In this document: positions 1-64,000 of the stretch, in pieces
Layout: each line of letters begins with the position of its first letter
How positions within the stretch are numbered: the first letter of the stretch is position 1
Assembly: GCA_021605075.1 (NCBI GenBank)
Contig: BPLQ01015363.1
Span: forward strand, 835,513 to 899,512
Direction of reading: 5' to 3'
Length of the DNA stretch: 64,000 nucleotides
Source: Caerostris darwini
Lineage: Eukaryota
The notes under the pieces: generated by a model
What the model was told of the DNA's origin: nothing
What the model saw: the letters and a program-made list of their open reading frames with translations, nothing else
Database searches by the model: none
Made by a program: the position numbers and the translations under genes

Positions 1-449
1 TTGTTCCATTTGTATTTTAAGATGTTTCCATGTTTGTTGGGTTAATGTATAAGTTTTGTGAAGCTCATACGAATAAATGTAAATAATCTAAATTTTTTCA
101 TAAAGTATCTAAAAAATAAAAATATAATTATTATTTACAGCCTATTTTTACCTTAGACTTAAATGTAATATTTATAAAAATATAAAGTCGAAGTCGAAGA
201 CCAAAAAAGGCTGAAATATTTTGTACAAATGTTATTTATCACATCAAACTTTCGAATTTTATTTGAATCTGTAATTTCTATTCTTGTATAAATATTTTAT
301 ATAGAAATTAAAATTTAAAATAGAATATATGTAGGAATTATAAAACAATTTTTGTGAAAAAAAAGATTTTCAAAAAACTGGCGAGACAACTACTTCAAAG
401 TTTTCGTTTCAAACAGGAGTAAAAAAATTATTCTACTTAAATTCTGTAC

Positions 450-649
450 GAGAGCACAGGCCTTCATGTCGAACATAAATATTCTTCTTCTTTCTGCATG
501 AATCCACTCTCAACTGACATTCAGTATTGTAAGTGAAGCTATCACTTCCACACATTGGATTGTAATGTTCCTTGCAGTTTGTTGGGCACCTACAATTGGG
601 TCTACGATTTTCTTCGAAGCAATCACCGTTAAATTTGCAATGCTTCTTT
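450..649 (-). CDS. AGRN: Agrin-like exon 2: follistatin-like/Kazal domain with 10 Cys. Acceptor ttccag|AG at 655..650. The donor is inferred at GTACAG (449..448).
   Basis: Translation EPCEKKHCKFNGDCFEENRRPNCRCPTNCKEHYNPMCGSDSFTYNTECQLRVDSCRKKKNIYVRHEGLC has the Cys spacing of an FS/Kazal module. Its phase matches exon 1: G + AG = GAG. The 3' boundary is uncertain because the ORF hits a stop 16 nt further on. Confidence 0.6.
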
Positions 650-3600
650 TCACATGGCTCTGGAACATACAAAAGACAAAAACAAATATGTAAAACTAAT
701 AATGAATGAGTGGATTTTTAAGCATTATTGTATTTATACCACACAGTTGAATTCTCAGAGTAGAATCGAGTTACATATAATGGATCATTTTAAATATTAA
801 AACCATTTTTCAACTTATGCAGAAGAAGTAATACCAGGTAAATAGAAAGGGTAGGTCTTCTGATAAAATAGATATCTTTGACCCTGATACGATAAGAAGC
901 AATTCGCATTGTCGCAGTATAAGAAAAGATAAGGATTTATAGGACCACAACAAAGGGCAGATCATGATGACCACATTTCGAAACCTACCACAAAGACAAT
1001 TTTAATAACTATAAATTTTGACAGCTTTTCATGATTTACAGAAGTTAGCCCGTTAAAAGGTTGTCGAAGACTAGTTAAAACGTCTAACACAAAAAAAAGG
1101 CTTTGATTAGTTAAGAGCCATTGATGGACAGAGGATGCTTTATTGTTTGTTTGTCTGGATAGACGTGCTGAAGTGGTAGTCACAACCAAGAATTTTAATT
1201 AGTTATATGATAAATGTGTTATCCTTAATTACAGACATTTCTTCAATGGGATTAAGGAGCCATCATCGTCCCCTTTATATGCATATGCTCAATGAGATTC
1301 ACTGGCATAAGTACGTGTATTGGAAAGTAGTCATGTCCATTAGACTGCAGAGAAACATAAGACGGCTACGTGAATTTCAAGAATTTCGTTTTTCATTATA
1401 TCCAAGATATAATGAAAAACGATTTCTTAAAAAAACGTTTAAAATGATTTCATTATATAAGTTTTCCAACAGAAAACATTGAACAAAGAGTACAAGCATC
1501 AACATCACAGCAATACATTTGCAAGAACTAAGCCAACATCTGTTGCAATTATTAAGTTATATTCAACGAGCAACTTAAGCCACCAATTGAAGACATCAGT
1601 ACTTTTTCTAGCTACATTAGGAAGGCCTGATCTTATTAAACTGGTTTTAACATTCTGGCTAATTAGTGATTATATATATTCTTTAATCAAAAGAATAAAC
1701 ATTCCCTTTTTAATAATATAAATATAATTACCGTCGGTAATCGGTGGTCTTCTTCTGTATGGAATGCCTGTATGGAAAAAAATTGTAAATTATATACAAA
1801 TAACTCAAATATCATTTTTAAACGTCCAGCAATTATCTAAATAATGTTTAATAAAATAATTTTAGAAATTGTTTTATAAAAGAATATTGAAGAAATATAT
1901 TAAAATTTCAAATCATTTAAAATATAATTATCTTAGAAATTAAATTCCTTTTTATTTACTTATTAAGAAATACTTATGTTCTTTTATAATTATTTATAAA
2001 TATAATACTTATTAAATTATTTATATTATTTTACAAGGATTTGACAACAGTCGCAGTTCTGAATTAGTTGGCTGACTCGTGTCACCTGTAGGTGGAGTCA
2101 TGGTTTCTTTGATAGAACAATTGCAGAGTTTTGTCAACTCTGCAACGAGCAATTTAAAAAATGATAATTGATAAAAATGATAACCTCAGTTTCTCTATTT
2201 TCGGATTGGCTATGTGTATGATATCCAGGTCTTCTTTTATATATACACCATCTAATATAAAATATAATACACTATGAAGATATTGTATGATAAATATGAA
2301 AATTTCAGGCAATACGCAATTGCACAAGTTATGCAGATGATCCGAAATATAAGTTGTTCAAGTGATTATAGCTCGGGATTGAAGGAGAGGAAAAGGCGTA
2401 AAAAACAACAGTCGCAGCACACTTTCACCTAAGGAATCGAAAATTTCGATAAGTTCTAGGTTTCAAAAGACACATGTGGATTAAGAGATGTTTGGGCGAC
2501 GACACGAAATGCACATGCAGTCGGACTGAGCGAAGTCAGAATGAGCCAAATCAGATATCTACCTAAGGAGGATCCATTGCATCACAACCTGCCCCTTTCC
2601 CTCCCTCCATGAGTGGATTACTCATAGGATGTCCGTCCCGCACTGCAGGACACTGAGGATTAGAGACAACACAACATGATATAAGACAGTGGCTTTCCCA
2701 GAAAATATTTCTGTTTTATGATTAATAAAACACTTCACACCCAAAAAAGAATTTCATTGAGATTATCTGAGATAACTTAACCTGAAAAAGTTAAAATGAT
2801 AACTCCATTGAATAATTTCATTGAGAAAATGTAGTACTCCTTGCAACTAGTGGCGCTTCAAAAGATGTCCCATTCTGTAAATATTCATTAATATAAAGTA
2901 AACAATTTGAAATCGAAGTAATGCAGTTAATATACAGTATTTCAGTGATTAATAAGAGTGCTAAATTTTGTTTTTTGTTCTCCTGTGTTAACATATGAGG
3001 CAGAACTTAGTTGTTTTAATAATGTAGAAATTTAAATATAATCATAAAAAGGAAAATAATTTATTTGCTTTGATATGGTTTATATAAAAAGGGAGTTTGC
3101 ATAATATTATAAATAAGTATTATAATACTATAAAATATAAAGTAGAAGTTATAATAAAAGATACTTATATAAGTACTATAAGTACCATTTAAGTATTATA
3201 AGTATTTTTTATTATAAGTACTACTTTATATTTTATTATTATTTTACGAATAACAGTATTATATATATATATGCACACTGTAATTCAGTCATACATAGAT
3301 ATTTTATTAATTCGCCGTATTTTAAATCTTTATTAAAAATATTTTCTTCATTAGCTTGGTAATTTATTTTGTATTCAAGTGATTGCTCTCTTAAAATACA
3401 ACTTAAAATCAAATTATGATTAAAGTAAAATCTTAGTAAAAATTTTTACTTCTATAAATTTTGCATTGAAAGCAAATAATTCATTTAAAACTACTCCTAA
3501 TAAGGTTGTTATATTCTTACAAAGTCGAACAATTCAATAAATGCTTCATAAACTGCCATATCTCCAGCATGTAATAACATATGTTAATGAAGTATTTTTT

Positions 3601-4261
3601 TAAAAAAATAAAGCAATAAATCCTTCTTTCATCAGATAGTTCTGGTTTTTTCCAATTACTCAATGTTGAAGCAGTATGAATTCGTCCATGAAACAGCACG
3701 ATATGAAATAAAATGATTCGACTCCGTCGTCGTCTTTTCTTTCGCAATAGAATTGTGTCACACTATTAAAATTAAATATATCTTTCTCTGCTTTTTAAAT
3801 ATCTAATGTCTCTTTTTACCACAATTACAATAAATTAAACACTTTTATTTAATCAGAGATCATTTGATTTTCAACTGAAATTTATCTGCAGAAATTTACA
3901 ATGTATTTATCGAACTATTCGTCAAATTAGAATACAATCAACATGAAATTGCAAAAGTAAATGTAAAAGCTAAAAAGGATTTCAAACAAGATTGGGTATT
4001 AGTTGATAGAATATTATTTTATTTCTCCGCAATGAATTTTTAAGGATGACTGACAAAAAAAATTCATAATTGCTTGTGTAATATAGAACCCAATTTTTTA
4101 ATAACGATTACTTACTTTTTTTCAAAACTCGTTTAATGGGCAAATTCTGATTATAATAAGATGTAAAGATCGTAATCTGCGGATAATGTAATACTTATTC
4201 ATTACTGAAGATAATTTCACCTCCTGTTAAATTGAATTTCGTGAAATATAATCTTCAGCAT

Positions 4262-4543
4262 ACATAGTTTCATCAACATCATTATCATCATCGGTGGCAC
4301 AACAGCCCCATGGTGAACCAAGGTGGTTTGCCTGCTGGTAGATTTCTAGACAGGAGATGTTTCCTTTTACGGGCGTAGATTGTCAATACTACGCCCAATG
4401 CTCTACAGCCATATTAGACAGGGACATACGGTTTAAAGTGGATTCCCAACCCCTACAAACATCCATGGCACCGCAGGGACTCGAACCCGAAACCAGTGGT
4501 ACCAAGAGCCAGAGCGCTAGTCACTCGGCCATCAGGTCCTGCA
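4262..4543 (-). mobile_element. tRNA-derived SINE copy of the same family, in antisense orientation inside agrin intron 1, with a (GAT)n-like tail.
   Basis: The reverse complement of 4441..4543 matches the roughly 100-nt SINE head (GCAGGACCTGATGGCCGAGTGACTAGCGCTCTGG...GGTTCGAGTCC...TGCCATGGATGTTTGTAGGGGTTGGGAATCCACTTTAAACCGTATGTCCC). The plus-strand catcattatcatcatc stretch lies at the 3' end of the element. Confidence 0.65.
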
Positions 4544-5821
4544 TCCATAGTTTATTAATACTAAATACTAATGCTTCTAAAATCAAATCTATATATTTAT
4601 ATATAATTTATTTTGATTACTTTTTTTTTTATCTCATGAGGCGAATACCCATTTTCAGAGAAATTTATTTTTATAAACTTTTGCACAATGAATTTTTTTT
4701 AGTAAAAATTTATAGTTTCAGTTAGTCTACATTTTATTACATCGATTAGCCTGTAGTGCAAAAGATGAACTTTACACCGAAATTATACTTGAATTTTTAC
4801 ATTTAGTGTTATGTATAGCCAACTGGAATGCATCATTTGGTGCGTTTTTCAACGACACGTTATCGCAATCGTTATCGTTATATTTCAATCGAATTCAATT
4901 TTATACATCATTTGATAAAACATTTAAATATAAATGCATCATTTAGTGTGTTTTTCAGTGTAATTTTTTTTTCGCTTATTAAAAGAATAAAAATCAACAA
5001 CATTTTATATATCCCCTGATTCGAAATTCAATAATTATAACAGACATTAAAACATTTAGATTTATTAACTGCTCAAAACACTCTTTATTTTAACTTTGAT
5101 ATACTTAACTAATTTATATATAAAAAAACTACAATAATATACAAGACATCAGAAATTATCTTTTTCTTTAAAAATTTGACATTTTTCATTAATGCTAAAT
5201 TGATAATTGGCAATAAATTGAGTAACTTTTCCAGGTAAAATTATAGCAATTTAATTAAATTATATTTATGCTTTCATTCATTAAGGTATTTCATATAGAT
5301 TTCAGATTTATTTAACATTTTGAAGGTTTTTTTTTTTTTTTCTTACTCTTCATTCTTATTTATCACTTCAAAGAATACATTTTCTTAATTACTAATAATT
5401 TTATTATTAAAGACATTATAGAAATCAGAATCGCAAATCAACAATTTTAATGACTTTTTATAAATAGGGTTAGGGTGTCGACCAAAAAATTACTAACTTC
5501 TGACTCCCGACTACTGAGACGAATTTTTTATACCAACAACTTTTTTTTATACTGACTCTTTTCGGTAATTTTAAGAGCTATGATCTTTAATGATCGATTT
5601 AGTAAAATCTGTGAAATAAATTCAATGACTTTTATTGAACTAATATATTTAAAAAAACAGCTTTTTTTAAATGAAGTATTTTTAAAATTAACAAAACATT
5701 GAAACTATTTTAAAATAATGTGCAAACAAAACATTGGAAGTATTTTTAAATAACGTGAAAACAAAATATTTATAAAATTTTTTAATATTTTTAAAATTCT
5801 TGTAATCTAAATTTGTTTGCA

Positions 5822-5847
<26 letters not shown>
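5822..5847. repeat. (AT)n microsatellite.
   Basis: atatatatatatatatatatatatat. Confidence 0.9.
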
Positions 5848-5852
<5 letters not shown>

Positions 5853-5929
5853 AAAAACAACAGTGCCAAATGAGCAGCAAACAAAGCAAAAAAGGGTATC
5901 ACAAATTTTTGTTACGGTTTATTTCTATT

Positions 5930-5930
<1 letters not shown>

Positions 5931-5970
<40 letters not shown>
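5931..5970. repeat. (CT)11 followed by (AT)9 compound microsatellite.
   Basis: ctctctctctctctctctctctatatatatatatatatat. Confidence 0.9.
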
Positions 5971-6099
5971 GAACACGTAGTTTGTATGCTGCTAAATTAG
6001 CCAGCCACTTTCATTGCTAGTGGTTGTATTATTGAAGGATACAACTGAATGATTTCCTTAACATTTAATTTTAACCATAATTCCTAGAGTTTTGAAAAA

Positions 6100-6240
6100 A
6101 ATAAGATTCATTTTTATAAAAGACCCGGGAGACGGATTTTCAAACCGACTTCTGTCTCCATCTCCCGACTTCATCAGAAATGCTGGACTCCCGACTCCGA
6201 CTCCCCACCTCTCACTAGTACGCGCAATTATTTCCAAATA
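6100..6240 (+). repeat. Copy of a small dispersed repeat of about 140 bp. The second copy is inverted at 62270..62385, with a fragment at about 5470..5530.
   Basis: TTTTTATAAAAGACCCGGGAGACGGATTTTCAAACCGACTTCTG...CTCACTAGTACGCGCAATTA matches the reverse complement of 62270..62385 (TTTTTATAAAAACGGTTAGAGTCGGATTTTTAAACCGACTCC...CACTGCTAAAACGCGTAGATA). Confidence 0.6.
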
Positions 6241-6430
6241 TTTATTTTACAAGAGCTGGTGTAAAGAAAGCAAAATTTTTTTTATCTTTAGCATTTCTAT
6301 TCAAAATATTTTTTTAAAAATATGAAGATAGGCACAGGTTGCGTAGTTATATAACACAAGTATTCATTTAAACCTTTCTTAAAAATAGATTTGTTTAACT
6401 TTATTAAATGTGGAAGAAAAAAACCCTTAC

Positions 6431-6848
6431 CTTTTACTGTCGCAGTAATCTTGTCCAAGTTTGGTGCGTTAATTCTGATCGTACTTGAATTAAGTCGAAA
6501 TCTCCCTGTCTCTAACTGGCTTAGAAGAAATATTTTTGTATCTTTCACAATTACCTTACTGGTGCAAATATCAGAATTACCAAAACCTTCCACCAGAAGT
6601 GATTCCCCAGGACTCAAGTGATCTCCTTTGATCACTCTCTTCACCAACACCTCACCACTGTATAAATTATCCTGGCCGCTGTATAAACGTTTGACAGTAC
6701 CAGTCAGTACAACGTCTGCAGTACTTTCCCTCACTTTTAACCTTTCCTCGGGACATTCTCTAAATAAACGCCTCCGTCGAGCTGCTGAAGAATCGAACTG
6801 GAAAATAACCAACCCCAGCAACAGCAAATACGATTTACTCAAATGCAT
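6431..6848 (-). CDS. AGRN: Agrin-like first coding exon: signal peptide plus NtA (N-terminal agrin) domain. ATG at 6848..6846. Donor GTAAGG just below 6431, phase 1.
   Basis: The ORF translates to MHLSKSYLLLLGLVIFQF...CPEERLKVRESTADVVLTGTV...LLVEGFGNSDICTSKV..DTKIFLL...LNSSTIRI. Chick and human agrin NtA has CPERELQRREEEANVVLTGTV...ISGFGDPLIC...DTRIFFV...LNSSLMRI. A hydrophobic signal peptide follows the Met. A GTAAGG donor is present on the minus strand. Confidence 0.8.
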
Positions 6849-7130
6849 ATTGGACCGAAATAACATTATGTTTACAGCATCATTTCTGCTATGCCTCAAC
6901 GAAGCTGTAGAGGGGCACTTAAGGGACCTCCGCTGCTCTACAACCGATTAGGAATGAAGTTCAGATTGAAAGAAGTGGGTCGAAAACTTCGTAGTCTGCA
7001 CACCTGGAACCTGAACACTCTGCTGCTTTCAACGTTCCACCTACGATGAATCAGTAAAACCCGTCTTTAGCCTCAGGGTATGCCGTTTATGGTATACAGC
7101 ATTCGCAACTCATTTCATTTGCACCTGTCA
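6849..7130 (-). promoter_or_regulatory. Putative agrin 5'UTR and core promoter region: a relatively GC-richer block just upstream of the start codon.
   Basis: The base composition shifts to GC-richer immediately 5' of the ATG on the minus strand. No TATA box or Inr was confidently identified. Confidence 0.2.
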
Positions 7131-7203
7131 CAATTGATTCATTTATTTAGCATAAAAGGAATATTTTGAACAGAAATCGATTGGCAAACGACAGATAAAT
7201 ATG

Positions 7204-7990
7204 TAACAAGCTTATAATTAGGTAACACAATCTACGACCAACTGATGATACGTTAATTACCAGAATTCAATGAATAATTTCAGACTTATTCAATACCTTT
7301 ACATCGTAAACCCAACTAATTTGATATAACTATCTTTATTTACTTGTGGTAATTGCTTTATATTTTATTTTTAATCTAATATTAAAACGCAGTTTTATAA
7401 TTAGTAGAAATAACTTTAAATAAAAAAACTTCAGTCATATTCAGTTTCATCAAATAGTCGCAAGTATATATTTTTATTTTTAAAAAATTCAATTTTTTAT
7501 TTTATTTTAAATATATAAAACGTGGCAGATTGATCTACGTAAATAATTTTAAAAATTTTGCCAAACAATAAACTTTAGTTAATAAGTAACAAGCTTAAAA
7601 TTAGTAACAAGCTTATAAATAAGTAACAAGCTTACAATTTCGTAACAATTAGGTAACACAATCTACGACCAACTGATGAGACATTAATTACCAGAATTTA
7701 ATGAATAATTTCAAACCTACTCAGTATCTTTACATAGTAAAAGTAACTAGCTTGATAAAACTATCTTTTGTTTTTAATCAAATATTAGGACGCAATTTTA
7801 TAATTACTAAAAATAACTTTAAGTAAACTAACATCACTTATATTCAGTTTTATCGAATAGTAGCAAATAAATATTTTTATTTAAAAAAAAATCTATTTTT
7901 TTATTTTATTTTAAAATTATAAGAAATGTCAGATTGATCTACGCATATAATTTAAAAATTCTTGTCAAACAATAAACTTTAGTTAAATAT
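7204..7990. repeat. Tandem duplication of an about 410-bp unit (two copies, about 85-90% identical), 0.4-1.1 kb upstream of the agrin start codon. It contains short TAACAAGCTTA sub-repeats.
   Basis: TAACAAGCTTATAATTAGGTAACACAATCTACGACCAACTGATGATACGTTAATTACCAGAATTCAATGAATAATTTCAGAC... at about 7204 recurs at about 7626. Both units end ...CAAACAATAAACTTTAGTTAA. Confidence 0.75.
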
Positions 7991-8208
7991 CCAACTTCAC
8001 ACTCTTTTTACCATATTTAAATGAATAATTTTTAAGTAAAAAAATATTTTTAGTAAACCTTATTCGTCAATTTTACAGTAGGGAGATTTCATAAAAGCAG
8101 CAAACAGAATTAAAAATATGAAAAAAAATTATAGCTATTAAATATGGAAATCTGATTCAATAACAAATTCTTTTCAAACAAAATCGAATTGAAAAATCTT
8201 TATTTAAA

Positions 8209-8232
8209 TTTTTTTTTTTTTTTTTTTTTTTT
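8209..8232. repeat. Poly(T) tract, about 24 nt.
   Basis: Read directly from the sequence. Confidence 0.9.
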
Positions 8233-8813
8233 ATAAAAAAGGCATTTATTTAAAAAATAATTTTGTAAATTTCTTTTAAAAAACAAGATTGAATAAATCA
8301 GTTTTGACAATTTTTTAAAATAAAGTACATGGTAAAATGTAAAAAGAAAGAACTCAAATTACGACTATTATTATTATTAAATTGCGACTATTCGTATGGT
8401 TATTAGTTTAAACTTATACCTCGTATTTTTTAAACTATCTGCAACTTTAATGTGAGGTTTGAATCAGATAACTTCATTAATTATAACTTTCATTTTTTAA
8501 AAGGAACATTTTTTGTAATCTACAGCTTTGATTAGAATTATGTATGACTGTTCATGTTGCACTGTATAAGACTTAACTTTATATTCAAACTATTGAGTTT
8601 ATTCATTATTTGCTTCCCATGTAAGAAAATTGCATTCTAATTTATCCGATATTTGAACTTTTCTTTTTAGCATTAACTCTACAATGGTGAAGACCTTTTG
8701 TTTATAAGCACCATCACTTCTCTTTAATTGTTTTAACGATCATTTTATTGAAAAAAAATAACAAGAAAGAATATATTAGAAATAAATATTAGAATAGAAT
8801 ATATTTGAATATA

Positions 8814-9276
8814 CAGAGTGATTATAATTAAAGTCCCACTTTCAAATTGCTGTAAAAAAAGAAACACTCGTCACAATGAGTTCAAATTTGAACTGAAGAT
8901 ACTTGAAGAAAGGGGGAACGGTATTGCATAAAAAAAAGCTCCACCGATTTTTCCCATCCAATTTGTTATGACCTTACCATGGTGGATGGATGAGCTTTCC
9001 ACTAACAGTGTCACAACTGTTGGAAGTAATTTTTCCCGTCAAAAAACCGAAACAATCAAGCACATTGATCACTACAGTTGGTTTAATGTACAACTCATAC
9101 CAATCATTGTACTTTCGATTCAAAATCCACTTTCTTTATGCCACTTACAGCGCCATCTATTAACGCACTTTGGAACTTTTTTGACGCCGTACCGTTTCCC
9201 CCTTCTTCAAGTATCTTCAGTTCAAATTTGAACTCATTGTGACAAGTGATTACTGACTTTAATTATAATCACCCTG
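8814..9276. mobile_element. MITE, about 463 bp, with about 110-bp TIRs beginning CAGAGTG/CAGGGTG and flanked by a TA duplication. It is a non-autonomous Tc1/mariner-type element.
   Basis: 8812 TA|CAGAGTGATTATAATTAAAGTCCCAC...CACAATGAGTTCAAATTTGAACTGAAGATACTTGAAGAAAGGGGGAAC is the reverse complement of ...GTTTCCCCCTTCTTCAAGTATCTTCAGTTCAAATTTGAACTCATTGTGACA...TTAATTATAATCACCCTG|TA at 9278. The terminus resembles that of the transposase relic at 24476. Confidence 0.75.
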
Positions 9277-10342
9277 TATATTCAACGCTTATCGCATGCT
9301 ATGTACTGCAATAAAGCAAATCTATTGCACCGTATTTAAAATCACCCTGTACGAAATATTTTTAAAATCTTTCTATTTTAGCCTCTTTAAATAAAAATCT
9401 ACGTGTGAAAAAAGATTTTCAAACAGAGATATTTCGAATTTATTTTGAAAATCATCCAAGAGAATTATTTTGTTATATTTACGTAAATTTCACTAAATGA
9501 ATTCTTCCGTTTGCATTGGAAATAGAAAATATGTTTTTCTGTTTCTTTAAACTAGTTATTATGAAAAAAAAAAAAAATAAAGTAGGTCAGGCGTTCGGCA
9601 TAAAACAAGACAAATTTTAATTTCTATGTAGAAATTAATATAACTTGACTATTTATCATTTTGTGTTTTATCTTATAAAAAAATTTGAATACAATTTTTA
9701 AAAAATTAATTTATCTTTCTTTAAAAAGAAACACAAAATTTGTATCGAAATTTTGCCCTCATAAAATGATTTTAAAAATGAAACAACTGAAAGAAATGTT
9801 AAAATACACAGTGAAATAATTTTTTATATGTGCTTTCAGGTAAAATAATTTTTAACCCAGGATGTAAATACAATCCTTTCAAGTTACATGTAATAAAAAC
9901 GAGAAAGATAATTTACTTTCTAATATAAATTATCTATTTATTTTCTAATATAATTTTCTTTATGTAAATTATCTTCTTAAATATAATATATATAACTAAT
10001 AATGATTTACTTTCTTGTTTTTATTACATGATAATAAAAACGAAGAAAGTAATTCATTGCATCATATCTCTTGTGCCTTTTTGTTATAAATTCACAATCA
10101 ATGTCTTTTTACTATGGTAAATTTAATACACAATAATTATGTATAAACATAATAATGCACAAAATTTTAAATATGCTTTTCATCTAAAGAACTTCATCCG
10201 AGGCAAATCATGTCAAAATCATTCTATTCTAATCGAACCTTTACACATACTATCAGATATTAATACCGTCAATTATGAAACTTTTAATATATTAAGAAAA
10301 CTACAATCTTAAATGCGTAATAAAAATTTGAAATTTGAAATA

Positions 10343-10460
10343 GCCAACGGCCGTACCATGCTGAATATACCGGTTCTCGTTAGATCACCGAAGTTAAGCA
10401 TCATTGGACGCGGTCAGTACTTGGGTGGGTGACCACCTGGGAAAACTGCGTGCCGTTGGC
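10343..10460 (+). rRNA. Full-length 5S rRNA sequence (118 nt). It is a gene or a retroposed copy and has no downstream T4+ terminator.
   Basis: The sequence is GCCAACGGCCGTACCATGCTGAATATACCGGTTCTCGTTAGATCACCGAAGTTAAGCATC...GGGTGGGTGACCACCTGGGAAAACTGCGTGCCGTTGGC. It aligns along its whole length to arthropod 5S rRNA. The helix I ends are fully complementary (GCCAACGGC / GCCGTTGGC) and the conserved CCGAAGTTAAGC box is present. It is followed by AAATTTGGG, not a T-run. Confidence 0.7.
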
Positions 10461-10467
10461 AAATTTG

Positions 10468-10753
10468 GGACCTGAATGGTGGCCGAGTGTCTAGCGCTCT
10501 GGCGCTCGGTGCCACAGGTTTCGGGTTCGAATCCCGGCGGTGCCATGGATGTTTGTAGTGGTTCGGAATCCACTTTAAGCCGTAGGTCCCGGTCTCCTAT
10601 GACTGTAAGAGCGTCACGGAGCAAAAGTCAGGCTTCTACCTACGGGTGCTCCATCACAACAGAAGCTGCTTCCTTCCCCTTCAATCATGAGTCCATATGG
10701 GCTTGTGGGCTTGGCCAGCCAAGTGGGATAAGAAACAACAAACAACAAAAAAA
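10468..10753 (+). mobile_element. tRNA-derived SINE copy. It has Pol III A and B boxes and a (AACAA)n/A-rich tail. It lies directly downstream of the 5S sequence.
   Basis: The head GGACCTGAATGGTGGCCGAGTG.CTAGCGC...GGTTCGAATCCCGGCGGTGCCATGGATGTTTGTAGTGGTTCGGAATCCACTTTAAGCCGTAGGTCCCGGTC is shared with the copies at 4262..4543 and 61340..61625. It ends in AAACAACAAACAACAAAAAAA. Confidence 0.7.
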
Positions 10754-11756
10754 TTTGAAATTGCAGAAAGAATAAACAAAAGGTAAAATCTAGGAGTACC
10801 TTCATTTAATTCCCCTACATAGAGTCAACAAAATATATTCCTTTGTTAATTCCAACACGTTATTGCACAGATGTCTCCAAATGAATACAAATATATATAA
10901 AGAATATAAATGCATTTATATTCTTGTATATATATACAAATATATACAAGACTATAAATAACCTTTCAAAATAATTACTGCACTAAATAGCTTGTTGTTG
11001 TTTTCAAACAAACCGGAAAATTGGACCTGAGGTTATTCGCAACTAGAGTAGCAGACATGTAGCAGATTCAACCAGATTCCATGTGCACTATGGAATCTGA
11101 ATACACAGTACTCACTTTGTAGTACTACAATTTAAAACTCACAACCCCAGGTATGACATTTGGAAATTTCCCCTTTTCTTACCTTCTCGAGCTCAACAAA
11201 AGGGCAATCCATTTCTAGAATAGATGAGAACATTAAAAAAATAACACTATAAAGTAAAACTATCCTAATTAATATGTCACAAATCCTTAATTTAAATCTA
11301 CAGAGATCTAATGTAAGAGAAAAAACAGCAAAGAAAAAAAATATGACTCACAATGTCACAGTAATCAGTATTGTGTGAAGAATATTGAACCGCACAATAA
11401 TAGCTGAAATTATATCTATCCAAATAATGTCATAATTCAAAACTTTTCAATATTTTATTTCCTGTGAAAACATAGCAAAATTTTCCCTAATCATAAAAAA
11501 AAAAATCTCATTTAAAAAAAACGTATGGTAATCTCAAACCGCGTATGCATCAATTATATATATGCACAATGTGATTAAAATGTTCAGTGAGAATATATAA
11601 TGCGAAAAAAAAAAAAAAAGAACTTTTAGTGGGAGACACCTGCATCTTGCAGAATAATATTCACCATGGTGCTGGATTTTATACTCCACGAAAAAACATT
11701 TATTCTCAACAATAGAGGGCACTACTGTAGCTAACTCCATGGAAGTGGCACAAGCG

Positions 11757-11996
11757 TAAAGGCTCGTTCCCACCGAGGCCAGAGACGTGAAGATGCAAGA
11801 GGCAAGCGACCAAATTTTTTCGACCCCTTCACAGCGAAACGTCAGAAATAGCATTACGCATAGTGAAAAACCGCTTGAAGTTGAAAGTTGGGCTACTCCA
11901 CGCGGCGAACTGCAAACCGGTTTCAGGCGACCGCGGTGAGGTCAAATTTTGGTCGCTTGCATCTTGTAGCCTTGGTGAGCACGAGCCTTAACGTTC
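11757..11996. repeat. GC-rich imperfect inverted repeat (foldback). It has about 70-bp arms and an about 100-bp spacer inside AT-rich DNA.
   Basis: GCGTAAAGGCTCGTTCCCACCGAGGC...GAAGATGCAAGAGGCAAGCGACCAAATTTTTTCGACC pairs with GGTCAAATTTTGGTCGCTTGCATCTTGTAGCCTTGGTGAGCACGAGCCTTAACG. A related motif TGCATCTTGCAG occurs at 11637. Confidence 0.55.
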
Positions 11997-12148
11997 ACAC
12001 AATGAAAAATTTGGATACAAAAACAATAATGAATACCGCTTGCACATTTTAAATAATTATTGTATAAAGTATTAAATATTTATGCTAATTATTTTTTTCA
12101 TTATTTATAATTATGTATTTGTGCAAATTTATATAAAAAATTATTCTG

Positions 12149-12300
12149 CTGTTATAAAATCTCCGTATTAAAGAAATTTTAAACCTTAAAATAAAGTATT
12201 GAAAAATATAAAATTATAAAGGTGCTTATCAATAAACAAAAATTGCGCTCTACATTTTATTGTAATATTTCTGAAGGTTTTTATTTTATTTATTTTTATT
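12149..12300. repeat. About 150-bp direct repeat. Its partner is at 13041..13200, about 0.9 kb away. It could be LTR-like or a local duplication.
   Basis: ...ATCTCCGTATTAAAGAAATTTTAAACCTTAAAATAAAGTATTGAAAAATATAAAATTATAAAGGTGCTTATCAATAAACAAAAATTGCGCTCTACATTTTATTG... aligns with ...TTTCCGTATTAATGAAATTTTAAACCTTAAAATAAAGAATTGCAAAGAATAAAATTATAAATGTGCTTAACAATAAACAAAATTTACACTCTAAATTTTGTTG... Confidence 0.6.
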
Positions 12301-13040
12301 ATTATTTTTGTTATGCATTTTAAATATTTATGCAAGCAAAAATAGTTATGGTTATGATGTTGTGATTGAAAAGCACTATTCATGTTTTCAATTCTTCGTG
12401 TGACATCATATGACATAAATTAGAGATGCATGAAATAGGACTGTATAATCTGATGTGCATCATTATTTGATGCGTATTATTGCTCTATTTCGCGAGCTTC
12501 TGAAGTTATCACGGACATAAGCCAAAAGCATGCTGATTTTTTTTAATAAGAAAATGTGAATGTACTAAATGTTTTATAAATTGGGTAATTAATAAGCGGG
12601 TGCTTTTTTTTTTATTTTGTAGGACTATACTTTAAAATGTCCTTTTTCAAATGGTGGCATATGCTTATATTTTGTCCAAACAGCAAAGCATTAATACAGT
12701 TAAAGTGAACAGAATGAATTAAATTCGAATGCAAGTTACGCCCTAGAATTGGAATGTCTCCTCTTTTGCACATAATCAAGATGCTCAAGCACGATAGTAT
12801 GGAGTTCAAAATTTAATCAAGTACATACACATAAACATATCAAGTGCATTTTGCATACGAATCTTCCTTACAATCTGAAAACTCTTTGTTGAGCCTTTTT
12901 TTTATTGTTATTTATATTTTTGCAATGTATTAATAATAAAAAACTTAACATCATTTCTTTTTTTAAAATAGCACAGATTATTCGAATGAACAATGTAATG
13001 AGGCATTGCCGTATTTTATTATCTGTTTTACAAAATATTA

Positions 13041-13200
13041 CTTTGCTAATATAAAATTTCCGTATTAATGAAATTTTAAACCTTAAAATAAAGAATTGCA
13101 AAGAATAAAATTATAAATGTGCTTAACAATAAACAAAATTTACACTCTAAATTTTGTTGTTATAATATTTCGGAAAATTTTATTTTTTTTTATTTTTGTA
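13041..13200. repeat. Partner copy of the 12149..12300 direct repeat.
   Basis: See the entry for 12149..12300. Confidence 0.6.
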
Positions 13201-14119
13201 AAGAAGAAAAAAAAACATTTTCTTTAAAATTATGCGATGTATTCAAATCATTTCTCCTTTCATTGTGGCTTAGGCAAACTAAAACGAGCATTTTCCGATT
13301 AAAATCTTTATTAGATTCATTACAACTCAATGGTTTAAAAATTATTTCTTAAATGTATATAATACTCAACCAAAGCATTTCATTATATGCTTGTCTTTTC
13401 ATTATTTTTGTTGTTGTTTCCACCTAATACGGGGCACTTGTGTCTTAATTCTTATCATTATTATCTTGCCTTAATTCTTATTACTTGTGCCCATCATTAT
13501 TTATTTATCTATTTATCAATGGTTTAGTTACGATGTATTTAGCATCACTGCAATGTAATACCATTGTTTTTCATCCGTTTGGAGAAATTTCTTCCTAAGA
13601 AAAACTAGCCCACATACTTATTATATATGAAGAAAATCAAAAAATTATTCACTCAATCATTCACACGATGGAGAAGCATAACGCCAAAAGTCACATCAAT
13701 TACCATTCAGGAATTCAATTAAACTGAGACATGAGTTTTCTAATTAATGTAATACATATCTCTAAGCATAGAAAATAAGGCTGAATATATAATCTATTTT
13801 TTTTTTAAAGTCAAAATCCAGTTTTCGCCAATATTCAAATTTTGTAGTTGGGATCAGTTTCTTCAATTAAAATGAATAAAATCATTTGATGATTAAAAAT
13901 ATATTGCTGACATTCCAAAATGCAATACCATGAAGGAAACATCAAAAAGATGCGAAATTTGCATCATGCGTTTACCAGAATAGGGTCTGCAGATTATTAG
14001 CAATTCACCACAAACGCACATCATGAGTGTCTGTTGCGAAACCAACAAGTGCTACATGAAAGCGGAACATACGGCTGTTTTTAAATACTGAAATTAATTT
14101 TTCTCGGGTTATTTTTGGG

Positions 14120-15110
14120 GAAATTTCAGTATGCCTCTTAGAAGAATACGAGTATCAATTAAACACGTTTCTGAACTTCAAAGAGGAAGAATTTTGACTA
14201 AAAGAGATTTCGAATTATCTTTCCAAAATGTTGATGCTAATGGTAGACGTAATCAATCTCCAGTAAAGATCATATGCAATCGATAGATTCAGGAGAGATG
14301 GACCGACCGATGAGAACTACCTCAACAGCCTATGCACCAATACACATGAGGATTGGCACATTAGGCTCATGACACTAATGGATCGCTCTGTAACGTCACG
14401 AAGAATAGCACAAGACATAGGGTTTGTTGCACAATAAATTTTTCAGCACATAACTATTTGACGTCGTTTACAGCACTACGAAATTTCAGGAAAACGTTCA
14501 TTGCTGAGATTTACTTTGACTCTAGACCACAAGCGTCTCATTGGTACGATGAACATTGGACCTGGACAAACCCATGGCGCGACTTTATTTTTCAGACGAA
14601 TTACAATTCTTTCTACAGCACTACGATAGTAGTATCCGCCTCGGTTGACACCACAGTGAAAGGTTGCATAATTCTTACATTATACAACCCAATATCGGTC
14701 CTTCATCTGGTAATATGATACGGAATGGTATTTGATTTTACTCTCGCATTCCTCTGACATAAATAACCGATACACTGTACATTCAGCGCTACAACTCTAA
14801 TGTTTCGGAGATCTCTTTTATATTATTTTGAAGGCTTATAAGAGGACACATTTAAACAGGACAATGTAAGACTTACATGGCCCGCAAAGTTGTACGATTC
14901 TTCTTCACCCACCAGATTACATTGCTCCTTAGCCTGTCGATCTTTTGCCCATTGAACATGTCTGGTCGATGCAATGACAAGCCTATTATCTCAACATTCA
15001 AAGCTCGCTGCTACATCAGATTAACTTTGACAACTTGTGGAAGCAGCATGGACTTACATACCCCTAGAACACATACGAAGCTTCTTTCATTCAATGTCTA
15101 GGCATATTTA
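14120..15110 (+). mobile_element. Heavily degraded Tc1-like transposase relic.
   Basis: Plus-strand frames read MPLRRIRVSIKHVSELQRGRILTKRDFELS... (an HTH, cf. Tc1 ELSEFERGQIV), ...DEHWTWTNPWRDFIFQTN..., and ...LSIFCPLNMSGRCNDK. This is a faint echo of WPAQSPDLNPIEHVW. Confidence 0.4.
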
Positions 15111-16559
15111 GCAGCACTTATTTCCAGCCTTTGCTGTTATGATCAACAATGTATATACATCTAAAATACTTAGATTGTTGCTTTTAGTAGTAATGGATTA
15201 TAATAGGTATATAATAATTAATATATTACAGTAATAACAATTGTTTTTAGAAATAGCAAATTTTATATAATTTTTGAACTTACAAAATATTTTCTATGGC
15301 TTAAAAATGGTGTTTTCATTTTTCTTTGAAAGAAAACTCTAAATTAATCTAAAGTTAATTAAGACATTCAGAAATATTTTGAAATTAAAATTCTCTACAT
15401 GCAAACAGTTATATATTTATTAATATTGAATCAATGATTGGGAGATATGGTATAAATGCACCCTAAAGAGGCTATTTTATAATTGATAAAAATCAGCCAC
15501 TTAAATTGATTTAATTTTTATTGCTATGATTTGTTTTGGAACCATGATGAAAATAAAAGTTTTATTAGCAAATAGCAAAAATATCTTTATAAATTAAGAA
15601 CATAGCATGGGTAAGTAATCTCTTTTAAATTACGTGAATTTAATGTATTAATAGAAAATGCAAACATATTTACTAATTTTATTTTTAACAAAAGCGAATA
15701 TCCTATTTCATATTCTTCTAAGTTGCTTAAAAATCTGTTTCGAGTAGCATTCGAAAAAAAATTACCTTAGGCCGCCTATAGCGATATTAGTTAAGTAATA
15801 ATAATAATGTACAAAGTAAGATATCCATCATGAAAATTAAGCAAAAAAGTTGTAGGAAAAAAAACAACATTTAAACAAAAATTATTGAAAAGGTTTTTCT
15901 TTTTAAAAAAAAAGAAAAAGACAGCTAAAACGAGTTAACCTCATACTGCATTTTGTTCATATTTACTCTGAAAGTAAATGTGAACAAAATGCACTCACAA
16001 ATGATCAAATGCAAATACATTTAATTTCACTCTGAATCTTAATTATACACTTGACTAGGTGCTTTGAGATGTATGCTCGTTGACGCTGCTTTATTTCAAT
16101 TTATTCAAATGCTTTTTAAAATACAATAGACAAAACAGTTTGGTAGAAGTGAAAATGAAACTTTTATAAAGGAAATGCTCGAAAACATTAAATTCTAGAA
16201 ATCATTGCCTATGACGGCTTAAATTTTTTTTTAAAAATACCAGAAACGTTGCTTGCACTTTCTAGCAACCAAAAGAACATAAATAAGAAGAATAAATTTG
16301 AAAAAGAAAGAAATAGATAAAACTGCATATCAAATAGTTCATAACATTTTAAAAGTTAAATGGTGATTAGAGTATATGAAGTACAACTGGTACTTGAAAT
16401 AAAAAGTGAAAAAGAAATAATAACCCCAGAAAGAATATGTGGGGTGTCTCTTAGCTTACAAGGTTATGAGACTTTTCGTAGAAATTTTTATCGTTTTTGT
16501 CTTATAATAAGCGTCCACTGACATATGAAATATCCAAGTGTAAGACAGAACTCTACATT

Positions 16560-17187
16560 CAAAGGCGCTTTTCAGTTTATTTCGTGCTGTTACATATTTT
16601 ATGCTCAATACAGTATTTGAAAAATTGGCCAAGCATCTTGGACAAATTGGGGCAGGATATAGTTTCCAAACTAGCTGTTTTGGACCAGATCGGATCGGTG
16701 TGCTTGCAGTGGATTCCCTCCCATGTGGGCATCTACGGAAATGAAATTGCTGATCTGCTCGCTAGGGAAGGTTGCGAACTTCCCAAAGCTTCTTCTTCCA
16801 ATCTGTTAGCTTCAGAGGTTCATTCCATGACTTTAGCCAGAGTGAATACCTCTTCGAGGTCGCCACCAATTCATGCATGGTACGCCACTAAATATCCTGG
16901 TATGTCCATACAGTGCTCCTGTCCTAGACCTGCTCAGACGGTTTTAGCTAGACTAAGGACTGGCCACATTAAGAGTTTGACCTTCAATGGAGACGAGAAG
17001 ACATATGCCCTTTGTCATTGTTCGACCATCGCATCTCCCTCTCATCTCATAGATTGTATTGGTGCCACTGTGAGGCAACTGTTGAATGAGGGGAGGACAG
17101 TTTACGATCTATTGATGCAGCATGATTACTGGACTTGGTTTAGGATTCTAAATCAAGGGGATAAGCAACAACAACAACAACAACATA
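16560..17187 (+). mobile_element. 5'-truncated non-LTR retrotransposon (LINE) 3' end. It carries an RNase H domain, a C-terminal Cys/His motif and a (CAA)n tail.
   Basis: ORF 16497..17267 reads ...LQWIPSHVGIYGNEIADLLARE... (RNase H WIPSHxGIxGNExAD) and ...ARLRTGHIKSLTFNGDEKTYALCHCSTIASPSHLIDC. It ends in CAACAACAACAACAACAA. Confidence 0.7.
17167..17185 (+). repeat. (CAA)6 microsatellite forming the 3' tail of the LINE fragment.
   Basis: caacaacaacaacaacaa lies at the end of the LINE ORF. The shorter duplicate copy has (CAA)3 at about 18125. Confidence 0.8.
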
Positions 17188-17189
17188 TT

Positions 17190-17696
17190 TTATGCATTGA
17201 AACAAAATGTGTTCAACTGTTTCCGGAATTTTGCAGATCAGGCATAATGGATATGAAGTCAGGCTAAATCTATGGAATTTAGCATTGCTAGGATATGTGC
17301 GAAATCTGGAAATAAGAATGTCTTCTTTTCGATGATTAGGAAAAAGTCTGTGAGAAGGTTTAATACCATTCAGATGACTGCATTCCTGATCATATTTACC
17401 ACCCATCCACTGCTCTGTTGCTTTTAGATGTGCTTTCTTTTTTGTTGAAATATGAGAACTGCCGGCGATACCCAATAAGAAATATTATTGTATCTGCTGC
17501 AGATTTTGAGAAGAAATCGGCTAGTTCATTTTCTGTAATACCAACTTGCCCTGAGGACCAGATGAATTCGATGATAAAATGCTATTGTAAAGATCTTGAA
17601 GTTTATTGCAAATGAACTGAATGATACGATCGGAATGGATATTACAATTCTGTAATGCCAATAGAACTGATAGACTGTTTGTGAGGATAATATATT
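17190..17696 (-). mobile_element. 3' part of a different LINE on the minus strand, with RNase H and a Cys motif. It abuts the plus-strand LINE tail-to-tail.
   Basis: Minus-strand frames read IEFIWSSGQVGITENELADFFSKSA (RNase H) and HRLFPNHRKEDILISRFRTYPSNAKFHRFSLTSYPLCLICKIPETVEHILFQC. Confidence 0.6.
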
Positions 17697-18135
17697 TATA
17701 ATTGCTGATCTGCTCGCTAGGGAAGGTTGCGAACTTCCCAAAGCTTCTTCTTCCAATCTGTTAGCTTCAGAGGTTCATTCCATGACTTTAGCCAGAGTGA
17801 ATACCTCTTGGAGGTCGCCACCAATTCATGCATGGTACGCCGCTAAATATCCTGGTATGTCCATACAGTGCCCCTGTCCTAGACCTGCTCAGACGGCTTT
17901 AGCTAGACTAAGGACTGGCCACATTAAGAGTTTGACCTTCAATGGAGACGAGAAGACATATGCCCTTTGTCATTGTTCGACCATCGCATCTCCCTCTCAT
18001 CTCATAGATTGTATTGGTGCCTCTGTGAGGCAACTGTTGAATGAGGGGAGGACAGTTTACGATCTATTGATACAGCATGATCTACTGGACTTGGTTTAGG
18101 ATTCTAAATCAAGGGGATAAGCAACAACAACATAT
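17697..18135 (+). mobile_element. Second, shorter 5'-truncated copy of the same LINE 3' end. It is about 95% identical to 16745..17185 and lies inside a minus-strand LINE.
   Basis: The direct repeat of AATTGCTGATCTGCTCGCTAGGGAAGGTTGCGAACTTCCCAAAGC...GGATTCTAAATCAAGGGGATAAGCAACAACAACA is present. ORF 17782..18099 duplicates the ORF of the first copy. Confidence 0.75.
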
Positions 18136-20420
18136 ATTTATGAGATGAGAGAACATAAGTTGAAAAAGTTAAGAGAAGTTCAAGAGCTACTCCCGTGAAA
18201 ATACTGCAGTAATTTGAAATCTGTCCTGATGAAGACTTTTGTGTAAAGGAATTGATGACTTCTATGGATTGTTTAAGTTCTGTCTTAGATGCGTCAGAGG
18301 CTAAAATGATTCTATCTTTGCAATGTTCACTTTTGTAATGTTCAAAAAGGTGTTTGATGATTTGATGAGGTAACTATTTTGTTTGAAAAAAGTCATTGAG
18401 ATGAAATATGACTTTAAAATTCAAATTAACAGAAGGAAAATTATTAATTAAATTGGAAAGTTGAATGTTTAAATTGTCCAAAAGATTTGCAAAAAAACAT
18501 TGAAGTAAAATGGGACGTTTCAACCTTGGGTTTTTATTTCCCGAGCGAAGATAAATAGTGAGTGGAGAAGCGGAATCAAACGAAATATGTTTGACAAAAA
18601 AGCGCTTTTCTAGCATCAGCTTCTAAAACAAAAAAAGTTGACCGGTTTCTTTAAGTAAAAATGTTATTGCTGTCGAACTTCGAAAACCTGTTGCAAAACG
18701 TAAAACCAGATGATATAAAGTGTTTAGTGTTCGGAAATCACTATGGCTGGATGTGATAAAGATAGGAGCTCCATAATCCAGTAAGTTACTTACTTAATGT
18801 AGAATTTTGAATTATGGAATTTGTTATTTGAATTAAATGCCAGGACCGACAACCCCAGAAATTAGCAGCAATTACTTTAAGAGCATTCAACTTTTTAATA
18901 ACTTTCCTTTTAAGATACAAGAAATGCTTTTTGAAAGAGAGATTTTAAGAGACGATGATGCCTAAAATGCGTGTATGTTGTTTCCATGGGATATGGATAT
19001 TGTAAATTTGCAGATGTTGAACTAGTTGTTTTTTTTATTAGAAAATTTACCGCTTCACACTTGTCGGGTTGAAGGGTCAATTTGCAATTTTCTCACCATT
19101 GAATGATTTTATGAAGGGTTATTTGACGATTATTAAGTACTTTTTCCAGAGTTTTATCACTGCTAAAAAGATGATGATCAGAGATGATCTCAAAAATATC
19201 TCTCATATAGATAGTAACGAGAAAGCACTAAGAACACTCCCCTGTTGTACGACACGAGTGGAATACAATTTCATAGCCTTAGAGTTTCTCTATTTAACAT
19301 AAAAATTCCTGTTATTAATGAATTTATTAATCCATCTGGTAGCAATGCACTTTATGTCGACCTGTAAGATATAATAATATTATAAATACGACCATCTCTC
19401 CAAATTGAGTCATAAGCAGATGAAATATCTAATTTAAGAAAAAAAAAATTGGGGGGCATTTTTGCTTCAAATATTTTGTGATGTAGGAGGGATAATGAAT
19501 ATATGCAATTCTTGAAAGGAATAAATCCTGAATGATTAAGATGGAATTTGTCATGAATTGTAAAATGAATTATTCTTTTGAGTACGATATGTTAAAAGAT
19601 TTTACTAAGTATTGAAGTCAAAGCTATTGGACGATATGAGGTAGGGGAAGTGCTATCTTTTCCGGATTTAAGGATGGGAATGATTTTCGCCGTTAATTAT
19701 TAATGAGAAATAACACCAGTTACCAAATATTATTAAAGATTTGAAGTAGCTGTTGAAGATAAGGATCAGGAAGAATTTTAATCAATTTTCCTGGAATATT
19801 GTCACTTCCAGATGAAGTATTGGGAGTAGTGCGAATAGCTTCTTTTAGCTCGCTAAAAGTTATAGGTTTATTGTAATGCTGGTTGAAATCATCGGAAAGA
19901 TTAAATGGAATAAACTGATGGTCGATGATGGAAGAATGATGAATAAGATGAAGAGGAATGAGAAACTTACATATTAGCTTGCTGAGTCGGATCTGTAATA
20001 ACTAAATTACTTTTATGAAATATCTTATTGTTGACCAGATTATTGTCTCTATTATGAATTGCTTTAACAATTTTATATATTTTGCCATTACAGGCGGTAG
20101 AGGAACAAACAGAATCCCAATAATGTTTCTTAAGATCAGAAATGTAGTGACGAAGTTTGGCAGACATTTTCTTGTAAGAAATCCAGAGATCGCGAGAAAG
20201 GTGAGATCGAGCTTGAGGTAAACGTTTGGTTTCTTCTTCCAATTCTGATGCGAGTTCTATTAGTGATATGTCTGTAGAAATGTTACGAAGCAGAAATCGA
20301 GTGGAGATCTTTTCTGGGTAAGGAGATGCTTTAACAGGAACACTCTTAATGGCCTTTATGTTTGCTAATTCTCTTTCGGTGTCATAGTGAGAAGTAGAAA
20401 GGATTAATTTGCCTTGTCGT
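18136..20420 (-). mobile_element. Probable upstream continuation (pre-RT and RT region) of the same minus-strand LINE, interrupted by the nested insertion at 17697..18135. It is degenerate.
   Basis: Minus-strand ORF 19967..20242 reads ...KLRHYISDLKKHYWDSVCSSTACNGKIYKIVKAI, which fits the LINE ORF2 linker between endonuclease and RT (cf. EYWRNFCS...LWKLVKK). ORF 18374..18616 (-) lies in the same orientation. No host-gene similarity was seen. Confidence 0.4.
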
Positions 20421-22710
20421 GTGATACGTCATTATATTTGATATAGTCATTATATTTGAAAGTTACTTTAGATTATATGCTTTCTTTTTGAACTCTGGGA
20501 TGTGCTTTTGGTATCGCGCCATTTGGCTCCTCAAATACAATAAGAATGAATACAATAAGAACTTCCATTTTCTTATGCAATTTGTAGATTTGAAATTATA
20601 TACCGATGAGAAATAAAAGTAAGATCAACTTCGGAGGTGTGTTCCATGATATTAAGATTTAAAGTATTGTTTCTCATGCCAAAACTCTAAGCACACCCAC
20701 TCAGAGTATTTGGACCTTCTTAGCTCACCTTAAGACATCAACAAAAACTGAGATAAAAAAATGTGAAAATAAATGCAAATAAATACAGATGATTTACCTG
20801 AAAAGGAAATCAAAATAAGAAGAAAATACGTTTTATATTACCCGACGAACCCAACACAAAACAAGAAGATAAATTGAGATAAACGTCGTAAAATTCTCGT
20901 AAAAGTTGCCCAAGTCAAACAAGACAGAAACAGAGCATACACACCTTAACACCCTAAAAAATCAAAACTCCATCATAATTATTGATTCACAATATAGCGA
21001 TCAATATTTAAGTTAGTTTATTGTTCTTCTTTTTCGTTATCCACTAAGCAAGCCGGACAGTTTGAAAACATCCTGAAAAATATTTTAAAGCTAGTATGGC
21101 ATTGTATTTTTATATGGGCGGTGCTTTGAGATGTTTTCATTGCATGTCTTTGATGCAATCAAAATCTTCTACCGGTGTGTTTTGATTACAAACTTTGTGT
21201 TTACAGAGAAAAGATAAAGTAGGTGTATTATTGGATTAATTATTAATTTTTCTATGTAAGAAATTTAATTCTATTGTAATTAAAACTGCACAAATAATTC
21301 TGAATTAAAAAAAAGAACTTTGTATCAAAATAATTGGATTCTTAAATAATAATCAAATCAAAAATATCTTCTCAAAGATATTCATACATTTCTGCGTTTG
21401 AATATAAATTTATTTTATGTTTTCATTACCTATTAAATGAAAAATATTGCTGTTTGAGTACAAATATAATAATTAATTGTGCTTCTCATTAAATTTAATT
21501 TATAAATTAAAATTCGAAATTTCATAACTCTGCGTGTATCAACTTCCTGTTAAATTGGACTGATAAGAAAATATTTTGTTAAATTTGCAGCATTATTTAA
21601 AATTTTTCATTTTATAACAAGCAATAAAATTTTAATTCGGTAGCTGTTTTTTTGCATAAGAGACTGAATGAGTTTATTATGATAAAAATTATGTACAATT
21701 TTAACAAAAAAAGTTACATTATATTTCTGATGAGTAAATTATTAATTTAATTATTGACAATTTTGAAATATATATATAAATTAAGGAGAAAATTGAAATA
21801 ATTTCTCAGTTATCTTTTTATGAATAACAGAAATTATTTCTACATAATACTTCTTAAAATTTGTACTATAAAATTATTGTAATGTTTTCATTTATAATGC
21901 TTGCTAAGATAATGTTTAAAATTTATTGAAATTTTTATATATAAATAATATTTTTTTTTAACATCTATGTAATTTGTATAAGTTTTTTAAAAATGTTATG
22001 TAACTATAGTGTGCTATAATATAATTTTGTTGATTTATTATGTGAATTTATGAATTATAGGGAAAAATAATTTTTATAAAATATTCATAATTTTTTTATT
22101 AATATATTTTTTATGTATTTCATTATAATATTTAATTATTTTGTATAAATCAGATATCTTCACAATTAGTTGCAATATATAATATTTCTTCAGTATTGAA
22201 TTTCTGTAATTTTTACCATGATTTTAATATTTAATATGTGATAATCTGTGAGCTGCAAGATTTGCAATATGGTCCTTGTTTTATAAATAACATTTATTCT
22301 AATTTTGGCCTCATTCAACCATGTCTCATGTCAAAAGTAAAATTGTATTTATCTGAAGGAGGAAGTTTACTTATTTACCATGTATGTAAATTTCTTAAAA
22401 ATACCTATCATATGATGGCAACATAGAATATTTAGGTTATGATAATAGAAAAAATTGCTGTTTAAAAAACATTTACTTTTTTTTTTTTATTTTTTTTTAA
22501 AATTAAGGCTATATAATTAGATGATGGAGTTTTAAAATTCTGTGATCTTATTTATTCATTTAAAAATATTTATTTTACTATGTGTGAATGTATATGCCAA
22601 GTTATTTTCAATATCATTTTCATTATTCTTTTATGTGTTATTAGCATTGCATTTATAAGAAACTGAAATAATTTAAAAAAATGTTCTCTTGTTTTTTCAG
22701 AGTTATCATA

Positions 22711-22841
22711 ATGACTGAAATGTCTTTTGAAAATATTTTCCTCAAACAAACAGCTTTTACATCAACGAAGAATAAATATATATTGCTGTCATCTGAAGAA
22801 AATGAAAGAAGTTTGCATCCTGATGAAGCCAACTTAAATCA
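22711..22841 (+). CDS. TEP1: TEP1-like first coding exon: ATG at 22711. The exon begins at acceptor ttttttcag|AG at 22701. Donor CA|GTAAAT, phase 2.
   Basis: Open frame MTEMSFENIFLKQTAFTSTKNKYILLSSEENERSLHPDEANLN. Polypyrimidine-AG acceptor and GTAAAT donor are present. The phase is compatible with the next exon. Confidence 0.5.
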
Positions 22842-24475
22842 GTAAATTTTTTGGGGTTTTATATTTTAAAAGTGTTTAGCTTTCGCATTTTTAGCCTAAT
22901 TATGTCTAGTTTATTTTTATACTTGGTTGAGTTCTCTGGTGGGTATTTCTGTTGTTTTTACTAAGTGAAAATGATTACTCATTAAAAAAAAAAAAAAAAA
23001 ATTATTCTCATAATGCAATTATTCTTGTAATGCTTCTGTATTTAATACTTTTATTTCTTTTAAAAATAGCAGTTTATTAAAAAAAATATTGTTGGTTTAT
23101 GTAATGTAAATAAACACATAAAATTTTTGTTTCTCAATAACTACCTGTATTGTATAGCTTATAAAAAAAGTGTCATTACAATTCTTTAGAGAATTTATAA
23201 TTTAATGATATTGCTGTAGAAAATAAAATTAAACTAAATTAATCAAAATATAAACCCATAAAATTGCTGACAAATGCAATAATAATGCAAAAACATCATG
23301 AAGAGACAATTTTTTTTACAATAATGGTATTTTAAAATTACACTTTTTAAAGTTTTCAGTTAACAAAATTACTTTATAATGATTAACCGATTGAAATTCA
23401 AATAAAACATATTAGCTAATTTTCTCGTTTGGTTAGCTGCTTCTTTTAATTAACGAATGTATGTGTGGGTATTTTCCTGTTTAAAAACAGTTCTATTTTA
23501 ACAAAAATATGTCTTCGTTTAAATATGGTTGGGGGAAAAAATGCTGCATTGAAAATATATCTATTCTGCATATATAAAGAGATAAGCCAAAATTGGTCAT
23601 ATTATTTTTTGTAATACCTTAAATAAGGATGTTTTAAATCTTATACGTGTCCATTTTAAATCTTATATATGTTCATTGTTAAAATCACCCAAGTTTAACA
23701 TAATACTATTCAAATTCTTATTACATTTTAAAATTGTATAAAAAGTTTTGTCACATGGATTCTGATACTCTGAACTTGTTGGATTAATTGATACAGACTT
23801 ATAACTTTATACTTTCATTTATATTAAAATGAGAGAAATAGAAAGTTTCAAAAAAGTTTAAAAATTAACTAGAAGTGCAAAGAAAAGGTGCCAAAATAAT
23901 AGAGAAGTTGTAAAGGGTTCATCTCTTAAGTGAGAGTGGCAATGGAGAACTGAATGAATATTTTTTATATTCCTTACCTTTTACTTTCAGTAATAAATCT
24001 ACACCACTAACATCCGATTCAAACTGAATATAAATGTACTCCACCGATTATGAGGATGCACTTTATTCTCCTCAATTTGCCATACTTTTCCTGTCAGTTG
24101 AATGAGTATTCATATATATAAAACCTGATTTTGATTGGAGCAACAATTAACATAAATGATTCATTTTGTGTTATTTTATAAAAGAATCATTTTATTAGGT
24201 ACTCTTAACATGAATACTTTCACCGTTTTTGTATAATCATTTGTTGAACATTATAGCTGGAAGAGAACCAATAACAATGGAAGAAAAGAGGTAATGCAAA
24301 CTTCCATAATTTTTATAATAATTTTTTACTAAAGATCGAAGATAATGATAGTTGTATAAAATGAATTGATAAATTTTGCAAAAAAAAAAAAAAAAAAAAT
24401 CTACAATAACAACTGATGCAATAACAGTTCCAATTTTTATTCCTTCCAAAATTGAAAAGAATAAATTTTTTAGTA

Positions 24476-25500
24476 CAGGGTGGTTATAAGTAAAGTGACT
24501 CTCTTCAGACCCCTCTAGAACATGTTTTGCCTATCAGAATTTGTGAAACTTGTTATATACACTATATGGACCATGGAGAAAAGATTTCTGCAATAAAATT
24601 TTTTAAAAATATAGTCAAAATTTTGACCATTGGGGGAATTGTGGCACCTAAAGAAGCAAAAAATCTGTCAGAATCATTCCAATTTATTCAAGTGCAGAAT
24701 GGGCTCCATTGACTTCAATTACCTGTTGAAAGCTCATTATAGAATGTTCAATGGTATAGCGAAGAAACTCTTGAGGGATTTCAGCAACAAGGCGTGTAAT
24801 GCTGTATTTCAACTCAGGTAAAGCCATAATTTCTCTTCCATAAATACGGCCTTTTAAGAAACCCATCCAAGCAGACATCCGGAAAAGCTCTGGATATTAC
24901 ACGATTCTCGCCAATGTTAGCACAAAGCAGTTCTTTGATTTGGCGTCCAATGTGGGGAGGTGCTCCATCTTGCATGAAGACAGTGGTCTGTAAACATTGC
25001 CGTTCCTGTAAAGCAGGAATGATCTGTTGTCGAAGGAGTTCAATGTACCGTGCACTCGTGACAGAGCGCGTCTTACGACCTTGAGGAATGAGAATTTCAA
25101 AAAAAAAAACGATCCGAGTATAAAATCAACAGTAAATCCATGCCATGCAGTCGCATAATCAGAATGCAGTTTTTATTGGTGCAGGATATTAGGAGGTGAA
25201 GCATCCCACATGCTACTGTTTTGATTATTCACGGCTCTGACTAAAGAAAAGTGCGCCTCATCTGACCATAGAATTTGCCGAGCACGCATCATCAACTTCT
25301 ATTCTCACCAAAAATTGGCAAGCAAATTCATAGTATGTTTGATGGTCTTGTAGCATTTGTACCATTTTAAAATGGATCGCAGAATTTTTCGTACTGTCGA
25401 CCACAGAACATGGGTTATTGCATTTTCAGTGACTAAAGAAATCATAACTAAACTATTGGTATGATGAAATGCTGAATATGTAATCATGTACTAGTGCTGT
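24476..25500 (-). mobile_element. Degraded Tc1/mariner-superfamily (DDE_3-type) transposase relic. One recognisable terminus is TA|CAGGGTGGTTATAAGTAAAGTGAC at 24474.
   Basis: Minus-strand ORF fragments read ...FSDEAHFSL...VNNQNSSMW... and ...MSAWMGFLKGRIYGREIMALPELKYSITRLVAEIPQEFL. This is the conserved C-terminal WPxRSPDLxPxDFFLWGYLKxxVY...L.ELK..I motif of a widespread arthropod transposase family. Confidence 0.5.
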
Positions 25501-26794
25501 TTAAGATAATTTAAAGTTTCACTGATTGTGAAATTTGTTTTATAATTCACCTATTGAATGCAAGAAATGCATGACCAATGAAAATCTACAGAGAGATCTA
25601 AAAAGTGTACAGCGATAAAGTTAGTGATGGAATAGTTAGAAGATAGGATCTTTCTTTCAATTAGAAAAAAAAAAAAAAATGCGCCTGAAGCAGCTGCTTA
25701 TCAATGGCTTATTGCTGCTGCCAAGGGCCCCAAATTACCAGAAAACTTGAGATCTTTTCAGCAGGGGTGGAAAATCACGCCAAGCTGCTCCAAAATTTAT
25801 GCCTTGCTACATTCTGTTACAAAAATGGCAATTTTCTGCGCCAAAAATGAGATATTTCCTTTATTTTGATTTAGTAACCCAGAAAAATAGCCTAATATGA
25901 ATGAGCCTATTTTCTAAGATTGTTATTAGAGGGGGTAAGAATTAAACAATTTTATAAGAGTTCTATTTTTATCACCTTTTTACTGGCGATAGGATTTATT
26001 AGCTATGTCAACGACATTTGTTAGAGGGCGAAAATTCTTTTTAAATGATTCCAGGCGATATTGTGGCGCCATCTATTGTTCTTTATAGGAACAAATAAGA
26101 TAAATAAATAATTTGTTTGTGAACATATACTATTAAATGTTTCTACAACAGCTGTTTCAAATAAATGTATTAAATTTAAATTAATTCCAAATTTTATGAA
26201 TATTTTACATTTGTAAATTATTCACCACCAAGCAGAATTTTTTTTAATTTCTGAAAATGTTTGATACTTTTCTCTACAATTAATATGTTTTATTTGTCCC
26301 TTTTTCATTTATTATCTTTTTAAATAATATCCGAATTATAAAATAATTTTATTTTTGGTAATAATCTAAAAATTAGCTGTAATCTGTCATTTGAAGGATT
26401 ACAGTAATTCTTTATTTCCCATTTATTACTTGAACTGAATTTCTTAAGCACATTTTTTTCTTTTCCCACAGAAAATCTATAACTATGTTATATCTAGAAA
26501 TATTAAAATTACCAAAAATAAGATTTAAAAGCATATTTATGACGTTTATAAATTATTTATCTATATGTAATTATTGTTCATTCTTCTTATGCATGACATA
26601 TTGGATGTATTTTTTAACGGCTAACAATTTTTCTTTATCCTTCTTGCAACTTCGCATATTTTGGGAATTCGTAGTAATGAATATTTTTTGTACTGCATTT
26701 TGTATTTTTTAAAAAATTGGATACATATAATTGCAGATTTATTTTTGAAACTAAAAAACACCATTTTGCTTATACAAATAAAAATAATTTATAA

Positions 26795-26880
26795 CATATA
26801 AGCATTTGTAACATACAAGCATAACATATAAGCATTTGTAGCATACAAGCATAACATATAAGCACTGTAAACATATAAAC
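26795..26880. repeat. Minisatellite: about 3 copies of a 27-bp unit (AACATATAAGCATTTGTAACATACAAGCAT).
   Basis: Direct reading of acatataagcatttgtaacatacaagcataacatataagcatttgtagcatacaagcataacatataagcactgtaaacatataaac. Confidence 0.8.
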
Positions 26881-27229
26881 GTTTTTTTTCTTTCTCAATC
26901 AAAACTCGTGTATCATTTGATACTTTTAAATTTTAAATGAATCTTTTGTTTCTTACAAATTATTTTAAATCAATGGTAATATTTTAAAATAACATTTTTA
27001 TTGTAAAAATAGCATGCAAAAACAAAATTCTGAGAAAAATTTAATATATTTTTTCTATTATATAATTTGATAATCATATTTTTTTATGAAATCTGTTAAA
27101 AATTGGTACAATATTTCCATAAAAAATATTCATTGCTAAGAATTCCAAAATATTCGAAGCTGCAAAAAGGATAAAAAAATTGTTAGCCGTGGAAAAATAC
27201 CAAAAACAACAAATATAATAAACATGCCT

Positions 27230-28640
27230 CAACTGCACTCATCTTGAGGTTACAAAAGTTTTTGATAACATAGTTCTGGAATGATGGACTCGTATTCAAA
27301 CGTATCACGCTACATTTCCCAAGCAATATCAATATTCTGATGCATTACCTCACAAACAGACATTTTATCACCGGGATATATAATGAAGTCACCACGCCAC
27401 ATTCCATTATTGCTAGGATGCTTCAAAATTTCCTTTTTGGTCCAGTTCTACGCAACATTTACACCAGTGGCATCCAATAGACTGATTTTGTTAGCAAATT
27501 TATCTACTTGGAGGATATTGCCGTTTTTGCACAAGACCCTACACCTCAATTAGCTAGAGATCACACACAGGACTACATGGCAGATCTATAAGCCTAGCTA
27601 AATAAATGTAAAATTAAAATCAACGCTAGCAAATGTCTCACTATCATATTTAGATTCAAGTGCAAGCCAGCAACTTAACTTACACAGACAACATACCCCA
27701 GACAAATTGTCATGTAACTTGGAGTCGCATGCTTAACTTGGCATCACAATGTTCCCAACTCCATTAAAAAATTTAGGCCAATGAAAATAAACTCAACCCA
27801 ACCGTTTCCAGAAACTCTTCCTCGTACTTAAAACTTGATAAACAAAACTTTCTGGGCCTATTCTGTTAAGTTGATACGTCAAAAAGATTCACACAAAAAA
27901 CTCATTGGGCACATTTCTGATAATCCTTAATACTTCAGAAATAACCATAGTACAAAAGAGCTGCTAATTCTTCACATATATGAATATTTTAATCACCTTG
28001 CTCATAATTTCTACACAAAACTTTCCTCACATTAATAATTCACTGCTATAACTTCTGCCTGAATATAATACAAATATTATTAACAAGAACACGCCAATAG
28101 CTGTCCTCAACAGTTAATTTTTTGGGTTCTTTTTCACTCTTACACAATATTTCAAGACATTCTCACCTTTGCATTGTTTTCATCCAAAGTTTATGATTTC
28201 TCACACACCTCAGTAACATACATTGACATTTTAACAAATTTTTGATATCCTATTCTAATTCTTAATATTTTTATGCTCTTATTGCCATTTTTCACACTCC
28301 TAAAATAAGAGAAACTTACTTTTGTATGCGATCATATTTTTCCCCCTCCTACTTTATAAAACTTTTCATGTGTTTCAGGCCGAATAGAGGCCTCCATTCA
28401 TCCACTTTATTCATTCACTAAAATTTCTTACTAACAATCAGACTTATCAACCCAGATTTTTGAAATTTTTCGTCAAATAAGACGAGCTGAAATTTTCTTC
28501 AACGTTTTAATTAAGTCTTTGACATCATTTATGCACTCCACCCTTGAATTACCGCATCAAACTTGTAATCAACTTCTGCTCCTATACATTACCTTGTCAC
28601 CTCATCTCCCGCATATACCTCGCAGAACTCTTTAAATTTA
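27230..28640 (+). mobile_element. Degenerate LINE reverse-transcriptase fragment, plus strand, in TEP1 intron 1.
   Basis: The plus-strand frame around 27450..27640 reads FIYLEDIAVFAQDPTPQLARDHTQDYMADL..LNKCKIKINASKCLTIIF. This is a decayed YADD motif plus the WxIxxNxxKS segment of RT. The region is C-rich on the plus strand and unlike the surrounding AT-rich DNA. Confidence 0.45.
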
Positions 28641-29120
28641 TAGACTTTTTTTTTTTACCTCATAAATGAATTTTTTATTTATGATTATTTATATTTAAAA
28701 CAAGCTACAATGTTCACTTTGTGTTGATGTCATTTTGTTGCTCAGCAATACCAGGGTGACTTAAGATCTTAATTTTTAATTAGGAACACATGAATTTTCC
28801 CCCTTCTATATTTGACATGACAGTAAGGGACTTGCACTTTTTCTTACTCTTGTGGCAATTTTTTGGGCAGCTGATATTTTAATGAGAATTATTAAAATAT
28901 TTTCATAAGTTTTCTGTGCTTAAAAATTAATTTTGTATAATTAAATGTAAAATAAACGATATATTTCACTTAGATCTCTTATATTCCTTAACTAAATACT
29001 ATTTAACTAATTATTAAAAAGTTTTTTAATTATAACTTATTAGAACTATATTGTAGATTAGTTTTAGAGTCCAAAAGAAATGAAATATAAAAATTTATAT
29101 CTTTTTGTACTCTTTTTCAG

Positions 29121-29248
29121 ACTTTCCAATTTAAACTCTAGGATTGGCTCTTCTCTTTTAAAGAGAAAATATGATTTCTCTTTTCTTGATGATGCAGCTG
29201 AAGACAGAAATCCACTCACAAGCACTAAAAATAAGTTTCTGGCAAACT
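29121..29248 (+). CDS. TEP1: TEP1-like exon 2: acceptor tctttttcag, donor GTGAGT. Phase 2 in, phase 1 out.
   Basis: The splice restores codon CAA. The open frame reads QLSNLNSRIGSSLLKRKYDFSFLDDAAEDRNPLTSTKNKFLAN. Splice signals are good. Confidence 0.5.
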
Positions 29249-30310
29249 GTGAGTTTTTATTTTTTTATTACTGTATCTATTTAAGTTGAATTATTTCTCA
29301 TATCTAAATATCATATCAATTGTGTATTAGGTCATTTTGAAAACTAATTTGTATTTGATGCAAAATTTTACAATTATCCATGTAGAATTACTATGTTTGA
29401 TTGAATTACAATTTAGGCGAGTAAATATTTATTAGGATTTATTAAAGATCTTAATGTTATTCATAATTAAGCGATGCATACTACAGTTGAATTCTTAAAT
29501 TGAGTAAATTGATCTTTTAATAAATCGGTAAATTATTTGTAAAGTAAATTATTTCTGTTAATTACTAAGAATGATTAATTGTTTAAAGCCACATTCAAAC
29601 CAAAATGTTGAATGGTGAGACATGAAGCATTGATTTAATCACAAGACAGCATTTGATGTCTGAAATCGTTTATCTTAAATGCTCAACTGTGGCCAACCTG
29701 AACTTAACTCTCAAACACCTGATACTTCATGTAGTTTGAATTGAACCAATGGTTGGCTAGATTATTTTTACAATTTTTTTTTTTGTATTTCTTTTACACA
29801 ACTGAATTTTCTTTTATCAATTTCTAACAAAATTCTGATTAATGTTGGTAAGCAGTTTTCTCTTTTAAATAATAAAATCATACAAATAAATCGATTATGT
29901 ATTTTATACATAAAAAATAAAGAATATGCTTTGAAGAAAAACAATGCCAATAAATCAATTTTCTTTTGATGATGTCTTTCATAAATTCTATTTTAAATTT
30001 ATAATTGCAAAAAACAATGATAATAAAAATATTCCATTAACAAGTTTGCTTTCACTAGTCTTACTAAAAATTTATTTAAATAAATTCAGAGGAAAATACT
30101 GCCAAACATTGCAAAAACATTGATTTAATTTTTTTTCTTGTTTAATTTATTACTATATTTATTTTATAAGAATTGATAAATTGAAAGAATTTTTCTTACA
30201 AGACATTAATTTAAGAATCATACATTCTCAATTATTTCAAGCTTAAGAATATTATAAAAACAACATAATTATGAACTTTTTGAGAATGCTCAATAAGTCA
30301 TACTAAACTA

Positions 30311-31352
30311 CACTCAAGAGCCAAAACATTATGACCACTCCTACATTTTGCAATGAACTCGCCTGGATGACGTGGCAGGCGCGTGATCAGGTGGAAGTGG
30401 TATTTAACTGCTGCTGGAGAGTCTGAAGAATCATTCTTTAACTTACTTCTGTGTGTGATGGGAAAGGTTGCGGATCTAAGCGACTTTGATAGAGGGCAAA
30501 TTGTAATGGCTCGAAGGTTCGGAACAAGTATTTCCGAAACTGCACGGCTCATGGATTGTTCGCGATCTACAGTTGTTAGTACTTAGTGCAAAGTGGATGA
30601 AAAACAGTGATACCAGCAGTAGACGACATGGTGTCCCACTCGTGTGCCTTTGCTGACCAAGCGTCATCGCCAACTGCGCCTGCGCTGGGCCCGGGAACAT
30701 CGTGACTGGCCCATGGATCAGTGGGAGACAGTTGTCTGGTCAGATGAATCACGGTTTGTCATTCATCACGCCGATGGCCGTGTCAGGATACGCCGTCTTC
30801 CAGGCGAACAATTGCTCACTCAATGTACAGTAGGTCATACACAGGACGGTGGTGGCGGTATTATGCTTTGAGGGACGTTCTCTTGGGTGTCTCTGGGACC
30901 CGTGGTTGTGATGGAGCAGACCATGAATGCTACAGGGTATCTGAACATCATTGCGGACCAGTTGCACCCTTACATGGCCTCTGTTTTTCCAGCTGGAAAT
31001 GGAATATTCCAACAGGACAATGCCCCTTGTCACAAGGTTAAAATTGTGTTGTGGTTCCAGGAAAATGATGCTGAATTCCAGTTAATGTCCTGGCCGCCTA
31101 ACTGACCGGATCTCAATCCGATAGAACACATTTGAGATGTCCTGGGACAGCAGCTCAGAGTTCAGAGATCACCAATTCGCAATATCTCGGATTTGCGTGA
31201 CCGTTGCTTAAACATCTGATACAATCTGTCTCAGGCCATCTACCAAGGACTTGTGGCATCCATGCCAAGGCGAGTTGAAGCTGTGTTGCACGCCAAAGGT
31301 GGGCCAACTCGTTATTGACAGGTGGTCATAATGTTTTGGCTCTTGAGTGTAT
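30311..31352 (+). mobile_element. Tc1-like DNA transposon, internally deleted to about 1.04 kb, with 29-bp TIRs intact and a frameshifted DD34E transposase. It sits in a TEP1 intron.
   Basis: The left end is TACACTCAAGAGCCAAAACATTATGACCAC. The right end is GTGGTCATAATGTTTTGGCTCTTGAGTGTA. Internal frames read ...[23 protein letters not shown], ...WPMDQWETVVWSDESRF, and ...FQQDNAPCHKVKIVLWFQENDAEFQLMSWPPN. These are Tc1 signatures. Confidence 0.8.
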
Positions 31353-32871
31353 ATGTAATAAAAAATTTACCTCAAGTCGAAATTTCAGTTTTAATTATTA
31401 TTTTATTAATAATTTTCATATTGCATTAATTTGGTTCAAATACTTAAAAAAAGAAACATTAAAAGTACGAAGTATTGCACAAAAAATAAACAATTTAATT
31501 TCTTAGCCTTTCCCAAACTGGGTGCGTATCTGCATATATAGTATATAAAGCGGAACCAAAATGCATTAATGTCAACATTTGCATCTCTCCAAGTCTAAAA
31601 GCTGATTACAGTAGTAGCAAAAAATGAAAATTCAGGAAATCAAAGCTCTTTTACTTTGATTCTAAAAAACTTGTATCACAATGCACTGCTTCCTATGCTG
31701 AAATAGCCAAGAAACAAACATCTACAACTCATTCAATACTTTGATCCACTTGTTTCATTTCTGTAATGACTGACACCCATCAGAATAATCTGCCCACCAC
31801 TTAAAAAACTAAACCCTATTTTATTATCCAAAACCTAAGCACATTTAGTTTTATCAATTGGATATTTGCCTTATCTACATCTACTTCTGTTACCTTAACA
31901 ACTGCTTGTTTCCTTAAAACGCTATCCTCCTACTGAAACTAATCCAAATATGCAAATCCATTTAACGGTAGAAAAAAAAACATTTAGTAAAGATCTTTAA
32001 TTAGAGGAAACAACCAATAGACAGGTACAGAAGTTCATCTAATAATGGTGATACAGTTGAGTATAATGAGGAAGATATGTTTTTAGTCAAATTTAATTAT
32101 AACTAATTTTTAACTTTTTGACATGTAAGTTGCTGAGTTTTGAAAACAACATTGATAAAATGATTTCAAGTGAAAAAGTGATTGAAGTGATTTCAAATGA
32201 TTTTATGTGAATTACATTTTTAATTGTTTGCATTAAACTAGAATTTTTATTGTTTATATCAATACACTTGTGGACATATTACAAATTGTTTGGTAAAGCT
32301 TGTTGAAAACTGGCCCTTGTGCCATTAAACACTTACCCAATATGACAGACCCATTTTGATGTGTCAATGATTTTACCTATAAGGGAGAGAAGAATAATGC
32401 TTTCCTAGAGTATTTACAAAGGTATTTTTTTTATATTTTCATTGTCTATGGGAAAACAGGGCTGTGGTGAAAGAACTTTATCATGATCATCACCCAGTTT
32501 ACTCATTTTAAAAAACATCTGCAATGAATGCCATCACTGTATATCAAACTGTTGCACACTTGGTGCAGTTTTTGAAAATTAGAAATTTATGAAAATGAAT
32601 TTATTTTAAATTTTTCTTAATCACTTTGAAGATAACACTTTTAATTTTGATTAATTCTTCATATCAGTGATAAAACATTGATATGAAGGAAAGGAAAAAT
32701 GTGATTTCTCGCTGACCTGCAAGACAAATTGTCAAAAGGAAGTTGCATTAGATTTTATTTTAAGTACACTTTTTTTTAACAATACACATATAAATGTTAT
32801 GCTATTTTAAATTTATTTGTTAATTTCATGTTTGAACTATATTTTATAATAACAAATTTATTGTTTTACAG

Positions 32872-33021
32872 CTTTTGGTGATACTAAAAAAGCATATATT
32901 TCTGAGAAACATGGGGATTTTTCTCTGAAAAAGAAAAAAAAGAAACTAAAAGTTAAATCTAAACGATGGCGTCGTGCATGTTATAATGCAGATAGAGATA
33001 GAGAGAGATACAGGGAGAGGG
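32872..33021 (+). CDS. TEP1: TEP1-like exon 3: Lys/Arg-rich. Acceptor ttgttttacag, donor GTAAGT. Phase 1 in and out.
   Basis: Open frame SFGDTKKAYISEKHGDFSLKKKKKKLKVKSKRWRRACYNADRDRERYRER. It has strong splice signals and continues the frame from exon 2. Confidence 0.5.
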
Positions 33022-35089
33022 GTAAGTCAATTTATAACTCAAAATTTTTTCATATAAAATGTAAAAATACCCATACTGTAATAAATAAATAATGTTTACC
33101 ATATAAAGAATTTAAAGTAAAATTAATATGAACGAATTTAAATTGATGCTAAAATTTTTTTCTTTTTCTGTTGAAATTATGTGGAAATGTGTTTTCGATG
33201 TATATATAATCTAGATGCTGCACCCAATATCATCGTTGTAATATAGTACCATTTAATTTTTTTAATTATGACCTGATTTTACTTTTTTTTTTGTCATATT
33301 AACTCATTAGAGGGCAATTAATTTCAAAACGCTTGAGACTTCAAAAAAACTTTGGAAGTGTAAATGCCGAAATATGAAGTCATATTAGCCTAACATACAT
33401 TTTCATTGAGAAATATTAAGAGTTACTTAAATTTGTTTTGAAAATAATTATCTTTTAATTTTTCTTCATAAGTAATTAAAAAAGCCTTTGAACTTATTTC
33501 TAAATAAGTTCGTTTTAAATAAGAATAATACAAGAGAGAAAAATTACACAGTGGATAACTCTGAAATGAAACTTGGAGCCTTGCAATTTTTTAAATGCTG
33601 ATACTATTGTTTTGCATCGATTATATGATTAAGAAGAAATATTGTTTTACATTGATTATATGATTAGGAAGAAAATTTACATGATGGTTATTTATACTGT
33701 CACACCTCCTAAAAATGTGACACCTTTAAAAATTTTCATAATTATCATTAGATTTACAGAAAAGCAATATTCTCACATTGAGAGGAACTAATTTATGGTA
33801 TGGTGTAACTTTTTAATCAAATTTTATAACATGGTTAATTAAATGGTAACATGAAAATTTTTCATTACAATTTAAGAATTATCAGCACAATCAATACATT
33901 GTACAATTTTGTAGCCTATACGTTAAAGTTTATAAGAAAAATCTAATTCTATGATTTCCAGATTATACACCACAGTCATAATTTCTGGCACTGAAAAAAA
34001 ATCTCATGTAATACACATAAGTTTTGCACTTGTTCATTTGTTTTCATTAACATATGTTCCACAATATGGTATAACTATAACTTAATATTTTTAGTATGGT
34101 GTTATGCATATACCATACCATAATTAACGGTATTATAACAAATGTTTTCAATTTTTAAGAGTGGGTTTGATAACATATCAATAGGATTAATTAACATGTT
34201 TTGCATTTAAACTGAAAAAAGAAACAAACTGTAGTACAGCATAAAAAAGGTATCAGATTCATTCCTTGAAACATAATGACTAACGTTAAAATAAAAAAAA
34301 CCTTGATACAAGAATATTTTTAAATATATAAAAAGAATATTATATAAAATTTCAAACAACTTTGAAAATATCCTATTGAAAATGGTAAAAATTTTTAAAA
34401 ACATTTTACCAGTTTTTAATTTCTGTAGAGATAAAAAAAATTTTGATCAGCATAAATCAATTATTTATTTGACTTTTAAATAAGTATTTTTAATTATTTG
34501 TTATTTCATTATGGGTTATTTTAATGCCCTTGCATGTAGTACGTCCTGCTCCTTTTGTAAAAGCATGGCTACTGCTTATCTGCAACTTTCATATTTCCAT
34601 GTTATTTATTTTACTGTGTAATAATATTTGCTATTTTTCACAAACTATATTAATAGATTTATTCAAAAATAAATAATAAAAATAATAATAAAGTAACGGC
34701 AATTTGCTTTTGAGGTTCATAATAACTTGATAATTCTTTTGATGAGGCTCAGTGAATCAGAGCATGATCCATAAAATCTGCTATGAGCAGATATAAAGGG
34801 CAATATTGTCTATGTGCTTTTAGTGTCTAGTCACTGGTCATAAAGGGCGTTATTGCATTTTTAATTGTATTTGCAATTGATCAAATTAAAATTTAATAAA
34901 TAAATAATTGATTAAACTTAATAATTAGTTTTCGGTCTTTTGACTTGTGGTTATTAGCCAATGTCACATTGGATGTGTAGCAGATTCAGCATTATACATT
35001 TATGTCCAAATTTATCTTTACATACCCAAAAATAATGATATTCAATGAAATATCCAATCAATGTGATCCATGTTTGCTGGGAATGTGTG

Positions 35090-36000
35090 AAAAACAAGCC
35101 GAATTAGCATTATCAAATCAAAAGTAATCAAACGGTTTCGTAGAATCAAGCGCTTTGCATATATTCTGAATATTTCAAGACAGACAGTTTCTACGCTATG
35201 GAGGCAATTTCAGAACGATGTAATTTTTGTAAAAAGGCCTGGACAAGGTTGTAAACGAATGAGAACTGCTTCTGAAGATCGATAACTGGCAATAACTACC
35301 CGTCGTAACAGGAAGTTTACTGCTCTCTAGTTAAGTTCAAAGCTTGCAGCCCCCATGGGAAATGCTTTATCACGGCAAGCTGCATACAGAAGGCTTAATA
35401 AAAAATGCCTTTATGCTAGAAAGCAGAGAGTATATGTTTCACTATCTTCACAACGCTTTAATTGGTGCAAAGAACATAACTGGAATGAACACCATTGGTC
35501 CCATGCTCTCTTTACTGATGAGTCGAGGTTTAGTTTTACAGGTGATTCTAAACGTGCTTACATTTGTATTGAGTCAAGAACACGAAGTTATCCCTCGAAC
35601 ATCGTGGAACATGACCGTTTCAGTAGTGGAGGTGTGATAATATGGGGAGGAATAATGATCGATGAACGGACGGTCCTATACGTTTTCAACAGCGGATCTG
35701 TGACAGCCCAGAGCTATAGGAATGAGGTTTTAGAGCCTTGTGTATGAGTTTTCAGAGGTGCATATGGATCTTACTTTTATTTATAAACAATAATGCTCAT
35801 CCACATCGAGCAAACCTCGTTACTGAATTCCTTCAAAGTGAAGACATTCAGCGAATACCATGGGCAGCAAACTCTCCTGATCTTAACCTAATAGAGAGCT
35901 TATGGGACTACCTTGGAAGAGCAATTGCACATAGACATCCTCCTGCTAGAAATATAACTACTCTGAAGATGTCATTGCTGAGGAATGGAGCTTAATTCCC
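35090..36000 (+). mobile_element. Tc1-like transposase relic with frameshifts. No TIRs were identified.
   Basis: Frames read RPGQGCKRMRTASEDR.LAITTRRNRKFTA, ...WCKEHNWNEHHWSHALFTDESRFSF...GGVIIWGGI..., and ...NNNAHPHRANLVTEFLQSEDIQRIPWAANSPDLNLIESLWDYL. This is a DDE Tc1 family. Confidence 0.7.
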
Positions 36001-38540
36001 TAAACTGGGATTAACCAACTTGATAACTCGTTGTGATATGTGTGTGCCTGTCAGGCGCGATCACATTCGTTACTCGTAAGGCTATTCCTTTTTTTTTAAC
36101 TCTTTGTCGCATTTTATTACCATTTTTATTGCTTCATACTACAATTAAATATAATATGTAGTGCTCTTAAAAATTTTTCTTTTTATTTATTTGTCATAAT
36201 ACTAGGTATCACTTATAGTTCACAGTTTCTGAGAAATCCGTGAATTTAGGCAATCAAAATAATTTTGGACATCAGTGTATAAGGTGCATTACAGGAAGAA
36301 ACTGTTGCATTTGAATACTGTAGGCCACATCATTTTGGAACAAATATCACTAGAGAGGGCATCTGGGAAATTCTCCCACTCTTTAAGCCGAGTGGAAAGA
36401 ATTGCATACTACAGACTTATTGTTGGCGCTGGACTTATTAGCTCAGTTTTATTTGTCAGGTTTTGATCTCGGCACTCTTAATTCAGAAACCCAACACACT
36501 ATTCATCCTGTTACATTGGCCCAATTATTTTTAGTCATTAGTGTGGGATGTGCAGTAGCATTAAAATACTTATTTCATGCAATGATATCACACTCGTTTT
36601 TGAATCCATATATTTCGTTAACTTATTATAGTTATATATTTATACACATAGGATGAATACTTTCATCCAATTTAACTCAACTAGCTGGTAATCCTAGTCT
36701 GCTACAACCATAAATAGGGGTCAAGATAAAGTAAAATGGCTAAGCACTATACAATAAAGTACATCACAGTTTCTTTTAATGTCAAATTAATAAGTTCGAG
36801 CTCATAGTATTTCGAAAACTATAGAGGATATGACTAAACATTAAATTACAAATTTGTAGAGCATTATTTACTTAATACGAAAACTATATTATGCACATAA
36901 ATATGATAAATAATTCAACTCAAAACAAGTAATAGAGATTTTTTATGTAAAATATAAATTTTCTTTGAGAGCAGAACTTTGCAAGAACTTTTATAGTATA
37001 TGCAAATGCAGCCTTTAAAATAAAAAAAAAACATTTTATAAATATGACATCAAAGCTCTACTATAATAGAAACAATGGGATAAGAAGAAAATTCACATAT
37101 AAGAAATCGTCTACTATTTTCATATTTAACGTTAACAAAAGTTTTTAAAGTTTCTTGCTCACTAGATGTTCATTAACAAAAATTAATTTTTAGAGCTGAG
37201 GCATTTTTATCTGCAGACACAAGCCTTTTATATTTCAGCGGACCAGTAATTGTTGGTGCAGCTATTTCGCAATGCGGCATATAAAATATATTGCACAATA
37301 TGAAGCCCGCATTTACCATGCCATGCCATAGTAAAAGCTATTGTCAAGAGATAGTGAACTTGGTGTTGGTGCAATTGGGCATGGACAATATCAACAATAA
37401 TGCGGGGTTTTTTTGTTACATTCTTTGAATGGGTTAAGTAGTATTTTAAATGATACAATAAGCATTATTGGGGTTAAAAAATCCTTCCTGCTCACTAGTT
37501 GTCCTTTTTGGTCAGGTAGGCTGCTCTACAAAAGTGTGCTGTGGTTTAAAAAAATAATATTGGGATTTCGCATCCATTTTAGAACTCTTTAACTACATAA
37601 ATACTTCCAAATATTATAGAAAATTTTACCTAATTTTTTAAATGACGTTTCTCTGCCCATTTAAGTTCTTTGTGCTGTCAACAAAACAGTGCCCCAGTTC
37701 ATAAACTGATGCCAGTAAGATGCTTTCTAGCAAATAGATTCTGAGATCACATTTTTATATACAATAGGCCCTGTTCCACTAAACTGTAATCACTTCCACT
37801 GTAATCAATAAACCTCATTCTGATGGATTTTTTCTTTAAGTGGTACATGAAAAAGCAAGTAAATGTCGTCCAAAAATTCACACAATAAGATATTTTATTT
37901 TCAATAAATTTTTAAAAATTGTGTCCTGTGAAAACTGTTCAGTTTTCAAAAAATTTATCCCCAATTATAATTCAGCTAAGAAGGTCAAATAAAGTATTTT
38001 AACTGTATAAAAACATTGAAATATCAACCTAATTATAATGAATTTAGTTACACCCTTTATAATAAGCATGATCGTTAATAATCATTATAATCAAACATGT
38101 AACACTTTCCATGGTGCCGAATGTTACAAATGTGCATTTCAGCCAATGATAACCGTTTCAAACACTGTTCACATGTTTTTATTGGTGTCATGAATATGTA
38201 TTGACATAATAGGTATTGTTTATTCATTAAATTATATTTTATCTTATATTTTTGTTTTTAATTTATAATGGAGGATCTTGTTTGAATACTTTTAAAAATT
38301 TTGTATCAGCCAACTATATATCTTGTATGCACACTCAACACAGATGATACATTTTCTTAGTTAATTATTGATGCTCTATAACTTTGTAGTTGAATACGTG
38401 GTCATACTTTTCTAGCTTTTTAGATACAAACTTTAACCCCTAAATGTATTGTTAAAGGATGCTATTGTGGCTACTTTATGTAATATATTATAGTTGGTTT
38501 GCTTTACCAGTTATTTGGCACTTAAATTATTCATCTTTTA

Positions 38541-38570
38541 TCTCTCTCTCTCTCTGTCTGTGTGTGTGTG
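38541..38570. repeat. (CT)n(GT)n compound microsatellite.
   Basis: tctctctctctctctgtctgtgtgtgtgtg. Confidence 0.9.
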
Positions 38571-41320
38571 ATATTCTAATGCAATCTTGATACTATAACA
38601 TTTACTGTCCCAATTTTGTTTCTCTAAAGACATTATTTAACCTTGTGTATAGCTAGAAATTGCTAGAATATTCTGAATTCTTTTCCAGTTAAACAAAAGC
38701 CATTTTCTGCCATCTGGTGGCTTGAATTAAATATTTTCTTTTATTTAAAGTTCATTGTTTCAAATATTCTGTTATATAGGATTATTTATATTTTATTTTT
38801 TGAATTTTTGTTATTTATAAATATTTATTCGCAATAACTTTTTCTTTATATTTTCTCAAACCACAATTCTTAATCGTTTGCAGAATTTTACATCTGTAAT
38901 AGAATTTTTTTTTTTCCTTTGCATTTTTTACCTTTTTTTTTTCCTCTAATAAAATTGCTAAAACTAATGTTCAAATAGTCGAAGACTCGAAAAAATTCTC
39001 ATTAATTATTTTTTCATCAGAGTGTGTGTTTAAAATAGAATTTAATAGTAAATACAAAAAATGTCAATTATACATTTTAAAATGGTGGGTATATTCATGA
39101 GTTGTTTAATTCAATGAATGAAAATTGTATGATTTTCTGTAGCCAGTAACTGGTGAGCTTATTTGAAAAAAAAGAAAAATATATATTTGAAAGATCAGCA
39201 TTGGGGTGTCAATAAAATAGGATAGACTTCTTAAACTGGGTGTTAGGAGGGATATTCCTGCTGCTAAAAATGAAGTTTTTAAGAAGTAAGAAAACAAATA
39301 CTTAGTCATGTTACCAGACAGAGTCATTGAATACAAATCTTTCGATGGCGTATTATAAATCGATCATGTCATCAATTACCCACCAGGGGTCCTAAACTCA
39401 CTTGATCTAACTGGATTGTCAATCCATCACATTTTACTTAAAGTGGAATCTTCAATGATTTTACTGCAGAACCTCGTCCTCGTAAAAGAAGTCCTTGTCC
39501 ATTCCAAGCTATTAAACTGACTGTTTTGACAGGAAAGGGAGAGTGTGAAACAATTTTTATCCCACGAATACCACTCATTCGGACGGATCTTCCTTTTTAA
39601 CTTTAAGAGATTGTAATTTCCTACGACACTTAGTTCGCGATTACTGGAGTAGTCTATTAAATATTGTGGTGTGAATTTGAAATCGCCATGTTTCTTTCAG
39701 GATAATACTTAAAATATCTAATATTCTTTAGGTCGTCTTCGATTAAATAAGTAGAATAACTGAAACCATTTTTAACTGGAACGTTTATTTAATCGTCTTG
39801 AGGTTGGTTCCTATTCATGTACCCTTAAAACAATGTTAGTAATTGTAGGAAACCACCAAGAAAGAAAAAAGTGATAGGCAAAGTAATTGATATGGGTTGA
39901 TTTATCATTGGTTATCTCTGGCCCCACCCATCACCAATTTTATCATTTGATTACATATGTACCTTACCGCCTTTATAGTTTTGCTTTTCATTTCTAAGAA
40001 TTCTTCAGGAAATATCACAAGTTGTCAATTTAAAAAACTCCTTACAATGAAATAAGATCAAGGAACTGGATTGAAATCCTTGCTACTTTTGAAAACTTGC
40101 CTAATTGTTTTTAACTTTCTATCATAAGTTTATGTGGTTGACATTGAGATATGACAGTTGATATAACTATACCATCTGAGACCCGTGGCAAATTGCCTGA
40201 ATAAGAAGGGGGCAATGCAAAGTTTCATTATTCATTACTTCATACATTTCATTCATTACTTTTTAGTAAAGTAACTTTTACTTTTTAGTTAGTAGACACT
40301 GCAAACCTAAAGGTCCTTTAGTTTTGTCCATTTTCGGTCACACACCGTTTCATTTGATCATTTAGTACTTTAAAATGACTCTTATCACAAATGTATGGCG
40401 AAGATGTAATTTTTTTTCCTAGTCAGTTTCAGTCACTTCACTTTGGTTTTGATTATGTGTATCATTCTGTGATGGGCATCCAATACTACCAATCCACAGG
40501 GCTGTGGGTGGCTTTAGATCAATGTTGTCGGGAACTGCAATACTATAATATTCGGTTCGTCTAATTTCTTCATTTCCTGTCCACTGTTCGTTTGTTTCTT
40601 TCTCACTCTTAAAGTATTGGCTTATTTTAGGTAACTTTTAATTTTTTTCTTCAAACTCCATCCAAATTAGTAAATGGAAAGTTTTATTAACTATATGAGA
40701 AAACAAGCTTAGGACAGACACACTAGCGTTCATCTAGGATGAATGCCATTCCAATATTGAATACATATTATTTTAAATAAATATTTTATTATAAAATTTG
40801 TTTTTAGTCACGCTCACTATTCGGTCTTTTAAGTGTCTTTAACTGCTAAAATTAATGTTTTTATTTAACATTTTTTTAAAATTAATATTCCGTAATAATT
40901 TTCCATTTTTTTATATTAATTGTGCTGATGAGTAAAAGAAAATTCTGTAGAAAAAATTATATTAAATTAAAATTATTTCTAAAATAAACTTTTTTGATAT
41001 TTTCCAAAATAAACTTTTGAGTTATTTTCTTTTTTTGAGAACAAAAAAAAAAAAAATAAATTTAAATATAAAAAAACTATATAAATACATTTTCTATAGT
41101 TTTATTCTTAAATGACTAACATTTTCGTTGTAGTGTTCATTATTTATTTGCTTCAAAGGTTAAAAGCTTCTGCAGCTAAATTCAATGAAAATATATTTTA
41201 TGTGTCGACTGAGTGAAAAGGCACTGTTTCATTTTTACTATATTAAATAATTTTATGCATCAATTAAAATTATCTACTTTTGTAATGTTTATTTATTTTT
41301 TAAATCTAATTTAACAATAG

Positions 41321-41365
41321 GGTTGTCTTCAGACGAATCAAGAGAAAGGGATACTTTGCGCCATA
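41321..41365 (+). CDS. TEP1: Candidate small TEP1-like exon (45 nt, phase 1-1). It is optional for frame continuity.
   Basis: Acceptor aacaatag| and donor |GTAAGT. The open frame reads GLSSDESRERDTLRH. A symmetrical exon can be skipped without breaking the frame, so support is weak. Confidence 0.3.
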
Positions 41366-42357
41366 GTAAGTATTAGCATTATTCTCATAGTGTTTTTTTT
41401 ATAGAATTCGTCAAAAATTGTTTTTTGAATCTTCTATTTTTTCAGAAATATTGTGTAATTTAACAATTAATTAAGAGATAAATAGTGTTGATTTTTTAAA
41501 CTTTTAAGCATACAAATTATAGGTAATCGAAAATAAGGTAGGTTACAGAGAAAGGTGTAGGGCGAACCAGTAAACACGTACTTTAGCTTTTTAATTCTTC
41601 TGTAAAATGAATGTCTACAATTTAAGTCTTATATTGGTTTAAGGATATTGCCTAACTATTAGTCAAATAAATAATTGAACAGTTTTTTTTCATACTAACG
41701 AATATTACAAATAATGAAATTTCGCAAAGATATCATTCACACAAGCATGTTTTAGTGATTGAGACGTCAAGTATGGTTTTATATTGCTCAAAATATGCAT
41801 CAAAATTTGTCAAATGCAAAACACATTTCATCTACAGCGTCAAAAACTTTTTTTCTTTTTTTAAAAAAGGATTTTCTTTTTTGTATTGCAACAGCCTCTA
41901 TTATTTTCAGATAAAAATACATTTTGACAACTTTTTTTTGGACTAAGTTTTTACCAATATTTCAGGGGAAAGGATGATACTACAAATTACATATAATGTG
42001 CATAATATGCACTGAAATATTTTAAAGCCTTTTCCCGTTTTTAATAGACTATCTTATGTTTATCAACAGGAAATTGTTATGCATTTGATGTTTAGAATAA
42101 TAAATATTCATTATTCTATGATGTAATTAAGATATGTATTTTGAATGTCTTTGTCATATTTAACTTATGAAATTATTTGGTTTTTGTATTTTAAAAATAA
42201 AAATTTTTAAATGTGTTTTTTTTTTATAATTTAGTAAGTAGGTTTTATTTTTTGTCATTTTTAATCAAATTTTTTGTAAAGTAAATATATTGCTGATTAA
42301 TGTATCATAATATATTATATTTTTTGTGACTTTTTTGTCTTATTGTGTTAATAATAG

Positions 42358-42540
42358 GATTTCATTCAAAAAAACGAGTTATGAGGAGTTATTGTTTAGC
42401 TGCTGATGAAATAGAACGTTCAAATTCTGAAGATGCAGGAATTGGAGCAGATGCCGCAGAAATATGTGCCTTTCAACATTCTGGCATATCCTCATCAAAT
42501 AAAAAAGATAAATTAAAAGCTGATTATATCATGCTTAGGG
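42358..42540 (+). CDS. TEP1: TEP1-like exon: acceptor taataatag, donor GTGAGA. Phase 1-1.
   Basis: Open frame RFHSKKRVMRSYCLAADEIERSNSEDAGIGADAAEICAFQHSGISSSNKKDKLKADYIMLR. The phase fits the neighbouring exons. Confidence 0.5.
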
Positions 42541-44099
42541 GTGAGATCTGTGATATTTAATTAGCAGCTGTTGTTAAATATCTATTAATTTCCATCTTGA
42601 AATCTTTAATAAGCTTAGTCTTTCTCTTTTATTTCCACCTATTATCATGAATATCTAGAAACTTATTTAAAGATGCTTGCTGCAAATAGGGGGAACCTAG
42701 ACTCAAATCGAAAATAACTTCCCAGACTTTTTTTTATTTTTTGCAATAAACATGATATGAATATATTTTATTGTATTTTTAATTGAAACACGGAGGAAAA
42801 GTTTTTAATTATTGTTTCACCATTGTTTATAATTATTATTGCTATAATTTTTATCTAGTTAATTAGTGATTTTTAAATCTAAGAATTAAAAATATTTAAT
42901 ATTAAAAGAACTGCTTTCACTAAACTTTCTTAGTTTTAACACAATATTAGAGTAATGATAAATATTTTCTTTAGTTAAACACGAAATATGAATAGAGAGA
43001 TGAAAACATACATAAAAATTAATGCTAAATATTTTTTCACAATTATTATTATTCAAAAAATTATACCACTTATTAAAATAAGATATAAATATTGTTTATA
43101 ATTCAAAAATGAATATCATGTATATTCTTGATAAAAATTCAAAATTTTGATTGAGTATAGAAATTTGTAGACATATGAGGTTTACTTAAAATTTTCTTGC
43201 ATGGTTGTTAGAAGAATGGTAATTATATAGATAATTGTAGGCACTGAAAATTTTGTAATATTGCTATTTATTTTTATTTAATTTTTTTTTTTTATCATTC
43301 TCTTTTTTAAAAAAAAGTAATGATAATTTAATTGAAAAAAGATTTTTTTCTTCAAAATAAGTATCTAAATAAATGAAATTGTTAAACTTTAATTAAAAGT
43401 TTGATAAATGTACACAGGCTTACATTTAATTCCTCATATTTAATAACATTCATTATTTTAAATACGTGTAAAAATAATGAAGCATAATTTGCTTTTTCAA
43501 CAATATTTTTAAAGATATAACTAACAATAATTCAAAGTCATTAATTAAATCCATACATTTTCACATATTTCATCTTTACATTTTCTTTATTTTATTGCCC
43601 TTTGTGTGGGAAAATTATAACATTTGAACACAACCAATTCAGTTTACATTAAACTATATATGCAGTTATATGAATTGGATATGCAGGAAGTGAAATCCGT
43701 TGATGAAATGTATGTAGACTTTAATAAATTCTTATATAATTATTAAAAGTCTGCTAATTTTTAAATAAATTAATGCTTATAAATTTGTGTGAAAGCTGAT
43801 TTTTTAAAACTGTCAAATAAGCATTTTAAGTTTGTATGAGTATTAATTTCACATTTTTAGAAAAATATAAAAATTATTTAAATTTAATTGATTTTATTTG
43901 AAATTGTCTTCTATTGAATTGGTGCAAAAATAATTGCAGTTTTTCTTATTTCAAGCTTTGAGGCTTATTTTGGAATAAACTGTTATTCATTTATGTTCAT
44001 GTAATATACCATTTTGAAGCGAAAATTTCACTCTATTGATCTATGCGAATTGTTTTACTGTCAATGTTTTTCCTTGTATATTTTAGGTTGTCAAAGTAA

Positions 44100-44960
44100 T
44101 GATAGAAAGTAAATTCGAGCCATTTTATTGTATTTGTTCAAAAGGGGACGTAAAAAACAGCAAAAACTGCTGGGTTCCAAAAATTTTGCAATGAAGACAA
44201 GAGCCTTGAATACGCGGACTTACTTCTGCGATTGACGATAACCGATTGAGGGCCATTATTGAACAGGACTCACGCAAAACAAATGGATGCAAAAGAACTA
44301 AACGGTGACCATTAAACATTTCGACATTTGCACCTAGTGGAAAAGTAAAAACCCGACAAATAAGAGCCTCACGAGCTGAACGAAAACCAAAAACTTCGCC
44401 GCTACGAAATGTGCTCTGTGCTTCTTCGCAACAAAAATAATCCATTTGTTTTCTCCTTGTGACATGCGACGAAAACTGGATAATCGACGGTGTTCTGTGC
44501 ATTTGCTGGAGAGAGATGACGCACCGAACGATTTCTCCAAACCGAAGCTGCATCAAAAGATGATTATGGTTACTGTTAGGTGATCTGCAAGTGGAATCAT
44601 TCACTACAACTTCTTGAATCGTAGCGAAACCATCGCATCAAAGAAATATTGTTAGGAAATCGACAAAATATATATACATTTATGCCCACCATTGGCTAAT
44701 TGAAAGGGACCAATTCTTCTGCATGGCAACGACAGACCACATATCTCACAAATAACTGCCAGAAATTGAATGAACAGGGATATGAAACTTTACCTCTCTG
44801 AGCTTGCTCACCAGACCTCTCACCGACCGACTACCACTTTTTCAAGCACCTCAACAACTTCTTGCAAGAGGACTTCTCAACAACCCTGAAGCAGCACAAA
44901 TTTCTTTGAAGAATTCATATATTAGTCCAGAATTCTATGTTGCCGAAGATAGATAGATTT
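44100..44960 (+). mobile_element. Degenerate mariner transposase relic on the plus strand, with many stops and frameshifts.
   Basis: Plus-strand frames give SKPKLHQKMIMVTVR.SASGIIHYNFL, then FLHGNDRPHISQITARN, then SPDLSPTDYHFFKHLNNFLQEDFSTT. These match the mariner signatures WDxKGIIHYELLP, HDNARPHT and PPYSPDLAPSDYHLF. The 159-aa minus-strand ORF here is antisense noise. Confidence 0.65.
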
Positions 44961-45177
44961 ATTTCATGTTGACAAAGATGCATAGATTGTAATGGTTTTC
45001 ATTTTGATTAATAAACTTTATTCTAATCTGAGGCAAATTGCTTTAAAATTTATAATTAAGAACCGCAATCATTTTTGCACCAACCCGATATTAAAATTAA
45101 AATTTATCCTATTATTGTTTGTATGACAATCAGTTTATATATTTGTCCTTTGTTATTCTTTATTAAATGTATTTCAG

Positions 45178-45237
45178 ATTTACTTGCAGATATGGATTAT
45201 CCTGTCATAGAACGAAGTATGTCATCATCACTTCTAG
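45178..45237 (+). CDS. TEP1: TEP1-like micro-exon (60 nt, phase 1-1).
   Basis: Acceptor gtatttcag| and donor |GTAATA. Frame DLLADMDYPVIERSMSSSLL. It is the first of four closely spaced symmetrical exons. Confidence 0.5.
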
Positions 45238-45349
45238 GTAATAGTTATGGTATGGTGCATTTTTATATTCAGATTAATTTATTAAAATTTTAGTTTTATT
45301 ATTATACAATAAAAAATTAGCGGTAAAAAATATTATTTTAAATTTTCAG

Positions 45350-45406
45350 AGCCAACAATTGATCGTTTGGAACAAAAATCTTGTACTAAGTCCTGTAGTG
45401 CTCCCA
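45350..45406 (+). CDS. TEP1: TEP1-like micro-exon (57 nt, phase 1-1).
   Basis: Acceptor aattttcag| and donor |GTAAGT. Frame EPTIDRLEQKSCTKSCSAP. The upstream intron is 112 bp. Confidence 0.5.
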
Positions 45407-45493
45407 GTAAGTATGATACAGATTTTTATACAAAGAATTTTCTGATTTTCTCAGTAAATAATGTATAATAAAAATTAATTTAAATTTTTTCAG

Positions 45494-45556
45494 CTGCACA
45501 ATTTCTACCTGATGCACCAAATTTCGCATTTGGTTCAAGTAGTTTTGCAAGCCGAG
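45494..45556 (+). CDS. TEP1: TEP1-like micro-exon (63 nt, phase 1-1).
   Basis: Acceptor aattttttcag| and donor |GTATCT. Frame TAQFLPDAPNFAFGSSSFASR. The upstream intron is 87 bp. Confidence 0.5.
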
Positions 45557-45640
45557 GTATCTATACATTTGTATTTGAGTGTTTAATTTATTTATTGCTG
45601 TTTAAAAAATAATAAAAAAAAATAACTATTTTAATTTCCA

Positions 45641-45697
45641 GGTATGTTCAGAGCAGCACCAGCAGGAGTAAAATTCAGTTCAGGTGTTATTCGTCCA
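45641..45697 (+). CDS. TEP1: TEP1-like micro-exon (57 nt, phase 1-1).
   Basis: Acceptor taatttccag| and donor |GTAAAT. Frame GMFRAAPAGVKFSSGVIRP. The upstream intron is 84 bp. Confidence 0.5.
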
Positions 45698-46829
45698 AGT
45701 AAATAAATTATTTACATAAATATTTATATCACCATTTTATTTATTTTTATTTACTTAAAATAAAACTATACATACTAATATTTTTTAGTTTCAAGTGCAG
45801 TTTGATTAAAGCCTTTTAAAAGTATGCATTCTTGAAGAAGTAAAGTTAATTTGAAGAATTATTATTAGTTCAAAACTCAAAAATATATTAAATAGGATAA
45901 TTTAAACAAGTAGATTCATATGAATTTTAACAAATACTTTGCTGTATTATGAAATCTTCATTAAATTTCTTAGTTTTTTCCTCATATGGTACAAACACAG
46001 AATAAAAAAGGCTTTCATGGAAAATATCAATAAGAGATAATGTTTATATGTTGAGGCAATATTCCACACAGCAATTTTACTGAGTCTTAGAAACAATAGT
46101 CAGCCTGTATTTAGAATTAAAAAAGAAAAATATATATTGATGAAATATTTAAATTGATCATTTAAATGATAAGCATTGTGGGTCATTTGAATTATTGATC
46201 ATTTAAATATTGAATTCTGATGTAATTCAAAATTTATAACTCATATGTATGTTAACCTTTTTGTTAAGGTTTCTCATGCTTTTATTTTACACTGTTTAAA
46301 ATATCATGTAAATTTATTGCATTGTCTTTCAAAGAAGAACACCTGCTAATAAATCTGTATTTTTCGCAATTTGTATTAATTTCTAATCAATTAGTTCAGT
46401 TCTGTAATCAGAATTGTTTTATCAATTTCCTATTTAATAAAATTATATCTTATAAAGATTAATTTATAAATCCTAAATTCCTATGTGATATATTCATCCT
46501 ACATATTTGATAATTTATTAGGCAGAACATATAATTTCTGAAGAAACACTTTTGGATTAGTGAGTAGATTATAAAGTTACTAAACCATTGTGCAGTCATT
46601 ATACTTTTTATAAAAAATATGTTATTATGTATATATCTTATGAATTTTGCCGTCTATATACATTCTGTGTGATAAATATGCGGATTGTATGATTTAAAAG
46701 TCACACATTCCGGATATGATTGCACAAAATGATCAGATGATGAAATGATTGATTCGATCATGTATGCACAAAAATCAATTTATTCATCAAAATTTACTTT
46801 ATTGCTTAAAAGTAACCACTATCACAGTG

Positions 46830-47620
46830 CTTAATCCAGTCCTCCTTACATATTTTGTTGGTGGATTGAGGTATGGTCATTAATTCCTTCAGGGAATTTT
46901 CTTTTATGGCCTCATTCGGGTCAAAATGCTTTCCTCAAAGTGGTAATTTTAATTTTGGGAACAGAAAAAAGTCACATGTTGCTATATCAGGTGAATACAT
47001 TGCTTGGTCGATGGCATTTGTTACAATGATGACTTTGTGTAATGATGCATTATTGTAATGTAAAATCAGTGAATTATTCTTCGAGAAATCTGGCTGTTTT
47101 CGATGGATATTCTCGTTCAAACGCCCCATAATGCTTAAATAATATCCTATATTCACCCTTTGTGCCTCTGGAAGTAATTCAAAGTGCACCACACCATAAC
47201 AGTCGGAAAAACAGTCAATATGATCTTGATTTTTTGAGCTACTCTGAGGCGGTTTTTTGGGCTGAGGCTCGTTTTCGAAGCACCATTCCCAAGATTGTTA
47301 GTTAGTTTGTTTGCATGTTGTACTTGTAAACCCATGTTCATCACCAATTATGCCTTTCATGAAGGTGGTCTCCATAAAAACTCGGGAAATCATGCTTTCA
47401 TCAATCTGCTTTTGATGCACTTTCTTGGATAAATTTCAGCTCTTTCGGAACCAGTCGTATGGCGATGCGTTTTATGCCCAAAATATAAGTCACAATGTTA
47501 AGAATAACCGTATAGGTGCGTTCACCTCTTGAACCACTTCTCTAAGAAGAGATTACTATTTCACCACCAACTTTGTGATTTTGTCTAGGTTTTCGTTGTT
47601 GTAGCAGTTGAAAATCGACC
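46830..47620 (-). mobile_element. Degenerate mariner transposase relic on the minus strand.
   Basis: Minus-strand ORFs read ...CYGVVHFELLPEAQRVNIGYYLSIMGRLNENIHRKQPDFSKNNSLILHYNNASLHKVIIVTNAIDQAMYSPDIATCDFFLFPKLKLPL and MNMGLQVQHANKLTNNLG. These are the mariner catalytic region (HDNAxxH ... PDLAPCDFFLFPKLK). Confidence 0.65.
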
Positions 47621-49167
47621 AAAATGTGGCAAATGAATTACAACTTCTTGACCTTCTTTAAATGCTTTATCATTATATATATATATATATATTATACACG
47701 ATTCAATGTAGGGTTTCTGCAATTTTCTTTGCGATTTGCTACACGAAATTTGGTTTGAAACACAAAATTTAAGGCAAACTGTTTGTTCAATTAGTTTTTC
47801 CATTGTGAAAATCGCAGAACCCTCAAATTATTTGCTTACAAAAATAACTGCTGTCACTGAGTGACATATTGCACTTAATTTAATAGAGGGCTACCAATTT
47901 CCTAAAAAAAATTGTAGCAATATTTTTTATCCAATGTTTTAATTTTTTAATTCCATATCCTTTTTACGCAGAATATATGCAACGACTCTCAAAATTGTGA
48001 ATATACTTCTTTATTTTACAGAAAAGAAATGGGCATTTAATAAGGAAAAGTGAGTTTATTAACTAATGTAGATTTAGACATTTTGCTATAATGATAATTA
48101 CAAGTTATGAAAAAAATTTTACATTAAATTCATTGGTTATTAAATTTGTGATTATTGTAGAACACAAGTTAATGTTTAACCAAAGTGACAGAGTGATATT
48201 CATCATAAAAACAAATGAACGTTCTTCAAGGCATCTAGAACTTTAGATGCCGGGCTTTTACATCTACAGAAATTTTCTCTTTTATCAACTTTGATTGTGA
48301 TTTGAATCAAATATCCATATTAATCTGAAAAGGATAATCAACCTGAAAAGGATTTTTGCGTGTTATTAGGTAAAGGGTTATCCCAATTTAATTTGTTTTT
48401 TTCAGGTTTGTTGCATCAGCAGCTTTGGTAATAAGGTTTTAGGGCACAAAATTCCGAGTTTGTCAAGTATGTGTTGTACCAAAGTCAAAACAATTCTTTT
48501 TGTTTGATTTTGCTTAAATTCGATTGTGAGTACTGATTAATTTTGTAGCAAATGATTCAAAGATGGTATGAAGAGAAATGGATTTGTTGTAACCCCAAAT
48601 ACAGCTCTACATATTCTATAGACAATTTCTTCAGTTTAAGAAGGAAAAAAGAATTAAAGAAAATTTCTATGCTGTGGATAAACACTTAATTGTAGCAAAA
48701 TGTTTTCTATATTAGATGATAATCCTACGTGATACAATCTAAATCTGTCCATTATATGGTTAATTAACACAATGAGATTCGGTCTTTTGATCAAAAGATC
48801 ATTTAAAGATGGCGGATTTGCTTCTTTCGTAGAGGCATCAAAGTCTGGGCTGATTTTTTTTTAGTTTTGGTATTCGTTTTAATTAAAGGATGATGAGGTA
48901 AATAGTGACCGAATTCATTTACCCCCTTGTATTGAATCTTTTCAATAATTTACAACCTTTCCCATTCTTTGAATATAGCAATATAATCATCTAGATTTCC
49001 TTCGTTAGCTGCATGCTTCACATTTTATGCCTTTTCATAGTCAAATTTCAATTACCAATAAAGGAATTTCATTCTTAAATGGTAATAACTCATATCTGCC
49101 ACCAGGAAGAATAGTTATTATTTTTTTTTTTTTTTTTTTGAAATTGAAGCATTGCTTTAGTAAGTAA

Positions 49168-50053
49168 CAGGTGGACTGAAACGTTCGTAGGCTGACACAT
49201 AGATAGCGCTACTAGTATTAAATCCATATGATTTTTAGTTAGCCCTAACCTTCAAAAGACAAATGTATAAATTTGACAGCTGTTGCACTATTAGTATGTG
49301 TTATAGCATTTTATAGTGAAGTTATAGCATTTTTAGTGTTCATCACGTGCAGTCCATTCGGCTGACTGTCGATTGGACTCCGGTGTGAAATGATGGAGCC
49401 ATGTTTCTTCCATTGTCACATATCGACGCAATAATTCGGGTTTATTTAGATTGAACAGCTCTAAACACTGCTTAGAATCATCAATTCGTTGTTGTTTTGG
49501 GTCGATTGTGAGCTCTGCGCGGCACCCACTTTGAACAGGCTTTCGCATATCCAAATATTCATTCACGATATGTCCAACACGTTCCTTTGAAATCTTTAGG
49601 GTCTCAGCTATCTTAATCAACTTCCCTTTATGGTTACCAGAAATTATTTTGTAGACTTTTTTGATGTTTTCGTCGGTAACAGCCTCTTTGGGGCGTCCAC
49701 TGCGTGCATCGTCCTCGGTGCTCATTTCGCCTCGTTTAAATTTAGCAAACCACTTCTCTACGGTTGATTTTCCTGGTGCAAAGTCCGAATAATGTTTATC
49801 AAGCCAAGCCTTGGCTTCAATAGTATTTTTTTCGCCAAAAAGCAATGCTTTATTAACACACGAAATTCCTTTTTATCCATTTTTTCAAACTAACAAAAGT
49901 TGCTTCACTAAAAATGCCATAACTCACATACTAATAGTGCAACAGCTGTCAAATATATACACATGTCTTTTGAAGGTTAGGGCTAATTAAAAATCATTAA
50001 TACTAGTAGCTCCATCTATGTGTCAGCCTACGAACATGTCAGTCCAACTGTTA
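49168..50053 (-). mobile_element. Internal-deletion mariner derivative. It has about 150-bp inverted terminal arms flanking only the N-terminal 170 aa of a mariner transposase.
   Basis: 49168..49320 is the near-perfect reverse complement of 49900..50053 (CAGGTGGACTGAAACGTTCGTAGGCTGACACATAGATAGCGCTACTAGTATTAA...). The internal ORF 49333..49845 (-) reads ...WFAKFKRGEMSTEDDARSGRPKEAVTDENIKKV...WLHHFTPESNRQSAEW. This is the mariner HTH N-terminus, and it stops before the catalytic domain. A T21 run precedes the left arm. Confidence 0.7.
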
Positions 50054-53053
50054 TTGTCACTTTCAAATGGATTCCTGATGCCAATGAAATCAAGATTCCA
50101 CAATTCTCTAATTCTAAAAATTACATAATCCAAAGATATAACTAAGTAATAAACATTAAGAAAATTATTTTCATATTACAGATTGTTCATAATTTCTTAA
50201 TTCATGAGTCATAATATACAATACATTCAATAATCTTCATTCATTTCATGATTTTTTTTTTCAATTAGAGTATAACCAAATTTGGTTTCGATTATAGTCA
50301 GACCGATATTCAATTTTTTTTATACACCAGTTAATATAAAGCCTGCAACCTCAGCTCCTGGGAGCAAATCAATTTCCAACTCTTTAAGATTTAAATCGGA
50401 TACTGTTACATTTTTCTCTTTTAATTCGTTTATTGTTGCAATATCAGTTACTTTATTACCGAATCCACAAATTTCATTTCTAATATCACTGACATATCCA
50501 TAGAAGAAATGTTTTGTAAATTATAAATTTTTGCTTCATATACATCATGCAAACAGAATTTGAATTCATTAATCCCCAAAAGACTATGAGTGAGTTTTTG
50601 TTTACATTTAGGGTTTAATTTAATGTCTATAATTATATTCAAATAAAAGCATTGAAACCCTGTATCAATGGCTGAAAGTAAGCCTAAGTAGCCCTAACTA
50701 TTACGTAAGCATTATCAGTAGCCCTAACTGTTCTTTCGTAGTTTCGATTTCGTATTCTTAATGTTAAAGTCATTATTAAAGCATTTTCAATATTGCAGTT
50801 ATTCGATAGAATCGTGGTTTCAACTATTTCTGTTTTGATTTCCTTTACATTTAATTCCCTTTCAAGACACACAAAAATGTAATGATTTTTGTTGCATTGA
50901 ATATATCTGTTTATTTATTTTTTTTATCTGCAATTTCTAGATAAGTAACCTGTTATTAAGCAACAAATAACTTGCACCCTTTCTAATCAAAATATTTTTT
51001 CTTATCTTCAAGACTCAAGTTTCTAGCCATAAAATATTCATGATTTTTATCACAAAATAACCAATTAAAATAGTGTCACCCTAGTTCCGTTGATTCGTCA
51101 CGCACTGCTGTTTAAGGTATTCCAGTTTATTTTTCTGCAAAAAGTTCTTTTATTTGACATTCGAGTTAGCTACAAAGCCGCTAGTACAAACAGGATTCAC
51201 CATTTTTTCTCCTTTCACTTCTTGTTTATGAAAGCTCATTAACTTTTTATTTTTTCTGTTCTGTTTTCGAGAAGCTCATGCTAGTTCTGCTCCTTTCCCA
51301 TACAACAATTATATTCTCATAACACAAGATTCTACAAGTGAAGTAAAAAAAAAAAATCACCATATATCACTTAAGTCCTTCCTAAAGAATGCAAATATCG
51401 TAATTTCGCTTTTAAATAATTATATAATATAGGAAGATCAGTTTGTGAGCGTCTGGTAGTTTCATTCTTTATTACCATTCTCAGTAGATCTCACAAATAA
51501 ATTTGTACCAGCAAATCTTCTCTATCCAACCTTTTACGTAGTTGCTCAACTGCTTTAGATTGCCTAATCTTGCTTTTATTTATATATTTCTTAATTATAG
51601 AGGTCATTTCATTATAATTACCTCTATATCCTTCTGCTGTCGATAAATCCTCTTCAGAATATTTAGTAGATTCTAAAAGAGTGTTTTCTGCCTCCTCTTG
51701 GTAGATTACCAGTCTCTCAAATTTATTCTTGAACTGCGTTTCAAACATCAAAAGTTCATTAAGATCAGGATATTCTTTAGCAAGTCCAGTCTTTATTTTA
51801 TTCATACACAAGATAAAAGCTGTTCATAGGCATTTGCGTTTCGTTGTTAATTTCGTTTTGGAATACATGTTGCTTTTACTAAACTGCTAATTATGCCCTA
51901 CATTGGGCGTCAGAATATATATTCTATGAAGAATAAAAAAAAATGGGATATCGTGTATATAACCGATGCTTAGCGGCTGTCTTGTCTCTAAAATAATTCA
52001 CTGTGAAACTCATTTCCACATAAACAACAATAAATTAACGACAAAACATATAAAAAATAATACAGCTTCACATACACAACATTAACTACAGCAATATGAA
52101 CACAAACTCAAACTAAATTACCAGGTTTGGCACTTAGCCAGAAGAGGAAATTCGACGATTGCTTCACTTCGATTTAATTGATAAATAAGTCTTGTTTCTA
52201 AAACACAATGATATCCCATGCTTTTTTTTATGTACCACTGAAGTGCATTGATAAGGTAGATATTAAACCATATGAAATATTTAACTTTTTCTAATTCAAT
52301 TTTCTTGGAAATTATTAAGAGATATACCTTATTGATTTGACAAGTTATCATTTTAGTTATGATTTATATGTACTAAACTTTGAATCAAATTTGTGATGGA
52401 CAACTTATGACCATTTCTTGTTCAGTAGCTATTAATTCCAAGGTAAAATTGGTTCTTTTGAGCTTTATAAATAGATAATAGAAAAGGTATATATATTCCT
52501 TCTTTTTTTTTTTTTTTTATCTTTGTATGTTTTATCTAACAATGAACCAAATATCGTTGATCATATTAATACTTGTTTTAATGCTTTTATTTCCCTTTAT
52601 TTTTTATGAAAGAACATATGCTGATAAAGTCTTCATAAGATAATCAATTTTTTTTATTAGTGTCTTGAACTAAATATGGATTATAATTTATAGTAACTTT
52701 TTATGATGGCTTGCTTCAATATGAATTTGATTGTATTATAAAAAAAATATTTCTTATTCTGATCATACACTTATAACTAGAGCTTCATATCATTTTTTAC
52801 CAATTGGGAACACTTATGCAAAGGAACTAAAAACCATTAATTTGAAGTGAGAAGTACGTAGAAAAGCTGAAATTCTCTCTTTTAACATGCTTAAATATAG
52901 CCATCCATTGATATAGTATATAACATTTATATTAAGTGAATTTAGTTAAATATTCTGAACTGTAATAATAATTCAGATGTAATATGTAAATTTTTTTATC
53001 ATATTTTAAGATTATATTCTTAAATTATAAATTAATTTATTTTACATTTGCAG

Positions 53054-53202
53054 TTACAGCACCTGATATATCTGAAATGCCTGTGTATAACTTCAGCTCT
53101 GACAAAGAGTTAGTGACTGAAGCATATAAGTCGTTTAGTTTCATAGATCATCAAGCTAATTTGCTTCAATTGGAAAAGATACATGATATTAAGGCTAAAA
53201 AA
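53054..53202 (+). CDS. TEP1: TEP1-like exon: phase 1 in, phase 0 out. An alternative acceptor 6 nt downstream, at 53060, is also in frame.
   Basis: Acceptor tttgcag| and donor |GTAAGA. Open frame ITAPDISEMPVYNFSSDKELVTEAYKSFSFIDHQANLLQLEKIHDIKAKK. Its phases link the phase-1 chain to the phase-0 TROVE exons. Confidence 0.55.
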
Positions 53203-54511
53203 GTAAGATGTATTTTTAACAGTGAAGTTATTCTTCTGAGTAGCTCCTCTTATTCAATAAAATATCAGGGATTTTTATGTGTATGTATGTTATTGTTAAT
53301 TGTAAACAATGAGATTTACAATTCAAAGAAAATAAATTTAAAAATTTGTAATAAAATTCAAAAAATTTTTTTAATTAATTTTTAAAAATGAGATTTGATT
53401 AGATCGTTTTTTAAAATTCAATTCAATCACAGTTGAAAAATTTTTTTAGTAAAAAATATATATTTTTTTTTGAAAATTTTTGTCCTTATGTTCCACTTAT
53501 GTATGCCACGAACAGATCACTGACAGGTGTTGAGTGGAGGATATTGCCTTTTGGAGTAACTACTCTGTATTTTTGTGTCATACAGAAAAAAATCTAGAAA
53601 ACTACCACCTGACCGCTTGACTATCAATGCAAGATAATTCATACATGTTTCATACACTTCACCATTGAGTCTCCTCGTTTCTGAAAGAAGTGACTGTAAC
53701 AGTGGATTCGAACCTGTGCCTTCTTGCAGGCTAGTGCAGTTCCACACGAAGTGGTTCAAAGATTACATTTGTCATTACAGTTTAAAACTTTGTATTATTC
53801 CTTGAACATTCCCTTATTGAAGGAGTAGCGTTTTCATAACTATTCATGTGGCGATTCTCTCAAAGTAGTTTTCGTTTTCTTTAGCCTACACACCCTGTGT
53901 ATAATGAACTAATTTCCATGTTTTGCTATTAAAACCTGTGTTTTGGAACTATGAGTATAATAATGTGCTAAAAAACTGTCTTGTATAACAGTAATTCCTT
54001 TTTCTGTAATGTAAATTTGGTTCTAAAGACATTTTGAAATCATTAAATCGAATTGGAAAAACAATTCTAACTTCTTTAAATCACATTTATGGAAAAGTAG
54101 TGTAATTTTTCAATTCTAAACTTATTTTAACAATGCATCTTCACGAATGACATTGAGGTAAGTTTATGTAAATTCATCTAATCAATAAGTATATGAATAC
54201 TTTTATTTAAGAATGTTATTTATATTGTTTAGTTAATAGTTATGTACACTTCATGATGTGATACTTACTGCTTAGTTTTTTAAGCTTCATGATTTTATTG
54301 TTCTTTGGAATCGTTATTTGCAGATACTTGTTGTAATTTGCTTCTGAGAAAAAAAATTTTAATATGATTTTAAGAAAAGTTCAGTAAAAATATTTTATTT
54401 CTATGAGAATGCATTTGTTTCTCATGGACAGTTCATTCATGTACATCTAAACTACATATGGTCTTGAACATACATGCCACCATTTGATCTAAATTAAATA
54501 TTTTTTTTTAG

Positions 54512-54646
54512 ATAAAGTTCCTGAATATTGCAAGTATGGCTTTAATTTACAGTTCTAATTTAAAAGATGTTAATGACACATATCGGATGTTAATTCAGAA
54601 ATATGCTGATGATGTCAAAACCTTTGAACCTGAATTCATTTTAAAG
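54512..54646 (+). CDS. TEP1: TEP1-like exon: start of the TROVE-domain region. Phase 0-0.
   Basis: Translation IKFLNIASMALIYSSNLKDVNDTYRMLIQKYADDVKTFEPEFILK. Human TEP1 has ...TSDPTLAAIFEICRELALLEPEFILK at this point. Acceptor tttttttag| and donor |GTATTT. Confidence 0.8.
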
Positions 54647-54985
54647 GTATTTTTGAATTTTTTAAATATTTGTATGAATTTATTTTATCAAGGCTACTTG
54701 AAATATTGCTCTAAAATATTATGAAGAATTTTATTGAAAGTTTAAATGAGTTTTATTTAAGATTTTAAAAATATGAATATATCAGACAACTTAAGAATAC
54801 CTATAAGAAAACATATGAAAATTCTGTGAGATAAATTCTGTGATTAGTAATGATATATTTATCAGCTCAACATCTTTTTTAAATAAATTAAAATTGTCAA
54901 GGTAAACATGCTCCTCTGTTACTAATTTGTTATCCAACTATTGAAGTTTTAAGTTCTTGATTATTTTTACACTGTTCAAACATAT

Positions 54986-56270
54986 TAGGTTGGGGAAAAA
55001 GAAATCCATTATTTTTATATGAACTTCAGGACTTTATTTAACATGCTTCGGATTGTCCGATTTGGGTCAAATATGCACCGTTTTGTTGTATGATTTGTTG
55101 CCATTTTAAAGGTAACTTCATAATGCCTCTCTCATAGAAGTCCTGGTCTCTATTTGCAAAAAACTCTAGTAGTCGATTTTCACAATCCTCCCTAGATGCC
55201 AATTTTTTATCATTAAAGAAATTTTGCAATGCAAGAAAAAGATGATAATCGCTTGGTGCCAAGTCCGGACTGTATGGCGGATGCATTAAAACTTCCCAAC
55301 CAAGCTCCCGAAGTTTCTGGCGAGTCACTGTAGATGTGTGTAGCCTAGCGTTGTCCTGGTGGAACACGACACCTCTCCTGTTGGCCAATTCTGGCCGTTT
55401 CTGGTCAATCGCTATCTTCAAACGGTCAGTTGTTGACAGTAGAGATCAGAATTTAGCGTTTGGCCATATGGAAGCAACTCATAATAAATAATCCCCTTCC
55501 AGTCCCACCAAATGCATAACAGAACCTTCCTGGCCGTTAGTCCTGGTTTGGCCACCGTTTGAGGTGCTTCACCGCTCTTTGACCACGATCGTTTTCGCAC
55601 AGGGTTATCGTATGTGATCCATTTCTCATCTCCAGTCACCATCTGTTTAAGAAATGGGTCTATCTCATTCCGTTTGGCCAAGGCTTCGTAGATGGAAATT
55701 CGATCCATCATGTTCTTTTCTGTTAATTGGTGTGGCACCCAAACATCGAGCTTCTTTTTGAATCCAGCTTTGTGAAAATGGTTTAAAACAGTTTTATGGT
55801 CGATTTTTAGCTCCTGGGCGATGTTACGACTGCTAACATGCCGGTCAACTTCGATCATTTCTCCGATTTTATCGACATTTTCGACGACCGGCCTACCTGT
55901 GCGAGGTGCATCTTTAACATCAAAAATTCCTGAACGGAATCTACGAAACCAAAATTGCACATAATTGGCTGTTACAGTATCGGAACCATGAACACCATTC
56001 ACAATTTTAGCCGCCTGGCTTGCATTTTCGCCTTTGTCAAAGAAAAACTGTAAAATGTACCGAATTATCTCTTTGTTCACTTCCATTTTTAACACCCTGT
56101 AACTCCCAACTGAATGGACCAAACAAAAAACAGAAGAAGAATTATTTTAGTACGAAGTGCCACCTTTCTAACGAGCATGAATCTGAAATTGTTTAATTGA
56201 TACTTTACGTGATATCGATCACTACAGCCATCTATCGAAAAAATAATGGATTTCTTTTTCCCCAACCTAA
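54986..56270 (-). mobile_element. Near-intact mariner element of the cecropia/Hsmar1-like subfamily, 1285 bp. It has about 31-bp terminal inverted repeats (TIRs) and TA target-site duplications. It sits in a TEP1 intron.
   Basis: The left end is TA|TTAGGTTGGGGAAAAAGAAATCCATTATTTT. The right end is AAAATAATGGATTTCTTTTTCCCCAACCTAA|TA, its exact reverse complement. The internal transposase ORFs lie on the minus strand. Confidence 0.85.
55038..56086 (-). pseudogene. Mariner transposase CDS with a single frameshift near 55420. Otherwise it is full-length, about 345 aa.
   Basis: ORF 55418..56122 reads MEVNKEIIRYILQFFFDKGENASQAAKIVNGVHGSDTVTANYVQFWFRRFRSGIFDVKDAPRTGRP...WITYDNPVRKRSWS...CIWWDWKGIIYYELLP. 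It continues out of frame in ORF 55038..55421 (KIAIDQKRPELANRRGVVFHQDNARLHTS...PPYSPDLAPSDYHLF). This is a DD34D-type catalytic domain. Confidence 0.8.
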
Positions 56271-59051
56271 TATATCCTGACCATCCATACACCCATACAC
56301 ATACTCTTACACCACTTACACATACCAATTGGTGCTTTGCAAATAATTGAATTGTCTTGTAATCCTATATATATATATTTTTTTTTTGTTAAAAAATATA
56401 TGCAGTTTAAAATTTAGAAATATTTTTCTAGATAAAATTTGTGTAATGCTATTTTTATTGTTTCATTGATAAACTATTTAGTCAAACATGCTTAATTAGA
56501 ACTTTTCATTTTATATGAATATTTATTTATTTAACATTGCACTTATAGTAATGAGAAAATAATATATTTGATATATTACACACTTTAAATCATAACTTAT
56601 CTTCATGCTTTTAAGGATTTCATTCTTTGATTATTTTTCTGTTTACATTTATTTATCTAGGAATACTATTTATTTTCTTTTTATTGGTAAAAAACAAAAC
56701 GATAGCATATTTTCATTTCTGTTTCTGAAGATTATATATCTTAAGAACAATGCTAATTTTTTACTTTTTTTGTATATGTATGTATAAAATTATTGCTTGT
56801 ATTATGTTAGTAATAGTAACTTATTAAATATATACATTTAAAAAATAAAACTTCTCCTTGTTTTACCCTCTTTGCTTTTATTTACTTTACAATTTTTTTG
56901 TATGTGTTAAGATAATAAATTATTTATTTATATAAATGTTTAAGAAATAAAATAATTTATTGATTACAAATCTTGTGATGCGTGATAATATTATTTTACA
57001 ATGCATCATTCTTTGTTTAGGTGTTAATTCCCAATTAAGACGTGTAAAACAGTTAAATAAACTAAAATAATATATTTTGGAATTCCACAATATAATAAAG
57101 GAAAAGAAAAGTTAATAAGAGATTTTTTTTTAAAATCTATAAGAAATAGAAATAGCTAGAGTGATGTAGAGATAAATTGTTTATCACAGTTTTATAATTC
57201 TGTAAATCATTTAATTGCTGTGTTGAATATTTTTTACGTTTAACTCTGCAACTATTAATAATTTTAATATTACTTTTATCACAAATTTCTTTTATTCATA
57301 TCAAGTTTCTAAAATAAATTCATTTTTTTTTATTATCTGTGCTATGCATGTATTTTTTCTTGTTTTCTGTAAATTTAATAAGTTAATAAGCATTAAGCAG
57401 ACTTTTCTTTAAAAAAATTGCTTTTAATGTATGATATTGGAAAAGGATACATCTGTAATTACTACTTAGATTTTCTGTAATTTTTTCATTTTTCACATTG
57501 TTTATTTTTTTCCTGGTATGTATCAGATAAATTTTTTTTTAAATAATATTCACTGTCTACAAAGGCTTTTTTTAAAAATAATTATGCTAAGGTATTCATA
57601 CCATAATAAGTACTCTATCCATAACCTACAGCCTATTCTTTTTATTGGATTTGGTAACATCTTCTTAATTTTGATTAGTTTTAACCATTAACTTTTAATC
57701 TGTTTCTTGCACCTTTGCTTTTAAATGGTTTTAAAAGCAAGTAGAATGGTTTAAGTAGCAAGTAGTTAGATAGTATATATTGCTGTGGAACTTTCTCCTT
57801 TAATTTTAATTCATTCAAAGTGTGAAATAAGCATATGCTTTAAAATAGTTAATAGTTAGTCATGAAGCTAAAAAATCTGTTTTTAAATCGAATGTTAGGC
57901 TTTATAAAAAAATAAAAAGTTTCAATATATAAAGGAGAAGTTGTTAACATTAACATCCATCCTATTTTAGAAGAAAAGTTATGTTACTAACTCAGTAGGT
58001 AAATAATATTTCAGTTTTTTAGCAGTCAAGATCTGGTTGAAAAGTTATTTAATTATAAAAAAATTCTTTTAAATGGTGCTACACTATTTTGCTTGCTTGT
58101 TTACATTATTCTTTATGTCACAGTTGTATTATGCTGATCAACTTGTCATTTATTACTGATATATAAAAAGTGCCAAGAGAATAACATTTAACAAGTCGTA
58201 TTCTTTCAAATGAAAAAAAGGTTGTGGAATTATACAAAATTCAGAAAGTTGAAGAACTATGTCTAAAGAAAAAAGATGGGCTATTTTATACCAAGAGCTT
58301 TACTTGTGGATTAAAGGAGCATGTACATTTATAAAAATTTGAAAAATTCATGTAAAGCAGTATGTGCTAAAGTGGTCTTAGTTTCAGAAAGTTAAAAAAA
58401 AAGATACATTTTATTAATGTGAGCATGAACAACTCTGATTTGAAGGACTTGTATTTGTGTCAGTGTGTGCAAATAGATAGAAAAAAGCATAGAACAAGGT
58501 GATAGAAGAAATATGTATGAATGGATTTGTCCTCTTTCTAGTAAATGTGAAAGTGATAAATTCTCAGAAAAGTATTTAACTTTGTTCTATTTGCAATTGA
58601 ATAATGGCTAATCTGATTTATTTTTCACTATGCTGTTAGCTACGATTTTAAGTGGAATTATTTGCTGTTTTATTATTTTAAAGACAAATATTTCACATTC
58701 TCATTATCTTTCAAACTATGTTGCAAATGCATGTAACTATCAAATTAAAATAAGCACATTTTTTAATATTCAAAAATTTATTTAAAAGGAATTAAATGGA
58801 AACCAAGTAGTAGATGCCTCTATATGGTTATCATTCTCTCTCAAAAATTGCTTATTACTTTTATTATGTAATCAAGACTTATTATGGATGAATTTTAAAT
58901 GACACTGTTTGCAATTTGAAAAACATTAAACTATAGAAATATTCCAATTGGCTATTCAGCTAGCAGTCATTTTTTACTTTCCCATATATATTAGTTGTTT
59001 ATTTATTATTCATTTCCTATGAAAAATTTAAAAATGTCCTTTTATTTTTAG

Positions 59052-59213
59052 GTGGCACTCTTTAGTCGTCAAGAACTCCACATTAGATCAGCTTCGAATT
59101 TTCTGTTATCTTATGCTGCTTACTGTGAAGAAACGCGGCCTTATTTAGAAAAATACTTTGAATCATGCATAAGATTGCCTTCAGATTTTATAGAAGTGGC
59201 TGAATTATATCTG
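59052..59213 (+). CDS. TEP1: TEP1-like TROVE exon. Phase 0-0.
   Basis: Translation VALFSRQELHIRSASNFLLSYAAYCEETRPYLEKYFESCIRLPSDFIEVAELYL. Human TEP1 has ASLYARQQLNVRNVANNILAIAAFLPACRPHLRRYFCAIVQLPSDWIQVAELYQ. Acceptor ttattttag| and donor |GTAATT. Confidence 0.85.
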
Positions 59214-61339
59214 GTAATTTCGTTATTCATTTAATAAAGCATGTTTACTAAGAAAATGAATGCATAAAAAAGTATGATTAAATATTTCTTGTGTGAAAAT
59301 TTATCAAAATATTATTCTTTAAATATTATTACTTATATTGTTTTTAATATTATTCTTGTTAAATATTATTACTTATATTTTTTTTAATATTATTTTAGTT
59401 AAATATTATCTATTAAGTGAAAGGGATTTTCACAGAATTAGATCATGTAACTTTTTAAATGTTTATACAGATTCCTTATAGAAACTAAATTTAATGTAAG
59501 GAGCCTTACTTTAATAATTATTGTTATAAAAATATGAAAAATTTTCATATGTCAATTCATATTCAAATTATGATATGCCAAAATTTTCTTAGATGTTGCA
59601 TATCAATTTTTATTGGATATTAATGATCATATATTTATATATTATATTCATCTCTATAGATAAAATTCTAAGTGCCGATTTCAAATAAAAAAATTTTATT
59701 ATTTTATGTTAAACTTCACATTTTGGCACTAACAGTCAATTTTGTTTTGATATATTAAGTATCAAATGTAAAAATTCTGTTTTTCAAAAAATATTATATT
59801 TTATTTATTGAAAATAACGGTTTTTGTAATTTTCATCTAATATTATTAAGGGAACAAAAATTGTGTAATTAGTATAGATCTAATATAAATCTTTTAGATA
59901 GAAAGTTCTTTTTCTGTTTTAATTAATTTTAGAAAATTTTGTTATTATGTACTGCTTAATGTGGTATGTTAATTCATTATATAATTTTTTTTATATTTTT
60001 ACTTTCTTTAGAAGCATTAGTTTTCTTTCCTTAGATAAAAATAGTTTAGATCATAAATATTATTCAAGTTTGTATATAAGATCATGAACTTTCAACTATA
60101 TATCAATTGGAATTTTTGTTATTGATTGGAAGCAAATATTTGAAATTTTATCACACTTAGAAATTAGGGTATTTCTTTGAAGAGGAAATAAAATATGTAT
60201 AAAATTTTAACATATCTGTAAGATATAATGATAAGGGCTAATTTGATACAACAGTGTCTACTACTTTCGAAAATCCAAAATCTACTGCACAATAAATCAG
60301 TTAGACTCCCGCCACTTGGTAAGTCTAGATATATTCAATGAAACTTCCAGCAACAGCCGGTATATAAAGACTTATGAATTAAAAAGTTGTATAATTCAGG
60401 GAGAGTTGTCAGGTGGACAGCTCTATGGATAGTGTTAAATATTATGCTTTATAATTGTAAATATTATACGTAATGTGTATTAAAGATGATGAAAAAAACC
60501 AGCCTGTCCTTATTTTAAAATTCCCCTGTTGATACATAGTTATTCCCCTGCTGACTTTTTGCACTGCCACAACTACTTAATCTATAATGGTAAAGTAACT
60601 GTGCAATCTGTATCTACACTATGTCGCAAAATATAGTATAATATGCTTTTCTCAAAAAGAAAAAGGATATTTTATGTGTTCATTTGTTGGAAAATTAAAA
60701 ATAAAGTATTTATTTTAAAAAATCCCCAAATAATATGTTCATAAGTATACCCAATAAAATTTTTATGGATAAATTTTAAAATTTAACAATGTACTTTCAA
60801 ATGCTAATAAGTACTAGAATTACATTATTTTGTTTTGCTTCAAATAGGCGATTTTTAATTGAATTTCTATGTTTTGCATAAATTTTGGGTAAAGTTCAAT
60901 ATCATACTTGCTCAATTATTATTTTGAGCTCCATGATCCAAAAATTTATCACTAAATTTCATACAAGTTTCCCGATAAGTGTCTCCTCATATTGAGATCC
61001 GAACTAAGTATATGCTAGTCCATAACTTTGTAGAAAATATATTTGTAGATTTTATCTGTGCATCTATTTTTCAACGAATTGAAACACCCAATCAGGCCCT
61101 CAAAGCAAATCCAGTAATGAAATTAAATAATCCTCTAATGTTTGTTAATAGACTATACAATTCAATGTTTTACTGCAAAAGGACAGAAACGCTTGGGCGT
61201 ATAACTCAAACCACAACAAATCGCTATTAACCATCCACATTGTTGCCACCCAAAAACGCAGGTTTGTTTCTTAAATCATTACAGTAAAATTCATATTAAT
61301 AAGGTTCATCTAAATCCCATTTATTAGCATTACTAAATA

Positions 61340-61625
61340 GGCGCCTGATGGCCGAGTGGCTAGCGCTCTGTCGCTCGGTATCACAGGTATCGGGTTCAAA
61401 TCCCGGCGTTGCCATGAGTGTTTGTAGTAGTTCGGAATCCACTTTAAACAGTAGGTCCCGGTCCTAATAGGATCGTGAGCGTTGCGGGGGCATTGTTACT
61501 ACGCGTCCGTGGCTTATCTTCAAGTTACACGTGCCCCCTGGGTAATGCAAAGTGAGTAACGTCGGTGCAGCTCTTATGGCATAAAAAGATCACGGTCTAT
61601 TTGCCAGCTGCATTAAAAAGAGAGT
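61340..61625 (+). mobile_element. tRNA-derived SINE copy of the same family, inside a TEP1 intron, with an 11-bp target-site duplication.
   Basis: The head GGCGCCTGATGGCCGAGTGGCTAGCGCTCTGTCGCTCGGTATCACAGGTATCGGGTTCAAATCCCGGCGTTGCCATGAGTGTTTGTAGTAGTTCGGAATCCACTTTAAACAGTAGGTCCCGGTCC matches the family. The direct repeat ATTACTAAATA occurs at 61329..61339 and again at 61626..61636. Confidence 0.7.
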
Positions 61626-62269
61626 ATTACTAAATATGGTACAGAGAGAGTCATTTTTCACCATAAGACATTAGACACCACAGACAAATTAGTCGTATCC
61701 TGTTATGGGGCATTTTAAAATCTGTGATTTGTATATATATATTTTTTTTCAAATGTAGAGGCAATTTATTGCAATGACTTTATTTTCAGAATGTGCCATG
61801 CATAATATTTTTTTTGTTATCCCTTATGCATTTTTTTTCTTTCATTTATCAGGTCTTTGTATTAGAATGTTTTCTATCTTTTTTTAAAAGTTCTAGGAAT
61901 TTTCCTCAAAGATAATTCTGAAATCTTAGAAAGCCGCTTCAGCTGTTTTGCTTTAACTTTTAAATTTAAAATTTGATATCCTCCACTGAAATCTGTTTGG
62001 CCCTTGTAATTGCATATTCCAAAACTCTAAACATGACAAAAATCAAACAAAACTTTATAATTGTTAATTAATTGTCTGTGAAAAATGACTTAAAAGAACA
62101 GTCAATAATTAAAAATATTTTTTCAATTTTCTAATTTTTATTTCATTATTAATTGTTGCCTTATGTTTTGTAAAATAAATACAAATGAATCAATGGGAAA
62201 GATAGAAAGTTTATCATTTCTACAAGTACATGAATAAAACTTTAATTTTGAATGCCATTTTCAATCTGT

Positions 62270-62385
62270 ATCTACGCGTTTTAGCAGTGATTGGGAGTGA
62301 GGATCAAGGAGTCAGGTGTTAAGAAGTTTTGAAGGAGTCGGTTTAAAAATCCGACTCTAACCGTTTTTATAAAAATAATTTTTAT
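62270..62385 (-). repeat. Second, inverted copy of the small dispersed repeat seen at 6100..6240.
   Basis: See the entry for 6100..6240. The two sequences are reverse complements of each other. Confidence 0.6.
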
Positions 62386-63152
62386 TTCTCTAAAATTCTA
62401 GATATTATTATTAAAATTAAATGATAAGAAGACAATTCAATTGTGTCCTTCAATAATATTTTCTTTTGCTTACCTTCTATTCTATAATACTTTGGTACAT
62501 TAATAGTAAGTAATTTTTATAGTACATATATTTTTTTGTATACAAATTTTGAGTACAAGGTTGTATTTTAAGTTAGTGCTAATAATACAGCTTTAAAGTT
62601 ACAAAGAATACTTTGTTATGCAAAAACTATTTTTATAAATATATGAGTCCAATAAAAGTCACTGAATATATTTCATAAATTTTTCTAAATTCCTTAGTAG
62701 AGATTATAGTACATAAACTATGGTTTAGAGTTGAGAGTTGGTATAAAAAATTTTGCTTGGGAGTTAAAAGTTTTTGACAGACTTCTTACTCTTACTTTAT
62801 AATAATAATTTCAATAGAAATTCAATACATGTGATTAGTGTCTTGTAGGATATTTCTCACCTTATTAATATCCTATTAAGATGTGTAGTATCTCAAATTA
62901 AAGTGTTTGTCTTTGCTAGGCATTTTAATTATATATTATAACTTTTGATTTCATTTTCATTTTCTTAAAAAAATAAAAAATCTTATACATTTTCAGATAA
63001 GATGTATATTTTTAAGTATAATTTTTACATGAAAATCAAAGCTTAATTTGCAAGACATTTTTGTAACTGTGTGATGATTAATAAAAGATGTTATCTAATT
63101 ATTTTGCTCATATGTTTATAATATATAATTATAGATTCTTATCTTTTTGAAG

Positions 63153-63249
63153 GTTTTTAATGATTCAAGATTAAAGACTAGATCACTGCCATCTTCTTTA
63201 AAAAAAGTAATGATGAAATCATTTTCGAAATTTGATGCTTATCAATTAG
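63153..63249 (+). CDS. TEP1: TEP1-like TROVE exon. Phase 0 in, phase 1 out.
   Basis: Translation VFNDSRLKTRSLPSSLKKVMMKSFSKFDAYQL. Human TEP1 has ...LPACLRTAMTDKFAQFDEYQL. Acceptor ctttttgaag| and donor |GTAAAT. Confidence 0.8.
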
Positions 63250-63403
63250 GTAAATACTAATGTATTTTTCTTCAATTCACAGTAAATATTTTTCAGTGTT
63301 ACTGAATTTTAAGATATTTTTCAATCAGTGTATTTATTTTATTTTTTTCATAATAATTTTGAAGTTCCCATATAAAATTTATGTGAAATAAATGTTTTTA
63401 TAG

Positions 63404-63521
63404 CAAAATATAATCGGGAAAAAAAGGGTGCTAAGACTTCTGGTTTCACATTAAAACAACTTATTCGACTTTTACATTTGAATTCTCCAGCAAACGAAAT
63501 TATGGGTCTTCTTGGAAAAAA
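63404..63521 (+). CDS. TEP1: TEP1-like TROVE exon. Phase 1 in, phase 2 out. The gene continues beyond the window end.
   Basis: The splice junction gives ...FDAYQL|AKYNREKKGAKTSGFTLKQLIRLLHLNSPANEIMGLLGK. Human TEP1 has FDEYQLAKYNPRK...PPRFTLKKLVQRLHIHKPAQHVQALLGY. Acceptor tttttatag| and donor |GTAAGT. Confidence 0.8.
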
Positions 63522-64000
63522 GTAAGTGTATTTTATTTTTTTAATCATAATGCACATATTCCTTTTCTTTTTTTTTTTTTTTTTTCAATATTAAGTTCAA
63601 AATAGGAGTCTTAAATTTAGCTTTTATATAAGAAAAAAGTATAACTTGCTGACTTTATAAATAAAGAGAAGGCCATTGTGCAAAGGTACTTTTTTAAATA
63701 AAACAATTTTTTTTTCAAAAGTATGCATAATATGAAAGTATCCAATTTAAATCATAAATAGACCAAATTTTGGTAAGCAATGCATTTATTTTAATATATT
63801 CTTGAAAATGAATCAGCTTTTTTATCTTAGCATCCATTTAAAAAAATTGTTTCTGTGGAGCTGGAATATTGATTTGCATTTTAAAGTTATTTAATCAAAT
63901 AGTTAAATTCACATTGTCAATTATTTTTTTCAAATATTCGTTCATATGATACTTTTTAATAAAAAATATAGTTCATTGAATTTAATATAATGTACTGTAT

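Follow-up and report, generated by a model that had tools for sequence, protein, structure and literature searches.

The analyzed window was a 64-kb stretch of Caerostris darwini DNA. A whole-window Rfam scan yielded RF00001 at 10343..10461 (+ strand; 99.1 bits, gathering score 38) as the sole hit. The match spanned model positions 1-120 and was untruncated, corresponding to one full-length 5S rRNA. The minimum-free-energy fold was the canonical three-way junction (-50.1 kcal/mol, z = -3.8) with a perfect helix I of 9 bp, and the GC content was 55% vs 21-30% in the flanks. The complete 5S sequence with intact helix I, reported at 10343..10460 in a preliminary description of this DNA, was thus recovered, and the other features listed there were likewise confirmed, with positions agreeing to about 1 nt. 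The features of the locus and of related elements in the window are the following (evidence in brackets):

10331..10341, + strand: left flanking direct repeat AAATTTGAAAT, putative TSD (exact 11-mer)
10342..10342, + strand: single additional A separating the TSD from the 5S 5' terminus, possibly untemplated or a 5' junction filler (sequence)
10343..10460, + strand: full-length 5S rRNA, helix I GCCAACGGC/GCCGTTGGC (RF00001, fold, GC content)
10461..10466, + strand: linker AAATTT, candidate trailer of the 5S primary transcript with a partial U-run (sequence)
10467..10750, + strand: full-length tRNA-derived SINE (alignment to other copies, LINE-tail match)
10751..10761, + strand: right flanking direct repeat AAATTTGAAAT (exact 11-mer)
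4271..4540, - strand: related SINE with no 5S, a different 3' module and a (GAT)n-like tail (TSD AAACTATG[G/T]ATGC, 12/13 matching)
61340..61625, + strand: related SINE with no 5S and a third 3' module (11-bp TSD ATTACTAAATA)
16605..17182, + strand: 5'-truncated candidate partner LINE with an RNase H domain and the 3' end ...CAAGGGGATAAG(CAA)6 (Pfam RNase_H, E = 6e-5)

Both parts of the block are in sense orientation: the 5S is complete to the natural RNA 3' end and is followed by AAATTT and then by the 5'-complete SINE (junction sequence GCCGTTGGCAAATTTGGGACCTGA). The 5' end of the SINE (10467) was fixed by alignment to other copies. The full-length SINE of the preliminary description was retained, and its coordinates, given there as 10468..10753 at a distance of 7 nt from the 5S, were corrected to 10467..10750, the linker being AAATTT. 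Together with the G at 10467, the linker reads AAATTTG (10461..10467, thus not beginning at 10462) and matches the first 7 nt of the TSD; the recurrence of this 7-mer at the internal junction had been pointed out earlier.

The SINE consists of a tRNA-like head that bears putative A and B boxes (approximately 10467..10546), a shared core to approximately 10612, a body, and a LINE-derived tail (approximately 10686..10750) that ends in (AAC)n A4. Candidates for the A and B boxes, TGGCCGAGTG and GGTTCGAATCC, are visible in the head. ARAGORN and the Rfam tRNA model were silent, and a tRNA-like T-arm match to the mascRNA model was obtained (E = 0.0064). About 140 bp of head and core are also present at 4539..4400 (- strand, 86%) and 61346..61463 (+ strand, 89%), and in at least four copies in the C. 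extrusa locus L008. The TSD of one C. extrusa copy (b) is 11-13 bp. In the two other window copies, which lack a 5S as previously noted, the TSDs abut the SINE head directly. The three window copies have one common head and three different 3' modules, so module exchange is common in this lineage.

Over its final ~65 nt, the SINE can be aligned with the 3' terminus of the LINE at 16605..17182 (score 41; shuffled sequences averaged 15.7 +/- 2.2, and 0/500 reached 41), and both tails end in (CAA/AAC)n. Homologous LINE tails were found in N. pilipes and A. ventricosus, and the SINE tail could also be aligned with the LINE 3' end of N. pilipes. The tail match thus points to a candidate partner LINE that bears an RNase H domain and ends in (CAA)n. 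Its TSD is the 13-bp ACATATTTTATGC (16592..16604 and 17183..17195). TSD lengths were 13, 13, and 12 bp in the partner LINE family and 13, 11, and 11-13 bp in the related SINE copies, i.e., all six clear TSDs of the LINE and SINE group measured 11-13 bp.

One exact 11-bp repeat encloses the whole block, and AAATTT(G) recurs at the internal junction, forming a 6-7-bp repeat around the SINE alone. AAATTTGAAAT was found in the window at 10324, 10331, and 10751 only. When a 410-bp element was placed at random in this window with generous offsets, a boundary-anchored exact repeat of at least 11 nt was obtained in 10/20,000 placements (~5e-4). Pure chance, including the AT-rich low complexity suspected earlier, was therefore rejected as improbable, and the direct repeat at 10331..10341 and 10751..10761 was upheld as non-random. 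The left flank does bear AAATTTG in tandem, so that the repeat register and exact boundaries are ambiguous; in an alternative register, the repeat is the 14-mer AAAAATTTGAAATT at 10322..10335 and 10749..10762. Outside the locus, AAATTTG has a frequency of 5.0e-4 per position. With P(TTT given AAA) = 0.055, a coincidental identity of the linker with the TSD start has a probability of roughly 1e-3 to 1e-2. AAATTT is a palindrome and is self-complementary.

These figures bear on another explanation, in which a SINE was inserted by chance directly behind a genuine dispersed 5S gene, with an AT-rich low-complexity coincidence as the flanking repeat, or in which the locus is an assembly artefact. 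Intact sequence and fold agree with a gene, and the real local low complexity of the left flank agrees with a coincidental repeat, but a repeat of this kind is expected by chance at only ~5e-4. A Pol III terminator run is also missing: in accordance with the preliminary description, TTTT is absent throughout 10343..10900 whether the SINE is counted or removed, and the 3' flank after removal of the SINE (AAATTTGAAATTGCAGAAAG...) still has no T4. Neither a second 5S copy nor a tandem array was detected in the 64-kb window by the Rfam scan and blastn, and the array that had been considered as a source of the 5S was rejected. Exact TSDs are not produced by a mis-join. A dispersed gene or an artefact is thus very improbable. 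For comparison, 155 kb of other spider loci were scanned for a canonical spider 5S gene and none was present; no usable literature on spider 5S rDNA was found.

Most likely, the locus is an isolated chimeric retrocopy of an already described type, neither a functional 5S gene nor a representative of a new element class. LINE-mediated retroposition of the 5S next to or with the SINE, as proposed in the preliminary description, is borne out by the non-random repeat, the match of the SINE tail to a LINE 3' end, and the absence of both an array and a terminator. We give an even chance to our best reading, the joint retroposition of the SINE and of a 5S transcript that ended in an AAAUUU trailer, in one event of target-primed reverse transcription. 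In that event, the reverse transcriptase of an RNase H-bearing (CAA)n LINE would have recognized the LINE-derived 3' tail of the tRNA-derived SINE RNA. The nicked target would have supplied the primer (bottom strand, ...CAAATTT-3') from which the SINE was copied up to its 5' end. Copying may then have continued onto a 5S primary transcript that retained the short 3' trailer AAAUUU, either by template switching or after prior ligation of the SINE and 5S RNAs. The product, A + 5S + AAATTT + SINE + (AAC)nA4, would have been integrated between the 11-bp TSDs (AAATTTGAAAT). Twin priming was rejected, as it would invert one part and both parts are here in sense orientation.

A single event and the derivation of the linker from the 5S trailer are both inferences. 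The linker is plausibly the 3' trailer with a partial U-run of the primary 5S transcript, and not necessarily a duplicated target; the canonical Caerostris 5S is then predicted to have the 3' flank GGCAAATTTT... A 5S alone has no LINE-type tail, and hitch-hiking on the SINE would therefore be the simplest route to its copying. The TSD lengths also favour the single-event chimera, because the 11 bp of the repeat that encloses the whole block are closer to the lengths in the LINE and SINE group than the 6-7 bp of a repeat enclosing the SINE only. Against a single event, the linker AAATTT(G) repeats the opening 6-7 nt of the TSD, which simple template switching does not predict. Since AAATTT is self-complementary, this match can be explained by microhomology priming, which could have operated in either history, a single event or two insertions.

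The main rival, also raised in the preliminary description, is two successive insertions at one nick site, at a probability clearly short of even. A 5S transcript ending in ...GGCAAAUUU-3' would first have annealed by its self-complementary AAAUUU to the nicked primer ...AAATTT-3', giving a solo 5S retrocopy with no A-tail and an 11-bp TSD, and a SINE would later have entered the regenerated nick directly 3' of the 5S, duplicating AAATTT(G). In a variant, the SINE came first (7-bp TSD), and the 5S was later inserted into its left TSD copy together with 5 extra nucleotides. Such a history accounts for every AAATTTG copy without coincidence, the linker being the left SINE TSD, and priming by 6-bp microhomology explains why the 5S is not followed by a tail. 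Caerostris DNA is rich in copies of the SINE superfamily (at least six in 19 kb of the C. extrusa locus), and sequential insertions that mimic chimeras are a recognized problem for which multi-species alignments are required (PMC13174262). However, the same phosphodiester bond must have been hit twice independently, and the TSD left to the SINE would measure 6-7 bp, vs 11-13 bp in all six clear TSDs. Furthermore, the reverse transcriptase would have had to accept a 5S RNA with no tail, although its SINE partners bear a specific LINE-derived tail. Depending on the TSD register, the pre-insertion site is predicted to read ...AAATTTGAAATTTGAAATTGCAG... or ...AAAAATTTGAAATTGCAG...

Empty sites and further copies were searched for in several collections. 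The flanks of the block belong to no repeat that has other copies in the window, and no paralogous empty site was obtained there. The orthologous agrin-gene loci of Larinioides sclopetarius and Trichonephila clavipes could be aligned over no more than the exon and ~300 bp upstream and are uninformative on an empty site; neither has a 5S or the SINE. The 90% cluster of CDAR_118671 had no C. extrusa member. Ten window ORFs, as well as the junction-spanning and SINE ORFs, were absent from the protein collection, and a word-based search for junction copies through translated ORFs gave no candidate. An exhaustive HMMER search returned an unrelated repeat protein and one SINE-only ORF (C. extrusa CEXT_788541), which is a SINE copy whose similarity ends at the SINE 5' end. 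The 5S-SINE junction pattern had two matches in the JGI metagenomes, both GC-rich, unlike 5S or SINE, and apparently bacterial; the 5S motif scan gave zero matches in GTDB genomes and zero in IMG/VR.

These searches concern the reading that the block is an ordinary copy of an undescribed araneid composite SINE family (5S head, complete tRNA-SINE, and LINE tail), multiplied by retroposition of whole transcripts of a master copy. By its sequence, the block carries putative type-1 (5S) and type-2 (tRNA) promoter regions, no T4 run over 418 nt, and a LINE tail; it has the parts needed for a composite SINE, and nothing shows that it became one. Comparable families are also known elsewhere (HaSE3, vertebrate 5S + partial-tRNA SINE heads). 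On the other side, 0/6 other 5'-intact copies of the superfamily have a 5S head in ~83 kb of Caerostris DNA, a sample much too small for a genome-wide statement, and the junction-spanning ORF has no relative among 1.84 billion protein representatives. The 5S is essentially undiverged (99 bits), as for a fresh capture, and the identity of the linker with the TSD start would still be coincidental. Membership in such a family is quite unlikely. It is also unlikely, if a little less so, that the block founded an undescribed dual-promoter SINE family of Caerostris or Araneidae, with complete 5S and complete tRNA-SINE, or was among the early members of such a family.

SINEs with 5S heads are thought to arise by a jump of the reverse transcriptase from SINE RNA to 5S rRNA, and they are usually seen as the amplified and reworked end product. 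If the block is a fresh joining of a complete 5S and a complete SINE, it would represent a raw intermediate in the origin of 5S-SINEs, in a spider and via a non-L1 LINE clade. If it founded a dual-promoter family, it would be a snapshot of an AmnSINE1- or HaSE3-type origin before trimming of the tRNA head. If it is a single dead copy, which seems the likeliest case, it has no consequence for the host. That the self-complementary AAATTT occurs at the junction as well as in the target gives a testable hint that microhomology of the end of a U-tailed Pol III transcript with the nicked target or with nascent cDNA may guide RNA capture.

Among known systems, the AmnSINE1, SINE3, and OS-SINE1 group (DeuSINEs) comprises old amplified families with a partial tRNA and a Deu core, whereas for the spider core no link to Deu or another named domain emerged in this analysis. 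In the literature, the vertebrate 5S+tRNA SINE heads are attributed to a switch of template from SINE RNA to 5S rRNA (PMC4824008). The same switch was proposed as the origin of HaSE3 of Helicoverpa armigera, a 5S rRNA-derived SINE whose body and tail are common with the tRNA-derived HaSE1 (PMC3272025). The spider block resembles HaSE3 in its arthropod host and in the combination of a 5S head, a tRNA-SINE body, and a LINE tail. HaSE3 occurs in multiple copies and has the 5S in place of the tRNA head, while the spider block, known from one copy, keeps a complete tRNA head behind a complete 5S.

In mammals, the U6/LINE-1, U3/LINE-1, 5S/LINE-1, and Alu/LINE-1 chimeras likewise have a small Pol III RNA at the 5' side and a retroelement with a LINE-recognized tail at the 3' side. 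In these chimeras, one TSD pair surrounds both parts, as the 11-bp repeat may do in the spider block. The analogy drawn in the preliminary description holds for U6/LINE-1, where the 5' part is also full-length and in sense orientation (PMC13174262). It does not extend to the human 5S/LINE-1 chimeras, which are mostly truncated and antisense (PMC13174262), whereas the spider 5S is complete and sense. The spider block further differs from the mammalian chimeras in its host, in its presumed dependence on a candidate RNase H-bearing (CAA)n LINE instead of L1, in a linker that repeats the TSD start, and in its 3' partner, which is a complete SINE in the spider and a LINE in mammals.

In the 64 kb, 5S rRNA was the one Rfam family to exceed its threshold, at 10343..10461 (+), with 99.1 bits (gathering score 38), and the match was untruncated, spanning model positions 1–120. 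The fold predicted for the sequence alone is the canonical three-helix junction, with helix I perfectly paired over 9 bp, which confirmed the complete 5S with intact helix I reported in the preliminary description. The 3′ end (...GCCGTTGGC) lies at 10460 and is followed by AAATTTG (10461..10467) and by GGACCTGA..., the start of a SINE. The GC content of 5S and SINE is 54–55%, vs 21–30% in the flanks. The lack of a T-run terminator was also borne out: TTTT is absent throughout 10343..10900, and no terminator was found 3′ of the 5S even with the SINE removed in silico. A tandem 5S array, previously considered as an alternative, was looked for in the 64-kb window, and one 5S copy was found. A working 5S gene was rejected because the copy is single in 64 kb, outside any array, without a terminator, and bounded by a duplication.

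Three SINE copies in the window share a tRNA-like head and core of ~140 bp and have three unrelated 3′ halves:

SINE copies in the window and their 3′ tails
4271..4540 (−), SINE copy, (GAT)n-like tail
10467..10750 (+), SINE of the composite, (AAC)nA4 tail
61340..61625 (+), SINE copy, tail ...TTAAAAAGAGAGT

The first ~140 bp of the composite's SINE recur at 4539..4400 (−, 86%) and 61346..61463 (+, 89%). In the head, A and B boxes can be recognised, and the T-arm and acceptor end are tRNA-like; ARAGORN and the Rfam tRNA model detected nothing in it, and the only Rfam match, a weak one, was to the tRNA-like mascRNA model (E = 0.0064). These SINEs form a modular superfamily, which probably uses several LINE partners. 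The 5′ start was AGGACCTGA in the window copy at 4540 and in copy b of a 19-kb Caerostris extrusa locus (L008), GGCGCCTGA in the window copy at 61340, and GGGGCCTGA in L008 copy c. By homology to 5′-intact copies, the SINE of the composite is placed as beginning at G 10467, and the linker is therefore AAATTT; the earlier reading of AAATTTG was correct as to its presence at 10461..10467, and not as to the linker's extent.

As first noted, the other two window copies have no 5S part; their target-site duplications (TSDs) adjoin the SINE head directly (AAACTATG[G/T]ATGC and ATTACTAAATA). For an ORF spanning the 5S–SINE junction (10394..10624, −), a word-based search of 5.8 billion proteins gave no relative. 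Among 1.84 billion representatives, its sole match was CEXT_788541 of C. extrusa, and the similarity stops exactly at the SINE 5′ end. In the 19 kb around CEXT_788541 in this sister species, the SINE superfamily was represented at least six times; the 5′ end was recognisable in four of these copies, and 5S was not found there. Four other araneoid species, sampled over 136 kb in all, yielded neither a copy of the SINE nor 5S. The ORF searches, the 136 kb, and the lack of a 5S head in all six other 5′-intact copies (two in the window, four in L008) argue against 5S as the normal head of the family; a minor 5S-headed subfamily may exist, being compatible with these small samples. The L008 locus is unusually SINE-dense. 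'Hypothetical protein CEXT_788541' (95 aa; L008 10001..10288, BPLR01013867.1) is very likely an annotation artefact, since it is the antisense reading of a SINE head plus flank.

The composite is bracketed by a direct repeat at 10331..10341 and 10751..10761, as previously described, and AAATTTGAAAT occurs in the window at 10324, 10331, and 10751 only. For a chance origin in AT-rich DNA, a 410-bp element was placed at 20,000 random window positions, with wide tolerance in the boundary offsets. Only 10 of the 20,000 placements were flanked by an exact repeat of ≥11 nt, so the repeat is not background AT-richness. The left flank reads AAATTTG-AAATTTG-AAAT, and because of this tandem a second register exists, the 14-mer AAAAATTTGAAATT at 10322..10335 and 10749..10762, leaving 7 extra nt ahead of the 5S. 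Farther left are an inverted repeat (arms 8805..8936 and 9177..9285, 75% identical) and a palindromic stretch (9887..10058, up to 90% over 60 bp), which may be MITE-like elements.

Over its last ~65 nt (...CATGAGTCCATATGGGCTTGTGGGCTTGGCCAGCCAAGTGGGATAAGAAACAACAAACAAC...), the SINE of the composite aligned with an RNase H-bearing LINE fragment, 16605..17182, at the fragment's 3′ end (...CAAGGGGATAAG(CAA)6) and with homologous LINE ends of Nephila pilipes (L006) and Araneus ventricosus (L005, L007). From this common tail, a 'stringent' SINE/LINE arrangement, the LINE is likely to be the one that mobilised the SINE. TSDs were 11–13 bp in six clear cases:

TSDs of the LINE family and related SINE copies
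LINE fragment, window, 13 bp
LINE, N. pilipes (L006), 13 bp
LINE, A. ventricosus (L005), 12 bp
SINE copy 4271..4540 (−), 13 bp
SINE copy 61340..61625 (+), 11 bp
SINE copy b, C. extrusa (L008), 11–13 bp

The 5′-truncated, (CAA)n-tailed LINE fragment (+) is part of a nest of LINEs at 16592..17475 and appears to have inserted into another, (−)-strand LINE, whose zf-RVT-like ORF (17140..17475) extends into the insert's (TTG)n. A second, near-identical LINE 3′ ORF (MTLARVNTSWRSPPIHAWYA...) at 17782..18099 (+), ~950 bp downstream of the first (16827..17267), may have arisen by local duplication or have inserted independently.

The window consists of AT-rich animal DNA with 29% GC. The exon at 6297..6899 (−) encodes an agrin NtA domain with 100% identity to CDAR_118671 of Caerostris darwini, an orb-weaving spider; other araneoid spiders gave the next best matches. 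Just upstream, ~150 bp (7037..7187) are ~73% conserved at the agrin loci of Larinioides sclopetarius (L001, 9716..9868) and Trichonephila clavipes (L002, 5127..5256) and may be a promoter or 5′-UTR element; apart from this stretch, intergenic DNA of the three genera did not align. Besides LINE fragments, the window contains mariner and Tc1 remnants; the Tc1-like fragment is a probable one without a Pfam match, and a frameshift divides the mariner-type copy at 55 kb into two ORFs.

Mos1/mariner-type transposase remnants
35355..35747 (+)
49333..49845 (−)
55038..56122 (−)

LINE-mediated mobilisation of 5S, the general interpretation proposed earlier, stands, as the SINE tail matches that of a LINE and the repeat is not background AT-richness. 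Pol III stops inside a T-run, and a T-run normally follows 5S genes, so the linker, read as AAAUUU, is a candidate for the 3′ end of a primary 5S transcript, with a short trailer and part of the U-run. Weighing strengths and costs, we consider the chance of a single-event origin to be about even. The LINE reverse transcriptase would copy SINE RNA starting from the tail, synthesis would go on at the SINE 5′ end along the 5S primary transcript, by template switching or prior RNA ligation, and the product would be integrated with an 11-bp TSD. No tail-less retroposition would be needed, the TSD length is typical, and the course would fit the published route to HaSE3, a 5S-derived SINE of Helicoverpa armigera, and to vertebrate 5S + tRNA SINE heads (PMC3272025, PMC4824008). 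The cost is that the match between linker and TSD start would be coincidental, at a chance of roughly 1e-3 to 1e-2.

AAATTT, a palindrome, stands at junction and target alike, a mechanistically suggestive detail. Two events at one nick would account for every AAATTTG copy: a 5S transcript ending AAAUUU-3′ would anneal to the nicked primer ...AAATTT-3′, a pairing that works because AAATTT is its own reverse complement, the 5S would be copied without any tail and gain the 11-bp TSD, and a SINE would later enter the same nick and duplicate AAATTT(G). However, the same bond would have to be hit twice, and the 6–7-bp TSD falls outside the range of the six clear cases. In the reverse order, SINE first and 5S second, five extra nt are required, four of them matching the flank by chance. 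Taken together, such sequential insertions are considered less likely than the single event and are its main rival. A more complex, three-template variant of the single event would accommodate both sets of facts: in it, AAATTTG is first copied off the target into the cDNA, which next captures the 5S trailer via the same microhomology.

The 5S–SINE composite is real; events of this kind are already known, and the spider example is new. By mechanism, it is grouped with the bipartite chimeric retrocopies of mammalian LINE-1 and is closest to the sense, full-length U6/LINE-1 and Alu/LINE-1 chimeras; most human 5S/LINE-1 chimeras are truncated and antisense (PMC13174262). By outcome, it is similar to the presumed ancestor of HaSE3, which has a 5S head in place of the tRNA head of HaSE1 (PMC3272025), and of vertebrate SINE heads composed of 5S and partial tRNA (PMC4824008). 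It differs from these systems in host clade and LINE clade, in keeping both modules complete, and in the identity between linker and TSD start.

Follow-up and report, generated by a model that had tools for sequence, protein, structure and literature searches.

Which gene do the TROVE exons near the end of this stretch of the Caerostris darwini genome belong to, and how much of the sequence in front of them is part of the same gene? The window analysed here, 64,000 nucleotides of contig BPLQ01015363.1, contains four such exons (exons 11–14, Table 1), each with an AG acceptor behind a T-rich tract and a GT donor. Their translation, proposed earlier from the letters alone, was reproduced exactly with the phase-1 junction 63249/63404 respected. 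The joined 170 residues match the Pfam TROVE family (PF05731) over profile positions 34–163 of 442 with E = 2.5e-31, scoring 109.8 bits where the cut-off is 23; when exon 10, a conserved stretch just ahead of and running into the domain, is added, the match begins at position 14. The best-conserved TROVE exon, exon 12, is ~80% identical to Nephila TEP1 and 67% identical to Tachypleus TEP1. The window stops inside the domain, near profile position 163, with the first third of TROVE present; the next exon (YPETAEAF...) is absent from 63522–64000. As argued below, the forward strand from 22711 to 63521 very probably carries exons 1–14, with 507 codons, of the Caerostris orb-weaver orthologue of TEP1, a TROVE protein associated with vaults.

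Table 1. Predicted exons of the TEP1 gene model in the window (positions are those of the whole stretch).
Exon	Coordinates	Strand	Features
1	22711..22841	+	start codon (MTEMSFENIFLKQTAFTSTKNKY...); ends phase 2
2	29121..29248	+	phase 2 in, 1 out; canonical splice sites
3	32872..33021	+	phase 1-1; Lys-rich then Arg-rich (KKKKKKLKVKSKR...RDRERYRER)
4	41333..41365	+	33-nt mini-exon, phase 1-1 (ESRERDTLRH); borders ttcag/ and /gtaagt
5	42358..42540	+	phase 1-1
6	45178..45237	+	60 nt, phase 1-1; matches CEXT_586843 (DLFADMDYPIIERGISSSLL)
7	45350..45406	+	57 nt, phase 1-1; canonical splice sites
8	45494..45556	+	63 nt, phase 1-1 (AQFLPDAPNFAFGSSSFASR); canonical splice sites
9	45642..45698	+	57 nt, phase 1-1 (MFRAAPAGVKFSSGVIRP)
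10	53054..53202	+	phase 1 in, 0 out (APDISEMPVYNFSS...)
11	54512..54646	+	first of four TROVE exons (...KFLNIASMALIYSS...EPEFILK)
12	59052..59213	+	best-conserved TROVE exon (VALFSRQELHIRSASNFLL...LPSDFIEVAELYL)
13	63153..63249	+	TROVE; ends phase 1 (...SFSKFDAYQL)
14	63404..63521	+	TROVE, last in window; ends phase 2; donor gtaagt

A TROVE match does not by itself name the gene: Ro60 and TEP1 both belong to PF05731, the sole family matched, and the exons could in principle come from a spider Ro60 (TROVE2) gene. The comparison that the earlier note had set between the two comes out clearly in favour of TEP1. In blastp, the TROVE part is 42–44% identical (160–184 bits) to full-length arthropod TEP1s with TROVE, DUF4062 and WD40, but only 27–30% identical (48–51 bits) to proteins named Ro60, and the top named matches (Saccoglossus, Nephila, Araneus, Trichonephila, Tachypleus) are all “telomerase protein component 1.” Searched against PDB sequences, the 170 residues hit no Ro60 chain at E ≤ 1, and the family profile hit just two weak “TROVE domain-containing protein” chains (E ~7e-4). 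Members of the Ro60/TROVE2 class (~500–540 aa, TROVE and vWA only) lack both a long N-terminal extension and a DUF4062-NACHT-WD40 half; here about 290 residues precede TROVE, the motifs FDAYQLAKYN and DPEFILK are common to the window and TEP1, and the locus shares synteny with annotated TEP1 genes of spiders. Ro60 is thus scarcely credible as the source of these exons; judged by its sequence, the gene is a TEP1 orthologue, of the TEP1 type rather than Ro60, as first proposed.

Do the upstream exons belong to it? The 14 exons form a single open frame of 1523 nt (507 codons) with neither a stop nor a frameshift, and they make up 3.7% of a 40.8-kb gene span. The exons have 34% GC and the four short introns 16–18%; the long introns carry Tc1/mariner remains, in keeping with the TE-filled introns of the earlier note. 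Its ten chained upstream exons, a count that here includes the mini-exon, likewise keep an open frame and consistent phases from the ATG at 22711, and its anchors (22711, 29121, 32872, 42358, 45178–45697 and 53054) are correct to within 1 nt, the last small exon now ending at 45698. Splice signals and an open frame are nonetheless insufficient alone, because a crude scan of the same region finds 78 splice-flanked open-frame candidates on the plus strand and 64 on the minus strand. In so AT-rich a genome the upstream exons might be chance frames unrelated to the TROVE exons, or, given the frequent transposon insertions at the locus, the whole might be a decaying pseudogene. What takes the chain beyond chance is homology, and the exon joins are based on alignments to relatives and on the gene model of a congener.

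The whole chain is colinear with Nephila pilipes TEP1 (GFS98075.1; E = 1e-107), and Araneus TEP1 spans 100% of the window model. Residues 47–496 of a first model, with 13 exons and 496 aa and the mini-exon left out, are colinear with Caerostris extrusa CEXT_586843 at 88% identity; the final model has 14 exons. Taken one by one, exons 1–3 and 10 recur, conserved and in the correct order, in other genera: exon 1 is matched by Nephila TEP1 in tblastn (E = 1.5e-5) with shuffle z scores of 12.7 (Araneus) and 11 (Nephila); exon 2 is 100% identical to CEXT_586843 over 40 aa (z = 7.0 against Araneus); exon 3 is ~90% identical to it (z = 6.0 against Araneus); and exon 10 has a Nephila tblastn E of 1.3e-10 and z scores of 21–24 against three spider genera (24 against Araneus). 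In the middle of the chain the matches are mainly to the congener. Exon 4 is an exact 10-aa match to CEXT_586843 residues 96–105 and leaves the frame open; exon 5 is colinear with residues 107–166; exons 8 and 9 are 83% and 79% identical to CEXT_586843; and exon 6 stands out by its 35% GC between short introns of 16–18%. In exon 7 the 3′ part (TKSCSAP) is identical in CEXT_586843, whereas the 5′ part reads EPTIDRLEQKSC in the window and DSSES in C. extrusa, and this part of the model is uncertain. In shuffle tests against other genera, exons 4–9 are not significant singly, exons 5 and 9 giving weak colinear Araneus matches (z = 2.0 and 2.7); exons 3–9 jointly reach z = 7.1 against Araneus, with none of 400 shuffles as high. 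The 5′ end is less sharply defined: an acceptor-like ttttcag at 22700, 10 nt 5′ of exon 1, may mark a non-coding 5′ exon ahead of it, and with a second possible in-frame ATG at 22681 the start codon is not fixed between 22711 and 22681.

The relatives also speak to whether the gene is alive. CEXT_586843 (P0163, 646 aa; a “TROVE domain-containing protein” in UniRef) has exons 2–14 in the same order, mini-exon included. Over the TROVE part the two are 98.6% identical, which bears out the guess of an arthropod-like genome, while the N-terminal region differs by 10–20%, the pattern expected under purifying selection. By this N-terminal divergence the window belongs to a Caerostris species other than C. 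extrusa or to a divergent haplotype. The C. extrusa model lacks exon 1 and starts at MTTFNLNS..., has an exon 7 that differs or is shorter, contains an insert, LSILYKILFFSTEYFL, that is probably a retained intron, and stops within TROVE. The Araneus ventricosus (P0164 and P0268) and N. pilipes (P0078, GFS98075.1) genes annotated as telomerase protein component 1 are orthologues: they share with the window the N-terminal exon MxEM..ENIFLKxT..TSTKNKF, a duplicated motif and the APDISEMPVY exon; their TROVE exons are 70–76% identical with introns at the same positions; and the middle of the N-terminal region shows just weak colinear similarity. Gene order agrees as well: Nephila and the window both have an NtA/Kazal gene on the minus strand upstream of TEP1, and the order NtA/Kazal - TEP1 - LRR in Nephila recurs in its TEP1 - LRR portion in Araneus. 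With 14 exons free of stops and frameshifts, a constrained TROVE part, exons conserved in order across genera and intron positions that agree with Araneus, decay or chance is a very improbable explanation, and we retain an intact TEP1 gene.

Further afield, the TROVE part of Tachypleus tridentatus TEP1 (XP_076330930.1, P0040, 2281 aa) is of the same subtype at 42% identity, and the TROVE exons are colinear with vertebrate TEP1 (reptile fragments P0010–P0014) at 38–40%. The N-terminal 280 residues of the window model have no detectable similarity to full-length arthropod TEP1. Ahead of TROVE lie ~290 residues (S 12.9%, K 9.8%) that are probably disordered and fast-evolving; the description of this region as poorly conserved and Lys/Ser-rich holds, similarity beyond the genus being only weak in its middle. 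Its likening to the N terminus of vertebrate TEP1 holds in part. Vertebrate TEP1 bears 30-residue N-terminal repeats (Pfam TEP1_N); both proteins have a poorly conserved region ahead of TROVE, but the repeat family was not matched in the Pfam search of the 496-aa model at E ≤ 10, which found TROVE alone. Since the repeats are not found in the other arthropod TEP1s, they are treated as a lineage trait and not as defining TEP1. What the window has instead is the duplicated PLTSTKNKF, its second copy in exon 2, a motif found, among ~330 retrieved proteins, in araneid ones only.

How much of the gene lies beyond the window? The earlier note called the exons the 5′ half of TEP1, which is too generous: ~507 of an expected 2300–2600 codons make up about one fifth of the coding region. 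By analogy with Araneus, the gene would continue past the window end through the rest of TROVE into vWA, DUF4062/TeTIR and a NACHT ATPase. On Araneus contig BGPR01000017.1, exons for the end of vWA, DUF4062 and NACHT lie downstream on the same strand as the TROVE exons and are colinear with Tachypleus TEP1 residues 760–1402, so that the TROVE-vWA-DUF4062-NACHT order of full-length arthropod TEP1 recurs in the Araneus orthologue. The vWA region, present in both the Araneus and Nephila orthologues, is split in Araneus by a ~32-kb intron hosting a nested LRR gene. The Araneus locus thus supports, for the family Araneidae, a downstream DUF4062 and NACHT. No WD40 exons were found among the spider sequences retrieved, and Araneus locus L002 stops within the NACHT region; the closest full-length relatives (Tachypleus, a Logan transcript) have TROVE, DUF4062, WD40 and TEP1 beta-propeller families.

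Might the distal half have been lost, leaving a protein of ~800 aa with TROVE, or TROVE and vWA, alone, which binds RNA and does nothing else, in a manner loosely resembling Ro60 or Tetrahymena p80? The public spider models, four in all, are 601–820 aa long, with Pfam finding TROVE alone; a convergent LRR gene follows within 5–7 kb of the model end in Nephila and Araneus; and the tblastn match of Tachypleus TEP1 to Araneus locus L001 ends at residue 677. Yet the Nephila and Araneus models, which are split or truncated and span 104 kb and 56 kb, respectively, for the first ~800 codons, stop at one and the same exon border in mid-vWA (...EYYLKQxVILREK), after which their tails are mutually unrelated, and the next colinear Araneus exons (VDHVIVL..., HKYREMVNPELLY, FISSTFKDMHSERDLL, GNPGSGKTTF) follow ~32 kb on, on the same strand, past the LRR gene, where the annotation places them in a second telomerase protein component 1 model. 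Loss of the distal half is therefore unlikely. Given those colinear exons, the short public spider models are, to judge from the alignments, split annotations.

These features invite a two-part proposal, offered tentatively and with odds clearly against it as a whole: (a) in araneids PLTSTKNKF replaced N-terminal repeats of the vertebrate type, and the motif, together with the Lys/Arg-rich and “FGS”-type low-complexity segments that follow it, could serve as a novel module for docking or localisation; and (b) araneid TEP1 is interrupted by a mid-vWA intron of roughly 30 kb with a nested LRR gene, which would explain the truncated spider models. In a bolder version, the two halves of Caerostris TEP1 would now be separate genes.

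What does the gene mean for its bearer? The presence of TEP1 here is an ordinary finding, because annotations of this gene already exist for related spiders, as well as for horseshoe crab, scorpion, myriapods and copepods; the significance first attached to an arthropod orthologue was overstated. The copepod Lepeophtheirus salmonis has a LsTep1 of 2427 aa, and MVP is reported from most ecdysozoan lineages, Chelicerata included (PMC11219742). Mammalian TEP1 binds vault or telomerase RNA and is a component of the vault particle (PMC3762200; PMC11219742); a statement in PMC3762200 that cites Poderycki 2005 assigns vault RNA binding to TROVE, and the DUF4062/TeTIR domain of TEP1 has NADase activity (bioRxiv 10.64898/2026.05.01.722283, 10.64898/2026.09.21.753143). 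By analogy with the mammalian protein, the TROVE domain of the spider TEP1 would bind small structured RNAs (vault RNA, for example) and tether them to the vault, and the downstream DUF4062-NACHT would act as a TIR-like NADase within a STAND-type protein.

The four exons that the earlier note had assigned to a TROVE domain (exons 11-14; see the table) proved exact in their coordinates and reproduce the 170-aa peptide it quoted; each is preceded by a T-rich tract with an AG acceptor and followed by a GT donor, and the phase 1 junction at 63249/63404 is needed to obtain the peptide. The peptide matches Pfam TROVE (PF05731) at E = 2.5e-31 over profile positions 34-163 of 442. But is this TEP1 or Ro60? 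Judged by its sequence, the gene is of the TEP1 type, as first proposed, because (i) when its TROVE part is compared with multidomain proteins of Tachypleus, a millipede and transcriptome assemblies, identity is 42-44% and the score 160-184 bits, whereas proteins named Ro60 reach 27-30% and 48-51 bits; (ii) a PDB sequence search returned no Ro60 chain at E <= 1; and (iii) TROVE is preceded by an N-terminal extension of 290 residues. PDB searches gave no useful relative. In two of the multidomain proteins (Tachypleus and one transcript), Pfam detects TROVE, DUF4062, WD40 and TEP1-specific beta-propeller families.

The upstream exon chain, rebuilt from the anchors in the earlier note, has phases 0, 2 and then 1 throughout, and runs into the TROVE exons without a stop. 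The "ten further upstream exons" claimed there are reached once a 33-nt mini-exon (exon 4), found by later comparison, is added: the full chain comprises 14 exons, 1523 nt and 507 codons, or 3.7% of a 40.8-kb span. GC content is 35-44% in the four 57-63-nt exons at 45178-45698 and 16-17% in the introns between them. The start codon, either ATG 22711 or the in-frame ATG 22681, is uncertain, with an acceptor-like site at 22700 suggesting that a non-coding exon may come first; exon 7 is uncertain in its 5' part, where the C. extrusa model differs. Between the end of exon 14 and that of the window lie 479 nt, which do not include the next exon (YPETAEAF...); the window thus holds about a fifth of the TEP1 coding sequence, not the 5' half previously supposed.

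Features of the window (positions in the 64,000-nt stretch)
Feature	Position	Strand	Remarks
Kazal/follistatin-type exon	436-717	-	upstream of TEP1
~145-nt repeat	10468-10612 (+), 4400-4539 (-), 61346-61463 (+)		first copy directly after 5S
Agrin NtA exon	6300-6947	-	preceded by hydrophobic signal-like stretch; Pfam E = 3.4e-21
5S rRNA, full-length match	10343-10461	+	99 bits, E = 2e-20
RNase H-like retroelement segment	16482-17264, 17674-18096	+	two copies
Retroelement-like open frames	19723-20428	-	
TEP1 exon 1 (ATG)	22711-22841	+	canonical border
TEP1 exon 2	29121-29248	+	canonical borders
TEP1 exon 3	32872-33021	+	canonical borders
TEP1 exon 4 (mini-exon)	41333-41365	+	phase 1-1; flanked by ttcag and gtaagt
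TEP1 exon 5	42358-42540	+	canonical borders
TEP1 exon 6	45178-45237	+	canonical borders
TEP1 exon 7	45350-45406	+	canonical borders
TEP1 exon 8	45494-45556	+	canonical borders
TEP1 exon 9	45642-45698	+	canonical borders
TEP1 exon 10	53054-53202	+	canonical borders
TEP1 exon 11	54512-54646	+	TROVE
TEP1 exon 12	59052-59213	+	TROVE
TEP1 exon 13	63153-63249	+	TROVE
TEP1 exon 14	63404-63521	+	TROVE
Motif (P/A)(L/F)TSTKNK(F/Y)	22756-22782, 29212-29241	+	one copy each in exons 1 and 2
Tc1-like remains	30371-31102		long TEP1 intron
Tc1-like remains	35091-35992		long TEP1 intron
Mariner fragments	46938-47297, 49336-49872		long TEP1 intron
Mos1-type mariner, nearly complete	55041-56146	-	HTH_48, Transposase_1, DDE_3; intron between exons 11 and 12

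Could such a chain arise by chance? A crude scan for splice sites and open frames over the same 32 kb yields 78 candidates on the + strand vs 64 on the - strand; since such candidates are about equally common on both strands of this AT-rich DNA, splice-like signals around an open frame were dropped as evidence for the chain. A first word-based homologue search, which missed the spider proteins, had indicated no close relative; this was overturned by a profile search and a second search with the alignment. The profile, built on the window exons and first matches, retrieved 1743 TROVE proteins from 1.84 billion representative proteins, among them the Nephila pilipes entry GFS98075.1, named "telomerase protein component 1", which matches the model over its entire length, Met1 through the final residue (E = 1e-107). 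The second search added a Caerostris extrusa protein (CEXT_586843, annotated as hypothetical) and the TEP1 proteins deposited for Araneus ventricosus and Trichonephila clavipes. Neither two ORFs of the window nor the C. extrusa protein had an exact match in the contig collection.

The C. extrusa protein is 88% identical over model residues 47-496 of the 13-exon, 496-aa version and 98.6% identical in the TROVE part, where Araneus reaches 76% and Nephila 70%; these values assign the window to an orb-weaver of the genus Caerostris. Shuffle tests against Araneus give z = 12.7, 7.0, 6.0 and 24 for exons 1, 2, 3 and 10, respectively. Exons 4-9 are weak one by one but colinear: exons 3-9 pooled give z = 7.1, a value attained by 0 of 400 shuffles, and the independent C. 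extrusa gene model also uses exons 4-9 in the same order. Intron positions in the TROVE part agree with those of the Araneus gene.

The N-terminal region is 10-20% divergent from the deposited C. extrusa model, suggesting a species or haplotype other than that of the deposit; C. darwini is an evident candidate, genomes of both species having been published (PMC9170102, PMC8692038). The deposited model, which begins MTTFNLNS..., lacks the conserved first coding exon; its exon 7 reads DSSES in place of the window's EPTIDRLEQKSC; and behind ...GLLGKK it carries a 16-residue insert, LSILYKILFFSTEYFL, present in no other TEP1 and probably a retained intron. Rich in Ser and Lys, the N-terminal region matches no Pfam family. 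Its PLTSTKNKF motif, present twice, is likewise duplicated in Nephila, while in Araneus one copy has diverged; among ~330 retrieved proteins the motif occurs only in araneid ones and in no non-araneid TEP1.

Does the gene continue beyond TROVE? Public spider models are only 601-820 aa long and Pfam sees TROVE alone in them, as expected if spider TEP1 were a truncated, TROVE-only protein; furthermore, a convergent LRR gene lies within 5-7 kb downstream in both Nephila and Araneus, and the Tachypleus TEP1 match to the Araneus locus stops at residue 677. Yet the Nephila and Araneus models share their end at a single exon border in the middle of a vWA domain, with unrelated tails, and a DUF4062-NACHT profile search uncovers a second Araneus ventricosus model named "Telomerase protein component 1", which shares contig and strand with the first and sits immediately beyond the LRR gene. 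Truncation was rejected on the strength of this DUF4062/NACHT model: together with the exons of the model that follows it, its own run colinear with residues 760-1402 of Tachypleus TEP1, and among them are HKYREMVNPELLY, FISSTFKDMHSERDLL and the P-loop of NACHT, GNPGSGKTTF. In the locus examined, Araneus exons were traced into NACHT; WD40 exons were not reached. The position and colinearity of the second model thus support araneid TEP1, at the level of predicted exons, as a full-type gene and mark the 600-820-aa spider "TEP1" database entries as split annotations.

A large intron of Araneus TEP1 appears to host a nested gene. The LRR-repeat gene (1236 aa) lies on the opposite strand within a ~32-kb intron that interrupts the vWA-coding region, between L001 58707 and L002 11078 (~3561121 to 3529543 of BGPR01000017.1), two loci holding TEP1 parts. 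In GenBank the Araneus gene is broken up into at least two models, one of 820 aa, whose final exon looks TE-derived, and another of 455 aa. The Nephila TEP1 model is likewise followed by an LRR gene.

The long introns of the window gene hold Tc1-like and mariner remains; in the Mos1-type mariner one frame change separates two open frames, so its insertion looks recent. Two near-identical copies of an RNase H-like retroelement segment (ADLLAREGCELPKASSSNLLASEVHSMTLARVNTS...), ~1.2 kb apart, and retroelement-like open frames precede the gene, the latter shortly upstream of its start. Farther upstream, the NtA and Kazal exons belong to an agrin-like gene transcribed away from TEP1; Nephila pilipes TEP1 has an NtA/Kazal gene as its upstream neighbor too, indicating conserved gene order. 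Rfam and tRNA scans of the window found nothing related to the TEP1 gene and no vault-RNA family at gathering score, the only match being the upstream 5S rRNA. Of the ~145-nt repeat that follows it, two other window copies, one within a TEP1 intron, lack the 5S part; the arrangement may reflect a 5S gene beside a SINE, or else a SINE that begins with 5S and has lost its 5' end in the other copies.

The present results show gene structure, domain identity and orthology; what the protein does is suggested by mammalian work. In PMC3762200 (citing Poderycki 2005) and PMC11219742, the mammalian TROVE (p80-homology) region is described as binding vault and telomerase RNA and mediating delivery to the vault, and NADase activity is reported for the DUF4062/TeTIR-NACHT module of this STAND-type protein (bioRxiv 10.64898/2026.05.01.722283, 10.64898/2026.09.21.753143); by analogy, the spider TROVE region may bind these RNAs and support vault delivery, and the spider module may act as such an NADase.

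The wider significance for vault and telomerase RNP evolution claimed initially does not hold. TEP1 orthologues of orb-weaving spiders, a scorpion, horseshoe crab, myriapods, copepods and barnacles are already in GenBank, and MVP is reported from most ecdysozoan lineages, including arachnids, with winged insects having lost it (PMC11219742); a spider TEP1 therefore leaves that picture unchanged. The observation stands and was interpreted correctly, but it is an ordinary one, and its weight beyond annotation quality is small. What it adds is that spider TEP1 entries are split models, that the C. extrusa model lacks exon 1 and that Araneus TEP1 apparently contains a nested LRR gene. Because TEP1 has recently been shown to be a TIR-like NADase (the 2026 preprints cited above), correct full-length arthropod models are of some comparative value.
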